From: Prorocentrum cordatum
Taxonomy: Eukaryota
Length of the DNA: 64,000 bases
Reading direction: 5' to 3'
Assembly (NCBI GenBank): GCA_963575745.1
Contig: CAUYUJ010000181.1
Coordinates: 496,001-560,000 of the forward strand
Shown here: positions 1 to 64,000 of the stretch, one piece after another
How the letters are laid out: each line of letters opens with the position of its first letter
Position numbering within the stretch: position 1 is the first letter of the stretch
Made by a program: the position numbers and the translations under genes
The notes under the pieces: model-generated
The model's database searches: none
What the model saw: the letters and a program-made list of their open reading frames with translations, nothing else
Told to the model about the DNA's origin: nothing

Positions 1-744
1 AGCTGGTCTTGGGGAGACAGTGTGCTCCCCCCGGTTCTCGGGGTGAGTCTTCGACAGCGGCGCGCAGACTGCTGCAATGCAGGGTCCGACTGACCTGGGT
101 CCCCTCCTCCCTCCTCGCCCGAATTGCGGCCTTCTCCTGCTCCTCCTCTTCCCTCTCTCTCAACACTATCTCTCTTCCCTCTCTTCCTGCTCCTGCTCCT
201 GCTCCTGCGCCTCCTCTTCCTCCTCCTCCTCCTCCTTCCCCTCCTCCTCCTCCTCCTCCTCCTCCTCCTCCTCCTCCTCCTCTTCTAGATTGCGGCCTCC
301 TCCTCCTCCTCCTCCTCCTCCTCCTCCTCCTCCTGCTCCTCCTCCTCCTCCTGCTCACTGCGACGCTGACGTGGGCTCCCTCCGGCATGCGGCTTGGCCG
401 GGCTGCCTGCGGCGAAGCTGCGGCGCTGGAGAGTTGCGATCTCCCCGGCCGCGTCCGTCTGGCAGAGCCGCGCGGCAGCACCCGGACGGAGTGACGCAAG
501 TTTTTGTTGTTAGGAGGAGGAGGAGGAGGAGGAGGAGGAGGAGGAGGAGGAGGAGGAGGAGGAGAGGAGGAGGAGGAGGAGGAGGAGGAGGAGGAGGAGG
601 AGGAGGAGGAGGAGGAGGAGAGGAGGAGGAGGAGGAGGAGGGAGGGGGAGGAGGAGGAGGAGGAGGAGGAGGAGGAGGAGGAGGAGGAGGAGGAGGAGGC
701 GTTCTGTCCAACTGAGCGTGCATCCCTCTGGAGGCCGCCTGGCG

Positions 745-1310
745 GGCGACGTTCTGGGGACGGCTCAGCGTCTCCTGTCGTTCGCGGCAGTTATCTCGTT
801 ACGCCGGGCGGGGTGGGGCCTGGCGCAGGTGGACCCTGCAGGCAATCTTGCGTGCGCCGCCCACGGCCCAGTTCCCGGCCACGCTCCTGGCCCCGAGACA
901 GCCGAAGGATAGGCGGTGGTGGCTTGCCTTCGCTCTCGGGGAGCTGGCGCGATGAATTTTCACTCCGACTGCCTATGAGTGGTGACCTCATTCGCCAAAG
1001 GGCGGTGGGAGACCACGCCTTCAGGTTGTGTTGGTGTCGATTTCCGGTCTGCGATCTGGGATGCCCTTGAAGATATCGAGTTCGAGGCTCGGGTTCGCAA
1101 GGTCAAAGGACATGCCCGAATTGCTGACGACGATTCGGCCGACAACGCCTGTTATCTCCGCGATGGAAACGCCGAGGCGGGCAAACGGAGGGGCGCGGCC
1201 ATGCCCCCCGAGGATGTGGGGGTCGAGGGTGGGGGGGTGGGTGCTGTCCAGCTCGTCACGACAGTAGCAAACATCTGGGCCGCTTTCTGCGGGCTTGGCA
1301 TTTTCCGCGG
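745..1310 (+). mobile_element. Decayed LINE retrotransposon fragment (RNase H domain)
   Basis: Frameshifted motifs in RNase H order: GDGSA, RRAGWGLAQVDPAGNLACAAHGPVPG, IWDALEDIEFEARVRKVKGHA, RDGNAEA..RGAAMPP. Flanked by (GGA)n tracts. Confidence 0.7.
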
Positions 1311-2117
1311 CAAGAGCACGCCCGCCGCGGCCCAGCGCTATCGGCCGACCACCCAGTGCCTGACGGCCAGCACGATTTGGTTTGAGTGCAGGGGCGCCTG
1401 CGATGCATACGCTGCGGCCTCGTCCCCTCCTGTCTTCCTCCACGCTGCACGGCAGAGGGCAGCCAGAACTGGCTTTGGCCCGCGGGGCCCTCTGTTTTCT
1501 GCTCGGCCTGCGGCTCTTACCCCCGTGAGAACACGACACGGGCGGATTGGCCAAGCCTTGCAAAGGGGACGTGATCCGCCAGGAGGAGGAGGAGGAGGAG
1601 AAGAAGGAGGAGGAGAAGGAGGAGGAGGAGGGGAAGGAGGAGGAGGAGGAGGAGGAGGAGGAGGAGGAGGAGGAGGAGGAGGAGAAGGGGGGAGAAGGAG
1701 GAGGAGGAAGAGGAGAGGAGGAGAGGAGAAGGAGGAGGAGGAGGAGCAGCAGGAGGAGGAGGAGGGATGAGGAGGAGGAGAAGGAGGAGGAGGAGGAGGA
1801 GGAGGGGAGGGGGAGGAGGAGGAGGAGAAGGATAATGAGGATAATGAGGAGGGAGGAGGAGGTGGAGGAGGAGGAGGAGGAGGAGGAGGAGGAGGAGGAG
1901 GAGGGGGAGGAGGAGGAGGAGGAGGAGGAGGAGGAGGAGGAGGAGAGCGCCACAGCCTACCGGTCGAACAGACTATGAGAGACACGCAGTCCGCGTACTG
2001 GTACCGCCCCCTGGGCTGCTCGAGGCCTCAGCCCCATCGGGGCGTCGGCAGTGGACGCGACATTCGGGGACCTCATCGTACTGCCCGGCGGCAGCGACGG
2101 GACGATCACGGCTAGCC

Positions 2118-2269
2118 TTAGGTCGGGCGTGTCCTCCTAAGCGCGGATCGTTTGCGAAAAATAACAAACATTCACAACATACTCAACCAAATATTCAAAA
2201 CAAAGACGCCCCTAGACTATTTTTACAATTTTCGCATACTCATCCTGTCGAGGGACACGCTCGACTTAA
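2118..2269. mobile_element. MITE family B (TTAGGTCGGG...CGACTTAA), 8-bp TSD
   Basis: Termini TTAGGTCGGGCGTGTCC / GGACACGCTCGACTTAA are inverted repeats. Direct repeat GGCTAGCC at 2110-2117 and 2270-2277. Confidence 0.85.
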
Positions 2270-2798
2270 GGCTAGCCTACCTCGTTGCCTCTTTCCTTCT
2301 GCCTCTCCCTTCGCCGACGTTCTCTGATTCGGCGTTTCGACATTGGGCGGAAGTGTGGAGGGGTGCCTTGTGCGACTGTTTGCACAAGCGCGTCCCATGG
2401 GGAAGACCCCACCTGCTTGAGACAGGCGACAAAAATTGCCCAAATCCATGAAGACGGAAAACAGGCGATTGGCAAAACAATGCATAAGAAAACGATCACT
2501 CCCTCGCCTCCCCCCAGAGCAGGCCGTTTCGGGCACAACCGCGTCCCGCCGAGCCACGCCAGGGCCCATGTCGATAACAGTTGCGGGCCGCGCACGCGCG
2601 ACCAGCGCTCCGTACAGCATGGCTCGCGCACCGAACAAAGCAGCACTCCTTGCCATTTCTCCCTCCCGGATCCAGCAATCGATCGCCATTGTGCCGTGAA
2701 TCTTGCCTCGATACGTTTTGCGGGGACGGATAACAAGGTGTGCGGCAGATGCGCGACTTGCCCGGCGACCCGCAAAAGCACCGCCACCGAGGCGGTCC

Positions 2799-3647
2799 TC
2801 AGTGGTGCACCTCCAGCACGCTGAGGTCTGTGCCGTGGCGAGGCGCCAGGCCGAAGAGAACGAGGAAGGCACAGACGCAGGCCGCGTTGAGCACAAAGTG
2901 CAGCAGCTGGGCCATGACCCAGTTCTTGAAGCCTTCGCCGAAGAACGCGCTCTCGTGATCCACCGGATCCTGCACCCAATAGAAGAAGACGGGGTGCTCC
3001 GCGTGAATGTCGTAGAGCGCCTCCGCCTGCTGCACCGCAAGACGAAAGCTGTCCCGCTGGTCGTCGCCGACCTGCCTCAGCCCGGCGCGGGCGGCCGGGT
3101 TGTCGTACTCGCCGCAGTGGAAGTCCGCCTGGGAAGACTTGCAGCAATTGATACCCACGGCCCACAGGTCGTAGGAGCTCAGCATCCCGCGGGCGTTCTG
3201 GGACGGCAGCCCGATGCTGGTGGTGATCGGCGCCACGCAGTACGTGTCCCAGCTCGTGAAGCTCATCGCCAAGTCGGTGGCTACGCGCGCACCCTCGGCG
3301 AAATACACCTTGCCAGCGTCCATCATGCGGACGCCGTTCACCTCCGCCGGGTCGATGTTGACGTACGTCTTCATGGACTCCAGGAAGAAGAACGGGTAGC
3401 CGAAGTGCCAGTAGCTCAGTTCCCCGAGCACCGCTGCCAGCACAAACGCCATCAAAAGCAGGAACGTCGAGAGGGCGAACCACAGGGTCAGGAGGCCTCC
3501 CCCCTCCTTCGCCCTCTGCGCGAACACGGCCGAGGCCGCCGCGGGCGCCAAACCCAGGGCGGCCAGGAACCAGACCGCCAGAGGGTGGCGGAAGTGGTAG
3601 CCGAAGCAGAGCAGCGTGGCGACATAGGTGAACACCAGAGGCGGGAC
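2799..3647 (-). CDS. Gene 1 exon 2: multi-pass membrane protein of an alveolate/dinoflagellate family (unknown function)
   Basis: 283 open codons with GC3 bias. Hydrophobic helices plus a Cys-containing domain (MMDAGKVYF, YCVAPI, YDLWAVGINCC, DFHCGEYDNP, FRLAVQQAEALY, HPVFFYWVQDP) and a C-terminal TM segment. Acceptor TGAG|GTC. Confidence 0.88.
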   Translation of the reverse strand, partial: VPPLVFTYVATLLCFGYHFRHPLAVWFLAALGLAPAAASAVFAQRAKEGGGLLTLWFALSTFLLLMAFVLAAVLGELSYWHFGYPFFFLESMKTYVNIDPAEVNGVRMMDAGKVYFAEGARVATDLAMSFTSWDTYCVAPITTSIGLPSQNARGMLSSYDLWAVGINCCKSSQADFHCGEYDNPAARAGLRQVGDDQRDSFRLAVQQAEALYDIHAEHPVFFYWVQDPVDHESAFFGEGFKNWVMAQLLHFVLNAACVCAFLVLFGLAPRHGTDLSVLEVHH

Positions 3648-3847
3648 CTCACGATCGGCGGACATTTCCATGTCCACGCCCTCGCGGTCTGGGCTCTGGG
3701 GCGCGATCCCGCGGATACGCGGTCGCACGGATACGTTCCCCGCGGGGCATCCGCAAACAAACGCCCCGTATCTGCAAGTTCGCGGCCCAGGGACACGGCC
3801 CGCGAGGCCGTGGACACGGATATGTGTTCTACCCACTGCACGAGGAC
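3648..3847 (-). mobile_element. 200-bp GT-AG intron formed by repeat family D, 5-bp TSD
   Basis: GGACC at 3644-3648 and 3844-3848. Interior is homologous to about 51035-51233 (shared GGATACGTTCC.CGCGGGGCATCCGC and CCGTGGA.ACGGATAT). Confidence 0.8.
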
Positions 3848-4069
3848 CAGCACCGCCAGCGCCACCCGGGTCAGCTGCGCAGCGGTCTGCACTTGCCCGC
3901 GGGGCGCCTTCCTCGGGGGCTTCCTGCCCTCCACGCCGCCGTACCCCGTGGCTGGCCGGGGTGCCTCCACGTACACCGGCGGCCCGCCGAGGGCGAGCGC
4001 GGACTCGATCTCGTCCACGCGCTTGCCACCCGCCGGGTGCCAGGTGGACTCCAGCGCCCCGCGATGCAT
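3848..4069 (-). CDS. Gene 1 exon 1
   Basis: ATG at 4069 and 74 codons ending ...TRVALAVL. Donor CTG|GT joins in phase 0 to VPPLVF, completing a hydrophobic helix. Confidence 0.72.
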
Positions 4070-5488
4070 CCCGGCACCCCGCCTGGCTAGGCGGACCGGA
4101 GCGGGCAGCGGGACTTCATTGCCGCTGGCTGCCTGTCGCGCGCCCGGCCCAGGCCTGCGACGGCTCTGATCCAGAGGCCACGGCCCGTGTCGTCGGGGGA
4201 ACGCGAGCGAACAGCAAGACAGCGACAGTGCGAAGAGCCAAATGACCCCGACGCAACCCCAAGAGAGGGTGCTCTATTTTCCGCAGCCGTCGATATACAC
4301 ACATAAATGTGTAGATAAACACATAGATGCAAACATATTATTGTCGTTGTATAAATATGTTCATAGATACATAGATATCGCCGTACATAGTTACATATGT
4401 GTATGCATGTGTGTATGTATGCATATACATATGTATGTACGTGTACGTATGGAATAATGAATCCAGGACTTCCTTGGCGCGTCATGCCATGCGCCTTGCT
4501 CCCGAGTAACACTGTTGCGATCAGGCGGGGCAGATGTCCCCCCTGGCAGAAGACCGTGTCCCCATGGTGGTCAGTTGCGTTTCGGCTGCTCCTGCGTATC
4601 CTTCTCTTCCGCATCCTTGTCTTCCCATGTTTTTCATTACTGCTACTGTTATTCGTATCCTTATTATCCTAATGATCATCATGATTGTCATACCCACTTT
4701 CCCTTCTTCTCCAAGTTTCTGGTTATGCTTCTCTTCTTCCTTTATTCTTCCCGTTTCGGGCGCCGCGCGTCACTGTTTCGGGGGTCATCATGAGTCGAGG
4801 CAGTCTTGGGGCCCTGTTGCGAGGCCTTGGGCCTCCCTTTCCTGTGGTCGTTCTGACCCCCTTTTGGCCCGATCTTCGGGGCCTCTTGGGCGGCCTCGGT
4901 CGCCCAACGCCAAGACAGCGTCACTCGGTTCTGGTCCCTCTTTCCTTCGAAGGAGCTCATGGCCAAGAATTGGGTGAGGCGGACTCGCGTCCGCCTGACC
5001 ATGCAAGCTGGCGCGCATTGCAACCGCCCGCTACTAGGGTCACAGTGACCTGATACCACTCTTAGCATACAGAGACATGCATAGATAATTCGACTTCAAG
5101 ACAAGGCCTAGGGAAAACGATGGCAATACATCAAATATGATGTTCTTTCTCGTCGCTCCACCACGGCTCGTCAGGATGCACCCTCCGCAACCATTTGAAA
5201 ATCCACACCGCATTGATGAAGCTTCGACATGAACACACCTGGACATTCGCAGAGAAACAGCGCCGGTCTACGTTCGGGGGCTGCCAGAAGTGATCCTGGC
5301 CCGAGGCGTCCCCAGCTTTTCGCCCCATTTGGTGACCTCTTGGGCCCTCTGGGCCCCGTGAGATAGTGGGTGCTCTCGAGGCCTCCTCCTGGGAAGCCAC
5401 GGAGAAGCTGGTGCCACCGTGGGCCAGAGCCGCTTCTGGTAACACCCGTCTTTTAGACCCCTCAGAGCCGACCGGCGCATCGAGTTAC

Positions 5489-5800
5489 TTGAGCAGGGAC
5501 CGACCGTCCCGGTTTTCCTCCTCCTCCTCCCCCTCCGCCTCCTCCTCCTCCTTCTCCGCCTCCTCCTCCTTCTCCTCCTCCTCCTCCTCCTCCTCCTCCA
5601 CCTCCTCCTCCTCCTACCGCAAAATGTTCTCACAACCCACAAAATATTCGAAGGACAAGGACAAGGTTCTCAGAACAGAGCCCCGACGTGTGCAAGCACG
5701 ACGGTCTCGGCCAGGAGAGGCTCTGAGAACAGGTCGCGCAGACCACAAGAGGTTCTTAGAACACTCTCTGGCGGGCCCATTGGCGAGCCAGGACGCCTCG
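5489..5800. mobile_element. MITE family A copy interrupted by a (CCT)n tract
   Basis: Starts TTGAGCAGGGACCGACCGTCCCGG and ends ...GGCGAGCCAGGACGCCTCG, like the copies at 11798, 42719, 53548 and 57458. Confidence 0.75.
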
Positions 5801-6027
5801 CTTCGCCCCTGCACGGCGAGGCATCCACGGAGGAAGCCGAGGAGAGCACGGCGCGGCCGCGCGGCGGCTCACGGCAGCGACCTCGAACCACAGGCAAGCG
5901 ATACTCACAGGAGGCCTCGTCTCGAGCCCTCCCCGGGGCATGTGGCCGGTGCCAGCCGCACCCCCCCGCTAGCCGGTGTTCTTCCTCCGGCTACCACGCA
6001 AGGAGCGGCCTATCTAGAGAGCAGAAA

Positions 6028-6225
6028 TAGGGGAACGAACAATGACATGGACATAAAAACTCGGAGGTCCGCGCGGATTTCTCGGATCGGCGCTGGACCC
6101 CCTCCCTGGCGCGCGGAGCGCGGCAAGAGCGGCGCCGAAGGCGCCGCCAGGGGGTTCCAGCGCCGATCCGGGAAATCCGCGCGGACCTCCAAGATGTTAT
6201 GTTTATGTCATTGTTCGCTCCCCTA
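6028..6225. mobile_element. Fold-back MITE family C (TAGGGGAAC...CCCCTA), 5-bp TSD
   Basis: Imperfect terminal inverted repeats of about 70 bp. AGAAA at 6023-6027 and 6226-6230. Confidence 0.88.
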
Positions 6226-6936
6226 AGAAAACCCACCCTCATGAGAATCACCCGGACAAGTCGTTCAGTAAACGCACCGAAAAGAAGGAATCGAACAGGG
6301 CAGGGCTGTTTCGTAAACGACCAGGGCCGTTTGGTAAAGGCCAAGAATCGGGTCCGGGTAGTTATCTCTCCCGTGACGATGGGCAAAGGTGACCTTCGGT
6401 GCGCGACTTGCCGATCCTTCCTTGCGAGCGATGCGATACAGTCAAGCTGCTACCAGAAGGAGCGCTAGACAAGGAACGGAGCCTCCTCTTGTCGCTCCTA
6501 AAGCACCTCGGTGCACAAGGATGGCTCGAGGAACAACCATGGAAGGACGCAAGGAACAGCAGGCCCCTGCCGAACACGAACTGCTCCTCAGTCAAGCATC
6601 TGGACTGTAGCAGCGGCCTGCGCGCTTGGGTTTAAGCTCCCCCGAGCCCTCCGAACGCCGCCCACCGAACGGTCACTCCGGCGACTCTTACGTGCAGCCG
6701 ATTCCTGGTGAAGGGTTTCTCCGAAGGGCTTAGGCGACCCGTCCTCCTCCTCCTCCTCCTCCCTCCTCCTCCTCCTCCTCCTCCTCCTCCTCCTCCTCCT
6801 CCTCCTCCTCCTCCTCCTCCTCCTCCATCTCCTCCTCCTCCTCCTCCTCCTCCTTCTCCTCCCCTCCTCCTCCTCCTCCTCCTCCTCCTCCTCCTCCTCC
6901 TCCACCTCCTCCTCCTCCTCCTCCTCCTCGGGTCGC

Positions 6937-7062
6937 CTACGGCCCAGGGGAAACCGCGAAGTTCCTGGTGGCAATGCTGACAATCTCTGGCGCATCTGGG
7001 TTGCCGTCCCAGATCTCAGGGTCGGCCGGGGGGGTGGCCTTCCGGGTGATGCCGCCGGGGAC
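6937..7062 (-). CDS. Gene 2 (DET1-like histidine phosphatase) last exon
   Basis: Acceptor AACAG|GTC. Reads VPGGITRKATPPADPEIWDGNPDAPEIVSIATRNFAVSPGP* (42 codons, phase 0). Confidence 0.75.
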   Translation of the reverse strand, partial: VPGGITRKATPPADPEIWDGNPDAPEIVSIATRNFAVSPGP

Positions 7063-7273
7063 CTGTTCTCGCTTCGGGAGGGGAACGGGGCAGGAGTAGG
7101 AAGAGGGAGGCGAGGAGGAGGAGCAGGAAGAGCCAGACGGGGAGGGAAGGAAAGCGGCGAGGACGAGGACGAAGAGGGAGGGCTAGAGGACGGGAAGGAG
7201 GGGGGAAGAAGGAAGAAGACGAGAGGGAGAAAAAAGGGGAGCAAAAGACGGAGGACGAAGAGACTGATGGAAC

Positions 7274-7369
7274 CTTCTCGTCGCTAGTGGAGGGCCACGT
7301 GTAGGCAGGCTCGAACTTGATGGAGTGTTCTTCCCTTTCCAACACGATGATCTCGCAGTTTGTCAGATC
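7274..7369 (-). CDS. Gene 2 exon 4
   Basis: Reads DLTNCEIIVLEREEHSIKFEPAYTWPSTSDEK and carries the C-terminal N(C)E motif of histidine phosphatases. Acceptor CGAG|GA, donor AAG|GT. Confidence 0.82.
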
Positions 7370-8409
7370 CTCGCCATTGCGGGATAGTTCGCCGCAGGCC
7401 GACATGTACAAAGTACTGCGTCTGTCGATGCTGCAGCGTGCGAGGTGTCGTCCTACCCGCACATCACATGCGCCCACACACGCGCGCGTGCACCTGCAGG
7501 CTCGCACAGTCCCTTCGGCAGGCAAGCGGGCACACAGGAGCGGCAAGAGGCGACTCCGCTGGTCCTGGCCGAGCGTCCAGAAGAGAAGTGTGGGGGCAGA
7601 TGCAAGCCAGGTGCGCTCGCGCCGTACGGTGGGAGCATTGGAGAAGGAACCCGTACATGAGGAATCCAGGGCCTGGAGGCCGATGGAGCTCCAATCGAGG
7701 CTTGGCCGTGGATATCACCGCCGCCCTCATCGGACAAGGAGCCCTCCAGGGCCTGACGCCTCCAGGACACGTTCCTTCACCAACGCCCCCCCCCGGTGTC
7801 CTGATAGCACGTCCATCCCTTCCCACTGCGCTGATGTGTGTTTGTTTCTCGCTCCGCGGGCGCGGGCCAGGGCCGCCCCGGAACTCCCCCAAAACAAACC
7901 CATCGTGGCATGCGCGATCGGAAGGGGGGGGCTGCGTAGATAGGAGGAGGAGGAGGAGGAGGAGGAGGAGGAGGAGGAGGAGGAGGAGGAGGAGGAGGGT
8001 AGATCACGGTAGGTCAAAACATGGAGCGTGCTCCCTCGCAGCCTGCGACAGCCTTAAAGAACAGCAGCTTTCCAGGAAGCCCGGAGTGCTCACCACTCTG
8101 GACCGACGGAGGCATCCTCAGGGCCCGCATGTCAGAAGCCTTTTGGTGCAGGCTCCCGGCGGCACCATTCGACCGCTTCCCGTGGATCAGAAACGCCATG
8201 CAACGCAGCGACCCTATACACATCCAGAGGCTCAGGGACATTTAACCCGCAGGATGTTCCAACAAGCCTTGACCTGGAACCAGCATCAGAAATGCTCAGC
8301 TTCCCCACACACTGAGCTCAACCCTCCAAGGACGGTGGCAAGTCCTGGGTGCGTGTAACCTTTGCAGACATCCGCCAGGCCCGACCCAGGCCTATGCAAT
8401 GGAGGCCAG

Positions 8410-8570
8410 ACCACAAGAAACCTTCCGCAAGAAACCAAACCCTGAGACCCCAGGGCGTCCATGGATTTTCTGGTGCGGAAACGCCACGCTTCCCATGGCA
8501 AAACCGTCGAGACCCAAGAACCCAGGGCACCCTGGAGGCAAGCAGAGTGCCTCTTGGCGTGGGCCTCCCC
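8410..8570. repeat. Dispersed repeat, second copy at about 50521-50670
   Basis: Both copies share CAAGAAAC.TTCC.CAAGAAACC.AAC.CTGAGACCCCAGG.CGTCCAT and CTTGGC.TGGGCCTCC. Confidence 0.7.
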
Positions 8571-8616
8571 TGTAGCTCTTCCGCACATCCGCACCACGGC
8601 CAGTGCAGAACAAGAC

Positions 8617-8785
8617 TCCCAGACCCCCGACGTCATGAATTTTTCATGACGTCGACCCCCAGCGGTCTGGACCCATCCCCCGGGACCGGTTTTTCATCCT
8701 GAGTCGTTTTTTGACGGTCCTGAGGGCCGGTAAGGGCCCCCAAAGGCCAAAAACAATGAAAAACCTCCCGTCGTGATTTTTTGGG
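8617..8785. repeat. Dispersed repeat with a perfect hairpin; copies at 44453-44618 and (diverged) 44172-44345
   Basis: Near-identical sequence that includes GACGTCATGAA-TTT-TTCATGACGTC. Confidence 0.8.
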
Positions 8786-8959
8786 TCTGGGCTGGCGGAT
8801 CCTCTCCCGGCCCGATGTCCCTGGCCTGCACGGCCTCGCGCCCCCGAAGCAGCCAGGGTTGCAGCCGGGCGCCGTCGCGCCCGGCGGCGAGGCTCTCACC
8901 CCCGCCGGGGACGCCTGCGCGGGGGCCGCGCCGCAGCAAAGCCCGGCTGCGCTTCTGCT

Positions 8960-11300
8960 GCTCCCATGGTACTCGAGGGCCGAATCCCAGAACCAAAAAT
9001 CGAGCACCCGGAAAAGTGTCGAACAGGCGTGCAACGAGTAATTCTCGCCTCCCAGTGCCCGGCACGCGCAAGCCCTCCAGCTTCAGTGCTTTCTTGGTGT
9101 TCGAGATTCTTCCCGGCGATCAAGGCGAAAGTGAGTTGGAACATCCAACATCAGGCTGGGAACGCGATCCGGCGCCTAAGCCTGTCGCGCGCGTCGCAGC
9201 CCGCCGCCCACTCGCTCGCCAGGTCGGCCTCGAGCATCGACTCGTCCACATCGAGATCTGACGCGACGTCCGACGCGCCGCCGACGCCGCCGGCGCCCTG
9301 GAAGCCGGCCACGCGCATCCACGCGCGCAGCCAGCCTCGCCAGGCAGCCGCTTGCTCCAGACATCGGCCAAAAACCCGTGTGCTTCCGGAGCTCCCCGCC
9401 ACGGAGCGCCTTTCTCGGCCCGCCCCTCCGCGAGGCGGTGCCCCCGAAGTTCCCAGAGATACTCGAGAGAGGCGCGGCCTCCTGGAGGGCCCTGTGTGCC
9501 TCGACCTCGTCCACCGTGGCAAAAGGCTCCGCTCTGGCCCACCAGAGCTTCCACATGGGCCTTGGCCGAATTCATGGCGCAACCCGCAGATCCAGGAGAG
9601 CCGCTGAAGACTTCGAGCAGCGCTCCCGAGTCGCCCTCCTCCGAGCGCGCCTCCGAAGACCGCGCCCAGCATGGGGAGCGCGCAATCCCCCCCGCCCCGA
9701 GCCCACTGCCCGGGCGCCCAGCCCCGAAGCACCACCCCATACATGCAGGCGACGAAGTTCCCGACCGGCCTGCCTTCCGACACGAGCCGTGCTTCGTGCT
9801 GCAGGCAGGGCCACCGACGAAGCTGGGCCGGGGCCCTCCCGGGAGCCGCCCGGGGACAGAGCTCCGACGAGGCGCGCCCCATGCTCCACAATGGAGCCTC
9901 GGGCTGCCCGCTCAGGGGAAGGGAAAGGGCCACGTGCAAATAATTATAACTCCGCATCATCGTCGCCCAAACCAGCCACTCCACTCGCTTGGCCGCCGCG
10001 CCCAGCTCCGGAAGCATCTCCGCACGTCTGAGAGCCGCTGTACAAGGGCAACTGTACAAGGGTCCCGCGGCTTCTACAAATCCTACACTTCTCGGAGAGA
10101 GCTCTACCGCGCCTCTGGAGGCCCCTGGGTACCCGGGATCATGCTACGCACGAGCTCCTTCTCATGCTCCCCAGATCCTCCAGAAGCTTTCCCGAATGCG
10201 ACTCACCCCTGTGGTTTCCGATCGAGCTCAGACCTCCAGCACTTGTACCCACTCCACGCCACAAGGTCCGAAGCGGCAACAGCCATTCGCTTAGCGGCCG
10301 CCACAGCTCGACCCAGGCAGAAAAACAGGTGGTCCACAGCCGCACCAAACGGGCCCACCAGCTCCGTCGCCGGTCGCACGCCAGCTCCAGCACGCGCCAG
10401 GGAGAGCAACGGAACCCGAGCTGGAGTGGCGCCCTGCGTCCATGGAGACTACGCCCGAAGGATGCCCCGGACTGCCCGAGCACAGACCCCGAATTCAGGC
10501 AACTCCGGAAGCGACGTCTCCACGCGCATGGCCCAAGCGCGCCAGCCTCCACCACGGCCCCTCCGGAACCCTCGACGCATGGCGCGCGCAGACGCAGTCC
10601 TGGGCCGGCCCCGGCCGGGGGCCGGCCCTCAGCTCGCAGAACCGCGGCTCTCAGGCCGTCGAGCTCGAGATCGGCCGGCGCCGTCGCCGCCGAGAGCCCC
10701 AGGCCGCGGCGGCCGTCGGCGAGCTCCTGGAGAGACCCGCTCCACCGCAGCACCAGCGCCACGCAGAGCGTGCACGTCCTGGGCGGCTGCCTCCGCCTTG
10801 GCCGGCCTCCTGTTCCGCTCCGTCGCGCTGCGTTTGGCGCCGGCGGAGCCGTCGCCTCCCAGGCGCCTCGCACCCCTGGGCCGCCCGATCTCGCCATCCC
10901 AGGCCTGCCTCCTCCAGAAGCTCGGCGAGCTCGGCGTTGCCCGTGAGCCATGCGGTCTTGTCCCAGTTGACTAACAGCTCCCTCTCAATGAGCCCGTCCA
11001 CGAGGAAGCGCAGAGCGCCCGGCAACTCTTTGGCTACGAGCCTCATCGTGCCCGGCGACGGCAGCAACTGGTCGCCCACCAGCGACCGCGCGCGCGCCAG
11101 AGGGAAGCGCCCCCCCTGCTCGACCAGCATCGCGTGCACCATGAGCTTAGAGCCACGCCCAGGGCGCCAGCGCAACCGGCCCCCCTATCGCCCCGTTGGT
11201 CCCGATGGCCACGCCCGGCGCTCCTGCGTACCGGGCCTGCCTGGGGAGCCTGTAGGCGCAGTGGAGCGCCGGAAGCAACGGGAGTGGGAAGCGCGCACTT
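8960..11300 (-). mobile_element. Decayed LINE ORF2, 3' half (RT C-terminus, Cys motif, RNase H), in gene 2 intron 3
   Basis: Frameshifted pieces in the expected order: GAGCAGAL..KLMVHAML..RSLVGDQLL (degenerate YVDD), LLVNWDKT, LGGD, SELCPR..RRWPC, WKLWW..VEAHR..GN. Confidence 0.7.
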
Positions 11301-11639
11301 CGCGCTTCCCTACAGGAGGAGGGCGTGCGACACGTACTCGTGATTTTTGCTAAGGTCCAATACCCAAATAATTAAAGAATACCCCAAAAATAATCCCCAT
11401 ACTTTTTTTTCCTATTTTACAGGCCCGACTTAAAGCTACCGGGAGAGCAGCGCATAGCGGGGCCAGCCCCTGCGCAGCACGATCGCCCGCAGCGCTGCGG
11501 CGCGCCGGCACGCCGCCGCAGGCCGGGCCCGACCAGCGACGGGGCTCTGGCGTTGCACTGGCCCCGAGCTGGCTCTGCCGCTCCACGGCGCACGGCGCGC
11601 GCTGCTCCGTCGTGCCGTCGCACCTGCCCTGTCTGCGGT

Positions 11640-11797
11640 TTCGTCGGGCCTGTCCCCCTGCAGGGGGGTTTTTGGACGAAAAATGAAACATAGTCAAAAC
11701 ATGCCCCAGAATGGCGAAAACACATTCGGAAAATTGTCCCCAGACTATTTTTCGACTATTTTTGAAGACTCCTCCTGCAGAGGGACAAGCCCGACTT
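11640..11797. mobile_element. MITE family B copy (a partial copy also lies at about 11309-11433)
   Basis: GTCGGGCCTGTCCCCCTGCAGG...CCTGCAGAGGGACAAGCCCGAC inverted termini. Confidence 0.8.
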
Positions 11798-12030
11798 TTG
11801 AGCAGGGACCGACCATCCCGGCATTCTTATAGTCCTACCACGACATGTTCTTAGAACCCAGCAATGTTCTAAGAACAGAAACAATGCTCTTAGTACATGA
11901 ACCCGATGTGTGAAAACAAGACAGACTCAACCAGAAATGTTCTAAGAACATTTCGTGGAAACCACAAAAGGTTCCTAGAACATTGTTCGGTAGGGCTATA
12001 GGCGAGCCAGGACGCTTCGCCACCGCTTGA
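11798..12030. mobile_element. MITE family A copy abutting a family B end
   Basis: TTGAGCAGGGACCGACC...GGACGCTTCGCCACCGCTTGA, with internal GTTCTTAGAAC motifs. Confidence 0.82.
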
Positions 12031-12117
12031 CGAGGCAGTCCTTCGCCCGCTCGAATCCTCCGCCCGGCTCGCGGCGTGCAGATCGCACGGCAGGCCCCCT
12101 GAATCCCAGGGCCAGGC

Positions 12118-12305
12118 TTATGTCGGGCGTGTCCCCCTACAGGGGGATTTTCGACGAAAAATACAAAAAACAAAACACTCCAAAAAGGTCAGACAATATT
12201 CAAAACATAGTCCCCAGACTATGTTCGGATTATGTTTGGACTATTTTAAAAGTATTTTTTATTGTTCGTCGAAAATCTCTTTGTAGGGGGACAGGCCCGA
12301 CTTAA
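12118..12305. mobile_element. MITE family B, 8-bp TSD
   Basis: TTATGTCGGGCGTGTCCCCCTACA / TGTAGGGGGACAGGCCCGACTTAA. GGCCAGGC at 12110-12117 and 12306-12313. Confidence 0.88.
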
Positions 12306-12390
12306 GGCCAGGCCTCGTCCTCGACCTCCCTGGGCGCTGCCCGCGTCGGCGGGGGCAGGGCGACGGGGAATGGGGAATGCCTCCGGGAGG

Positions 12391-12589
12391 TAGGGGAACA
12401 GGCAATGACATAAACATAAAAACTCGGAGGTACGCGCGGATTTCTCGGATCGGCGCTGGACCCCCCTCCCTGGCGCGCGGAGCGCGCCAGGGGCGGCATC
12501 GGAGGCGCCGCCAGGGGGCTCCAGCGCCGATCCGAGAAATCGGCGTGGACCTCAGAGTCTTTATGTGTATGTCATTGTTTGTTCCCCTA
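12391..12589. mobile_element. Fold-back MITE family C, 5-bp TSD
   Basis: Homologous to 6028-6225. GGAGG at 12386-12390 and 12590-12594. Confidence 0.88.
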
Positions 12590-12599
12590 GGAGGGGCGC

Positions 12600-13540
12600 T
12601 CTCGTCACCTCCGTCTGGGAGTGGAGGCCCTGCCACCGCAGGCGGACAGGCACGCGCGCGCAGATGAGCGATCCTGAGATTACCCCCGCGTCCTCAGGAC
12701 AGCCCGGCAGCACGCGCGAGCACACGGAGAAGTCGCAGACTCGCGGCCCACGCGTCGGGGCTGCCGGGACGACCACCACTCCATGGGCCGTGCGGGCCCA
12801 CTCCTGGACCTCGGAGGTCTCGAGCTTCCAGTCGCCTCCGCCAACCCGCGGGATCGTCAACCCCGCTAGCCCAGCGAGAAGGTCAGCGAGGAAGGTGATA
12901 TTGGGCCCTGCCTGGCCTGTCTTCGCGGTCTGGTAGACGCTCGCGAAATACAGCGGCACGCCGAGGCCAGAATTGACTACCGCAACCTGGCAACGACTGC
13001 TCGGGAGGCTCATTCCGAAGGCGGGTTGCCCTTCAGCCATCGGCAGCGACCCAAACACTGCAACGCAGCTGGAGGATTGCAGCGCCTCCTGCCCCGTGCT
13101 TTCCGCGGCTCGCATGACAGGATTGAGCCCAACTTGCGCTGCCGAGCGCTTGGCCGAGAGGAGCCGATTCGGCCCCTTCAGCCTGCGCTCTTGCAGCAAC
13201 ATCACATGCGGCCCCTGATCCAGCCCACCCAAGCCGGAGCTGGAAGTAGGAACACGCACCAGGCCGCCGCTGGAAATGGTCGAGGTAGCGCGGGCCACAT
13301 CCGCCATAGCGGCCGAAGACGCCTCCGAATAACGAGTCGAAGCAAGGCATCCCACCTGACCAGCAGACCTTCGCCGAGCAGCACGGTCTCCAACGCTAAC
13401 GGGGTGAGGCCAACCCACGTCGACTGCTACTCCTCCTCTTCCTCCTCCTTCTCCTGCTCCTCCTCCTCCTCCTGGCTGGCACCACACCGGCAAGTCCTGG
13501 CCATTGGACCAAGTGGTGATGTTCGCCGTCAAGATGTCCG
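12600..13540 (-). mobile_element. LINE ORF2 APE-like endonuclease domain (decayed)
   Basis: EEP-fold motifs TANITTW, VMLLQE, FASVY, GGDW, RVCDF in one frame. Confidence 0.78.
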
Positions 13541-13559
13541 GGTCACCAGGATCCTCGAC

Positions 13560-14600
13560 GTCGTCACCCGCACCGCTGCTTCTTTAAGAACGCTACTTGG
13601 AAATGCTTGGCCTTCTCGCGATATCCGGGTGGCTGAAGATTGAGCTCGCCCAGGCGGGTCTCTGAGCCTCCCAGGCAGCTCGGAATCGTCCAAGTGGATG
13701 TCCGTCCCGTCTCCATCAACAAGCACGACGGCAAATTCCGAAGCACCAGCGCCAAACCCAGCAGCAGCAGCAGGGCCGCCAGCCGGGGCCTCTTCCGCGC
13801 TCCTGCGCTGCCCTGGCCTTCTCTCGCAGCCCGGCCCGCTGCGTAGAAATGACGGTGTGCATCTCCGACGGCTTGGACGCAAAGTCTGGCACGCAGTCGA
13901 ACTTGGACAGCGCCTCGCAGCTGGAAGCAAATGGCAAGCGCATGGTCAGCCCCCGAAAAATCGAGGCTGCCAGCTGTTTGCACCTTGTCCAACACGGACA
14001 CAGCGCTAGCGATCTCCTTCTTCTCTTGATGATATCCTCGAGCTCCTTGAGCGCCGACCTGTGACGCTCCAGAAGCTGATCCTCCTCCTGTAAATAAAAT
14101 ATGCCCAGCCTGTTCGAGCACCTCACGAGCCGTCCGAACACGCTCCGCCGTCTTGTCCGCTTGCTTTTTTCCCGCCTGCCGCGGCGCGGCAAGAGGTCCT
14201 GCATCCCCTTGGACCGGAGACATGCACGCTTTTCCACCTCTGCGGCCGCCAAGCCCACCTTCGCCCAGATGGCCCTGCCGAGGTCAGCGACCAGCGAGGC
14301 CCGCAGCTCCTTTCTTGGCTTGCGCCACCGCCGCGTGCCCTTGCCGGAGGCGGAGGCTCAGAGCTCCACTTGCCATTTGGGCGTGGCGGCGCCCTGACCT
14401 CGGAGGCTGCTGGGTGCCACGGAGCGCGATGGCCTCCATGACCCAGGGCGGCGCCTTCTTCCCGAGCTGCTGGCACTGCGTGCGCCAGCCTCGGTTCTCA
14501 TGCCCCCACACGAACCTCCGCACCGCCACTGCCGCAGCGGAGGGCCGCAATGACGGCAACGCCCAAATAGGCATCGACATGGTCCGATGTATGGAACCGT
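13560..14600 (-). mobile_element. LINE ORF1 relic with a RanBP2-like zinc finger
   Basis: Across a 1-nt frameshift near 14500 it reads WRCGGSCG-HENRGWRTQCQQLGKKAP, followed by helical charged segments. It lies directly upstream of the endonuclease. Confidence 0.55.
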
Positions 14601-15433
14601 GGCTCGGAGCAGCTGCGCAACTTCCAACTGCGCTGCTCCAAAAGTCGACCAGAGACCTGAAAATGGCGAGGAAAAGGAGGAGGTGGTGGCGGGTCAGCAG
14701 GAGGATGAACAGGACAGGGGGGGCAGAAGGAAGATAGGGGAGGCCCGGCGGGCCAGCGGCAACATTTTGAGGCCAACGCTGCAGCGGCAACACCAGCTCG
14801 AGATACCGAAGGAGTTCCAATCGAAACGAAAACCTAGGAGAGACCACCTCGTGAGATCCTGTGCGTCAAGAGAGCAATACGCAGAGGGGACGGGCTACTC
14901 CCTGGCCCCCTCCGGGGTGGAGGGGAATGTAGCACGCATATCAAGCCAGGTACGCCCGCAGCACCAGATCTGACAGATCTGACATCCTGCCATTCCCTCC
15001 CAGCCCTTCCCGTTGCGCTGGTCTTTCCCTATCGCGTACTGGGAGAAACGGGGAGGCTGGGCGACCAGGCAAAGTTCAGCAGCGGCCGCACGCGAGGGGG
15101 AGGCAGAGGCTCCAGTGTGGCCACCGCTGCGCCACTACCCCTAAAGATCGAGGGGCCAAAAGGCGGTGGCAACATTAGGGGTGCGTCCTTCGGAATGGGG
15201 GAACATTCAAGATCGGCATCGAAACAAAGGCGATACCAATCCTGAGGATGGAGGTGAGAGCCGTGAGGCCGCAACGCAGCGCGAGGCGAGGATGCTGGGG
15301 GAGAAGCGGCCAAGGCGGCGCAGAAGAGGCACCACGACCCGTCGGCCACCCCGCGCTGCAGGACGGCGCAAGCTTCGGCCAGAGGGCGAAGAGGACCAGC
15401 CGCGTACCAGGCGCTGGGGCTGAGTCCTAAGAG

Positions 15434-19250
<3,817 letters not shown>

Positions 19251-20202
19251 AGGAGGAGGAGGAGGAGGAGGAGGAGGAGAAGGAGTCCCAGTGTCTGGGG
19301 CAGCCGCGTCCCAGGGTCAGCCGCGGGCCAGAGCCCCAAGAGGCGCCAAAGAAGGTCCAGAGGGTCCGAGAGGAACCCTAGGAGAGGCCCCGGGTGATCC
19401 TGGAGGGCCCCACCCCTGTGTCCCCCAAGTGGCTCCCCCGGGAGCTGGGAAAATACGCAGTCTAAAAGAACTGCCGCACCTCCGCTCGACATTTCACCGC
19501 GAAGTCGGTGGTTGGCCGTAGGACGTGTTTGATACGATACGGCTTCCCCTGTCTGTTCCATGATAAATGTTTTTCCTGCTCTCTGCCGACTCCCTCTCTC
19601 CCTCTCGTTGTCTCTCTCTCTCTCTCTCTCTTTTATGTGTTTATGTCTCTCTCTATATATACATATATATATATATATCCTTCGATCTTGCGCTCTCACC
19701 CACACATACACACACTCTCTCTCTGTCGCTCCACACACAGTATCTCTCTCTGTTTCTGTACTCTCTCTCTCTCTCTTTCTCTCGCCATCGTTTTCCTAGA
19801 CCCTAGACTCTACTCTCTCTTTATCTCTCTCTCTATCTCTCTTTCTCTCTGACTCTCTACTCCCTCTAATCTCTCTGCTCTGGGATCTGGAAACCCAGTG
19901 GGCCACTGGGATCGGGGGGACACTGTCACAAAGATCCCGAACCAAGTACAGGAACCCAACCACCACGGAAATCCAACAAATGCCCATCGTTGCAATTCCA
20001 GGGCACTAGAAACACGAAAGTGGGAAGTTAGCCGACTACTGAACTGGATGTGGTAAGCTTGCCAACTCATTGCAGCAGTCACGACGACCCACTCAATGCA
20101 AACGCACATACAAGATTAGTGTTTCACTCTTCCTTCAGTGAGGTGGAGATGGAGATTTGCCCAGTGTGGCGACATGTTTGCGATATCGCGACTGCCCCGG
20201 TC

Positions 20203-20376
20203 CTCGAACGCGTAGAAGTCCCTGACGGGCCATCTGAAAAGCCGCATCAGGAACACGATGATGAACAGCTCGTGCGATACTATGACCATGTTGTCGGTGT
20301 ATCTCGACTCCCACTTCCGGTAGAGGGACTCCAGGAAGAGCCCGGCCCGCTGGAACAAGTCCGCGGGGCTCTCGCC
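20203..20376 (-). CDS. Gene 2 exon 3
   Basis: GESPADLFQRAGLFLESLYRKWESRYTDNMVIVSHELFIIVFLMRLFRWPVRDFYAFE, containing the GES and VSH motifs. Acceptor ACAG|GG, donor GAG|GA. Confidence 0.9.
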
Positions 20377-21000
20377 CTGTGCTCGCCATGTGGGGACGGG
20401 GGCCCCGAGGGAAACGCGGCCCAGCCCTCGGGGCCTTCCTCGGGCCAGGAGATGTCGAGGGGCGGTCACGTCGGAGGGGGTGGCCACTTCCACCAAGGAA
20501 AGGGAGCCCCCTGGACCCCTCAGGCCCTCCTGGGACTCCAAAACACGGCCGAGCGAGCTCAAAACCTAATCGATTCTCAATCCTCACTCCTCCTCGATCC
20601 TCGATTTCAGCGAAGCGACGGTGACCCCCCTAATGGCAACACCCCTTGACACTGCCCGAACCAATTCATCCCGAGCATTTGTTTGACAATCCCGGGGGCC
20701 GTGAACAGGGGCAGGGGCAATCGACACCGAGTAGGCAAGGAAGCAGGGAGGAGGAGGAGGAGGAGGAGGAGGAGGAGGAGGAGGAGCAGGATGTGAGGGG
20801 CGAAGGAAAAATTAGGAGCAGCAGCGGAACGAAGGAGGATGAGGAGGAGGAGGAGGAGGAGGAGGAGGAGGAGAGAGGACGACAAGTATGAGAAGCACCA
20901 ATGAGCGGAGGGACGAAGCCGGGGGGGAAAGAGAAAAGGGAGCAGGAGGACGAGGACGAGGCCGGGAAAACGAGGCGTGAGAGCGTCGCAAGCCCAGGGC

Positions 21001-21042
21001 CTCTGGGAATCGGTAGTAGAATTTGCCGAACATCTTCTTCTC
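21001..21042 (-). CDS. Gene 2 exon 2 (42 bp)
   Basis: EKKMFGKFYYRFPE, matching the DET1-type G.F.YRFP.GES motif. Acceptor ACAG|GA, donor GAG|GC. Confidence 0.88.
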
Positions 21043-21544
21043 CTGTCGAGGTCTCGCTGCCAGAGGCGAAATCCCCATATCCCCCTCCTCCTCCTCCTCC
21101 TCCTCCTCCTCCATGCCTTCTCCTTATAAACAATAATCCGAGGCAAATGTTTAGGGCGGGCCGGGCGTTTCTCCTGAGACTTCCTCACTTTCACCTTTTA
21201 TGACCCTGACGCTTGAACCTTGGCAAGAGTTCACGCATTGAGGGCGGCCCCTTTCCAGAATATGGCTCTCGCCTTAGCGCCCTTTTCAAACTCTGCAAGA
21301 TTTTTGCGGATTGAGGGCGGTCCGTTTTCAAAATGTGGCTCTCGCCTCAGCGCCGCGTACATTCGTTTTGAATATGCAAGAGCTTCACGGATTGAGGGCA
21401 GTTCCTCTACAAACTGTGGCTCTCGCCGCAACGCCGCGCACGTTTCGTTTGTAACATTTGCAAGCGTTCCACGGTTGCTCATGATCAGCGTACAAGAAAT
21501 GGTGTTCTGAAACGACGTAGGGTTATGAGGGTGCAACAGTTATG

Positions 21545-21780
21545 GTGATTCGCGGTTGTGGAGTTCCAGGAACGGCGTTCTGGTGCGATTCAGGATCGTC
21601 AAGACGCAACAGTCAGGTTGATCTGTGCCAGTGGAATCCCGAGAACAATGTTTTGCCATGCTTCAAGGTCTTCAAACGGTTGCCTTTCAACGAGGCAGTT
21701 CCCTCCATGGAAATGAACCACTGTAAGGGCCTATGAAGGGGGAGCTTGGGGGGGTTAATCCAACATCGTTGGTGACTCTT
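21545..21780. repeat. Diverged dispersed repeat, second copy at about 47605-47830
   Basis: Collinear GATTCGCGGT..CCAGGAAC..GACGCAACA.TCA.GTTGATCTG..GAATCCC..AGGGCC.TATGAAG. Confidence 0.65.
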
Positions 21781-21934
21781 GGGTGTGCACTGGTAATCCT
21801 TCTCCTCCTCCTCCTCCCTGCATGTTCCTTTCACCCCTCCTCCTCCTCCACTACCTCCCCCTCCACTTCATCCCCCTTCTTCTCCTCCCCCTCCGCCTCC
21901 AACTTCTCATCGTCCTTCTCATAATCAGAATCAA

Positions 21935-22423
21935 AAGCATCGTCATCATCATCATCAACATCACCATCATCACCATCATCATCATCATCACCACCACCAG
22001 CATCAACATCAGCATGATCACCATCAGCGTCATCATCATCACGATCGTCATCTTTATTATCATAATCATCATTATCGCCATCATCCTTCTGATCACCATC
22101 ATCATCATGATCATCATCGTCGTCATCATCGTCATCACCCTCCGCTGCGCAAGCCTGCAATTCATGATTGTTTTTACCCTCTTCCACCTCCTCTCTTTCT
22201 TCCTTCCCGTTCCGTTCCCGACATCCTCCCACCTTTGCGCGAACAAGACACCAGAACGATCGTGATCGAACAGGCTGGGAACGAGCAAATCCCACTGGCA
22301 AGGAGACGAAAAGGGGAGCCAGAGAACACCTCGCGGGGGCCATCCACCGCCCGCCACACGCCAAAACATCTGACTGCTACAGGCGAAGTCTGGAAAGGCA
22401 AACCAGGGCCAGCAAACACACAG

Positions 22424-22490
<67 letters not shown>

Positions 22491-22512
22491 CACACCACAC
22501 ACACACACACGC

Positions 22513-22545
<33 letters not shown>

Positions 22546-22625
22546 CATACACACACATACAACCACACACACACATACACACACGCACACGCACACACGC
22601 ACACGCACACGCACACACACAGACA
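21935..22625. repeat. (CAT)n followed by (CACG)n/(CA)n microsatellites
   Basis: Directly visible. Confidence 0.9.
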
Positions 22626-23599
22626 CATACGCATGTTTTGGCGATCGTGGCCTCGCGCGTAGTGACGAGGCGAAGAAAGTCGGTCAGAGGGGAACGCGCG
22701 TGACACACACGCGTCGATGTGTATCTACACATGTTCCAAACCATACATATATATATAGATGTGCATGTAGAGGTAGAACATTATGAATGTGGACCCGTGG
22801 ATTCAATCAATCCACGGAGCTGCGTAAGTCGGGTTTTGCTGACGCGCGCTTCTTTCTCTGGCGCGCAAACGCCAGGAATCTGCGGTGTGCGATCGACAAC
22901 CAACGTGAAATCTGAGATGTTCGCCTCTTCAGGCCCTCCTGGGGGTCCTCATGGTGCTCTTTTGGGGCGTCTTGGGCCCTCTGGGGCCGTCTTGACAGCA
23001 TCTTCGGCCGTATTGGGGCCCTCGTGGGCGGACTCGAGTCCATTTTGGCATGTCTTGGGGGCCTCTTGAGGGCTTGTTGGGCCATCTTGGGGGCCTTTAT
23101 TGGGCCATCTTGGGGACCGCTTGGGCCCTCCGTGGGCCCCTCCTCGGCTGTCTTGGGGCTCTCTTGCTCTCTTGGGCGCCTCTTGGGCCGTCTCGAGGCG
23201 ATCCTGGAGGCTTCTCGGGCCATCTTGGGGGGTCCAAACGGTCGAGAGCGCGAGAATTCCAGAACCCGTGGGAAATCTACGATTTCGGCCCCTGAGGGCC
23301 CTCGTGGCTGTCCCCTCGAAGCCCGCTCGGGGCGTCTTGGCGGGTTATGGGGCCGCCTTGGGAGCGTTTTGGGCCGTCGGAGGGCACTCTTGGGTCAAGT
23401 CGGGGCCGTCTTTGGTCGTCTCGGTGCCTCTCTGGGCCGTCTCGGGGTTCTTCTGGGGAGCTCTGGTGCTGTTTCGGGGCCCTCTGGGGATCCTCTGGTG
23501 CCGTTTCGGGCTCCCCAGGGGGCTCGGGGAACCGGGGGTTCCCTCCCGACCCGCCAGGCTCCCTGCAGATTTATTTGAGGAGATATAGGAGTACAAATT

Positions 23600-26026
23600 T
23601 TCGGACATGAGGGGGTGAGATCGCAATGAAGCAGGGAGCCCCCCACCAGGACATCGGTCTCGGTTTCGTCTTCGTGCCGCGCTTGCGGGCGAGGCGAAGC
23701 TGCGTGGGTGGGCGAGAGGAGTGGGCCCCCCCCCTGGCTGGGGCACTTCCAGGCCAAGGGACCGCCCCAAACGGCTTGCGCGGCGGTGGCCATGGGTGTC
23801 CCGCGGGCGTCCCGCGGGCGACCCGCCTGTGTCCCGTGGGTGCCCCGTCGTTGGCCCGACGGTGCCCCGTCGGTGTCCCGTCGGTGTCCCGTAGTGAGGT
23901 CGACCGCGAGCTCGATCGTGAGATCGAGAATGGAATCAATCATGAGGTCGATCGTGAGGCCGATGGTGAGACCGATGGTGAGATCGATCGTGAGAACGAC
24001 AGTGAGATTGATAGAAATATCGATGGTCGCAAGATCGACGGTGAACGGAAAAGCGAGAGCCATGGTGAGATCGATAGTGAGGGCGATCGAGTGAGATCGA
24101 TAGTGAGATCGACAGTGAGACTGACAATGAGAATCATGGTGAGGTCGATCGTGAAATCGATGGCGAGATCAATAGTGAGCACGATCCCGAGATCGAGAAT
24201 GAAGTCGACAGTGAAATCGACTGTGAGATCGATGGTACTGTCGATAGTGAGATCGATAATACGATCCGTAGTGAGATCGCCTGAATTAGACGCTCGCTCC
24301 TCCCCCCCCGAACATCCTTATCACCCGAAGGGAGGTCGCCCCGGAAGTTGGCGGGTGAGATCGCAGTGGAACGGACAGCCCCCCACCGGAAAATCGGTGT
24401 TGGCGCCGTGTTCGTGTCGTGCGCGCGAGGCGGAGCTGCGTGGGCGCGCGACCCCGCCGTCGCTGAGGCGATTCGGATGCAACGACTGCCCCTGCGCCCC
24501 CCGGTGGGCGTGCGGTGGCCCGGAGTGTCCCGCCGTGGTGTCAAGTGGTGTCCTGTGGGTGTCCCGTCGGTGTTCCGTCGGCGGTGGGCGGGCAGTGGCC
24601 GAGGGTGCCCCGCCTTGGTAGCGATAGTGAAGTCGATAGTGAGATGGATCACGAGATCGCTGGAATGGAAGCGGATAGTAATATCAAAAGGGGCATCGAC
24701 AGCGAGGTTGGTTGTGACACTGTTTGTGAGATGGATAGTGAGATCGATAGTGGAGATCGGTAGCAAGATCGATAGTGAGATCGATAGTGAATATCTACTC
24801 TGATATCTATAGTGAGATCGAACGCAAGACCTACGGTGAGATCGAGCGAGTGTGATCGATCCTGTGAGGTCGGTGGTGGGATCGATCGAGTCAGATCGAA
24901 AGCTCGGACGATAGAGGCATTAAATCACAGCGCAACATCGTCATCACGCGTCGTCGCTAACATCGTCATCATCCCCATCGCATTTGCCAGCAATTCGTTC
25001 ATTCCCCTGAACCCCCCAACCGCCTTATCACCTGGAGAGTGGTCGCATAGGTATCGGAAGTTGGAGGGTGAGATTGCAAGGGACTGGAGAGCCCCCAACC
25101 GGGAAATCAGTGTCCCTGTGTTGTCCCGTCGGAGTCCCGTGATGAGATTGATAGTGAGACCGATGGTGAGGTCGATAGTGAGATGGATAGTGGGATCACT
25201 AGTGAGGTCTAGAATGAGATCTAGAGTGAGAACAAAAGTGAGATTGATCGAGTGGGAGCGAGGGTGGGGTCGATCGAGTGAGACCGATAGCGAGATCGAT
25301 CGTGAGATTGATACTGCGATAAATAGTGAAGTCGATGATGACTTGATTGTGTTCTGATTGGTGCCCGATTGGTGTCACGATTGGTGTGCCGATTGGTGTC
25401 CTGATGGTGCCCCGGTGGCGTTTCGATGGTGTCTCGGTGGTGTCCTCGTGATGTCCAGAGAAGTGCCCCGAGTGGTGTTCCGATGGTGTCCCCACTGGTG
25501 TCCCGATGAATGTCCTGACGGTGTCCTGGTGTTGTTTCGATGGTGTCCTGGCGGTGTCTATCATGAAGCTTGGGGGCGGGGATCGCAGAGAACCCGATGC
25601 GCCAAACGGCTTTCAATGACAGCATCCCCGGCCACGGGATCAACTGAGGCGCCGCATCGTCGCATTGCCATCGCAGCGCAGTGGTGGTGGCATTGATTTG
25701 GCCCGATGCTGTTCCGATGGTGTTCCGATTGTACTCAGCACTACCGCCGTTGCAGTCGCCGCCACACTCATCACCACTGCGGCTATCACCTTGCCGTCAG
25801 CGACCAGCGATCACACCTAGCACTCAACATCACAGCACAATAGTGGAGGCACTTATTTGGCCTCATGGTGCCCTGGAGGTGTCTTAATGGTGAGGTCGAC
25901 CGAGTTAAACCGGTAGTGGGACCACATCGCGACGCAGCATCGTCACCACGCGTCGTCGCCAACTCGAGGGCGCATCACGAGCATACTCATCAACTCATCA
26001 ACTCATCAACTCATCAACTCGTCAAC

Positions 26027-26058
<32 letters not shown>

Positions 26059-26059
26059 G

Positions 26060-26099
<40 letters not shown>

Positions 26100-26177
26100 T
26101 ATCATCATCATCATCATCGTCGTCGTCATCATCATCATCACCATCACCATCACCATCACCATCACCATCACCATCAC

Positions 26178-26255
<78 letters not shown>

Positions 26256-29200
26256 AATCATCACACCCGGTGTCCCGTCGCTGTCCCGACGTTGCTCTGT
26301 CGGTGTCCCGTCGGTATCCCTTCGGTGTCCCACCAGTGTCCCGTGGTGGCCCGTCGGTGTCCTGACGGTGTCCTGTCGATGTCCCGTCGGTGTCCCGTCG
26401 GTGCCTCGTCGGTGTCTCGCCGCCGGTGTCCCGTGTCCCGTCGGTGTCTCGCCGCCGGTGTCTCGATTTGTGTCCCGATTGGTGTCCCGCGGGTGTCGCG
26501 ATTGGTGTCCCGATTGGTGTCCTGATGGTGCTCTGGTGGCGTTTCGATGATGTCTCCATGGTGTCCGGTGGTGTCCGATAGGTTTCCCGATTGGTTTTCT
26601 GATGGTGTCCTGGTGGTGTCCTGGTGTTGTAACGGTTGGCGTTTCGATTGGTGTGCCGATGGTGCCCTGGTGGTGTCCTGATTGTGGCCCGCTGTCCCCG
26701 ACGGTGCCCCGATGGTGTCCCGATGGTATGGCGGTGTCGCGATGGTGCCCCGATCGTATCGAGGTGACTTTCAGGATCGCTGGTGAGATCGATCGTCAGA
26801 CCTGGGGGGGGTGAGAACGAAGAGAGCTTCACGTCGGGCGCGCTTGCATCGTCGCCAACTCGTGAGCGCATCACCAGCATCGCCACCATCACAATCATCG
26901 CAGCTGTCCTCAATTGATTATTTCCCCCCGACCTCCTTATCACCCGAAGGGTGGTCGTATAGCTATATAATACTACCACCCTTCGGGTGATAAGGAGGTT
27001 TGGTTGGGGGCAAGAACCAGCTGAGGACAACTCCGATCATTGTAATGGTGGCGATGCTGGTGATGCGCTTACGAGTTGACGACGATGCCAGACGACAATG
27101 CTGACGATACTGCATGATGGCAATGGGCTAGTTAACACACTGGCGACGCTCGCGAAAATGCATGATAGCGATCACGACGGTGGTAATTATTTGACCTCAT
27201 ACCCCTTTGACGATGACTGTGGCGATGAGGGGTGTGGTGGTGATGAGTGTGGTGATGGGTGTGATGATGCGTATGGTGATCGTGGTGGTGGCGAGTGCGG
27301 TGGTGAGTGCGATGATAGTGGTGATGATGAGTGGTGATGACAGCGACGACGACGGTGGTGTTAAGTACGGTCGGGACACCATCGCGACACCATTGGGCGA
27401 AATAAATGGCACCACCTCGATACGATCGGGGCACCATCGGGACACCGCCATATCATCGGGACACCACCGGGGCACCGTCGGGGACACATCGGGACACCAT
27501 CAGGACACCAACAGGGTACCATCGAGACACCAATCGAAACGCCAACCAGTCACCAAGACACCACCATGACACCATCGGAACACGAATCGGGGCAGCTATC
27601 GGGACACCGAAAGGACACCGACTGCAGGACACCGATTGGGACACCCAAGCGACGCCAGTCGGTACACAAATCGAGACACCAATCGCGACACCGACCGGAC
27701 ATCGACAGGACACCGACGGCGGGACACCAACGGGACACCGACGGAGCACCGGCGGCGAGACACCGACGAGACACAGACGGGACAACGACGGGACATCGAC
27801 GGGACACAGACTGGACACCGACGGGACCCCAACGGGGCACCGACGGGGCACCGACGAGACACCGACAGGACACCGACGGGACACCACGACGGGACACCGA
27901 CGGGAGACCACGACGGGACACCTCGGCGTGACACCACGGGCCACGCCGGCCCTCGGGAGGGGCGGTCTTTTGTCTTGGCCCGCCCTCGCCACAGCGGAGT
28001 CGTTCCTCTCGCCCGCCCGCGCAGCTTCGAACCGCCCACAATCACGACACGAATCCGAAACCGAAACTGATTTCCCAGTGGGGGGCCCTCCGTTCCACTT
28101 CGATCGGGCTGTGGGCTTGGACGTCTGCGCCCGCAACGCAGACGCTGGCGGGCAGGCATCCGGCTGCTTTGGCCCTGCCATCCATGCACCTGGGTAGGTG
28201 GCCGATGCGTGGGAGGCGCGCACAGGCGAGTCCGACCCGGGCGTCTGCGGTAGCGGTGAGATTTCGCTCTGCTGGTGTAGGGTCGAGGGCAACATTGATG
28301 TAGCTGGCCAAGAGCTTCTCACCTCGTGGTGGACTTCGAGAAGGGTCTGGTGCAGGAGTAGATCGCTGGCTTGGCTGAAGAGCCAGGGCCCCAGGACCCA
28401 GCCAACGACTTTGCCTGAGTGAACTCTAAGGCCTGGCAGCTGGTCGAAGCGGACGGTCTCGTTGAGGGACAGCTGCAGCTCGGGCCCGGCAAGGGCTGTA
28501 GAGATGCTGCCGTCGACGAAGGTCCTGCCAAGGGACCGCGCGACGTATCGGTGTTGTCGTTACGTCCAGTCCAGACGCGCAGAAGGAGCTTGATGTCGTC
28601 TAGCGACCAGGAGCTCCTCTGGAGGTGGCCGTTAGTCCTTGAGGTGGGGGGGAGATCGGCGGACGGCGACGATGTCGCTTGGGCAACTGGCGTGGAGAGC
28701 CAGTTGGAGGCACACATCGGTAGCGAGGTAGTTGAAGCATGTCTGCCGATCCAAGGTGACCCCGCTAGCGGCAGGGCGAACATGCGTGCATGCTCGACGT
28801 AGAGGGCCAAAAAGGTGCTGCCGTCACCCATGGAGGCGTGCGGCACGACGCCGAAGCTGGCGGGGTGGGTCCAGTAAGCCCCCCAGCTGCGTAAGCTGCG
28901 GTAAGCTGGTGCCTCCCACTTTTTCGGTCGCGGCCGCGAGACGACGGTCAGGCGGCGAGAGCAAAATCCGGGACGCGAACTAGGACTGGTGCCACCCACG
29001 CGTACATCCATACATCCAGACCGACATGACCGACAGGAGTCTCTGGTCGGTGGGGAGCTCGCGGAGGCAAGGGTTTGGGGATGTGGATGAGGGGTTCGGG
29101 TGCAAGACCAGTGATCTGCATCGCACGCAGGACGCGGGCGAAGAGGCGGAGGACGCCGTCGGGTAAGGCATTGGCTTCTCGGATGCCGAACGGGTGCGGA

Positions 29201-31180
29201 GAAAGTCGATGAGCAGGTTATCGGTGGGGGTGAAAGCTAGGGCTGGTGAGGGGCCTGGTATCTCTTCAGCGCATTCCGCTTCGAAATCGACCCAAGTCGG
29301 AGGGTTTTCGTCGGCTGTCGGTTCGGCTGCCGTCGGGTCGGCAACGGCCGCGGATGGGCTCCCCCGTGTTGACCATGAGCTGAAGCATGGCTGCCGCGTC
29401 AGCAAGGATAGACTCTGGGGCGTGCGCCTCCTGTTGCTGTTCCTCGTCCGTGTCAGCGTCGTCGTCCGACACGCGGTCGTCGATTTGTGAAGCGTCGGTA
29501 AACTGCTCGGCTTCAGGGTCGGTGTCCAGCCCAATGGCTATGGTGGTCGGGACCCAGCGTGCGGGGTGAGGAAGTCGGTTTTGGGGGTACGGTCAGCGGC
29601 GTTGACGTAAACCGCGGCGGCGTGGCCGCCGCTGGGGGCGTTTACTTCGTTGCGCCAATGGAGCTTGCGTGCAGCCATGTCGCGCTGTCGACGGCGCCCC
29701 TGCCCCTTTTCGAGGGAACTGATGGGGTTGTCAAGAGGCGGGCCGAGCGTGGTCGCAAGGTTGGCTCAAAACGCTGGGTGGTCCGCGAGCGTCGTGGGTC
29801 GAATCCGGTTCACGCAGACGCGCGCCATGGCCCAAGTGTAGACCTTGGTTTGGCGATTCACTGGCGTCAACGCGCGCCTGTTGGCAATGCATGTGGGGAT
29901 CGGGAAAGAGAGAGAGAGAGAGAGCGGCAGAAGGAGGAAGGGAGAGAGGCAGAGAGGGGGAGAGAGCGAGAGAAAGAGAGCGAGAGGGAGGGATGTCGAG
30001 GGAGCGAGGGCGAGAGAGAGAGAGAGAGCGAGCAAGAAAGAGAGCGAGAGAGAGAGAGAGAGCGAGAGAAGGGAGGAAAAAAGCCAGAGAGATAGATAGT
30101 GATAGACAGATAGACATACACGATCACCCTTCGGGTGTTCAGGAGGTTGTGTGGGGGGGAGGGGGGGGAACCAACATCTGACTCAATCGATCTCACGATC
30201 GATCTCACTCAACGGGACACCACGGGACACCACGGGACACTTGTCGATCTCACTATCGATCTCACTCAACGGGACACCACGGGACACCGCGGGACACCTC
30301 TCGATCTCACGATCGGTCTCACTCAAGGGGACACCATAGGACACCACGGGACACCGCGGGACACCACGGGACACATCGGGACACCACATCGATCTCATTA
30401 TCGATGTCAGTATCGAGTCTCACTATCGAAACCACTCACCGGGACACCACGGGACACCACGGGACACCACGGGACACCTGTCGATCTCACTATCGATCTC
30501 AGAATCGATCTCACTTTTTGGGACACCACGGGACACCTCGGGGCACCACATCAATCTCAGTATCGATCTCACTATCGATCTCACTATCGATCGCAATCAA
30601 CGGGACACCACGGGACACCACGGGACACCACGGGACAGCTGTCGATCTCACTATCGATCTCACTATCGATCTTACTCAACGGGACACCACGGGACACCTC
30701 GGGGCACCACATCGATCTCAGTATCGATCTCAAAATCGATCTCAATATCGATCTCAGTCAACGGGACACTACGGGACACCACGGGACACCACGGGACACT
30801 GCGGGACACTGCGGGACACCGCGAGCCACCGCCGGACGGACGGACGGACGGGCGGGCGGGGGAGAATAATTTGCCTTGACTTCGCCCTAGCAACGGCGGA
30901 CACCACGGGACACCACGGGACACCGCGGGACACCGCGGGACACCACGGGACACCACGGGACACCACGGGACACCACGGGACACCGCGGGGCACCGCTAGG
31001 GCCACCGCCGGACGGACGGACGGACGGACGGACGGACGGACGGGGGAGCAGCACTTGTCTTGACTTCGCCCTAGCAGCGGCTGGCTCATTCCTCTCGCGC
31101 GCCCACGCAGCTTCGCCTCGCCCGCACGCACGACACGAACGACACGAAACGATTTCCTGGTTGGGGAGTCCGCCGCGCGG
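23600..31180. repeat. Composite satellite (12-bp GAGATCGATAGT-like and 10-bp CGGGACACCA-like units) arranged as two inverted arms
   Basis: Left side reads GGTGTCCCG/GAGATCGATAGT; right side reads CGGGACACC/ACTATCGATCTC. The orientation switches at about 26965. Confidence 0.8.
28110..29900 (-). other. Complex, coding-like but stop-interrupted insertion (probable transposon relic)
   Basis: Non-repetitive block inside the satellite, ending at a (GA)n tract. No domain recognised. Confidence 0.3.
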
Positions 31181-32042
31181 CGCCGGAGAAGCGCCCGCGC
31201 CGCAGTGCCGCACAACAGCACCTGCTGGCCTACGGAGCACAGGCCCGCCCTCCCGGGCCGCACGGGCGCCACGTGGAGGGCGACCAGCGGCAAGGGGAAC
31301 GCCGAAGAACGAGTCCGCGGGCAAGTGACCCACACACTGCACCCTGGATCTGAAGCCCCGGGGTACAGGACATTCCCCGCAGGTCTGAGAGACTCACGGA
31401 GCTCCGGGAGGCGCAGACCCACTGAGGCATCGGAGGGCCCAGCTGTGCCCAGAACAGGACAGGGTACCTGATCTGTCCGAGCCGGTTCCGATCTTACCGG
31501 TTGAGCACTCACTGAGGCGGGCTAGAGCCATTGTTGAGCGCCTGGGGCCCACGGACGGCGTCGGCACATCAGCAGTTGCCACGGAACCATTCACCCGGGG
31601 TGCCCGGGTGCTTCCTCCCATCCAATCGCCATCCTCATCCACCTCCTCCTTGTCGTCTTCACGTTGTCAAGAAGTCCCTCCTCGGGAGGAGGGTGACACA
31701 GACCCGACAGCAAGCAAAATGCGTCGAAATTCCCCTACATCAGGCCCACCCTCCCGTGACACAGCCATCAGCTAGGACCGAGCAGGAAGGACACATGATC
31801 AAAAAAGAGTGAGAGAGAGGCGGCAAGGTGAAACAGAAAGGTGAGAGAGGAATACGAGCAGCAGTGCCATCCTTGTTTAAAGGGAGGAGTACGAAGAGGA
31901 GGAAAGAGGAGGACGAGGAGGAAGACAAGGGAGGAGAGAAGAGAGGACACTTGCCAGCAAGGGAATGACGGAAAAGGCGGGAGGGAAGGAGGAGGACGGG
32001 GGGCATGAAAATGGTGGACGTTGGAGGAAGATCCAATCGATC

Positions 32043-32372
32043 CTGGTGCAAGGCCCTCGCCTCTGGCTTGTCGAAATTGCCGAAGTCCTGCTCCCGGATG
32101 TAGACGTCCTCTACCCAGTCGATGGCGTCTTTGCCGCCAAAGGACTGCGCGATGCCGAAGAGGGTCTCCATGGCCCGCACGTACGGCGAGGACACGAACT
32201 CGGCCGACCCATCGCCGATGATAGACTTCAACCTCCTGCCACACTCGAGCGCCTGCTCTCGGCCCTTGGCCGTCAGGTGGATGAGGTGGTCGGGCACGCT
32301 CTGGGTGATGCTGCGGTGGAGGTTACCCTCGGACTGGCCGTGCCGGATCAAGATGACCCGCTTGGGCCGCAT
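32043..32372 (-). CDS. Gene 2 first recognisable exon: histidine phosphatase (phosphoglycerate mutase-like, DET1-like broad-range acid phosphatase)
   Basis: RPKRVILIRHGQSEGN, VPDHLIHLTAKGREQA, SSPYVRAMET, IREQDFGNF. Donor CAG|GA. The frame stays open up to a possible TAG|G acceptor at 32450. Confidence 0.92.
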
Positions 32373-32949
32373 GGTCTGTTTTTGGAGGTACTTGCTGCCG
32401 GGAGAGACAGCATGCTCCTCGGAAGTCCCAACGCATCTGCCAGCTGGGCCCTACTCTCCTCCATCCTCCCCTCCCCCCTGTGCTGACGCTCCCTCCACCT
32501 CTCTCGCCTCCGTCTTCTCCCTCTCCTCTCTCTCGCCCTTCCTTCCGTTAACTCTCCTCGTTTTCCCCCGCTCTCGTCATCCGAACCCCCCAGTCTTCCC
32601 CCTCCTCCCTCCTCCCTTCTCCTCCCTCTGCTTGATCCTTCCCCGTTTCCTCTTTCCCCCGCTCTTCCCCGCCCTTCTGCTTCTGCTCCTCCTCCTCCGC
32701 AGCAGCAGGCTGACACGACAAGCGCTGGAAACGACGCCCCCCGCCCTGGCTCCTTGCCGCCGTCTCCGTCGCCCGCGTCCCTGCATTCGCGCGGGCAGTC
32801 TGCAACGTAAAGCTTCGACGACACAGAGAGTGAACATGGGGGAGAACGAGAGGCGCGGAGCGCTCGCGCCACACCTGACCTCCTACCCCTCTCGCCCATT
32901 CCTTTCCATGGCATTGATTATTTCCATGCGCGGACGCGTGCCATAGTGG

Positions 32950-33800
32950 GCCTGGAATTCCAGCAAGGACTCCCGCGCAGCGCGCCGAGCTCACGGCAGC
33001 GGTGCATGCCGTCAGCCTGCCTGGCAGGCGGGGCCGTCGAGATAGTGGCCGGCTCCCGCGTCGTCAGCAATGGCGTCGCTGCGATCAGGGCCGGGGCGAT
33101 CCCCCGAGGACCCCCCGAGGACTGGGCCCACGCGGACCTGTGGGAGTTGGTCGTCCCTCACTGCCGCAGCGGCGCGCTGGCCGCACGATGGACCAAGGGG
33201 CACCTCGACAACGCGGAGGCCCAGGAGCGCGGCGTGCCACCCGAGAACCGCTCCGGCGACGCAGCGGCCGACCTCCTCGCGGGGACGGCGGCCGAGGCTC
33301 GGCTGCCCCCGCCCGCGCCGCGGCAGGAGCGCGGACGGGCAGCTGGAGGCCCTCGTGGCCGTGCAGCGCGTGCTCGCCACGGCAGAGCTCGAGGCCCACG
33401 GGGCAGGCCACGGGCACGGCCCGGGAGGCCCGCGCGCGCGGCGGCGTCGGACGCAGGCAGGGCACCGCCGCCGCCGGCGGCCCCGCGGGCGGGGCAGGGG
33501 CCGGCGCGAGCCGCGCCAGGCCCAGGGGCGGCCGCCGCCTCGAGGGCCCTGCTCGCCGGCAGCGCGCGGCGGGGGCACGTCGCCTCCGCGAGGGCCCCGC
33601 CGGGGTGGCCTGCACGGCCTGCGGGCGCTTCGGCCCCGCGGGCGGGAGCGCCTCGCGTGCCGCCCCTGCAACGGCTGGGCGCCGCCCCCGCCCCCGCGGG
33701 CGGCCGGCCTGCTGCTCTTGGGCGCCCCGCGCGCCCGGGGGCGGCGAGGCGGCGTGGCGGGCGGCGGTGCGGCGGCGCCTGCGGGGGCGCCCGGGCGCGC
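32950..33800 (+). mobile_element. 3' fragment of a LINE: RNase H C-terminus and Cys motif
   Basis: WAHADLWELV..RWTKGHL..SGDAAADLLAGTAA, then (frameshifted) QLEALVAVQRVLA and CTACGR. Confidence 0.75.
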
Positions 33801-34135
33801 CCGACTTGGTAGTGTGAACTGGTCACGCGACGGCTGCCCTGGGCGGCCGCTGTCCCGCGCGCCAGCCGGGCGCGTGGTTTCGTCTTGCGTGGTCCTCCTC
33901 CTGCCTGGCCCCCTGCTCCTCTTCCAGGGGAGGGGCGGGAGGAGCAGGAGGACCAGGGGAAGGCGGAGGAGAAAAGAGGGGCGCGACAACGATGAGGAGG
34001 GACTCGGATATAGAAAAGGAGCCCGCGATGGGGCGAACGTGCCATCCTGAACGGCTGGAACAAAACGCCGATCCTATAATGAATTTCTATCTGCAGCGGC
34101 AACACCACTTCGAAGGACCGGAAACGACCGGATTG

Positions 34136-36935
34136 AATTATCCCGGCAAAGCAACCTAACAGCGATGTGTAGAAGCATATCTGAAAGCATTTCCCTTAAG
34201 ATTCAGATGAAAATCCAGTTGTAGAATTCTGCTGTTCTCGCAGTCGTAGTCGCATTCGCGATGACAGTCGCAGCGGCAACGGCAGTCGCAGTCACAGCCT
34301 CAGCCTCAGCCTGCCTCAGCCTCAGCCTCAGCCTGCCTCAGCCTCAGCCTGCCTCAGCCTCAGCCTCAGCCTGCTTCAGCCTCAGCCTCAGTCTGCCTTC
34401 AGCCTCGGCCTCAGCCTCAGCCTGCCTCAGCCTCAGCCTGCATCAGCCTCAGCCTCAGCCTCAGCCTGCCTCAGCATCAGCCTGCCTCAGCCTCAGCCTC
34501 AGCCTGCCTCAGCCTCAGCCTCAGTCTGCTTCAGCCTCAGCCTCAGTCTGCCTTCAGCCTCGGCCTCAGCCTCAGCCTGCCTCAGCCTCAGCCTGCCTCG
34601 GCCGCAGCATCAGCCTGCCTCAGCATTCAAAATGTGGCCCAGGAATGGAGTTCTGGGAACTAGAAGAACACGAAGTGGCCTACAGTTGGCTCCGGGCATT
34701 CAAAATCATGCCCAGGAATGGAGTTCTGGGAACTTGAAGAGCACGAAGTGGCCTACAGTTGGCTCCGGGCATCCAAAATGTGGCCCGGGAATGGAGTTCT
34801 GGGAAATCGAAGAGCACGAAGTGGCCTACAGTTGGCTCCGGGCATCCAAAATGTGGCCCGGGAATGGAGTTCTGGGAAGTCGAAGAGCACGAAGTGGCCT
34901 ACAGTTGGCTCCGGGCATCCAAAATGTGGCCCGGGAATGGAGTTCTGGGAGCACCAAGAGCGATTTTGCGAGGATGTCCAAAGCGATTTCGGCTTCGGCG
35001 GCAGCCTTCCGGGTCCCGCCCAGACCCCCCTGAGGAGTCATGATGCTCTCTTTTGAGACCAGTAGAAACCTATCAGCAAGAGCTGTTAGGTAATTATCCC
35101 GGCAAAGCAACCTAACAGCGATGTGTAGAAGCATATCTGAAAGCATTCCCCTTAAGATTCAGATGAAAATCCAGTTGTAGAATTCTGCTGTTCTCGCAGT
35201 CGTAGTCGCATTCGCGATGACAGTCGCAGCGGCAACGGCAGTCGCAGTCACAGCCTCAGCCTCAGCCTGCCTCAGCCTCAGCCTCAGCCTGCCTCAGCCT
35301 CAGCCTGCCTCAGCCTCAGCCTCAGCCTGCTTCAGCCTCAGCCTCAGTCTGCCTTCAGCCTCGGCCTCAGCCTCAGCCTGCCTCAGCCTCAGCCTGCATC
35401 AGCCTCAGCCTCAGCCTCAGCCTGCCTCAGCATCAGCCTGCCTCAGCCTCAGCCTCAGCCTGCCTCAGCCTCAGCCTCAGTCTGCTTCAGCCTCAGCCTC
35501 AGTCTGCCTTCAGCCTCGGCCTCAGCCTCAGCCTGCCTCAGCCTCAGCCTGCCTCGGCCGCAGCATCAGCCTGCCTCAGCATTCAAAATGTGGCCCAGGA
35601 ATGGAGTGGAGTTCTGGGAACTAGAAGAACACGAAATGGCCTACAGTTGGCTCCGGGCATTCAAAATCATGCCCAGGAATGGAGTTCTGGGAACTTGAAG
35701 AGCACGAAGTGGCCTACAGTTGGCTCCGGGCATCCAAAATGTGGCCCGGGAATGGAGTTCTGGGAAGTCGAAGAGCACGAAGTGGCCTACAGTTGGCTCC
35801 GGGCATCCAAAATGTGGCCCGGGAATGGAGTTCTGGGAGCACCAAGAGCGATTTTGCGAGGATGTCCCAAGCGATTTCGGCTTCGGCGGCACCGCCCCGG
35901 GTCCCGCCCCCTCCCCCCTGTGGAGTCATCTGCTGCTCTCTTTTGAGACCAGTAGAAACCTATCAGCAAGAGCTGTTAGGTAATTATCCCGGCAAAGCAA
36001 CCTAACAGCGATGTGTAGAAGCATATCTGAAAGCATTCCCCTTAAGATTCAGATGAAAATCCAGTTGTAGAATTCTGCTGTTCTCGCAGTCGTAGTCGCA
36101 TTCGCGATGACAGTCGCAGCGGCAACGGCAGTCGCAGTCACAGCCTCAGCCTCAGCCTGCCTCAGCCTCAGCCTCAGCCTCAGCCTCAGCCTGCCTCAGC
36201 CTCAGCCTCAGCCTGCTTCAGCCTCAGCCTCAGTCTGCCTTCAGCCTCGGCCTCAGCCTCAGCCTGCCTCAGCCTCAGCCTGCATCAGCCTCAGCCTCAG
36301 CCTCAGCCTGCCTCAGCATCAGCCTGCTTCAGCCTCAGCCTCAGCCTGCCTCAGCCTCAGCCTCAGTCTGCTTCAGCCTCAGCCTCAGTCTGCCTTCAGC
36401 CTCGGCCTCAGCCTCAGCCTGCCTCAGCCTCAGCCTGCCTCGGCCGCAGCATCAGCCTGCCTCAGCATTCAAAATGTGGCCCAGGAATGGAATTCTGGGA
36501 ACTAAAAGAACACGAAGTGGCCTACAGTTGGCTCCGGGCATCCAAAATGTGGCCGGGAATGGAGTTCTGGGAACTCGAAGAGCACGAAGTGGCCTACAGT
36601 TGGCTCCGGGCATCCAAAATGTGGCCCGGGAATGGAGTTCTGGGAAATCGAAGAGCACGAAGTGGCCTACAGTTGGCTCCGGGCATCCAAAATGTGGCCC
36701 GGGAATGGAGTTCTGGGAAGTCGAAGAGCACGAAGTGGCCTACAGTTGGCTCCGGGCATCCGAAATGTACGCCGGGGATGGAGTTCTAGCAGCGCCAAAA
36801 GCGATTTTGCGAGGATGTCCCAAGCGATTTGGGCTTCGGCGGCAGCCGTTCTGGGTCCCGCCCCGACCCCCCTGTGGAGTCATCTGCTGCTCTCTTTTGA
36901 AACCACTAGAAACCTATCAGCAAGAGCTGTTAGGT
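34136..36935. repeat. Three tandem copies of a 0.9-0.95-kb unit containing (CCTCAG)n and 73-bp sub-repeats
   Basis: AATTATCCCGGCAAAGCAACC recurs at 34136, 35092 and 35982. The 73-bp period is seen at 34788/34861. Confidence 0.95.
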
Positions 36936-39900
36936 AAAAAGCATGCGACAAAAATGATGAAATGGAGGGGTAGAAAGCGGGGACAATGACCAAGATTGAA
37001 CGCGGAAACATCGTGCCGATCTTGGTCACCGTCGATCTTGGTCAGCGTCAGTTCGTGGCCCATCCCCGCGAATGGGCGACTGCCGACATGGACCATGACC
37101 AAGATCGGCATCAACAACATCCCGCGACATCTTGGTCATGGTCCCCGAGTTTCTTCCCTCGATGAAACCTGGTGTAAAAAATACGCGGAGGGGGGCGGGG
37201 GGCTACTCCCTGGTCAGGGGGAGCGAGGAGAGCCGTCTGATTGTCGCATTCCACCAGCCCTTCAGGGCGTAAGTGGCTTCGAGCGTTTATCTTTTGAAAC
37301 AATTTTCTTTCGCATGAGAGTTCGTCGAAAACCATGACCACAAATATAAATGTGTGCAACAATTACTCGGGTGGGGGGCAGTTCATCGTCGAAAGGGGGG
37401 TATCGCTCGACACGTGGTTGAACGACATGATCATAATCCCACCAGCCCTTTAGGGCGTGAGTGGTTTAAAGCGTTTCCTCTTCCAATTCCCCTTCTTGCC
37501 CTTCGAGGAAGGGCTTATCACTGTTTCCTATTAATAAACACCCCCCCTAGGCGACCGGCGGCCAACCAAGACCAATGAAGACACGACCCCACCATCCCTG
37601 TCAAAAAAATCGAAATCCACGTTGAAGCAAAATCTTGGGTCATGACCGGGAGGCGCGAGCATTCAGCATTGTTTTTTGACAGGGACGGCGGGGGTGCCAC
37701 CATATTCACTGTTGCGCGCAGGGCCAGCATCCCTGTCAGCTAAACGACAATCCAACATGCACTTCGAGGCGCAAAATGTGGATCATACGCGGGCGCCCCG
37801 CGTAAATTGTGCATTGGTTTTTGACTGGGACGGCGGAGGTGCTGGCATATGGCCTGCTGTGTGCAGGCGCACCAGACACTATGATGGCCAACCCCCCCGC
37901 GATTGCGCACTGGTTTTCGACAAGAGCGGTGGGGGCCGACACGTTTCCCGATGTGTAGTGCCGCGTGCGCAGGCGCACCTGGCACACTCTGCGCGAACCC
38001 CGAACGTGGCGCAGATGACGCGGCTGGAGCATGCGGCACACATGGAGCACATTGACCACGTGGCGCATCTGGAGCACCAGGTGTGCCTGGCACGATTGGG
38101 CCGAAGGAGTGCGTGGCGCACCTGGCGCGCGTGGCGCGCCTGGAACGCGTGGCGCACCTCGCCCCAGCGTGGCGCACTTGGGGTCTGTTTTGGTTCCCAG
38201 TAGCTGTCCATTCAAAAACGACCGCTGAACATGCTGCGGCTCGGGTGCCACTCATGTGTTGGAGAGGCAGGTGGGAGTGAGCGAGACGGCTTGCGGGCGG
38301 GGAGGGTGTCCTGACTCTTCCCCCTACCCCCCCTGGACCTGCAGGGAAGAGGGGGGGCGAGGTGTCAGAGGGTGGTTTGGGGCTCAAGATGGCTCCAAGA
38401 ATGCTTCGAGGAACCCAGTATCACCCTCAAGATGACCCAAGGTAGTGCAAGGTCGCCAAAAGTGGCGTCCAACATGAGACCCCAAGACGAGTCCACGACG
38501 GGTACACGTGGGCCGGGGGCCTCCCCAGGAAATTCCCAAGCCAAGCAATCACTCTAACAGTTAAAAACAATCGATGGTGTTAGCCCTCTCCACCTTTCGC
38601 TTCCGATGGGTTCCCAAAGCCTCGATATGGCTCCAAGGGCCCAAGAGGGCTCCAATATGGGCTCAGGACGGCCCCAAGACGCCGAGAGGCGACTCTGAGA
38701 GTTCCAGAGAGGGGACCGCAGGACCCTCCTCATTGATCGATATTTTCTAAAATGTTCCCAAGAAGGCCTCCACGGCCCCCATGAGGACCCCAAGAAGGCC
38801 CCGAAGAGGCCCCCGGGACCGCCATGGGACACTCAAGACCCCCCAAGGGGCCTCCAAGCGGCCTCCGGCCCTTTTGCTTGCAATCCTTCTCCTCCTCCTC
38901 TTCCCCCCCTCCTCCTCCTCCTCCTCCTCCTCCTCCTCCTCCTCCTCCTCTTCCTGCTCCTCCTCCTCCTCCTCCTCCTCCTCCTCCTCCTCCTCCACCT
39001 CCTCCTCCTCCTCCTCCTCCTCCTCCTCTCTCCTCCTCCTCCTCCTCCTCCTCCTCCTCCTCCGCATCCTTCTCCTCCTCCTTCGCGCTCCTCCCTCCTC
39101 CAGTCTCCTCTTGGGGCACGACGGCCCCCCAAGCCCTTTATTCCACTGCATGCTCGTCCACATCCCTGACCAGGGCAAATTCTGGGCATCGTTTTTGGAT
39201 AAGCTGGCGGGTTTACTTTTTGTTCGCGAGCGCGCAGGGGTGCCAGGCGCCGTCAGGGAATTGCAAACTAGCAGTGGCCTAAGTTACCCACTAGGCGCGC
39301 AGGAGCGAACTACGCTGCGACTCAGAAGCGCGGGGGACCCAGAACAGCTCCAGGTCAACGTGCAACGCCAATATGGTGAAGAGCCAGATGACGTCGAACT
39401 CGAAGACCACCAGGCTGGTGGGTTTACGTGAAGCGTTTATAATAAGTATGGAGGAGGAAAAAGTAGAACGTACGCACCGTTCGCTTCCGATTGCGCTCGC
39501 TGCTAGTCGCGCCGTCCCTTTGGGCGTAGGTGGTTTACGGAGTTCCCTCCTCGAACCCCTCGTATTTCCTTTCGGGGAGGGAGGCCCCTGGGTCTGCAGG
39601 CGGGGGGCTCGACCAGCCAGGGCGTCAAACACATCACAGGATGGCTCCTAGAGGGACCGAGAACGTACAACGTGGCATCCAAAGTTGATCTAGATTTCCC
39701 ACTACATGGTTCGAGATGGCATCGAACATGCATCCAAGAGGCCCTGCGGCCCCGCCCTCCAAGACGGCTGCGTGCAAGTGCCACGGGCCGCCCACTCAAT
39801 CACATCCCATACACCGAATGTTCAGCATCATCGCCTTTTCGCTTCCGATGAGCTCCTGCGGCCTCAGGATGGCTTCAAGATTGGCCAAGAGAGCCGCGGG

Positions 39901-40287
39901 AGGGACCCAGGAAGGCTCCAGGGAGGTCCCAAGAACGCCCGAGAGCGCCCCACGAGATCACCCAGAGATGATTTTTCCTGGCAAAGGAGGGGCAGGGCCA
40001 ATCAGCGCTGCCCCCTTCACTCAAAGTCAGAGTGGTTGAGCAGCAGTTGGTGTTGATAGATTTAGGCATGTCGGGAGCATGATTTGGAGGCCTTTGGGCC
40101 AATATGGGTGCAATGCTGCTTCGTATAGCTTACCAGACATTGTGCAATGTAGCACAAGATGGCTCAAGGTGTCCTTCAACATGCCTCCAAGAGACCACAG
40201 GACTATCACAAGACGCCACCAAGATGCCACGGAGCGTCACAACGAGACCCCCGAAAGGCAAAACCCATCCCCAAACAGAAGGCTTTC

Positions 40288-40766
40288 AGTGTGTGTGTGT
40301 GTGTGTGTGCGTGCGTGCGTGTGTGTGTGTATGTGTGTGTATGTGTGTGTGCGTGTGCGTGTGTGTGTGTGTGTTGGTGTGTGTGTGTGCGTGTGTGTGT
40401 GTTGTGTGTTGTGTGTGTGTTGTGTGTGTTGTGTGTGTTGTGTGTTGTGTGTGTGCGTGTGTGTTGTGTGTGTGTTGTGTGTGTTGTGTGTGTTGTGTGT
40501 GTGTTGTGTGTGTGTGTTGTGTGTGTGTTGTGTGTGTGTTGTGTGTGTTGTGTATGTTGTGTGTGTTGTGTGTGTTGTGTGTGTTGTGTGTGTTGTGTGT
40601 GTTGTGTGTGTTGTGTGTTGTGTGTGTGTTGTGTGTGTTGTGTGTGTGTGGTGTGTTGTGTGTGGTGTGTTGTGTGTTGTGTGTTGTGTGTTGTGTGTGT
40701 GTGTTGTGTGTGTGTGTTGTGTGTGTGTGTTGTGTTGTGTGTTGTGTGTGTGTGTGTGTTGTGTGT

Positions 40767-40797
<31 letters not shown>

Positions 40798-41220
40798 GTG
40801 TGTGTGGTGTGTGGTGTGTGGTGTGTGTGTGTGTGTGTGTGTGTGGTGTGGGGTGTGGTGTGTGGTGTGTGGTGTGTGGTGTGTGGTGTGTGTGTGGTGG
40901 GGTGTGTGGGGTGTGTGGTGTGTGTGGTGTGTGGTGTGTGTGGTGTGTGTGTGGTGTGTGTGGTGTGTGTGTGTGTGTGTGTGTGTGGGGTGTGTGGGGT
41001 GTGTGGGGTGTGTGGGTGTGTGGGGTGTGTGGGGTGTGTGGGGTGTGTGGTGTGTGTGTGGTGTGTGGGTGTGTGTGTGTGTGGGGTGTGTGGGATGTGT
41101 GGTGTGTGTGGTGTGTGTGTGTGTGTGGTGTGTGTGTGTGTGCGTGCGGGTGTGTGTGCGGGTGGGTGGGTGGGTGGGTGGGTGGGTGAGTGGGTGGGTG
41201 GGTGGGTGGGGGGGGGGAAG
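40288..41220. repeat. (GT)-based microsatellite with a gradient in unit sequence
   Basis: Directly visible. Confidence 0.95.
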
Positions 41221-41908
41221 GGTAGGTGGGGGGGTTCTTGAATTTTAGGTTCATATGGGTCACTGATGCTTCACCATGACCCCAAGATCACCCAAGAGGG
41301 CTCCGATAGAGGCCCAGAAGGGTCGCAGCGCGGCCCCAAGAGCGCCCCAAGAGGGCTCCAAAAGGCGATAATTCAGGCTCTGACGGGGGAAGGCTAATCT
41401 AATCAATCGATCGAGGCCCTCGAAGACTGCCCTGAGAGGGCCTTCAGGGAACTCACCTGCCTGCTCGACTCGATGCTCCTACACTTCCCTGAAAAGGGCA
41501 ACTTGCTTGGCAATCGCTTGTGGAAATCAAGAAAGCCTTTGCTCGCCTGGCCATCGTTTCTGAATGGGCTTGCGTGAATACGCGAAGCATCGAGGACTCT
41601 GACGTGTTCGAATTCGCTCCACCTGAAGCAGACACGGCTCCGAAGGGCAAGGACTTCACAACGACTAGACAGCAGCCAAAAGGTGGTCACCCGACCCCAC
41701 GGCCACCCGGAAGAACGTGCGCGAACGACGCACGCCCGAGCCTACGCTGGAAGCCCCCCTCCCGACCTGCCAGAGGCTGCGGCAAGGGGTGGGTCCGGCC
41801 ACGGGCCGCTCACCGCACGCGCCCCGGCGGCGGGCCCGCGAGCGAAGGCGCGGGACTGCCGCCCCCTTGCGCCTCGGCCACCCCTGCTGCAGCCTCCAGA
41901 CCTGGCCA

Positions 41909-42028
41909 TCGCTCGGACGTCCATCTCCTAGTGCTTGTGTCGGTTCCGTGCGCGGTTGCTCCGCCACATGATCCAGGATGCTCCCTCGCTGCTCCTCGCC
42001 GACGGAAAAAATGCACACGTCCGAGCGA
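41909..42028. mobile_element. MITE family F (12-bp perfect TIR TCGCTCGGACGT)
   Basis: Flanks GGCCA/CGCCA. Homologous to 58885-59001. Confidence 0.8.
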
Positions 42029-42718
42029 CGCCAAGAGACCGACGCCGGAGGCACAAAGAGGCGGCGCGGACAGAACAAGTGCCGGAGGTCCGCGCGCGGA
42101 CCGTCGGTGGGCCCCCTCCCGGGCGCGCGGGGCGCGCCGGGTCTGGCGCCGAACCGAGGAGATCCGCGCGGAGCTCCGAGAGAGTCTCGGCCGATGCCGT
42201 CGGGGGTGCTTCGATCGGGGAGCAGCAACAACTACACCAGTGACCCGCCGCCGCGGGCAACCCGTCGCAGCGCGCCACTGCTGAGGGAGGCCCCCTATGC
42301 GACTGGGAAGGAGCACCAGGGAATCCCGACGAGGCGAGGAGGCTCAGGCAGCACGCTGGCGGGCCCCCGGCGGCCGTGCGCCACTGATGCGCGGATCGGG
42401 GCGGGATGGAGACAGCCGCAGCTCCAAATTGGTCCCCGAAGGCCTCCCCCGGGACCCAGAGGCACCAGCTCTCCGCGCTGCGTCCAGCAGCTGCGACGAG
42501 GGGGGGCCTCCGAGGACCGCCGACCGTTGTCTCAACCTCGCCGTCCTCTGATTGTCGACGCCGTGCCACGGACCCTGGAATCCGACGTCGCGACGACACG
42601 TGCAGCATCGCGAAAAATCGCGCAGCCCGAGCACCAGACTCCACCCGCCTGCATCCTTCTCCGAGCCGGATCGATCTGTGATGGCCCTGGGTTCCGAAAC
42701 GAAGCAAAATCGCTAGTT

Positions 42719-42950
42719 TTGAGCAGGGACCGACCGTCCTGGCATTCCTATAGCCCTACCACGACATGTTCTCAGAACAAAAACAATGTTCTTATAGCAT
42801 AACAACCCCGATGCGATAAAACAAGACAGACTCCGCCAGAAATGCTCTAAGAACATGTCGTGGAAGTGTTAAGAACATTTCGTGGAAACCACAAAAGGTT
42901 CTTAGAACATCGTTTGGTAGGGCTATAGGCGAGCCAGGACGCTCCGCCGC
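42719..42950. mobile_element. MITE family A copy
   Basis: TTGAGCAGGGACCGACCGTCCTGGCATTCCTATAG...GGTAGGGCTATAGGCGAGCCAGGACGC. Confidence 0.8.
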
Positions 42951-43005
42951 TTCGCGGCGCCAGGCTGGGTCTCAGCGTTCTGCTCCTCGCCCTCCTCGGA
43001 AGCCA

Positions 43006-43255
43006 GAGGCCTCCTACCATGGGGTCCGAGTGGATGGGGCCGTGGGATCGTACCGCATCGCCGATGCATCGACGACGCAGCGGCGACGCGGCGGTGCACC
43101 AGCGATGCACCGGCGATGCATCGCCGACGTCGGCGACGCATCGGCAACGCCGACGTGGAGAAAATCGGGCTCCACATCGAGCCGCATCGCCGATGCACCG
43201 GCGACGCGGTGCGATCCTCCGACCCCAGCTGCTCGGACCCCATCCTAGGAGGCCT
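43006..43255. mobile_element. Fold-back element with imperfect TIRs of about 75 bp
   Basis: AGGCCTCCTACCATGGGGTCCGAG... / ...CTCGGACCCCATCCTAGGAGGCCT, with internal ATCGCCGATGCA repeats. Confidence 0.75.
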
Positions 43256-43261
43256 ATAGAG

Positions 43262-43422
43262 TTAGGTCGGGCATATCACCCTACAGGCGGATCTTGGCCA
43301 AATGATACACCCAAGTCAAAAAATGCGACAACAGTGTCAGACAAATCAAACGTCGTCCCCATATCATTTGTGTACTTCCAACCTGTGAATCGTACTCCTG
43401 CAGAGGGGCACGCCCGACTTAA
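43262..43422. mobile_element. MITE family B copy (no TSD retained)
   Basis: TTAGGTCGGGCAT...GCACGCCCGACTTAA. Confidence 0.78.
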
Positions 43423-43878
43423 AGCTTCTCGGACCACATCTCATCGGGAGCGGTCCAGAGGGGGGCGTCCAAGAGGGGGGAGTGCAAATCATGACCGCCG
43501 GCGCGTGCGCGGCCCAGCGGGGGGACCCGGGACGCAACGAAACAAGAAGAGGCGCCACGAAATCTGGGGAGATATCATGGCCCACGCCATGATATCCACC
43601 CCCCCTAGTCATCACCCCCCTCTTTGCCGCCCCCGATCTCAGGAAGCCTCTATAGAGAGAGAGGTGCTCCTCCTCCCTTTCCGGTGCCCCGGACCTGCAG
43701 AGCCCCTGCCCCATCCCCGCGCGCCGCACCCCCGGGGGGCCCAGGGGGGGGGGGCAGGGGGGGCCAGCGCGCGGGCGGGCGCCGATTCGGCCACGCGCAG
43801 GGGAAGGGTCGGGGGAGGGGGGCAAGCTTCTCAGCAGCACCCCTGCTTCTTAGAGAAGGCGCCGGCCTTCTCTAATTT

Positions 43879-44088
43879 GGGCGCCCGAAGGGGGCACGGA
43901 AAGAATGGGCACAGTGCCTAACAACAAAGGTTGTGCCAGACCAACAGCGGCCGCCGTTGGGCAGGCGGCCTTCTGTCTCGAATGGACACAGGCCGCATGC
44001 GGCGAGGACAGCGAGTCCTGTTGAAACTGAGCAAGAACTGCTGTTGGGCATTGTGCCCATTCTGTCCGTGCCCATTTCGTTCGTGCAG
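43879..44088. mobile_element. MITE family G; a related element is nested at about 54035-54436
   Basis: GGGCACGGAAAGAATGGGCACAGTGCCTAACA / TGTTGGGCATTGTGCCCATTCTGTCCGTGCCC inverted repeats. Confidence 0.78.
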
Positions 44089-47000
44089 AACTCATCGATG
44101 TAAGGCCAGCAAGGCCGGCACCTTCTCAGAAGCCTTCCCCCCTCCCCCGACGCCCCTCTGCGCGCCGCCAGCCCCAGACATGCGACGTCCTGATTTTTTG
44201 CAGGACGGCGCCCCTGGAAGTCCCGACCCTTTCCCCGGGACCGGTTCTTCGTCCTGGGTCGCTTTTTGACGGCCCCCAGGCCCGGCGAGGGCCCCCAAGA
44301 GGGCCGAAACTAGCGAGAAACTTGCCGCCCTGATTTTTGTCACGACGCCACCGACCAGCCATAACTGGGGGAGCTGTGGCCTTTACCCCCCTGGGGAAAC
44401 CCGTCGCGTCGACGATCCCTCGAGAGGGGTGTCGACATCGATGGGCCCCCCAGCCCAGACCGCCGACGTCATGAATTTTTCATGACGTCGACCCCCAGCG
44501 GTCTGGACCCATCCCCCGGGACCGGTTCTTCGTCCTGAGTCGTTTTTTGACGGTCCCGAGGGCCGGTGAGGGCCTCCAGAGGCCAAAAATTATGAAAACC
44601 TCCCGTCGTGATTTTTTCATAACTCGAGGGGGTCTGGGAGGGGGGGTAAGGACCACAGCTCCCCCAGCTGTGGCTGGCCTGCGCTGTCACGTCTGGGGCC
44701 GATGGCCGGGCGCAGGCCCGGAGAGGAGGCGGCCGGCCGAGAGCCACAAAAAAAGGGCTGCGCCGGGGCCTGGCCGAGGCGAGCCGAGCCGACGGGGACC
44801 CGCCGCGCGCGGGGGAGCAGCGCGCTCGCGAGGGGGGGCTGAAGTCGAGGGGGGGCACAGCGGCGGCAAGCGAGGAGGAGGGGGAGGGGGAGGAGGAGGG
44901 GGAGGAGGGGGGAGGAGGGGGAGGAGGAGGAGGGGGAGGAGGGGGAGGAGGAGGAGGAGGAGGCAGGAGGAGGAGGAGGAGGGGAGGAGGAGGAGAGGAG
45001 GAGGAGAGGGAGGGGAGGAGGGGGAGGAGGAGGAGGAGGAGGAGGAGGAGGGGAGGAGGAGGAGGGAGGAGGGAGGAGGAGGAGGAGGAGGAGGAGGAGG
45101 AGGAGGAGGAGGAAGGAGGAGGAGGAGGAGGAGGAGGGGAGGAGGAGGAGGAGGAGGAGAGGAGGATGAGCAGGGAGGAGGAGGAGGAGAGGAGGAGGAG
45201 GGGAGGAGGAGGAGGAGGAGGAGGAGGCCCACTCCTCCTTCTCGCGTCTTCGTCGGCTCTCGGCGGTCTAGACCAGCCTCGGGATGCTTGCCAGCAGCTG
45301 CGCCTCGCCGAGGGCGCTCGGGGAGTGCAGGATCGTCCGAACGGCCGCCGGGGACCTGAGTCTTTAGTGAAGAACCGCACTCGGCGGCGCGCCCTGGGGG
45401 GAAGTGAGAAGGAGGAGGCCTTCTCAGAAGGCGGCGGGCTTCTCAAAAGCCCTCAGGGCCTCCTGAGAAGCTCTATGCGTCTGTGGAGAAGGCTCGGACA
45501 ACTTCTCAGAAGGCCGGAGGACTTCCGAGCCTTCTGAGAAGGCCCGCTCCCCCTTCCCCCCAGGCTGACCGCCGTACTCAGGCTGTACAGCTGTTGGAGC
45601 TCCGCGAAAAAAAGGCGGTGCAAGCCGGTGCGGAAGATGAGGGGAGCAGGGTGCAAGAAAAAAAGTATGAGTAGGGGCCCGCTAAGGCTGAGAGTAACTT
45701 CGCGGGCACGCCTCATCCCCGCTGTCCACCCCTCGCGAGTGTGGTCGAAGAGGAAGATCGGGGAAATGAGGGGAGCGGTAGGGGGGAAGTGGCTCAGAAT
45801 GCCGTCGATGTGTGTTTGTTGAATGCCGGCGTTTTTCCTCGATTTCGGCCCAAGGGCTACCAAGCATGAGTCCCTCTCTGGGGACACGTAGACAAACAAA
45901 ATCTGATGGGCGCATGGATCGACCCACCAGCGAACGCCCCATTGATCTTCAGCTGCATCGAGGGAAAACGTTCGAGGGAGACTAGTCCAGGGGGAAACGC
46001 TGACCTGGGATCGGCGATACATCGACGACAAGCCCCCGATGGCGAAACCTAACGTGCCCGGAGGGACGGGGGAATCGAGCCTCTATCGGCCATGAATGGG
46101 CGATAATGTGGTCGATGCATCCCCCTTCTGAGCCCCCTGAACGTTGGCCTTGCGGGGAGGGGGCCGAGACTGAGGCTGACTGGATCCAAGGGCTGCCCCA
46201 TGCGCTCGCCACGCCGGGCGCAATCAAGGAGCTCGATCCTTCCTCCGGCCCGGGGGGGGAGGGGGAGGAGCGGGAGTAGGGAGGTGGGCTCCATCCCTCC
46301 CGCCACCCTCCCCTCCTGCCCCTTCCTTCTCCCCGCCATGTCCCCGTGGCAGGCAGCCTCAGAAGAGGCCGTGCCGAGACGGGGTAAGTGCAGACGGAGG
46401 CCGAGCACTCCGTTCGGAATTTACTCCGCACGGACTTCGCACACCATCAGGAGAGGCCAAGCCCAGACGGAGAAAGCCCAGATGGAGACCGTGCAGTCCG
46501 TGCGGACTCGGCATCCTCCGAGCAGCCGTGATACTGGATAGTCTCGCTTCGGGCCCCTATGATTACCACAAGGGATCGCCGCCCAGGACGATTCTGAGGG
46601 TCCGGTCGCGCCCAGAGCGCCCAGAGCGACGAAAGAAGAACGGCCTGCTAGGCCAAGTGGACGGTTCCTTCTCAGAGACCTATGACCACCACGATGCAAC
46701 AGGCATCACGATGGGGCCCCTAAGGAAGTGTCGACGGGGCGGCGGAGGAGAAAGGAAGCAGCGCGGAGTACCGTGGCGCAGCTGTGAGCGACAGAAATCA
46801 GCCTTTGGCCGCGAAGAGCAGCAAGCAGCGGCGCTCACACTCTGACTCGCTCTCATTGAATCGGGCGCGGCGCGGTCCAACTCGGGTACTCACGAAGGGA
46901 ATTCCGGGGATGTCCGCGTCGAGCAGCTTGCATCCGAAACGATCGGCCTGTTCTTGTGGCCACCTGGGGACATCCACGGCGACGTCGACACCACGTCGCA

Positions 47001-48134
47001 GGGACTTCGCAGTCGTCTCCAAAGGAGGCCCCTTCCCCGCGATCCCTTCCCCCCGGAGGGAGGGGGTCCAAGGGGCGTGAGTGAGGGAAGGGAGGCCCCC
47101 CCCCCAGCTGGTCAAAGAAATTAGGTCATCTGATCCCTGTCGTCGGCTCTTCAGAGATTCAAGCGTTCTCACCGCTTCGGTCGCCCGGAGGGCACAAGAC
47201 GGGCCAGGAAGCCCTCGAGACTGGCCCGTGGTGACCCCGGAGCCCCGGCCCCCTAAGTGGGCCCCCCAGAAGGCCCCCACGAAGCTTCCAAATCAGGCGG
47301 CCGACCCGGGCGCGATTGAGGGATGTCCTTCCCATCCTCCTCCGCCCTGTCTCTCTCACCCCCCCGCTGAGATGCTGCTGCTCCTCCTCCCCCTGACTGA
47401 CTGACGCAGCGCTGCGCGGCACTCCACCCCCGCGCTCGCGCGCGACCGAAGGGGGCGCGGCGAACGCGGCAGCGGTACCCCCGGGCGCTGCCGAGGGTAG
47501 TTTCCATGGAAGGGCAGAGGAGAGAGAGCAACCGTAACATTCACTGACGTGCTCCTCCTCCTCCTCCTCCTCCTCCTCCTCCTCCTCCTCCTCCTCCTCC
47601 TCACGTGGATTCGCGGTGTTGAAGTCCCAGGAACCTTGTTCGGGCACGATTTAGAATTGTCAGGACGCAACAATCACGTTGATCTGCAGCGTTGAAATCC
47701 CAGGAACGTTGTGATGGCACGATTGACACTTTCCAGACGGTTGTCTTCTAATGAGCAACTTCCCGCAATGAAAGTACATCTCTTTAGGGCCATATGAAGA
47801 GGAACTTTGAGGGAGGGATGGTGTAACATCGTGGACGCACATTTGGTTTGCACTTTTCCTCCTCCTTTTCCTTGGCAGGCCGCAGAGCGAAGCAAAGCGT
47901 CAACGACAATGACCTCTTCCTCCTCCTGCTCTTAATAGGTGGCGACATCCGAACTCTACCCCCGACAATCATCGATTCTCCTGACTCGATGGAAGGTGGG
48001 GGGATAGTGTTCGGATTCCGGCACGCTCTCGCCGAATCCCCAACCCTACCCTAGCCGCCCCTCGAGTGGCCTGAATCGTTGATCGGCGAGGGAAGGGTTC
48101 GGATTTCGCTGCCGACTTCAACAAGCCGCAGAGA

Positions 48135-48305
48135 TATAAGAAAAAATCAGTATCAACATTAACTTTTGGCGCTCCTCGCGAATCTCTTGGATCCGCGCTG
48201 GACCCCCTCCCTGGCGCGCGGGGTGCGCCAGGGGGGGGCCCAACGCGGATCCAAGAAACCCGTGCGGAGCAACAGAAGTTTTGTCTCTGCCTCTGTTTTT
48301 CCCCT
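48135..48305. repeat. Family C-related element (shared GC-rich core, different ends); another at about 49237-49415
   Basis: Shares TGGACCCCCTCCCTGGCGCGCGG.G.GCGCCAGGGG with 12391-12589. Confidence 0.65.
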
Positions 48306-50812
48306 TCGAAGAGCGAAGGCTCCCAGCGACAGTCCTCCTGGTCCTCCTCTCCTCCTCCACCCTGTATTCCTCCTCCTCCTCCTCCTCCTCCTCCTCCTCC
48401 TCCTCGTCCTCCTCCTCCTCCTCCTCCTCCTCCTCCTCCTCCCATCCTCCCTCCTCCTCCCTCCTCCCTCCTCCTCCTCCTCCCTCCTCCTCCTCCTCCT
48501 CCTCCTCCTCCTCCTCCTCCTCCTCCTCCTCCGCCCTCCTCCTCCTCCTCCGGGGCCTCCTCCCCGTCCTCCCCCCTCCTCCTCCCCTCCTCCTCCTCCT
48601 CCTCCTCCTCCTCTCTCCTCCTCCTCCTCCCGCGTGGGGCACGGGCGGAGGCAGGCCGAGCGCCCCGAGGGAGGGAGGGGGGGCGCCCCGCGCCGCGCGC
48701 CGGCCCCTCCGCCCAGAGGGGGGCCCAGGGGCGCGCAGAGGAGCAGCCACAAAGCCCGCGAGGAGGAGGAGGAGGAGGAGGAGGAGGAGGAGGAGGATGA
48801 GGAGGAGGAGGAGGCTGACGACGAGGATCCACAATCGAGGATCGAAATGGAGAGGATGAGGAGGATGATACGGAGGAGGAGGATCAACGATCGAGGATCG
48901 GAGGGGTGAGGAGGGAGGAGGAGGAGGAGGAGGAGGATGAGGAGGAGGAGGAGGAGGAGGAGGGACGAGGAGGAGGAGGAGGAGCAGGAGGAGGAGAAGG
49001 CGGAGGAGGAGGACCCCGCACAGCGTCCCCAAACTTTCGGGGTTTCCGTCGCCCCGCCGCTTCCCGGATTGTTTTCCCCTATGTTCGGTGGGAGCGACGA
49101 GTCATTGTGTCTGTGTGTTTTTGTCCCCTCCTGATGAGACGCAGCCAAGGACGCAGACGACATCGGGCGAGGGTACATTGAGAATCGCTGAGATTTTCGG
49201 CGGCTCTCGAGGATATCTCGGGCGCCGCGGCCTTCTCTAACAGAAGAAACATCTCCGTAAACATCAACTTGTGGCGCTCCGCCTGGACCCCCCTCCCTGG
49301 CGCGCGGAGTGCGCCAGGGGCGGCGCCGGAGGCGCCGCCAGGGGGGGCCCACCGCGGATCCAAGAAATCCGCGCGGAGCGCCCAAAAGTTTGTGTTCATG
49401 GCTGTTCTTCTCCTTCGAGGCCCTCGAAGACGTACCGGGCGCCGTAGCCTCTTCAGAGAGCGACCGCTCTGGAACGGATTTGATCCTGGCCCCAGCCCCT
49501 CAGGGCCCCGTAGACCCGGACACCCAACATCCCTCCAAACCAATTTTCCCAAACGGCGGCACGAACAAATACTGCACTGCGGCATTTCCAGAATAAGCCC
49601 GGACACAGGCCACAAAAGCCTGCAAGACCCCCCCTAGCCCGGACACACATAAACCTGAACCCTGCAGTGCAGCGGGCAGAACGTGCACGGGTGCTGGAAC
49701 ACGTGACTCTGCAGGAAAGGACGTCGCTTCCTCAGTCTTCCGTGTCCTGGTTGATCTGCGTCCTGGTCTCCTCCTCCTCCTCCTCCTCCTCCTCCTCTCC
49801 GGGGGCCTCCTCCCCGTCCTCCACGTCCTCCTCCTCCTCCTCCTCCTCCTCCTCCTCCTCCTCCTCCTCCTCCTCATCCTCCCTCCTCCCTCCCCCTCTC
49901 CTCCTCCTCCTCCTCCTCCTCCTCCCCGTCCTCCTCCTCCTCCTCCTCCTCCTCCTCCTCCTCGTCCGACATTCCCCCTCCCGGGCGCGGCGCGGGCGCG
50001 GGGCCTCTGCCGCGCCGAGCGCCCGGCGGCGTGCGCTCCCGGCGGCGGCACGTCTTCATCCTGGCGCCCCGCCGCCCCAGCGCCGGCAAGTCGGGGATGC
50101 AGTGGGGGAGCGAGGAGCATCCTCCTCCTCGTCCTCCTCGTCATCGTCATCCTCCTCCTCCTCCTCCTCCTCCTCTCCAATCCTCCCTCTGCTCCTTCTC
50201 CTCCTCCTCTCTCTCCTTCCTCCTTCTCCTCCTCCTCCTGCTCTCCTCCTCCTCCTCCTCCTCCTCTCCTCCTCCTCCTCCTCCTCCTCTCACCCCCTCC
50301 TCCTCCTCCTCCTCTCCTCCTCCCTCCTCCTCCTCCTCCTCCTCCTCCTCCTCCTCCTCCCTCCTCCTCCTCCCTCCTCTCTCCTCCTCCTTCTCCTCCC
50401 CTCCTCCTCCTGTTCTTCCTCCTCCTCCTCCTCTTCTTCCTCCTCCTCCTCTCCTCCTCCTCTCCTCCTGCTCCTGCTCCTCTTTCTCCCCCTCCTCCTC
50501 CTCTTCCTCCTCCCTTTCTGCCAAGAAACTTTCCACAAGAAACCCAACACTGAGACCCCAGGACGTCCATTGATTGTTGGTGTGGGAACGTCAATCTTTC
50601 CATAGAAGAACCATCGAAACCCTGGAGGAAAGCAGGGCGTTTCTGGTGTTCCTTGGCATGGGCCTCCACTGTTAAGGAGGCGCGGCAAGGATGCGAGGTC
50701 CTGGAGTGTCATGCTGGCGTTTTCGACCGGTGCTGGCCAGCGAAAGTCGCCAAGGATGGGTCGAAGGGGCCAGGGGCCATGGTGCATGGGTGGCCTTGGA
50801 AAGCTGCTCATC

Positions 50813-51017
50813 CTTACTGTGCGACTTGGCTGCACGCGACGCGCAACCCACAGCGTGCTGACACCGAGCTCAACGCGCAGATTGAAAATGCACTTCTTCG
50901 CGGTGCTTTCGCCGAGACATCGGTCAACGCGTGCCGAGATGACACGCGGCGTGATGACACGGACGTCTTGAACACGGTACGTGTTGCGTTGCAAACGGGC
51001 GTATCAGGGCAGCTAAG
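50813..51017. mobile_element. Repeat family E, free copy (CTTA...TAAG)
   Basis: 205 bp. Its 3' part is homologous to the 204-bp element at 54961-55164 (GACACGGACGT..TGAACACGG.ACGTG.TGCG..ACGGGCGTATC). Confidence 0.7.
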
Positions 51018-51034
51018 GCTTGGCGCGTCTTGGG

Positions 51035-51233
51035 CTCATCATGGGCGGCGAGCGTGTCTACACCCATGCCCTGGCGATGTGGGCTCAAGGGCGCGACCCC
51101 GTGGATAAGTACGACCGGTTGCAATGGATACGTTCCGCGCGGGGCATCCGCGAATACACGCCCCGCATCTACAAGGTCGCGGCCCAGCGGCCCAGCCCGC
51201 GAAGCCGTGGATACGGATATGGTTCCCGCCCGA
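51035..51233. mobile_element. Repeat family D, free copy
   Basis: Homologous to the gene 1 intron 3648-3847. Confidence 0.75.
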
Positions 51234-52637
51234 GTCCAAAGAGGGAGATGAGGGGGAGTGGTACGGGAAGAGCTGGGAGGAGGGAGCCCAGAAAGGAAGA
51301 CAGAGAGGGAGGGATGACGATGAGGGAGGGAGGCGCGTCGGGAGGACAAGGCGAGGGACGAGGAGGACGGAAAGGGGGGGGGTATGGCGAGAAGGTTCGC
51401 ATCGCGAACCGAAGCTGTTTTGCAGGCGCCTTCGGCGTCTAGCCTCTCACACAGCGTGGTATTTTCCACAAGCTGTCCGTGCAACTGCTATCGTGTGTGC
51501 GAGAGGAGGGAAGAAGAAGGGATACTATCCTGCACCTTCTCCTACTCCTCCTCCTTTTTCGCCTCCTCCTCCCCATCATCACCGTCACCATCGTCAACAA
51601 CAGCACCAACCTTATCATCATCGTCGTCATCATCATCCGCACCATCATCATCGTCGTCATCATCAGCATCGTCAGCATGACGATGATGATGATCATCAGC
51701 ATCATGATCATCACAATCAACTGCATCACCACCATTGGACAATTATCATCAGCATCGCCATCGCAATCATCACCACCATCACCATGACTATGACCATTAC
51801 CATGAGCATGACCATGACAATTACCATCTCCATCACTAACCTCATCTACATCAGCATCAGCATCATCACCAGCATCACATTCGATATCATCATCATCCTC
51901 ATCAGCAGCATCAGCATCAGCATCAACTAATCATCAGCATCAGCAACAGTAACGTCATTATCATCATCAGCATCATTTCCATCATTATCAACACCATCAT
52001 CATCATCAGCATCATCATGATCATGATCCTGTGCCCGAGTCATACATCTGCACCAGAAGCAACCTCATCACCATCATCATAATACATCAACGGCAATGAT
52101 CTTGTGTCCAATCCGGGGAACTGGAGAATGCATGCTCCTCCGTCCGGTGTCCCTCCTGGTCCTCCTCTTTGGGTGTGTGTGTGTGGTCTGCGCCGCGGCT
52201 GATGCTAAACAAAAACTTCCTCCTCCTACCCTTCTTTCTCTCTCGCTCTCTTTCCCTCGAGCCTCATTCTTGGGGAGACGGACAGCTTACTGCTCAACCT
52301 CCAGCTCCACAAGTCTAGGCCTCCGACTACTCCAGGGAGCGCCTACTCCAACCGACGCCTCCCTCTCTCCTCCCTCCCGACCTCCCTTCTTCCCCCTCAC
52401 TCCTCTATTGGTTCCTGCTTTACGCTTTCTCCTCCTTCTGCACCTCCTCCTCCTCCTCCTCCTCCTCCTCCTCCTCCTCCTCCTCCTCCCCCTCCTCCCC
52501 CTCCTCCCCCCCTCCTCCTCACAGAAGCAATGGGGGAACTTGGGTGCAATGCACTGCGCCCGCGGCCGCGGCGGAGTGCCGTTAATTCCGTGAGCGAGCC
52601 GGTCCGCCAAGAGAACCTGTTGAACTCGAGGCTGGGC

Positions 52638-52787
52638 TTAGGTCGGGCGTGTCCCCCTACAGGAGGAATATTCAAAAATAGTCCGGAAGTCATGTGAGGA
52701 CGATTGGTTGACTGGTCTTGACCATGCTTGCATATGTTTGATATCTTCGGCAGAAAATCTGCCTGTAGGGGGACATGCCCGACCCAA
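52638..52787. mobile_element. MITE family B, 8-bp TSD, just downstream of the gene 3 stop
   Basis: TTAGGTCGGGCGTGTCCCCCTACAGG / CCTGTAGGGGGACATGCCCGACCCAA. GGCTGGGC at 52630-52637 and 52788-52795. Confidence 0.9.
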
Positions 52788-52813
52788 GGCTGGGCGAGCA
52801 CGCCCCGTCCTGC

Positions 52814-53543
52814 TCAGATCTGCAGGGAGAGCATGCAGGCGTCGGCCAGGTACTCCATCGCCTGGGCCGAGGGCGCCCGGCCCGCGCTGCCCTCCTCCTC
52901 CCAGGGCTCCGGGATCTTGTTGTGCCTGGCCACCGCCGAGGACTTGCTGCTGCCGGCGCGGCTGCACGCCGAGGGCAGCCGCACCCTCGGGGCGCTGCCG
53001 CTCGGGTCCGGGTCCGAGGCCCTCCCGGCCGTCTCGGCGCTGACGAGGCTGTCGCTGTCGGAGTCGCTGGGCACGTCGCGGCGGCGCTGCGGGCGGTCGT
53101 CGAAGACCTCCAGGATCTCCTCGTCGCCCGCCCGCTCGAAAGTGCCGGTGAGAAATCCTTCGGGCTGCTGTGGTTCGACCTCGGGCTCGGCGGCCTGCGG
53201 CTCCACCTCCGGAGGCTCACGGGACGCCCAGCCCTCGCCCTCTGCGTGCGCGCGGCTCAGGTGCCTCCACCAGAGCATCGCGACCACGAGCACACAGAAC
53301 ATGGTCACGGCACAGGCACCCAGGCTGGCGACGAAGAAGAGCACCCTCTCGTCCAGGGCGTTGATGCCACTGACGGCGGCGTCGTAGTTCATGGTCACCG
53401 TGGTGTGGGTCGCTGTGAGCGAGGTACCCGTCTGCGTGGTCGATGTTAGCGAGGTCTCTGTGGTGGCTTGCCTTCCGATGGTCGTGGTGAACAGGCGCGG
53501 TGCTCTGGTCACCTCCACGGCCTCGAGGTCCAGCCCGGAGCTC
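52814..53543 (-). CDS. Gene 3 exon 4: Thr-rich stalk, transmembrane helix and acidic cytoplasmic tail
   Basis: Acceptor ATCAG|G. Reads SSGLDLEAVEVTR...VLFFVASLGACAVTMFCVLVVAMLWWR...LSLQI*. Confidence 0.8.
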
Positions 53544-53781
53544 CTGATTGAGCAGGGACCGACCGTCCCGGCATTCCTATAGGCCTACCACGAAATATTC
53601 TTAGAACCCCAAAATGCTCTAAGACCAAAAACAAGGTTCTTGGAACATAAGCCCGATGTGTTAAAACAAATCAGTCCCAGCCAGAATTTGTCTAAGAACA
53701 TCTCGTGGAAACCACGAAAGGTTCTTGGAGCACTGTCTGGTAGGCCTATAAGCGAGCCGGGACGCTTCGCCACTGCTCGAC
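53544..53781 (-). mobile_element. 238-bp GT-AG intron formed by MITE family A, 5-bp TSD
   Basis: Element 53548-53780 has imperfect TIRs of about 40 bp. CCTGA at 53543-53547 and 53781-53785. Splicing restores FLRSSG. Confidence 0.85.
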
Positions 53782-53886
53782 CTGAGGAACTCCGCCCGCA
53801 GGGCGGCCTGCGGGCTTGCCGCCAGAGCCAGCAGGGCATCCGCGTCGGCCGCTCGCGCGATGATCAGCTCGTACGCGACCAGCACG
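53782..53886 (-). CDS. Gene 3 exon 3
   Basis: 105 nt, phase 2-2, VLVAYELIIARAADADALLALAASPQAALRAEFLR. Lies between two MITEs. Confidence 0.78.
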
Positions 53887-53892
53887 CTGGAG

Positions 53893-54741
53893 TCAGGTCG
53901 GGCACGCCCCCCACAGGCGGAGCTTAGACGAAAGATCACAAAAATAGTCGAAACGTGCTCCAAAACGGTGAGAAGCGTAGTCGAAAATTATCGTCTCCAG
54001 ACTGTTTTTTCTTATACTATTTTTGAACATCTTGGACGCCCGAAATGGGCACAGAAACAATGGGCACAATGCCCAACGGCAAATGTTGTCCCGAACCAAC
54101 AGCGGCCGCTGTTGGGCAGGCGGCCTCCTGTCTCGAATGGACACGGGCCGCGGCGGCGCGGACGGCGAGCCCTGTTCAAAATGGACAGGATCCGCTGTTT
54201 GTCATTGTTCGGTAGCCGGGCAAGGGATGCTAAATCCGTGGCTGCTAAAATCAATCTCCGGGAAGTTGTCTTCGTCCTTCCGGGAAGAAGCCCAGTGACT
54301 GTTTCGCGTACCGCGCCTCATTCCGGGAAGTTGTTTTTTCCTTCCGGGAGGGCCGTTTTAGCAGCCACGGTTTTAGCAGCCCTCGCCCAGCTCCCGAACT
54401 GTACCCACTCTTTCCGTGCCCATTTCGCTGGTGCAGAAACGCTCCTCCTGCAGAGGGACGTGCCCCAAAACCGTGAGAAGAGCAGTCAAACAAAAAAGTC
54501 GTCCCCAGACTGCCTTTTTGACTGGTTTTGCAAGGGCTCCCAATTTCGCGCTTCGCGCTCCGCGAAGCGCGAAGCGCGAATACCTTCGCGCTCTCGCGCC
54601 GACCCCCGGAGGGAAAAAAGAGGACGAGGAGGAGGGGGAGAAGGAACGAGGACCACAAAGCGCGAAGCGCGACTAACTTCGCGCCCTCGTGGGAGCCCTT
54701 GTTTTGAGCACTCCTCCTGCAGAGGGACGTGCCCGACTCAA
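53893..54741. mobile_element. MITE family B with nested insertions, forming gene 3 intron 2 (predicted 53887-54737), 8-bp TSD
   Basis: TCAGGTCGGGCACGCCCCCCACAGG / CCTGCAGAGGGACGTGCCCGACTCAA. CGCTGGAG at 53885-53892 and 54742-54749. Confidence 0.8.
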
Positions 54742-54955
54742 CGCTGGAGCGGCCGGCCGCTCCCCGCGGAGCTGCCTCGCCGAGCCGCCGCGTGGCGCCC
54801 CCGTCGGAGACCGCGAGCCTCGCGAGCTCCGAGGGCTCCACGCCGAAGGCCGCGGCGAGCACCCCCCGCCACAGGGCGGCCGAGCCGGCGTCGATGCCGC
54901 CGGCGGCGGAGCCGTCCAGCGTGGCGCGCACGGCCGACGTGAGCGCGTTGGTCTC
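54738..54955 (-). CDS. Gene 3 exon 2
   Basis: ETNALTSAVRATLDGSAAGGIDAGSAALWRGVLAAAFGVEPSELARLAVSDGGATRRLGEAAPRGAAGRSSV. The exact donor position is inferred. Confidence 0.75.
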
Positions 54956-55167
54956 CTCCGCTTATGCTGCCCCGATGCGCCGCACGCAACACGTGGCGAG
55001 TTTTGCTACGGAGCTCGACACGTGGACTGGTTAAACGCAGGTCCGACGCGATGCGTTGGCCAAAACGTGGGCCAAGACGTGGAGCCAACACGCAACGCAT
55101 CGACACGGACGTACTGAACACGGGACGTGCTGCGATTCAATACGGGCGTATCGAGACAACTGAGCTC
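54956..55167 (-). mobile_element. 212-bp GA-AG intron formed by family E, 8-bp TSD
   Basis: CTCCTCCG at 54953-54960 and 55165-55172. Splicing restores NISAE|ETNAL. Confidence 0.8.
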
Positions 55168-56697
55168 CTCCGCTGAGATGTTCCCCGCCAGCCAGAAGCA
55201 CTCGGAGACACCGACGGTGACGCCGTCCAGGCACGAGAAGGAGCCCACCGCGATCATGTCATCGGGGCAGGCGGCCCAGCAGCGCTCCCCGCTGGCCAGG
55301 TTTGCGGTGCAGTTGCTGGGGCCGCCAGCTTCATCCAGCGCGTTGCAAGTGGCCTCCGCCAGAGTAGCATCGTCAAGTTTCGCAGCAAGCTGCAGCTGGA
55401 GGTCGATCGTACTTCGGAGCGGCAGCCCGAACTCGCCCAGGGCGAACTCCAGGCCACAGCGGTCCACGCAGCAGGCGCTGGTGTCAAAGTCGTTGGGGGC
55501 ACAACCAGTGCAGACTGAACCGCAAGGGCATGCAGTTGTGTTGCTCCAGTCGCAATATATGTGGGTCGACGTTGTCGAGGTGGTCGTACTGGTTGTACTT
55601 CTGGTCGAGCTGGTCGTGCTGGTCGTGGTGGTCGACAGCGATGTACGCGTGATGGTGTCCGACTTCGTGGTGGCCGACATTGTAAACGTCGAGGTGACAC
55701 ACCCCTTGTCCATGCACGTGCAACACCAACTCTTCTTAGGGTTGGACCATCCAAACTCCGCAGTTTCCAACCCTGCATCGCAATCATACAAAGGGCACCC
55801 GTAACCACTGTTCCTGCAACACCACTCAAGCTCCACCATGCTCCACAGCGTGCATGCACTCTCCTGGTCCATGGCTGACTGGCAGCCCGACTCTACGGTG
55901 AAACTGCTCGTGGAAACAGTGGAGGTGGTAACTGACGTTGTGGTCATGGTTTGGGACACGCTCGTCGAGGAAGAGGCGCTCGTCGTGGAGACGGTCGTGA
56001 TTGATGTTGCAGTCCGGCTTGTAAGCGTTTCTGTCACAACCGTGGAAGTGGCCGTCTCCGTCGGGCATCCCATGCCTTCGTTCTCGCAGCACCACTGTAG
56101 CTTCCAACCAGACCAAGCTGTGGCGAGATCTTCAAAATCGGCTGTGCAGTCAAACGGGCCGCCGAAGGGTGTGGTCGAGGTGGTCGTGGTGGTCGAGGTC
56201 GAAGTCGTGGTCCTTGTAGTGGTCACTGTCGTAGACGTCGTGGTGCTAAGCGTGCTTGTTGTGCGGGTGGTGGTGCTGGAGGTGGACGTCGATGATGTGG
56301 CCGATGTAGTGGAAGTGGTGGACGAGGTGGTGGTTTCGCAGCATTGCATCTGGTCTGGTGGCTCGCAGGCTTGCGCGGAGGGTAACATGGAACTGGGCCT
56401 CATGCTCAGGCCGCTGGGGCACGCTTCGCTGGAGCAGGCGTAGCACTGCATGGACTCCAGCGCGGGGCCCACCCACGAAGGCACGGCGGGGATCCCCCGC
56501 AGCCGCGCCCGCAGCTCGCCGCGGAGCAGTTCGGGGTCCCCAGGCAGCCCGAACAGCTCGAGCACGCCCTCCACTGTGGTCGGCTCGGCGCCCTGGGAGC
56601 TCACGCGGCGCAAGGGCGCGCCACCCGGAGCGCCGCCGTATGCGGCAGACTCTGCCGCTGCCAGAAGCAGGAGAAGCCGCAAGGTCGCGGCCCCCAT
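55168..56697 (-). CDS. Gene 3 exon 1: signal peptide, Thr-rich tracts and Cys/Trp repeats (cell-surface protein)
   Basis: MGAATLRLLLLLAAAESAA signal-like start (alternative ATG at 56724). Repeats FDCTAD..WSGWKLQWCCENEGMGC, WSMVELEWCCRNSGYGC and YDCDAG..WSNPKKSWCCTCMDKGC. Confidence 0.85.
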
Positions 56698-56843
56698 GCC
56701 GCCATGGCGGGGCTGCAGCTGCATCGCGACTCGCAGCTGCGCTGAAGCCAAAAGGGGTACAGAGGAGGCGGGGAGGCGCGAGGGCTGCGACGGGGCAGCC
56801 TCGAGCAGCGCGACGACCAGCCACGTCCGCCGCAAGGACCCCT

Positions 56844-57162
56844 CTTGAGGGCCTGTGCGCTTTCCATCACGCTTCGCCAGCTTGCGCCGCCAAAGTCGCC
56901 ACTGCTTTCGTTCTGCCAACTCGGGGACCTTCTGACCCGGGTCAAGCCAGACCCGGGTCAGCAGGAAACCAAAAACTGCAATGCAGGAAACAAAAAAAAA
57001 AACGCAACGCAGGTCTTCGCAAACCCGGGTCAGCCAATATGCGCGGCCGCCTCGCGGCCACAAGCGGCTCGCTAACCCGGGTCAGCCAGAGGGGGTCTTC
57101 GCAGGATCCTGCAGGATCCGGTGCCGTCGCTGACCCCCGTTTGCATTGACCCCCGTCTCAAG
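56844..57162. repeat. Probable short insertion element upstream of gene 3 (CTTGAG...CTCAAG)
   Basis: Short inverted ends and a repeated palindrome (T)GACCCGGGTCA. No clear TSD. Confidence 0.45.
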
Positions 57163-57457
57163 GCTCCCGACCAACCTCCGCGGGCCTTCCGCCGGCCTCG
57201 GCCGAGCCGCGGGGAGAGAACCGCCGACGCCCAGCTCCCCGGACGCCTTCGCGTGGCCTCCGCCGATCTCCCGGTGGCTCCCACGTCGCCCCGCGCCCGC
57301 AGAGGTGCGTGCCGCGCACGGGCAGGCGCTGGCACGAAGTGCGCGCGCAGCTCTTGAGGGTACACGGTCTGCGGCCCAGTTGGAAACACCACACCTGCGT
57401 CTCTCTGGCGCTGAGCTCCAGCCCCAGAGGCTCTGGGCGCTCTCCCAAGCGGTGGAG

Positions 57458-57690
57458 TTGAGCGGGGACCGACCGTCCCGGCATTCCTATAGTCCTACCA
57501 CGAAGCGTTTTTAGAACCTACAAATGTTCGAATAACGAAAACAATGTTCTTAGAACAGAAGCCCGATGTGATACAACAAGACAGGCTCCGCCAGAAAGGT
57601 TCGAAGAACATTCCGCGGACACCACAGCAGATTCTTAGAACCCTCTTCGGTAGGCCTCTGGGCGAGCCAGGACGCCTCGCCACTGCTTGA
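57458..57690. mobile_element. MITE family A flanked by a direct duplication of about 110 bp
   Basis: 57352-57457 is repeated at 57691-57806. Confidence 0.85.
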
Positions 57691-58170
57691 TCTTGAGGGT
57701 GCACAGGTCTGCACGGCCTGCGGCCCGCTTGGAAACACCACGCCTGCGTCTCTCCGGCGCGGAGCTCCAGCCCCAGAGGCTCCGGGCGCTCTCCCAGGCG
57801 GTGGAGGGTGGCCGTGGCGAGCCGCGGGGGGGGGGGGGGGGCACCCGCACGCCGGCGGGACCACCCTGCTCGGCGAGGAGGTGGCTCCTGGGACAGCGGC
57901 GGGGCGGTCTGCTGCCGTGCGCAGAGCGCTCGCGGTCTTCGCCCCGGTGCTATACCCAGCCGCCTCGCCACCAGTGCCAGGGCGCCGCCTCGCCCTCTCG
58001 CTCCCTCGCTCCCTCGCCCCTCTCGCTCTCTCTCTCGCTCGGGCTCTCCCTCCCTCCCTCCCTCTCTCCCTCCCTCCATCCCTCTCTCCCTCTCTCCAGC
58101 TTTTTGTTCCTTGTTCCTCTCTCTCTCTATTATATCTCTCTTTTATCTCTCTCTTCTCTCTCTCTCTCTG

Positions 58171-58201
<31 letters not shown>

Positions 58202-58884
58202 CCTCGTTGTCGCTCATGTCCCTTCGTCGCGGGCCCCTCGGGGAACAGACGACGTCGGCGCGCGGGACCCTGCGAGAGCGGGCAACGAGCGCTGGTGGAG
58301 CTCGGGCCGATATCGGCACGAGCTCCACTCCACTCAACGAAGGCGGGCAGCGCGAGGGATCTGGCCCTCTCCAAGGACCGAACCTCGCGGACGCCGGAGA
58401 TCTGCCGAGCGCTTCGCCAACGCCCACATGCCTCGGGCCGATATCGGGAATGCAGCCGGCCCGTACCACAAGGATGCGCCAGAAGGACGCAAGGGCCTCT
58501 GACGTCCATCCCGAAGCCTATCGAGCGGAGCGCGGCCAACGAAAGCGGCCAAGGATGGACCGAGGAGGCATTGACGCAAGGGTGCCCTCGGGAAGGATGC
58601 CCGTCCTTACTATGCGGGTTCACTGTAACTGCCTAGAGGAGAGCGAAGAGGCCAGAGAAGACGACGCGGAGAAAGATGAAGAGGGCATTCGGATTCTTCC
58701 GTTCGCCCGCGCCCTCCTCAGAGTCATCCCCCTCCTCCAGGATATCTTCGCTGCGAGTCTCTCTCACGCCCAAGAAGGTCGGGAGAGCGAACCGATATCC
58801 TCTCACTGTGGGCCCTCCGCCGTGTGCAGGAAAGACGGGAGGGCGCAGGACTCGCTCTTTTCCCCCTCTCCTCCTCACTGGCCA

Positions 58885-59001
58885 TCGCTCGGACGTCCAT
58901 TCCCTGTGTCTTTTTCGGTTTCGTGCGTGGCTTTCCCGCCAAATGATCAAGGATGCTCCTCGATGTTACTCGCCGAAGGAGAAATGCACACGTCCGAGCG
59001 A
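58885..59001. mobile_element. MITE family F, 5-bp TSD
   Basis: TCGCTCGGACGT / ACGTCCGAGCGA. GGCCA at 58880-58884 and 59002-59006. Confidence 0.85.
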
Positions 59002-60284
59002 GGCCAGGCCCCTCGAGGACCCGCTTACTGCGCCCCCTCGGACCTCTCCCGCGCGCCGGCCGAACTGCAGGTTTTTCACGATCCGCGCCCGGTGGTGGCC
59101 ACGAGAGGCCCCCAAGCTGGTGAGACACCTGGCGCTGAATACCGTCGGGGCGTTGACCTAAGGAACACTAAATAAGGAACGAGGCCCCTTTTTTTCCATA
59201 AGTTAACCTTCGATTTCCTGCCGAAAGCATGAGGAAAGCCTGAGGCAAGCTGTGAAACACTTAAGGAACGCGGAGCCCCTCCCCAACGAAAAGGGTTCCT
59301 TATTCAGGGCCCCGACTGTCGGCCAAGTATCCCCCGTCCCTGTCCAGGAGTCAGCCCTCCCACGCGGGAGAGAATGAGGAGAGACGCCCGACGGAGCCGC
59401 GAACCCGTCCTTGGAGTTCAAATGGACATGTCTTGCAAGAAAGGCGACGACGGTGTGGTGGGGAGGAGGAGGAGGAGGAGGAGGAGGAGGAGGAGGAGGA
59501 GGAGGAGGAGGCGGAGGCGGAGGAGGAGGAGGAGGCGGAGGAGGAAGAAAAGGTGGCGGAGGAGAGGGCGAAGGAGGAGAAGGAGGAGGAGGAGGAGGAG
59601 CAAGAGCAGGGGGATCCCAGCAAACCGTCCCATGTTGGTTCCCATGCTGTCAGTCCCCCTCGGCATACCGTGTCGGCAGCCTCGAGGGAAAGGAATGAGG
59701 GGCACGAGAAAGAGGAGGAACGAGCGAACCAGGAGGGGAAAGAATGGATGAGGAGAGGACCGCGGGGACGAAAGGGTAGGATAGCAAAGGGCAGGGTGGA
59801 GAATCAGCTGACGTAGCTGGTTTTCCTAGCGCCTCCTGGCGCCCGTGTATCGAGGAATGGGCCCGGCGGCGGGGTGGAGACCGGCTGCATGCAGCAGATT
59901 TTGTAGTCCCCCCTTTCCCCATCACCCCTTCCGTGCGGCCCGAGAGGAGCGGCAGGAGTGAGGGTGCGGGCGCAGACGGAGGGCGGGATAAAACGAGCAG
60001 GGGTGGAGAGAAAAGCACGGAGAAGGGAAAGGCCGAAGAAGAAACAATGTGGACGAGAGGGCGGAGCAAGCAGAGCAAGGCCTGAGGAACTGGACGAGGG
60101 AAGGCGAGTGGAGAAGAAAACAAAGGGAGGAGTTAAGTACCAGGAGGGGAACTGGAAGGACGAATAAAGGACGGGAGAGAAAAGAAACATGATGTGAATT
60201 CCATATGTCCGTCTTGCTTATTTCCGTGGTAGGTAGTGTGGACCCAAATCAGTTACTGATTCCACTCTCCACTATGGATGTGTA

Positions 60285-60720
60285 AGCTTTGTGGTGCAAG
60301 CTAGGTGGTGCAATGTGTGGAATGCAAGCTATGCGGTGCAAGCTATGTGGTGCAAGGTTTGCGGTGCTATCTACGTTGTGCAACATGACGTGATGCAAGC
60401 AGTGCGGTCCAACATATGGACTGCAAGCTACGTGATAGGTGGTGCAATCTCTGTGGTGCAATCTGTGTGGTGCAATCCAACATATGGACTGCAAGCTACG
60501 TGCCATGTGGTGCAAGCTAGGTGGTGCAATCTGTGTGGTGCAAACTATGTGGCGCAAGCTCGGCGGTGTATGCTGTGTGGTGCAGGCTAAGCAGTGCGGT
60601 GCACCCAGTGTCGCGGAATCTACGCCACGTGGTGAAGCCCCCGTGGTACAAAGCATGCGGTGCAAGCTCTGTGGTGCCACCGACGTGGTGCGAGCTGCGC
60701 GGTGTGAGCTGTGGTGCGGC
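60285..60720. repeat. Degenerate minisatellite (GTGGTGCAAGCT-like units)
   Basis: Directly visible. Confidence 0.85.
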
Positions 60721-61499
60721 GAGGGGCGGGAACGGGGCCGCCCGGCCCGCAGACGAGCCTGTCTGTCGGGAAGGATGGGGCGGCGACGAACGGGGACGGG
60801 GCCACAGGGCCAGCAGACGGGCCCGGTGCCCGACAGTCGGCTAGACGTAGGAGTGACCCCTGGGTACGAGTGACCTTTGGCGCGCAGCTTTTAGGGGCGC
60901 GAGGGAGCCAAACCCAAGGGCGCGGGCCGCTTCTATCGCATCGCGCTCGCGATCGGGGGGAGCCCGATGAGCCCGCACCAAAGGTCACTCCGGCGAAGGG
61001 TCACTCTTACGTGTAGTCGAGATGAGAGAGGTAAGAACCCCTCAGTGCAAACACTGCTGGGGGAATATGAGCGAAGGAGAGAAGTAGGGCTCATCGAGAG
61101 AACGAGGGGAAGTGACGAGGACAGCGGGAGACGACGGAAAGCCTCTTGAGGCCTCGTCGGAGCCTCCTGGTGCGTACTAGGGCGTTTTCTCGGGGCCTCT
61201 TGGGGGGCCCTCTTGAAAAATGTCGGGGGGCCCTGTGGGGGCATTATGGGGCCCCTTGGAACAGCTTGGCCTCTCGGGGCCCTCTTGCAGGCATCAACGA
61301 TTATGGCACTGTGTGGCCAGGTCCAGTTGTTTTGCGTGATCGATGTAGTTTTGGGATGGCCAGGCTTAAGTTGGCGATGGCCAGGACTACATCTGCGATT
61401 GCCAGGTTTTTTCCCAGCGTTCCTGCGGTCTTGGGTCCTTGTTTCGAATCCGCAACACCCCGCACCCCCCACCCTCCCGTTTTGCCTCCTCGCCTCCGC

Positions 61500-62560
61500 A
61501 TGCCACCCCCCCTGCCTGTGCACTCCGCATGGCACACACCTCACACGTTGGTTGGCCCCATAGGCAGCTCCGCCGAACGCCCCAGTGGAACCCATCTGCT
61601 TCCGCGCCCATTTCTGCACACCAATAACACGTTTCGTGGCTCAATAGAGAGCTCAACCGAAGGCCCCAATGGTAACGTCCGCATGCTGCTGCGCCCATTT
61701 AGGGACGGCCATCACACGTCTCGTGTGCGGCAAATTCTTGCCTTCTCGACCTCAGCGTTGGTTCTTGACACCGCGGGAATCGTTCAACCTTGAACGATTG
61801 GCCGTTTCCCAAATGTCCGATCGTTCAACACCAACCGATTCTGGGTCGCTGGCAGCATTTCAACGCTGAACGCTGGAGGCGGGGTCGCCGCCGGTCGACA
61901 CGACGCGAACCTTCCGTGTCCGTGGAGAGCTCCACGGAAAGACCCAATGGCAACGTCCGCATGATGCCCTGCCCATTCTGGCACACCCCCTCACTCGTTT
62001 CATGGCCTCGTTGGGAGCTCCACCGTAGGACGTAGGACCAAATGGCAACGACCGCATGATGCCACGCCCACTCTGGCCCAAGCCTCACACGTTCCGTGGC
62101 CCCGTTTGGAGCTTCAACAAAGCCAAATCTGGCAACATCCGCATGCTTCCGCGCCCATGCCGGCACGCTCCTCACACGCTTCGTAGACCCATAGAGAGCT
62201 CCACCAAAAACTCATGTGGCACTGTCCGGATGCTGTCGCGCATATTCCGGCACACCACTTACACGTTTCGTGTGCCACCGAATTCCCTAGAGTCAACGTC
62301 CTGCTAATTTCCAGCCGCCCCTCTCACGTTTCGTGGCCCCATTAGGAGCTCCGCCGAAGGCCCCAATGGCAATATCCGCATGCTGCCGCGCCAATTCCGG
62401 CCCACCCCCTCACACGCCTGGTGGCCCCATTAGGAGTTCCATCGAATGCTCCTTGGCAAGGGCAGCATGCTTTCGCACAAAGTCTGGCATACTCCTCACA
62501 AGTTCCGTGGCCTCATAAAGAGCTCCACCGAAGTCCCCAATTGCAGGGTCCGCATGGTGT
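61500..62560. repeat. Degenerate tandem repeat of about 85 bp
   Basis: Recurrent CACGTTTCGTGGCCCCAT.GGAGCTCCACCGAAGGCCCCAATGGCAAC.TCCGCATGCTGCCGCGCCC. Interrupted at about 61715-61905. Confidence 0.85.
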
Positions 62561-64000
62561 TGCTCCACTTTCATTATCAATTTTGAGCTACTCGCATTTG
62601 TTTGTGGTTGGATATGTCGCCAGATAACTGTTAATAGCTGGGTCAACCTCTCTGGTGATCAAGTCTGCTTGGTTGGTGGTCAGGGCTCCACGGCGAAACG
62701 GCAGCGCCACCCAGGTACTCTTGGGACGCCTTGAAGTCCTACCATAATCCAGAAGCACCAGAAAGTCTTTATACTGGTCCTCCATATTCCAGCGATGCTA
62801 ATGGGTACAGCCGATGATGGTGGCGGTGTTGATGGCCATAAGTATGGTGATAACTGTAATGAGGAATGTTGATGCGATGGTGGCGCTTATTGAATTGAGC
62901 TGATGCTGCAGGTCATGATTGTGGTGTTGCCGAAGCTACTGTCAATGTTGGGGTGTATGTAATGACGGTGTTGATGATTCTTCTCAACATGACTCAAAAC
63001 GATGCGTCCAAACAACACTATGTGCCGGAAATCGCGAAACAGTCAGTCAGAACAGGAGGTCGTCCATCCAGCTCTTCCAACGTGAACGCTTCATGTCCGA
63101 AGTGACCTCGAGACGATGACCACATGCACAATGCGTCTCATCAGAAATGCCGGATTTACAATGTCAACATTCTGGACAGTTTGGCTTTACACGGATACTG
63201 CTGATACCTGTCCAGGATAAGATAATGAATATGGTAGGCAGAGCGGCGTCATGAAATTCATCACTATACAAAGTTGACAACGTTGCAACATTTTGCCAAG
63301 TAGACTTTGGGAAATCATGCAAGTCAGATCATGGAAGGGGGATAGGGGTATGGTTTATACCGCTGCATCACTACGAAATTGATTCACCCAAGAATTGAAA
63401 CGCCAAGTAAAATTTTACTTGATTTTTTGTAATTGCGCGGGTCATAGGGGGGTAGGCTGAGTGGACGGGTGCAGGGGCATTCCAATGTTCGACCCGTACG
63501 ACACTGCGATAATGATACACACGCCCAGCATGCGTAGCCAGTTCGGGGTCGGCTTTTGTTTTGCGTTGTCGGCCCTCGCCGCGCTCCCAGCTACAGGCCG
63601 CATGCATCGCCACCACTGGTGCGCGGGTCGTGGAGCAGGACAAGAACTGTGAAAAGCGACTCAAGGGTGGACGAATCCTACCCACCCGCAATGTCACGGA
63701 ATCTGCGCCGCAGGTTCTGAATTTCAAGTGGCGGGGCCCGCCCGCAGACAACGCGAAACGCGACCACGACGGACGCGGTCGCCCACCGTGCAATCAAGGG
63801 TGGTGCCGCCAGGAAATTTGGCCCACTAGCGCGGCTAAGGCGCCCCAAGCCATAAGACGTCAAGCCATCATCCTTTCCGCCATCCTTGGCTGCTGCCTCG
63901 GCCGTCCAAGGGCACCCTTGGCGGCACATTCATCCTTGCCGTTTGGGGTCGAAGCCCGTTGCACGGCGGCGTCGCAGGGATGGGGGAGGCAAGGGTACCC

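What the first reader, a model, noticed from the sequence alone, without database searches (positions are those of the whole stretch)
3644..55172. Multi-family Introner system: all four introns of two genes are transposon insertions whose TSDs provide the splice sites
Seen in sequence: genes 1 and 3 have four introns (3648-3847, 53544-53781, 53887-54737, 54956-55167). Each belongs to a different dispersed repeat family (D, A, B, E), each is bounded by a 5- or 8-bp direct repeat, and each has non-intronic sibling copies in this window. Removing them joins the flanking segments into continuous, sensible reading frames. Established: Introner elements have been reported in dinoflagellates. Inference: ordinary MITEs here become introns whenever the target site plus the element end yields GT/GC/GA and AG, helped by relaxed donor rules. 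These particular families may be undescribed.
Basis: partly seen in the sequence, partly recalled or inferred. Interest (0 to 1): 0.88.

Follow-up and report, generated by a model that had tools for sequence, protein, structure and literature searches.

The report
Transposon-made introns in a red-tide dinoflagellate
Five introns in two genes of the red-tide alga Prorocentrum cordatum are each exactly one small transposon plus its target-site duplication, a known way of making introns, but two of them are missing from the message although they have no legal splice signals.

Summary
The window is Prorocentrum cordatum nuclear DNA (100% match to a named protein; GC 0.599). The observation largely holds. 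All four intervals are bounded by direct repeats of 5, 5, 9 and 10 bp, and all have sibling copies in the window. Removing them gives open frames colinear with transcript-derived relatives.

RNA contigs from 4 of 4 runs (4 studies) lack I2 (238 nt) and I4 (212 nt) exactly as predicted. In each, only one register gives a legal pair: GT..AG and GA..AG.

The RNA lacks 857 nt, from one target-site duplication (TSD) to the other, not 851. None of the 10 possible registers has a GT/GC/GA..AG pair.

It belongs to the same 9-bp-TSD family as I3 and is also removed TSD-to-TSD without legal sites.

I1 has no direct RNA evidence.

The mechanism is the known Introner one. Multi-family TSD co-option is described in Polarella, and pattern-defined introner elements are reported for 2.4% of P. 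cordatum introns. Verdict: new members of a known kind.

The open point is whether the two family B elements are spliced non-canonically or the mRNAs come from insertion-free gene copies.

The parts
2799..3647 (-). Gene 1, coding exon 2 (282 aa plus stop TGA at 2799-2801)
   Evidence: 552 homologues, all dinoflagellate-type 'transmembrane protein' where named; best hits 89-90% identical.
3648..3847 (-). Intron I1 (200 nt, GT..AG, phase 0) = family D element 3649-3843 plus one copy of the 5-bp TSD (GGACC on the + strand at 3644-3648 and 3844-3848)
   Evidence: The junction LAVL|VPPLVF is colinear with P0001 and P0002. The element folds as a hairpin, z -5.4. No RNA was laid on it.
3848..4069 (-). 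Gene 1, coding exon 1 (start codon 4069-4067; 74 aa)
2110..2278 (+). Family B MITE about 520 nt downstream of the gene 1 stop, with a perfect 9-bp TSD GGCTAGCCT (2110-2118 and 2270-2278)
52629..52795 (-). 3'UTR intron of gene 3. 158 nt are removed; the register is ambiguous over the 9-bp TSD AGGCTGGGC (52629-52637 and 52787-52795). It is a family B MITE (terminal repeats at 52642-52663 and 52762-52783). No G[TCA]..AG register exists.
   Evidence: joint 52628>52787 in 4 of 4 runs; run X1 also holds the retained form at depth 11.7 against 38.5.. Hairpin z -9.0.
52814..53543 (-). Gene 3, last coding exon (stop TGA at 52814-52816)
53544..53781 (-). Intron I2 (238 nt, GT..AG, phase 2) = family A MITE 53548-53780 plus the 5-bp TSD (CCTGA at 53543-53547 and 53781-53785)
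   Evidence: joint with 5-nt slide in 4 of 4 runs; loose ends at 53547, 53548 and 53780 mark the element ends. Hairpin z -9.9.
53782..53886 (-). Gene 3, coding exon 3 (border towards I3 ambiguous by 9 nt)
53884..54749 (-). Intron I3 with both TSD copies. 857 nt are removed in RNA, with the register ambiguous over the 9-bp TSD ACGCTGGAG (53884-53892 and 54741-54749). It is a family B element (terminal repeats at 53897-53910 and 54716-54737) enlarged by nested repeats: an inner terminal-repeat element at 54041-54427, and a 24-nt duplication at 54442-54465 and 54711-54734.
   Evidence: joint 53883>54741 skips 857 in 4 of 4 runs; registers are GT..GC, CG..AG, GC..CA and seven others, none legal.. 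Hairpin z -12.9.
54750..54955 (-). Gene 3, coding exon 2 (border towards I3 ambiguous by 9 nt)
54956..55167 (-). Intron I4 (212 nt, GA..AG, phase 0) = family E element plus a 10-bp direct repeat (54953-54962 and 55165-55174)
   Evidence: joint with 10-nt slide in 4 of 4 runs. P0124 reads LAGNISAE|ETNALTSA. Weak hairpin, z -1.0.
55168..56724 (-). Gene 3, coding exon 1 (start codon 56724-56722; 519 aa). It is 100% identical to the first 519 residues of P0121 (600 aa), named as an unnamed protein product of Prorocentrum cordatum.
11798..12030 (+). Family A sibling (83% to I2), abutting a family B MITE at 11643-11795
42719..42956 (+). Family A sibling (70%, with an internal insertion)
57458..57690 (+). 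Family A sibling (79%), about 0.7 kb upstream of where the gene 3 RNA contigs end
5489..5801 (+). Family A sibling interrupted by a (TCC)n microsatellite
12110..12313 (+). Family B MITE with an 8-bp TSD GGCCAGGC (12110-12117 and 12306-12313)
43266..43418 (+). Family B MITE without a recognisable TSD
50835..51225 (+). Family E sibling (50835-51017) and family D sibling (51039-51225), lying about 20 nt apart

Best explanation
The window is nuclear DNA of the dinoflagellate Prorocentrum cordatum. Two minus-strand genes carry five short, non-autonomous, hairpin-forming transposon-like elements of four families (A, B twice, D, E). Each interruption equals one element plus one copy of its target-site duplication, so cutting anywhere inside the duplication restores the uninterrupted gene. 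These are Introner-type intron gains.

For D (I1), A (I2) and E (I4), one register and only one gives a pair legal for dinoflagellate spliceosomes. In I1, GT comes from the TSD, and AG from the last element base plus the first TSD base. In I2, the G of GT is the last TSD base and the T is the first element base, and AG lies inside the TSD. In I4, both GA and AG lie inside the repeat. Ordinary splicing therefore removes them. This is shown at contig level for I2 and I4 and inferred for I1.

The two family B elements have a 9-bp TSD with a central CCAG, and 22-nt terminal inverted repeats. Both are also absent from the mRNA exactly TSD-to-TSD, but no register is legal. I think it somewhat more likely than not that they are cut out of the RNA at non-canonical sites set by the TSD (CCAG|C...CCAG|C, or GC..CA), with the terminal hairpin bringing the ends together. 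That step is inferred, not shown.
For: Species. Exon 1 of gene 3 is 100% identical to P0121, named Prorocentrum cordatum. Window GC is 0.599, against a published genome mean of 59.7% (passage).

Each intron is element plus TSD. Slides are 5, 5, 9, 10 and 9; chance is 0.022 for 5 or more and 0.008 for 9 or more.

Legal registers. There is exactly 1 of 6 for I1 (hand enumeration), 1 of 6 for I2 and 1 of 11 for I4. Chance gives any legal register in 0.076, 0.078 and 0.134 of random intervals.

RNA. In 4 of 4 runs from 4 studies, a single contig of 1270-1282 nt with 0 other letters joins across I2, I3 and I4. All 4 also join across the 3'UTR element. The interior of I3 has depth 0 in X1 where exons have 80. 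The runs hold about 0.65 of the words of 52800-56750, which is the exon share.

Proteins. P0124 (100% identical, transcript-like) has the I4 and I2 junctions exactly. Four of 4 paralogue proteins (P0122, P0123, P0126, P0127) are colinear at all three sites and read SSV(L/V)(V/I)AY at I3, the single-TSD state. P0001 and P0002 are colinear across I1.

Transposon hallmarks. Family A has 5 copies with terminal repeats of about 40 nt, and many RNA contigs diverge exactly at its ends (table 7). The family B terminal-repeat pattern has 11 hits against 0 expected. TSDs of 8-9 bp are present in 4 of 6 B copies. Hairpin z-scores are -5.4 to -12.9 for D, A and B.

Literature. The same mechanism, with 3-, 4-, 5- and 8-nt TSDs and splice sites recruited from TSD and element ends, is described for 15 classes in Polarella (section read).
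Against: - A cut inside a TSD gives the same mRNA as an insertion-free gene. Contigs alone cannot prove that the inserted copy is the one expressed.
- I1 has no RNA evidence, and no 100% protein match was found for gene 1 among proteins of 155-494 aa.
- TSDs are not recognisable in 0 of 3 full-length A siblings, 0 of 1 D sibling, 0 of 1 E sibling and 2 of 6 B copies.
- E has only one diverged sibling (68%) and no convincing terminal repeat or hairpin (z -1.0).
- Copies differ by 17-32%, so the gains are not demonstrably recent.
- No genome was available. I therefore could not count genome-wide copies that coincide with introns, and could not check empty sites in orthologue DNA.
- For I3 and the 3'UTR element, no legal register exists. 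A second transcript-like protein, P0124, implies an 845-nt removal that is also illegal (GT..GA, AG..TG, GA..CT or TG..CC).
Confidence: 0.8

Rival explanations
1. Insertion-free copies are what is expressed. The window's genes, or at least the copy carrying I3 and the 3'UTR element, are insertion-bearing duplicates, alleles or strain variants. The mRNAs come from near-identical copies that never had the elements, or that lost them by excision.
For: - Removal is exactly TSD-to-TSD, with no legal splice pair for I3 or the 3'UTR element.
- The canonical 851-nt GT..AG option was not among the listed joints or pieces of the 4 runs; those tables are cut.
- P0124 reads SSVDSSVLVAY, which is TSD + TGA + TSD. 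That looks like a classical excision footprint.
- Paralogues are mosaic. P0126 and P0123 share identical stretches with gene 3, so near-identical copies or gene conversion exist.
Against: - There are 0 other letters over 1270 nt and 0-2 over about 1100 nt in 4 of 4 runs. This sits oddly with I3 being a decayed, nested composite and family B copies differing by 5-14% in their terminal repeats.
- The cluster of the 100%-identical NCBI protein is recorded on 1 contig only.
- Run X1 holds both the retained (11.7) and the removed (38.5) 3'UTR form, as expected for partial splicing.
- I1, I2 and I4 each have a legal register, against chance of about 8e-4 for all three. That fits selection for spliceability.
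- The reading frames are intact.
Confidence: 0.3
2. The TSD-to-TSD joints at I3 and the 3'UTR element are reverse-transcriptase template-switching artefacts across a hairpin flanked by direct repeats. On this view the elements stay in the RNA.
For: Nine-nt direct repeats flanking strong hairpins (z -9.0 and -12.9) are the known substrate for this artefact (recalled from the literature, not from a call). Retained and removed 3'UTR forms coexist in X1.
Against: - The interior of I3 has depth 0 in X1, against 80 in the exons, and the same single joint appears in 4 of 4 runs from 4 studies. An artefact should leave most reads unswitched.
- Retaining I3 would end the frame early; the unspliced gene 3 stops at residue 572, inside I4.
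Confidence: 0.05
3. I4 (family E) is not a transposition. It is filler DNA captured during repair of a staggered double-strand break, which also leaves short direct repeats.
For: E has no clear terminal inverted repeat and only a weak fold (z -1.0). It has one 68% sibling without a TSD. The 10-bp repeat is longer than any TSD seen for the other families here.
Against: The sibling covers 187 of 202 nt and ends where E ends, as for a discrete mobile unit. The model itself is recalled from work on Daphnia, of which I saw only search listings.
Confidence: 0.1

Closest known systems
Introner-like elements of Polarella glacialis and Symbiodinium (Roy et al., bioRxiv 10.1101/2020.10.14.339549; Results read in full)
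   Same: - Several unrelated families sit in one genome, with different TSD lengths (3, 4, 5 and 8 nt).
- The intron equals element plus TSD.
- Splice sites are recruited from the TSD, the element ends or both.
- GA donors are common in young introns, and a G follows the 3' AG.
- I2 (TSD TCAGG; G of the TSD plus the first element base as donor; AG inside the TSD) works like their class 12 (NNAGG).
   Different: - The species and order differ (Prorocentrum).
- The elements show no tested sequence relation to the Polarella classes.
- A 9-bp TSD family is not among the lengths they list.
- Two of the five introns here have no GT/GC/GA..AG register at all.
Introner elements reported for P. cordatum itself (Dougan et al. 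2023, PMC10666404; passages and supplementary note seen)
   Same: Same genome. [quoted passage not shown]
   Different: They used a pattern search (inverted repeats of 8-20 nt, direct repeats of 3-5 nt within 30 nt of intron ends) on annotated introns only, and their pipeline accepts only GT, GC or GA donors. I saw no families, TSD lengths or splice-site derivation in the parts I read. Their tables S1 and S2 were not among the 2 supplementary files held. I3 is mis-modelled in the public protein P0121: a GC..AG intron of 846 nt (53887-54732) reproduces its frameshifted end exactly.
Non-canonical introner elements of Amoebophrya A25 and A120 (Farhat et al. 2021, PMC7789003; passages seen)
   Same: Direct repeats overlap both borders, so the cut site is ambiguous. 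Inverted repeats just inside form a hairpin that joins the exon ends. There is no GT-AG. This matches I3 and the 3'UTR element.
   Different: Their direct repeats are 3-5 nt, against 9 here. They describe a parasitic early-branching lineage in which over 60% of introns are non-canonical. Here RNA-level removal is not yet separated from insertion-free copies.
Identically repeated intron boundaries of dinoflagellates (Mendez et al. 2015, PMC5032977; abstract and passages seen)
   Same: Two to 9 bp are repeated at both intron borders and appear once in the mRNA.
   Different: Those repeats always contain GG, and usually AGG, at the splice point. The two family B repeats here have CCAG followed by C. 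No transposon origin was proposed there.

Membership tests
Introner / Introner-like element | The intron consists of the mobile element plus one TSD copy, with nothing else | tested here: met
   Five of 5 introns: 195+5, 233+5, 848+9, 202+10 (or 204+8) and 149+9 nt.
Introner / Introner-like element | Removed from mature RNA | tested here: met
   I2, I3, I4 and the 3'UTR intron are bridged by contigs in 4 of 4 runs. I1 was not tested, because read laying is capped at one stretch. Contigs cannot exclude an insertion-free source copy.
Introner / Introner-like element | Splice sites supplied by the element ends and/or the TSD | tested here: inconclusive
   Met for I1 (hand enumeration), I2 and I4. 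Not met for I3 and the 3'UTR element, where 0 of 10 registers each are legal.
Introner / Introner-like element | A family of many similar introns across the genome | not testable with these tools
   No genome is held. In the window, only family B supplies two introns. The other copies of A, B, D and E have no known exon context.
Introner / Introner-like element | Intron absent at the same site in orthologue or paralogue DNA | not testable with these tools
   Only proteins could be compared: 4 of 4 paralogue proteins are colinear with the empty site. Their genomic loci could not be fetched.
MITE (non-autonomous terminal-inverted-repeat DNA transposon) | Terminal inverted repeats, a TSD of fixed length, multiple copies, no coding capacity | tested here: met
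   - Family B: 22-nt terminal repeat, 11 hits against 0 expected, TSD of 8-9 bp in 4 of 6 copies.
- Family A: terminal repeats and 5 copies, but a TSD only at I2.
- Family D: palindromic arms, 2 copies.
- Family E: not met.
- No transposase family among the 133 ORFs scanned. These are the ORFs of 140 aa or more that passed an entropy filter, out of 225.
Amoebophrya-type non-canonical introner element | Non-GT-AG borders, with a direct repeat over both borders and an inverted repeat inside | tested here: inconclusive
   The anatomy is met for I3 and the 3'UTR element. The direct repeat is 9 nt, outside their 3-5 nt range. Whether removal happens at the RNA level is unresolved.

The most novel reading that the evidence does not exclude
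A free-living core dinoflagellate removes MITEs of one family (9-bp TSD with a central CCAG, 22-nt terminal hairpin) from its mRNAs exactly TSD-to-TSD without any GT/GC/GA..AG pair. This would be Amoebophrya-like non-canonical introner splicing in Prorocentrum. Annotation pipelines restricted to GT/GC/GA-AG cannot see it, and it already produces at least one truncated public gene model.
Probability: 0.5. Interest if true: 0.7.

Novelty: new member of a known kind. Interest (0 to 1): 0.45.

Why it matters
Diverse transposon families create introns in dinoflagellates by borrowing splice sites from their target duplications, and P. cordatum was already reported to carry such elements.

What it adds is family-level anatomy for P. 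cordatum. The families have TSDs of 5, 5, 9 and 8-10 bp. Each coding intron equals element plus TSD exactly. One gene gained four introns this way.

The part worth following is family B. Two independent insertions in one gene are missing from the mRNA to the base, yet have no legal splice sites, and the public gene model is broken at one of them. If DNA reads show that only the inserted state exists, non-canonical introner splicing is not confined to parasitic Amoebophrya. An unknown share of P. cordatum gene models, built with GT/GC/GA-AG only, would then be wrong at such sites.

Tried and rejected
- Whole genome: none is held, so there are no genome-wide copy counts.
- The repeat finder on the whole window was swamped by microsatellites. 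I replaced it with blastn in scripts.
- Metagenome scan for relatives of gene 3 gave 1 locus (L001, 74% identity) that ends before the junctions, so it was of no use.
- A third protein search with exon 2 ('longer') returned only 4 proteins already seen.
- Viral contigs had 0 matches to the family A or family B terminal repeats. This gives no hint of a virus-borne copy, but only exact pattern matches were sought.
- Earlier findings of this scan: nothing for this genome or these sequences. Two notes on giant-virus palindromic introns from other genomes did not bear on this.
- Pfam on 133 ORFs found only two exons of a histidine-phosphatase gene and no transposase.
- Insertion into pre-existing introns was considered and rejected, because no intronic sequence is left over beyond element plus TSD in any of the 5.
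- TTGA as a target-specific TSD of family A was considered and rejected for I2. The mRNA and the paralogue proteins carry a single CCTGA and no extra codons.
- Depth in read laying is per contig and was not used to rank expression. Stretches of 52540-57900 without cover are not taken as evidence.

Full report
**Source.** Exon 1 of the larger gene is 100% identical to a protein that NCBI names 'unnamed protein product [Prorocentrum cordatum]' (P0121). The smaller gene has 552 homologues; those that carry names are dinoflagellate transcripts or proteins. Window GC is 0.599, and the published genome mean is 59.7% (Dougan et al. 2023, passage). No whole genome was held for the window.

**Gene models.** Both genes lie on the minus strand. 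Gene 1 has its start codon at 4069-4067, exon 1 down to 3848, the claimed intron at 3648-3847, and exon 2 at 3647-2799. The joined product has 356 aa. Its junction LAVL|VPPLVF is colinear with P0001 and P0002, two transcript-derived proteins of 356-357 aa that are 89-90% identical. Gene 3 runs from 56724 to the stop at 52814-52816. Left unspliced, gene 1 reads into a frameshift and gene 3 stops at residue 572.

**Direct repeats.**

| Intron | Repeat (minus strand) | Slide |
|---|---|---|
| I1 | GGTCC | 5 |
| I2 | TCAGG | 5 |
| I4 | AGCGGAGGAG | 10 |
| I3 | CTCCAGCGT | 9 |

In 200,000 random intervals, a slide of 5 or more has frequency 0.022 and of 9 or more 0.008, figures inflated by the many microsatellites.

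**Families.**
- Family A has five copies with terminal repeats of about 40 nt.
- Family D has one near-full sibling at 51039-51225 (78%).
- Family E has one near-full sibling at 50835-51017 (68%). The D and E siblings lie only about 20 nt apart.

The outer ends of I3 carry a 22-nt terminal repeat, GTCGGGCAYGTCCCYCTRCAGG. This pattern has 11 matches in the window against 0 expected and defines a MITE family of about 150-180 bp. Its copies are at 2110-2278, 11643-11795, 12110-12313, 43266-43418 and 52629-52795, plus I3. Four of these six have a TSD of 8-9 bp, all with a central CCAG or CTAG. The left 148 nt of I3 align with these MITEs at 70-71%. I3 is therefore a family B element swollen by nested repeats.

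Siblings of A, D and E show no recognisable TSD: 0 of 3, 0 of 1 and 0 of 1. D, A and both B introns fold as end-to-end hairpins (z -5.4, -9.9, -9.0, -12.9 against mononucleotide shuffles). E does not (z -1.0).

**RNA.** Twenty runs from 8 studies hold about 0.53-0.67 of the sampled words of 52800-56750, close to the exon share of that stretch. I laid four runs from four studies, all as Logan contigs, on 52540-57900.

| Joint | nt skipped | Slide | Runs |
|---|---|---|---|
| 53542>53781 (I2) | 238 | 5 | 4 of 4 |
| 53883>54741 (I3) | 857 | 9 | 4 of 4 |
| 54952>55165 (I4) | 212 | 10 | 4 of 4 |
| 52628>52787 (3'UTR) | 158 | 9 | 4 of 4 |

In each run, one contig of 1270-1282 nt with 0 other letters carries the first three joints. 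The fourth joint lies 27 nt past the stop codon. Run X1 also holds its retained form (depth 11.7 against 38.5). Many contigs diverge exactly at 53547/53548 and at 53780, which marks the ends of family A.

**Registers.** I1 and I2 each have one legal register of six (GT..AG); I1 was enumerated by hand from the print. I4 has one of eleven (GA..AG). Random intervals offer a legal register with probability 0.076, 0.078 and 0.134, so all three together would be about 8e-4. In all three the letters come from the TSD plus the element's terminal bases, and a G follows the AG. This is what Roy et al. describe for Polarella.

For the 857-nt removal of I3, none of the ten registers is legal (GT..GC, CG..AG, GC..CA and seven others). 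The same holds for the 158-nt 3'UTR removal (CC..AG, GC..CA and others). Both share the form CCAG|C...CCAG|C.

**Other forms at I3.**
- P0124, a 100% identical transcript-like protein, reads SSVDSSVLVAY. This is reproduced only by an 845-nt removal, which is again illegal (GT..GA, AG..TG, GA..CT, TG..CC).
- The public model P0121 ends ...SSVESACWSRTS. It is reproduced exactly by a GC..AG intron of 846 nt that shifts the frame. The annotation pipeline accepts only GT, GC and GA donors.
- Four of four paralogue proteins read SSV(L/V)(V/I)AY, the single-TSD state.

**Reading.** The Introner mechanism explains I1, I2 and I4 fully. It is published for dinoflagellates in multi-family form and, by a pattern search, for 2.4% of P. 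cordatum introns.

For the two family B elements there are two live readings. One is non-canonical removal at the RNA level, as in Amoebophrya introner elements. The other is that the mRNAs come from insertion-free or footprint-bearing copies.

I lean to the first, for four reasons:
- The contigs match the window without a single difference over 1270 nt (0-2 over a further ~1100 nt), although I3 is a decayed nested composite.
- The 100% protein cluster is recorded on one contig only.
- One RNA library holds both states of the 3'UTR element.
- Two same-family, same-orientation insertions behave alike.

It remains unproven. Any cut inside a TSD mimics an empty site, and the 845-nt form looks like an excision footprint. 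A reverse-transcriptase jump is unlikely for I3, because its interior has depth 0 where exons have 80.

**Limits.**
- I1 was not checked against RNA, because only one stretch could be laid.
- All RNA evidence is from contigs, which drop rare forms.
- The 'non-intronic' status of the siblings rests only on the absence of flanking coding signal.
- Tables S1 and S2 of Dougan et al. were not held.
- Whether anyone has described these families rests on two searches (7 papers with 'introner' and 'Prorocentrum', 6 listed; 34 papers with 'introner' and 'dinoflagellate', 20 listed). Of the papers these searches found I read passages or sections of five (Dougan 2023, Roy 2020, Farhat 2021, Gozashti 2025, the 2024 review); Mendez 2015 was reached through the review's reference list.

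Noticed in passing
window 20119-20565 and 31743-32450, minus strand: Two ORFs match consecutive parts of Pfam His_Phos_1 (profile positions 111-170 and 1-96). This is probably one gene whose exons are about 11 kb apart, with the gap filled by tandem arrays.
   Followed up: no
window 50835-51225: The only siblings of families E and D lie side by side, about 20 nt apart and in the same orientation. They may be two halves of one larger parent element.
   Followed up: partly
window 53887-54732 (public model P0121): The public P. cordatum protein for gene 3 (600 aa) is truncated. Its model uses a GC..AG intron of 846 nt at I3, which shifts the frame, whereas the RNA contigs support a product of 867 aa.
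   Followed up: yes
proteins P0123, P0126: Paralogue proteins are mosaics. P0126 is like P0123 in its first third and identical to gene 3 afterwards. The last ~100 residues of P0123 are identical to gene 3. This points to gene conversion among copies or to chimeric transcript assemblies.
   Followed up: no
window 15300-19000: A long tandem array with 9- and 12-nt periodicity, in a stretch of low GC (0.40-0.43) and strong G-over-C skew (+0.26 to +0.55) inside an otherwise 60% GC window.
   Followed up: no
window 34136-36930: Three tandem units of about 900-950 bp, each holding (CCTCAG)-like 22-nt and 73-nt sub-repeats (families D13, D14, D18).
   Followed up: no
window 23880-25280 and 30190-31040: Arrays built on GTGAGATCGAT (12-nt period) at 23.9-25.3 kb, and on its reverse complement TCGATCTCAC mixed with CGGGACACCA (10-nt period) at 30.2-31.0 kb. 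These are inverted arrays about 5 kb apart (families D15, D16, D19, D20).
   Followed up: no
window 56836-57193: Another dispersed repeat just upstream of gene 3. It has very high summed contig depth (up to 1572), many different flanks at 57159 and 57170, and A>G at 57062 in all 4 runs, coming from other copies.
   Followed up: no

What the first reader, a model, noticed from the sequence alone, without database searches (positions are those of the whole stretch)
54953..55172. Family E intron uses a GA donor and takes both splice sites from the 8-bp TSD
The TSD on the minus strand is CGGAG|GAG. The first copy supplies the GA donor and the second supplies the AG acceptor, so the element itself contributes no splice dinucleotide. 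This only works in a lineage that accepts GA donors. The element ends are CTTA...TGAG (CTTA...TAAG in the sibling at 50813).
Basis: partly seen in the sequence, partly recalled or inferred. Interest (0 to 1): 0.7.

Follow-up and report, generated by a model that had tools for sequence, protein, structure and literature searches.

The report
Transposon-made GA-AG intron in a dinoflagellate gene
A 204-base mobile element sits inside a coding exon of a Prorocentrum cordatum gene and is cut out of the messenger RNA as an intron whose two splice sites come from the duplicated target site, which is real but is a kind of intron already described in dinoflagellates.

Summary
CGGAGGAG (minus strand) stands at 55172-55165 and 54960-54953, around a 204-bp element at 54961-55164. 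The repeat in fact runs 10 bp.

RNA contigs in 4 of 4 runs laid, from four studies, skip exactly 212 nt, which is the element plus one repeat copy. No contig enters the insert.

Of the 11 cut placements the repeat allows, only one reads G[T/C/A]...AG.

The window is Prorocentrum cordatum by protein identity. In its published gene models, 23.8% of donors are GA. All three public models of this locus already carry this intron.

Introners that take both splice sites from an AGGH target-site duplication, and 8-nt-TSD classes that splice in several frames, were described in Polarella glacialis. So this is a new member of a known kind, of low interest.

The more unusual thing is next door. Intron 2 of the same gene is an 849-bp transposon plus its TSD. 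It is removed precisely, yet no canonical splice pair is available.

The parts
55165..55172 (-). Upstream TSD copy (CGGAGGAG on the gene strand). Its first 5 bases end exon 1 (last exon base 55168). Its last 3 bases (GAG, 55167-55165) start the intron and supply the GA donor.
54961..55164 (-). Family E element, 204 bp, 59% GC, a non-autonomous MITE-like insert. It reads CTCAGTTG...GCATAAG on the gene strand and holds the in-frame stop at 55008-55006.
54953..54960 (-). Downstream TSD copy. CGGAG (54960-54956) ends the intron and supplies the AG acceptor. GAG (54955-54953) starts exon 2.
54956..55167 (-). The intron as read (212 nt, phase 0, GA...AG followed by G). It is missing from RNA contigs of 4 of 4 runs.
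55168..56743 (-). Exon 1 of the host gene (ATG at 56724). It encodes a signal peptide, Thr/Ser-rich stretches and Cys-rich W..WCC..G.GC repeats. RNA contigs cover it with 0 differing letters.
54741..54955 (-). Exon 2 (...EETNALTSAVRATLDG...AAGRSSV).
50813..51017 (+). Sibling copy of family E. Its right part is 74% identical over 108 nt. Its right end, inverted, matches E's left end. No TSD was found, and no RNA evidence was obtained for it.
53893..54741 (-). Context: an 849-bp composite transposon of another family (ends TCAGGTCGGGCACG / TTGAGTCGGGCACG, 8-bp TSD CGCTGGAG on +). With one TSD copy it makes up intron 2 (857 nt skipped), which has no canonical splice placement.
53544..53781 (-). 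Context: intron 3, 238 nt, GT...AG. It is an older copy of a 5-copy repeat family (family A).
52638..52787 (-). Context: a 150-bp hairpin transposon of the same family as the 849-bp element (TSD GGCTGGGC on +), in the 3' UTR. RNA contigs show it both skipped (158 nt) and retained.

Best explanation
A non-autonomous cut-and-paste DNA transposon (family E, 204 bp) inserted into a coding exon of a Prorocentrum cordatum gene for a secreted, membrane-anchored, mucin-like protein. The insertion duplicated 8 bp of exon, CGGAGGAG on the gene strand.

That 8-mer contains AG|GA. The first copy therefore offers a GA 5' splice site and the second copy, at the same offset, offers an AG 3' splice site followed by G. 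The dinoflagellate spliceosome accepts GT, GC or GA donors. It removes 54956-55167: 3 bases of TSD, then the element, then 5 bases of TSD, 212 nt in all. The original codons ...GCG GAG|GAG ACC... are restored, a phase 0 intron.

Shown: the repeat, the family relationship, the exact 212-nt removal in RNA, and the restored frame conserved in paralogs.

Inferred: that the spliceosome does the cutting, and that the cut lies at AG|GA within the repeat.
For: -: the joint 54952->55165 (skips 212, both = 10) is present in 4 of 4 runs from four studies. Two are polyA RNA; two have no kind on record but are RNA-like, with zero-depth introns. There is one contig per run, with 101-215 letters on the shorter side and 0 differing letters over 1270-1282 nt spanning four exons.
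- Depth in the two bins over the insert equals exactly the exon share of that contig in every run. For X2, 80.2 x 44/183 = 19.3 and 80.2 x 110/183 = 48.2 (my arithmetic). So no contig enters the element.
- 1 of 11 possible placements is G[TCA]...AG (GA...AG, AG|G context).
- removal restores one ORF from the ATG at 56724 to a stop. Unspliced, the frame stops at 55008-55006.
- four paralogous transcript proteins (P0002, P0003, P0006, P0007) read ...VEE(K/R)N... straight across the site.
- 3 of 3 public gene models of this locus read NISAEETNALTS.
- 209-nt contigs retaining the 3'-UTR transposon 2.3 kb away, with its flanks (X1 depth 14, X2 depth 11.7), show that the element-bearing haplotype is transcribed in those runs. 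Yet nothing with E appears.
- GA is 23.8% of annotated donors in this species.
- introners taking both sites from an AGGH TSD, and GA enrichment in young introns, are documented in Polarella and Symbiodinium.
- 2-9 bp identical intron-boundary repeats containing AGG are described for dinoflagellates.
Against: - The cut position is not observable from contigs. CT...AG and CG...AG placements also end in AG.
- In the same transcript, intron 2 is removed just as precisely with no G[TCA]...AG placement at all (0 of 10). A canonical pair is therefore evidently not always needed, or some of these 'introns' are absent in the DNA of the expressed copy.
- All evidence is from assembled contigs, which drop rare variants and carry no strand.
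- No DNA run of the same strain was laid, so an expressed copy without the insert is not formally excluded.
- The family rests on two diverged copies. No further copy was found, and no genome was available.
Confidence: 0.78

Rival explanations
1. The element plus one TSD copy is removed from the RNA, but not as a GA...AG intron. Either another placement is used, such as CG...AG with the element's own terminal TAAG as acceptor. Or the mechanism does not read splice dinucleotides at all, as proposed for the inverted-repeat/direct-repeat introners of Amoebophrya, in which case GA...AG is incidental.
For: - Intron 2 of the same mRNA (857 nt, transposon plus TSD) has only CG...AG or GT...GC placements, yet it is removed cleanly in 3 of 4 runs.
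- E also has a CG...AG placement (k = 8).
- The 3'-UTR element offers only CC...AG on the gene strand.
- 0 of 3 public gene models reproduce the intron-2 junction seen in RNA.
- AGG acceptors are only 79.7% in this species against 93-97% in other free-living dinoflagellates.
- Non-canonical introners with direct and inverted repeats exist in Amoebophrya.
Against: - E does have a rule-conforming AG|GA...AG|G placement, and by the published gene models GA donors are common in this species.
- E does not fold into an end-joining hairpin: z = -1.68, and 10 of 200 shuffles fold as well. The 150-bp element of the other family gives z = -6.71.
- Non-G donors are reported for Amoebophrya but not for core dinoflagellates in the texts I read.
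Confidence: 0.1
2. The RNA does not come from this DNA. It comes from an allele, strain variant or near-identical paralog that lacks the insertion (an empty site). The element-bearing copy in the assembly is then silent or a pseudogene. An empty site looks exactly like 'element plus one TSD removed'.
For: - Precise loss of element plus one TSD is the signature of an empty site.
- Three transposons with intact TSDs are all precisely missing from the contigs, whether or not splice sites exist. The old, degenerate family A copy, by contrast, has a plain GT...AG.
- X4 and P0005 carry TSD + 4 nt + TSD at the intron-2 site (+12 nt, VDSS). That looks like a DNA excision footprint, so DNA-level polymorphism exists at this locus.
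- Paralogs share identical 3' parts.
Against: - Contigs retaining the 3'-UTR transposon of this same haplotype are present in X1 and X2 at depth 12-14, while E-containing RNA is absent.
- The contigs match the window's exons with 0 differences over 1.27 kb plus 1.06-1.1 kb.
- Only one copy of the gene lies in the window.
- In two protein searches, the only P. cordatum genome-derived proteins above 90% identity are the three models of this one locus on one contig.
- All three public models of this locus carry the intron.
Confidence: 0.1

Closest known systems
Introner-like elements of Polarella glacialis: classes 13/14 (both splice sites from an AGGH TSD) and class 3 (8-nt TSD, several splicing frames). 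Roy et al., bioRxiv 10.1101/2020.10.14.339549, later Curr Biol 2023. I read parts 1-2 of 4 of the preprint.
   Same: A DNA-transposon insert in a coding exon. Intron = element + one TSD. Both splice dinucleotides are taken from the duplicated exon sequence with the motif AG|GH. The TSD is 8 nt, as in classes 3, 6, 8 and 10. GA donors are typical of young introner-made introns. A G follows the acceptor.
   Different: A different species (Prorocentrum) and no sequence relationship tested. In classes 13/14 the TSD is the 4-nt AGGH itself, whereas here AGGA lies inside an 8-nt TSD. Only two copies were seen, so the family's usual mode is unknown.
Introners of Aureococcus anophagefferens and Micromonas pusilla (Huff, Zilberman and Roy 2016). 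Not read here; known to me only as cited and summarised, plus recall.
   Same: A non-autonomous DNA transposon with a TSD creates a spliceosomal intron on insertion, co-opting TSD sequence as a splice site.
   Different: There, one splice site is carried by the element and the other comes from the TSD, with canonical donors. Here, neither comes from the element and the donor is GA.
Identically repeated intron boundaries (IRIB) of dinoflagellates. Mendez et al. 2015, PMC5032977 (passages).
   Same: A 2-9 bp identical repeat at both intron ends, present once in the mRNA and containing AGG, with the splice placed between the two Gs.
   Different: That paper describes the pattern without a transposon origin. 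Here the repeat is 8-10 bp and bounds a recognisable repeat-family member.
Introner elements reported in P. cordatum itself. Dougan et al. 2023, PMC10666404 (passages and supplement passages).
   Same: Same genome. Introns with terminal inverted repeats plus short direct repeats were found in 2.4% of introns. The annotation pipeline was modified for GC and GA donors.
   Different: Their search pattern was 8-20 nt inverted repeats plus 3-5 nt direct repeats. In the text I saw, no families, TSD lengths or sources of splice sites were described. The supplementary tables S1/S2 were not among the two files held as text.
Non-canonical introner elements of Amoebophrya A25/A120. Farhat et al. 2021, PMC7789003 (passages).
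   Same: Direct repeats overlapping the exon/intron borders and MITE-like anatomy. The resemblance is closer for the neighbouring intron 2 and the 3'-UTR element than for E.
   Different: Amoebophrya introners lack any consensus dinucleotides and form end-joining hairpins. E has a rule-conforming GA...AG and no significant hairpin.

Membership tests
Introner (intron-generating transposable element) | The segment is removed from mature mRNA exactly as an intron | tested here: met
   A 212-nt skip in 4 of 4 runs, with no contig inside the insert. The frame is restored.
Introner (intron-generating transposable element) | Member of a multi-copy sequence family whose copies form introns in unrelated genes | tested here: inconclusive
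   Two copies in 64 kb (74% over 108 nt, E = 1.7e-12). The sibling's intron status is untested. No genome was available. No copy was found in metagenome contigs: 3 loci, none alike beyond the 22-27 nt motif.
Introner (intron-generating transposable element) | Transposon hallmarks: target-site duplication and terminal inverted repeats | tested here: met
   The TSD is 8 bp, perfect (the repeat runs 10 bp). The TIR is weak within this copy (41 of 500 shuffles as good). It is clear across copies: E's left end against the inverted sibling right end scores 34, against 15 for same-sense left ends.
Introner (intron-generating transposable element) | Spliceosomal boundaries acceptable to the host (G[T/C/A]...AG in dinoflagellates) | tested here: met
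   1 of 11 placements, GA...AG with AG|G. Host usage of GA is 23.8%.
Both-sites-from-TSD mode (Polarella class 13/14-like) | [quoted passage not shown] | tested here: met
   The TSD is CGG-AGGA-G, with the cut between AG and GA. In a simulation over this gene's CDS, 744 of 2619 sites would allow any canonical removal of E. Of these, 619 work through a TSD starting with GH plus the element's AG. Only about 26 sites per internal offset work through an internal AGGH.
hAT-superfamily MITE | 8-bp TSD | tested here: met
   8-bp TSD. However, 8 bp is not unique to hAT (recalled: P, Merlin, Zisupton and others).
hAT-superfamily MITE | Characteristic terminal motif and a related autonomous element encoding a hAT transposase | not testable with these tools
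   No genome was held. The termini CTTA.../CTCA... do not obviously fit the recalled YARNG motif. I do not file it as hAT.
Amoebophrya-type non-canonical introner | No canonical dinucleotides; inverted repeats form a hairpin that joins the exon ends | tested here: not met
   A canonical GA...AG is available. The fold has z = -1.68 with no terminal stem.

The most novel reading that the evidence does not exclude
Prorocentrum cordatum, a core dinoflagellate, can remove a transposon plus one copy of its target-site duplication from RNA precisely, whatever the boundary dinucleotides. This would be an Amoebophrya- or Euglena-like non-conventional route. On that reading, the GA...AG of the family E intron is incidental, and the 857-nt intron 2 (CG...AG or GT...GC) and the 3'-UTR element (CC...AG) of the same gene are the revealing cases. 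It would also explain why all three public gene models of this locus fail at intron 2.
Probability: 0.15. Interest if true: 0.7.

Novelty: new member of a known kind. Interest (0 to 1): 0.25.

Why it matters
For the finding itself, little changes. It is a clean, RNA-supported example, in a bloom-forming dinoflagellate, of how a transposon insertion becomes an intron at once by borrowing both splice sites from the duplicated exon sequence. It also illustrates why relaxed GA donors make that easy. The intron is already in the public gene models, and the mechanism is already in print for Polarella.

The neighbouring intron 2 matters more. If transposon-bounded introns without any G[TCA]...AG pair are truly spliced in P. 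cordatum, then gene models built with GT/GC/GA-AG-only aligners will be systematically truncated or frameshifted, as all three models are here. Non-canonical introner removal would then not be confined to the parasite Amoebophrya.

Tried and rejected
- **Phage collection, blastn with E:** no match.
- **Metagenome contigs:** scanned with a 22-nt family motif. This gave 3 loci, alike only over 22-27 nt, so they are chance matches.
- **Earlier findings of this scan:** nothing by place, by sequence or by words.
- **Pfam on 30 long ORFs:** the host protein has no family. The only matches were His_Phos_1 at 31743-32450 and a sub-threshold DUF2417.
- **Rfam on the whole window:** 0 matches.
- **Hairpin model for E:** rejected (z = -1.68).
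- **TIR+TSD scans:** these did not pick up E. They found four copies of another family plus one internal palindrome (5 hits, 8 overlapping hits). Shuffles gave 0-1 hits and 0-2 hits.
- **Second copy of the host gene in the window:** none.
- **Elements at 2118-2269 and 12118-12305:** tested for sitting in coding exons, but no convincing ORF spans them, so they gave no further splice test.
- **Intron 2, rescue by two successive canonical splices:** rejected on paper. No step can supply an AG before GTGCTGG.
- **Intron 2, the GC...AG intron of public model P0001:** this adds 10 nt and shifts the frame, and it is not the junction seen in RNA.
- **Sibling at 50813-51017:** I looked for a TSD and for a + strand GC...AG reading. 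Neither is convincing, and no RNA was laid there, because I kept the single read-laying run to a stretch free of long simple repeats.

Full report
**What is in the sequence**

On the minus strand the 8-mer CGGAGGAG stands at 55172-55165 and again at 54960-54953. Between the two copies lie 204 bp (54961-55164) that read CTTA...TGAG on the + strand. On the + strand the identity actually runs 10 bp: CTCCTCCGCT at 54953-54962 and at 55165-55174. The 'both = 10' says the same.

Four elements of another family in the window have clean 8-bp duplications. I therefore read this one as an 8-bp TSD plus two chance matches. A repeat of this length is common by chance in 64 kb (my estimate from base composition). 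Its meaning comes from the RNA.

**The organism and the gene**

The upstream ORF (55009-56724, minus strand) finds a 600-aa 'unnamed protein product [Prorocentrum cordatum]' at 97% identity, together with paralogous transcript-derived proteins. The cluster look-up shows three public models of this one locus on one 666,656-bp contig. No whole genome was available to me.

Joined as the RNA indicates, the gene encodes:
- a signal peptide;
- Thr/Ser-rich stretches;
- Cys-rich W..WCC..G.GC repeats;
- one transmembrane helix and a cytoplasmic tail.

The ATG is at 56724, and the stop lies about 27 nt upstream of the 3'-UTR element. The protein has no Pfam family.

I laid Logan contigs of four runs from four studies on 52530-57990. 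Two runs are polyA RNA. Two have no kind on record, but they have zero-depth introns and so behave as RNA. I chose this stretch to avoid long simple repeats.

All 4 of 4 runs carry one contig with the joint 54952->55165, skipping 212 nt. The shorter side holds 101-215 letters. There are 0 differing letters over 1270-1282 nt spanning four exons.

Depth in the two bins over the insert equals exactly the exon share of that contig in each run. For X2, 80.2 x 44/183 = 19.3 and 80.2 x 110/183 = 48.2 (my arithmetic). Nothing in the contigs therefore enters the element. Contigs do drop rare variants, so low-level retention is not excluded.

Removing the 212 nt restores the frame ...NISAEE TNALTS... 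Unspliced, the frame stops at 55008-55006. Four paralogous transcript proteins read VEE(K/R)N straight across the site.

**Where the cut lies**

The 10-bp repeat allows 11 equivalent placements:
- Three end in AG: CT...AG, GA...AG and CG...AG.
- Only one is G[T/C/A]...AG.

This intron is phase 0 and has the AG|G context usual in dinoflagellates. In this reading both dinucleotides lie in the TSD copies and none in the element.

The placement is an inference from the splice rule, not an observation.

**Is the rule valid in this host?**

Table 2 of the P. cordatum genome paper gives donor usage of GT 24.7%, GC 51.4% and GA 23.8%, with AGG acceptors at 79.7% (PMC10666404, passages). These figures come from a pipeline that admits only those donors.

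All 3 of 3 public models of this locus read NISAEETNALTS. This very intron is therefore already annotated.

**Is it a transposon?**

- A second copy lies at 50813-51017. Its right part is 74% identical over 108 nt (E = 1.7e-12).
- E's left end aligns to the inverted right end of the sibling (score 34, against 15 for the two left ends in the same sense). The family therefore had terminal inverted repeats.
- Within E itself the two ends have drifted apart: 41 of 500 shuffles score as well.
- The RNA does not fold into an end-joining hairpin (z = -1.68).
- The sibling has no recognisable TSD (my reading).
- No further copy could be found.

Both strands of the family end in ...AG (TAAG on one strand, CTGAG or CTAAG on the other). 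The family may therefore normally give the acceptor when the TSD starts with GH. In this copy the TSD starts with CG, so the internal AG|GA would be the only usable pair.

I simulated insertion of E at every site of this gene's CDS. Of 2619 sites, 744 (28.4%) allow some canonical removal. Of those, 619 work by 'TSD starts GH plus the element's AG'. Only about 26 sites per internal offset work by an internal AGGH. This copy's mode is thus the minority mode, but it is not an extraordinary one.

**Comparison with what is known**

- Roy et al. (preprint 10.1101/2020.10.14.339549; parts 1-2 of 4 read) describe 15 introner classes in Polarella glacialis. In class 14, and in part of class 13, both splice sites are recruited from an AGGH TSD. 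Classes 3, 6, 8 and 10 have 8-nt TSDs, and class 3 uses five frames on either strand. GA donors are enriched among recently gained introns.
- Mendez et al. 2015 (passages) described 2-9 bp identical intron-boundary repeats containing AGG.
- Dougan et al. 2023 report introner elements in 2.4% of P. cordatum introns (supplement passage).
- The 2025 PNAS introner survey does not mention Prorocentrum in its main text (0 occurrences).
- My searches found no paper describing this family, or the source of splice sites in P. cordatum introners. Supplementary tables S1/S2 of Dougan et al. were not among the two files held as text.

The finding is therefore a new member of a known kind.

**Rival: transcripts from an empty site**

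An allele or paralog without the insert would give the same contigs.

Against this rival:
- 209-nt contigs that retain the 150-bp 3'-UTR transposon of this same haplotype, with both flanks (52608-52816), are present in X1 (depth 14) and X2 (depth 11.7). Nothing containing E is present.
- The contigs match the window's exons without a single difference.
- Only one gene copy lies in the window.
- Two protein searches found no other genome-derived P. cordatum protein above 90% identity besides the three models of this locus.

I put this rival at about 0.1.

**The neighbouring oddity**

Intron 2 of the same mRNA skips 857 nt in X2, X18 and X1. That is exactly an 849-bp composite transposon (53893-54741; ends TCAGGTCGGGCACG / TTGAGTCGGGCACG; TSD CGCTGGAG on +) plus one TSD copy. 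None of its 10 placements is G[TCA]...AG; the nearest are CG...AG and GT...GC.

X4, and the transcript protein P0005, carry instead TSD + TTGA + TSD. This adds 12 nt (VDSS). It reads either as GT...GA splicing or as a DNA excision footprint.

The three public models handle this intron in three different ways, and none matches the RNA (0 of 3):
- a GC...AG intron that shifts the frame (...VESACWSRTS);
- another frameshift (...RSSRAGRV...);
- an in-frame GC...AG intron that drops 15 codons (...GGATRVLVAYE...).

These readings come, with junctions worked out by hand.

The 150-bp element of the same family in the 3' UTR is skipped (158 nt; depths 38.5, 16.1 and 67.5 in X2, X1 and X4) as well as retained. 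It offers only CC...AG on the gene strand, though GC...AG on the opposite strand. It folds into a strong hairpin (z = -6.71, with 0 of 200 shuffles as good).

Some of this may be paralog or strain DNA variation. If instead it is RNA processing, P. cordatum would share with Amoebophrya the removal of introners without canonical boundaries. The texts I read do not report that for core dinoflagellates. This is why I leave 0.1 on a non-GA mechanism for E, and 0.15 on the bold reading.

**Verdict**

The mechanism and even this intron's annotation are already public, so interest is low (0.25).

The item worth a follow-up is intron 2 and its relatives.

Noticed in passing
window 53884-54749 (intron 2 of the same gene, minus strand): An 857-nt segment, an 849-bp composite transposon plus one 8-bp TSD copy, is precisely absent from RNA contigs of X2, X18 and X1. 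None of its 10 possible cut placements is G[T/C/A]...AG (only CG...AG or GT...GC).
   Followed up: partly
window 53892-54738; proteins P0005 vs P0012: Run X4 and transcript protein P0005 carry TSD + TTGA + TSD at the intron-2 site (+12 nt, extra VDSS) instead of the precise junction. This looks like a cut-and-paste excision footprint, or else GT...GA splicing, and suggests strain-level polymorphism of this transposon.
   Followed up: partly
window 52629-52795 (3' UTR of the same gene): A 150-bp hairpin transposon (z = -6.7) with TSD GGCTGGGC is both skipped (158 nt) and retained in RNA contigs of the same runs. On the gene strand only CC...AG is possible. On the opposite strand it reads GC...AG.
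   Followed up: partly
window 2118-2269, 12118-12305, 52638-52787, 53893-54741: Four copies of one transposon family (ends TTAGGTCGGGCGTGTCCCCCTACAGG..., roughly 26-30 nt TIRs). Their clean 8-bp TSDs are GGCTAGCC, GGCCAGGC, GGCTGGGC and CGCTGGAG. Three of the four start with GGC on the + strand, which with the element's final A would give G|GC...AG|G introns on that strand.
   Followed up: partly
public models P0001, P0010, P0011 of this locus (window about 52817-56724, minus strand): The three public P. cordatum gene models (600, 733 and 843 aa) all carry the family E intron correctly. Each mis-handles intron 2 differently (two frameshifts and one 15-codon deletion). The true C-terminal half, with the transmembrane helix, is right only in transcript-derived proteins.
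   Followed up: yes
window 5612-5801, 11796-12050, 42717-42951, 53548-53799, 57458-57698: A five-copy family of about 240 bp (ends TTGAGCAGGGACCGACC... / ...CACTGCTCGA). The copy at 53548-53799 is the GT...AG intron 3 of the host gene. The copy at 11796 is inserted next to the end of another element.
   Followed up: partly
window 3674-3829/51064-51225; 8414-8515/50522-50622; 8618-8782/44173-44338/44454-44617; 41902-42033/58878-59006; 43877-44054/54032-54208; 6028-6228/12391-12592: Several more short interspersed repeat families (76-94% identity between copies). One of them is palindromic (6028-6228 matches 12391-12592 in both orientations). The window is dense in MITE-like repeats.
   Followed up: no
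window about 15300-19250: A roughly 4-kb low-GC stretch (40-43% against about 62% elsewhere) made of imperfect AGT/GTAGTC-type repeats with 9-12 nt periodicity.
   Followed up: no
window 34136-36937: Three tandem copies of a unit of about 950 bp (92-96% identical). Each copy holds CCTCAG-rich 22-nt repeats and 73-nt repeats.
   Followed up: no
window 31743-32450 (minus strand): This ORF holds the only clear Pfam match in the window among the 30 ORFs scanned: histidine phosphatase branch 1 (E = 1.5e-14).
   Followed up: no
protein P0004 vs P0003: The public model of a paralog on another contig (P0004, 501 aa) stops at ...GTSECW, about ten codons before the position equivalent to the family E site. 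The transcript protein P0003 runs on through it. This may be another intron the annotation could not model.
   Followed up: no
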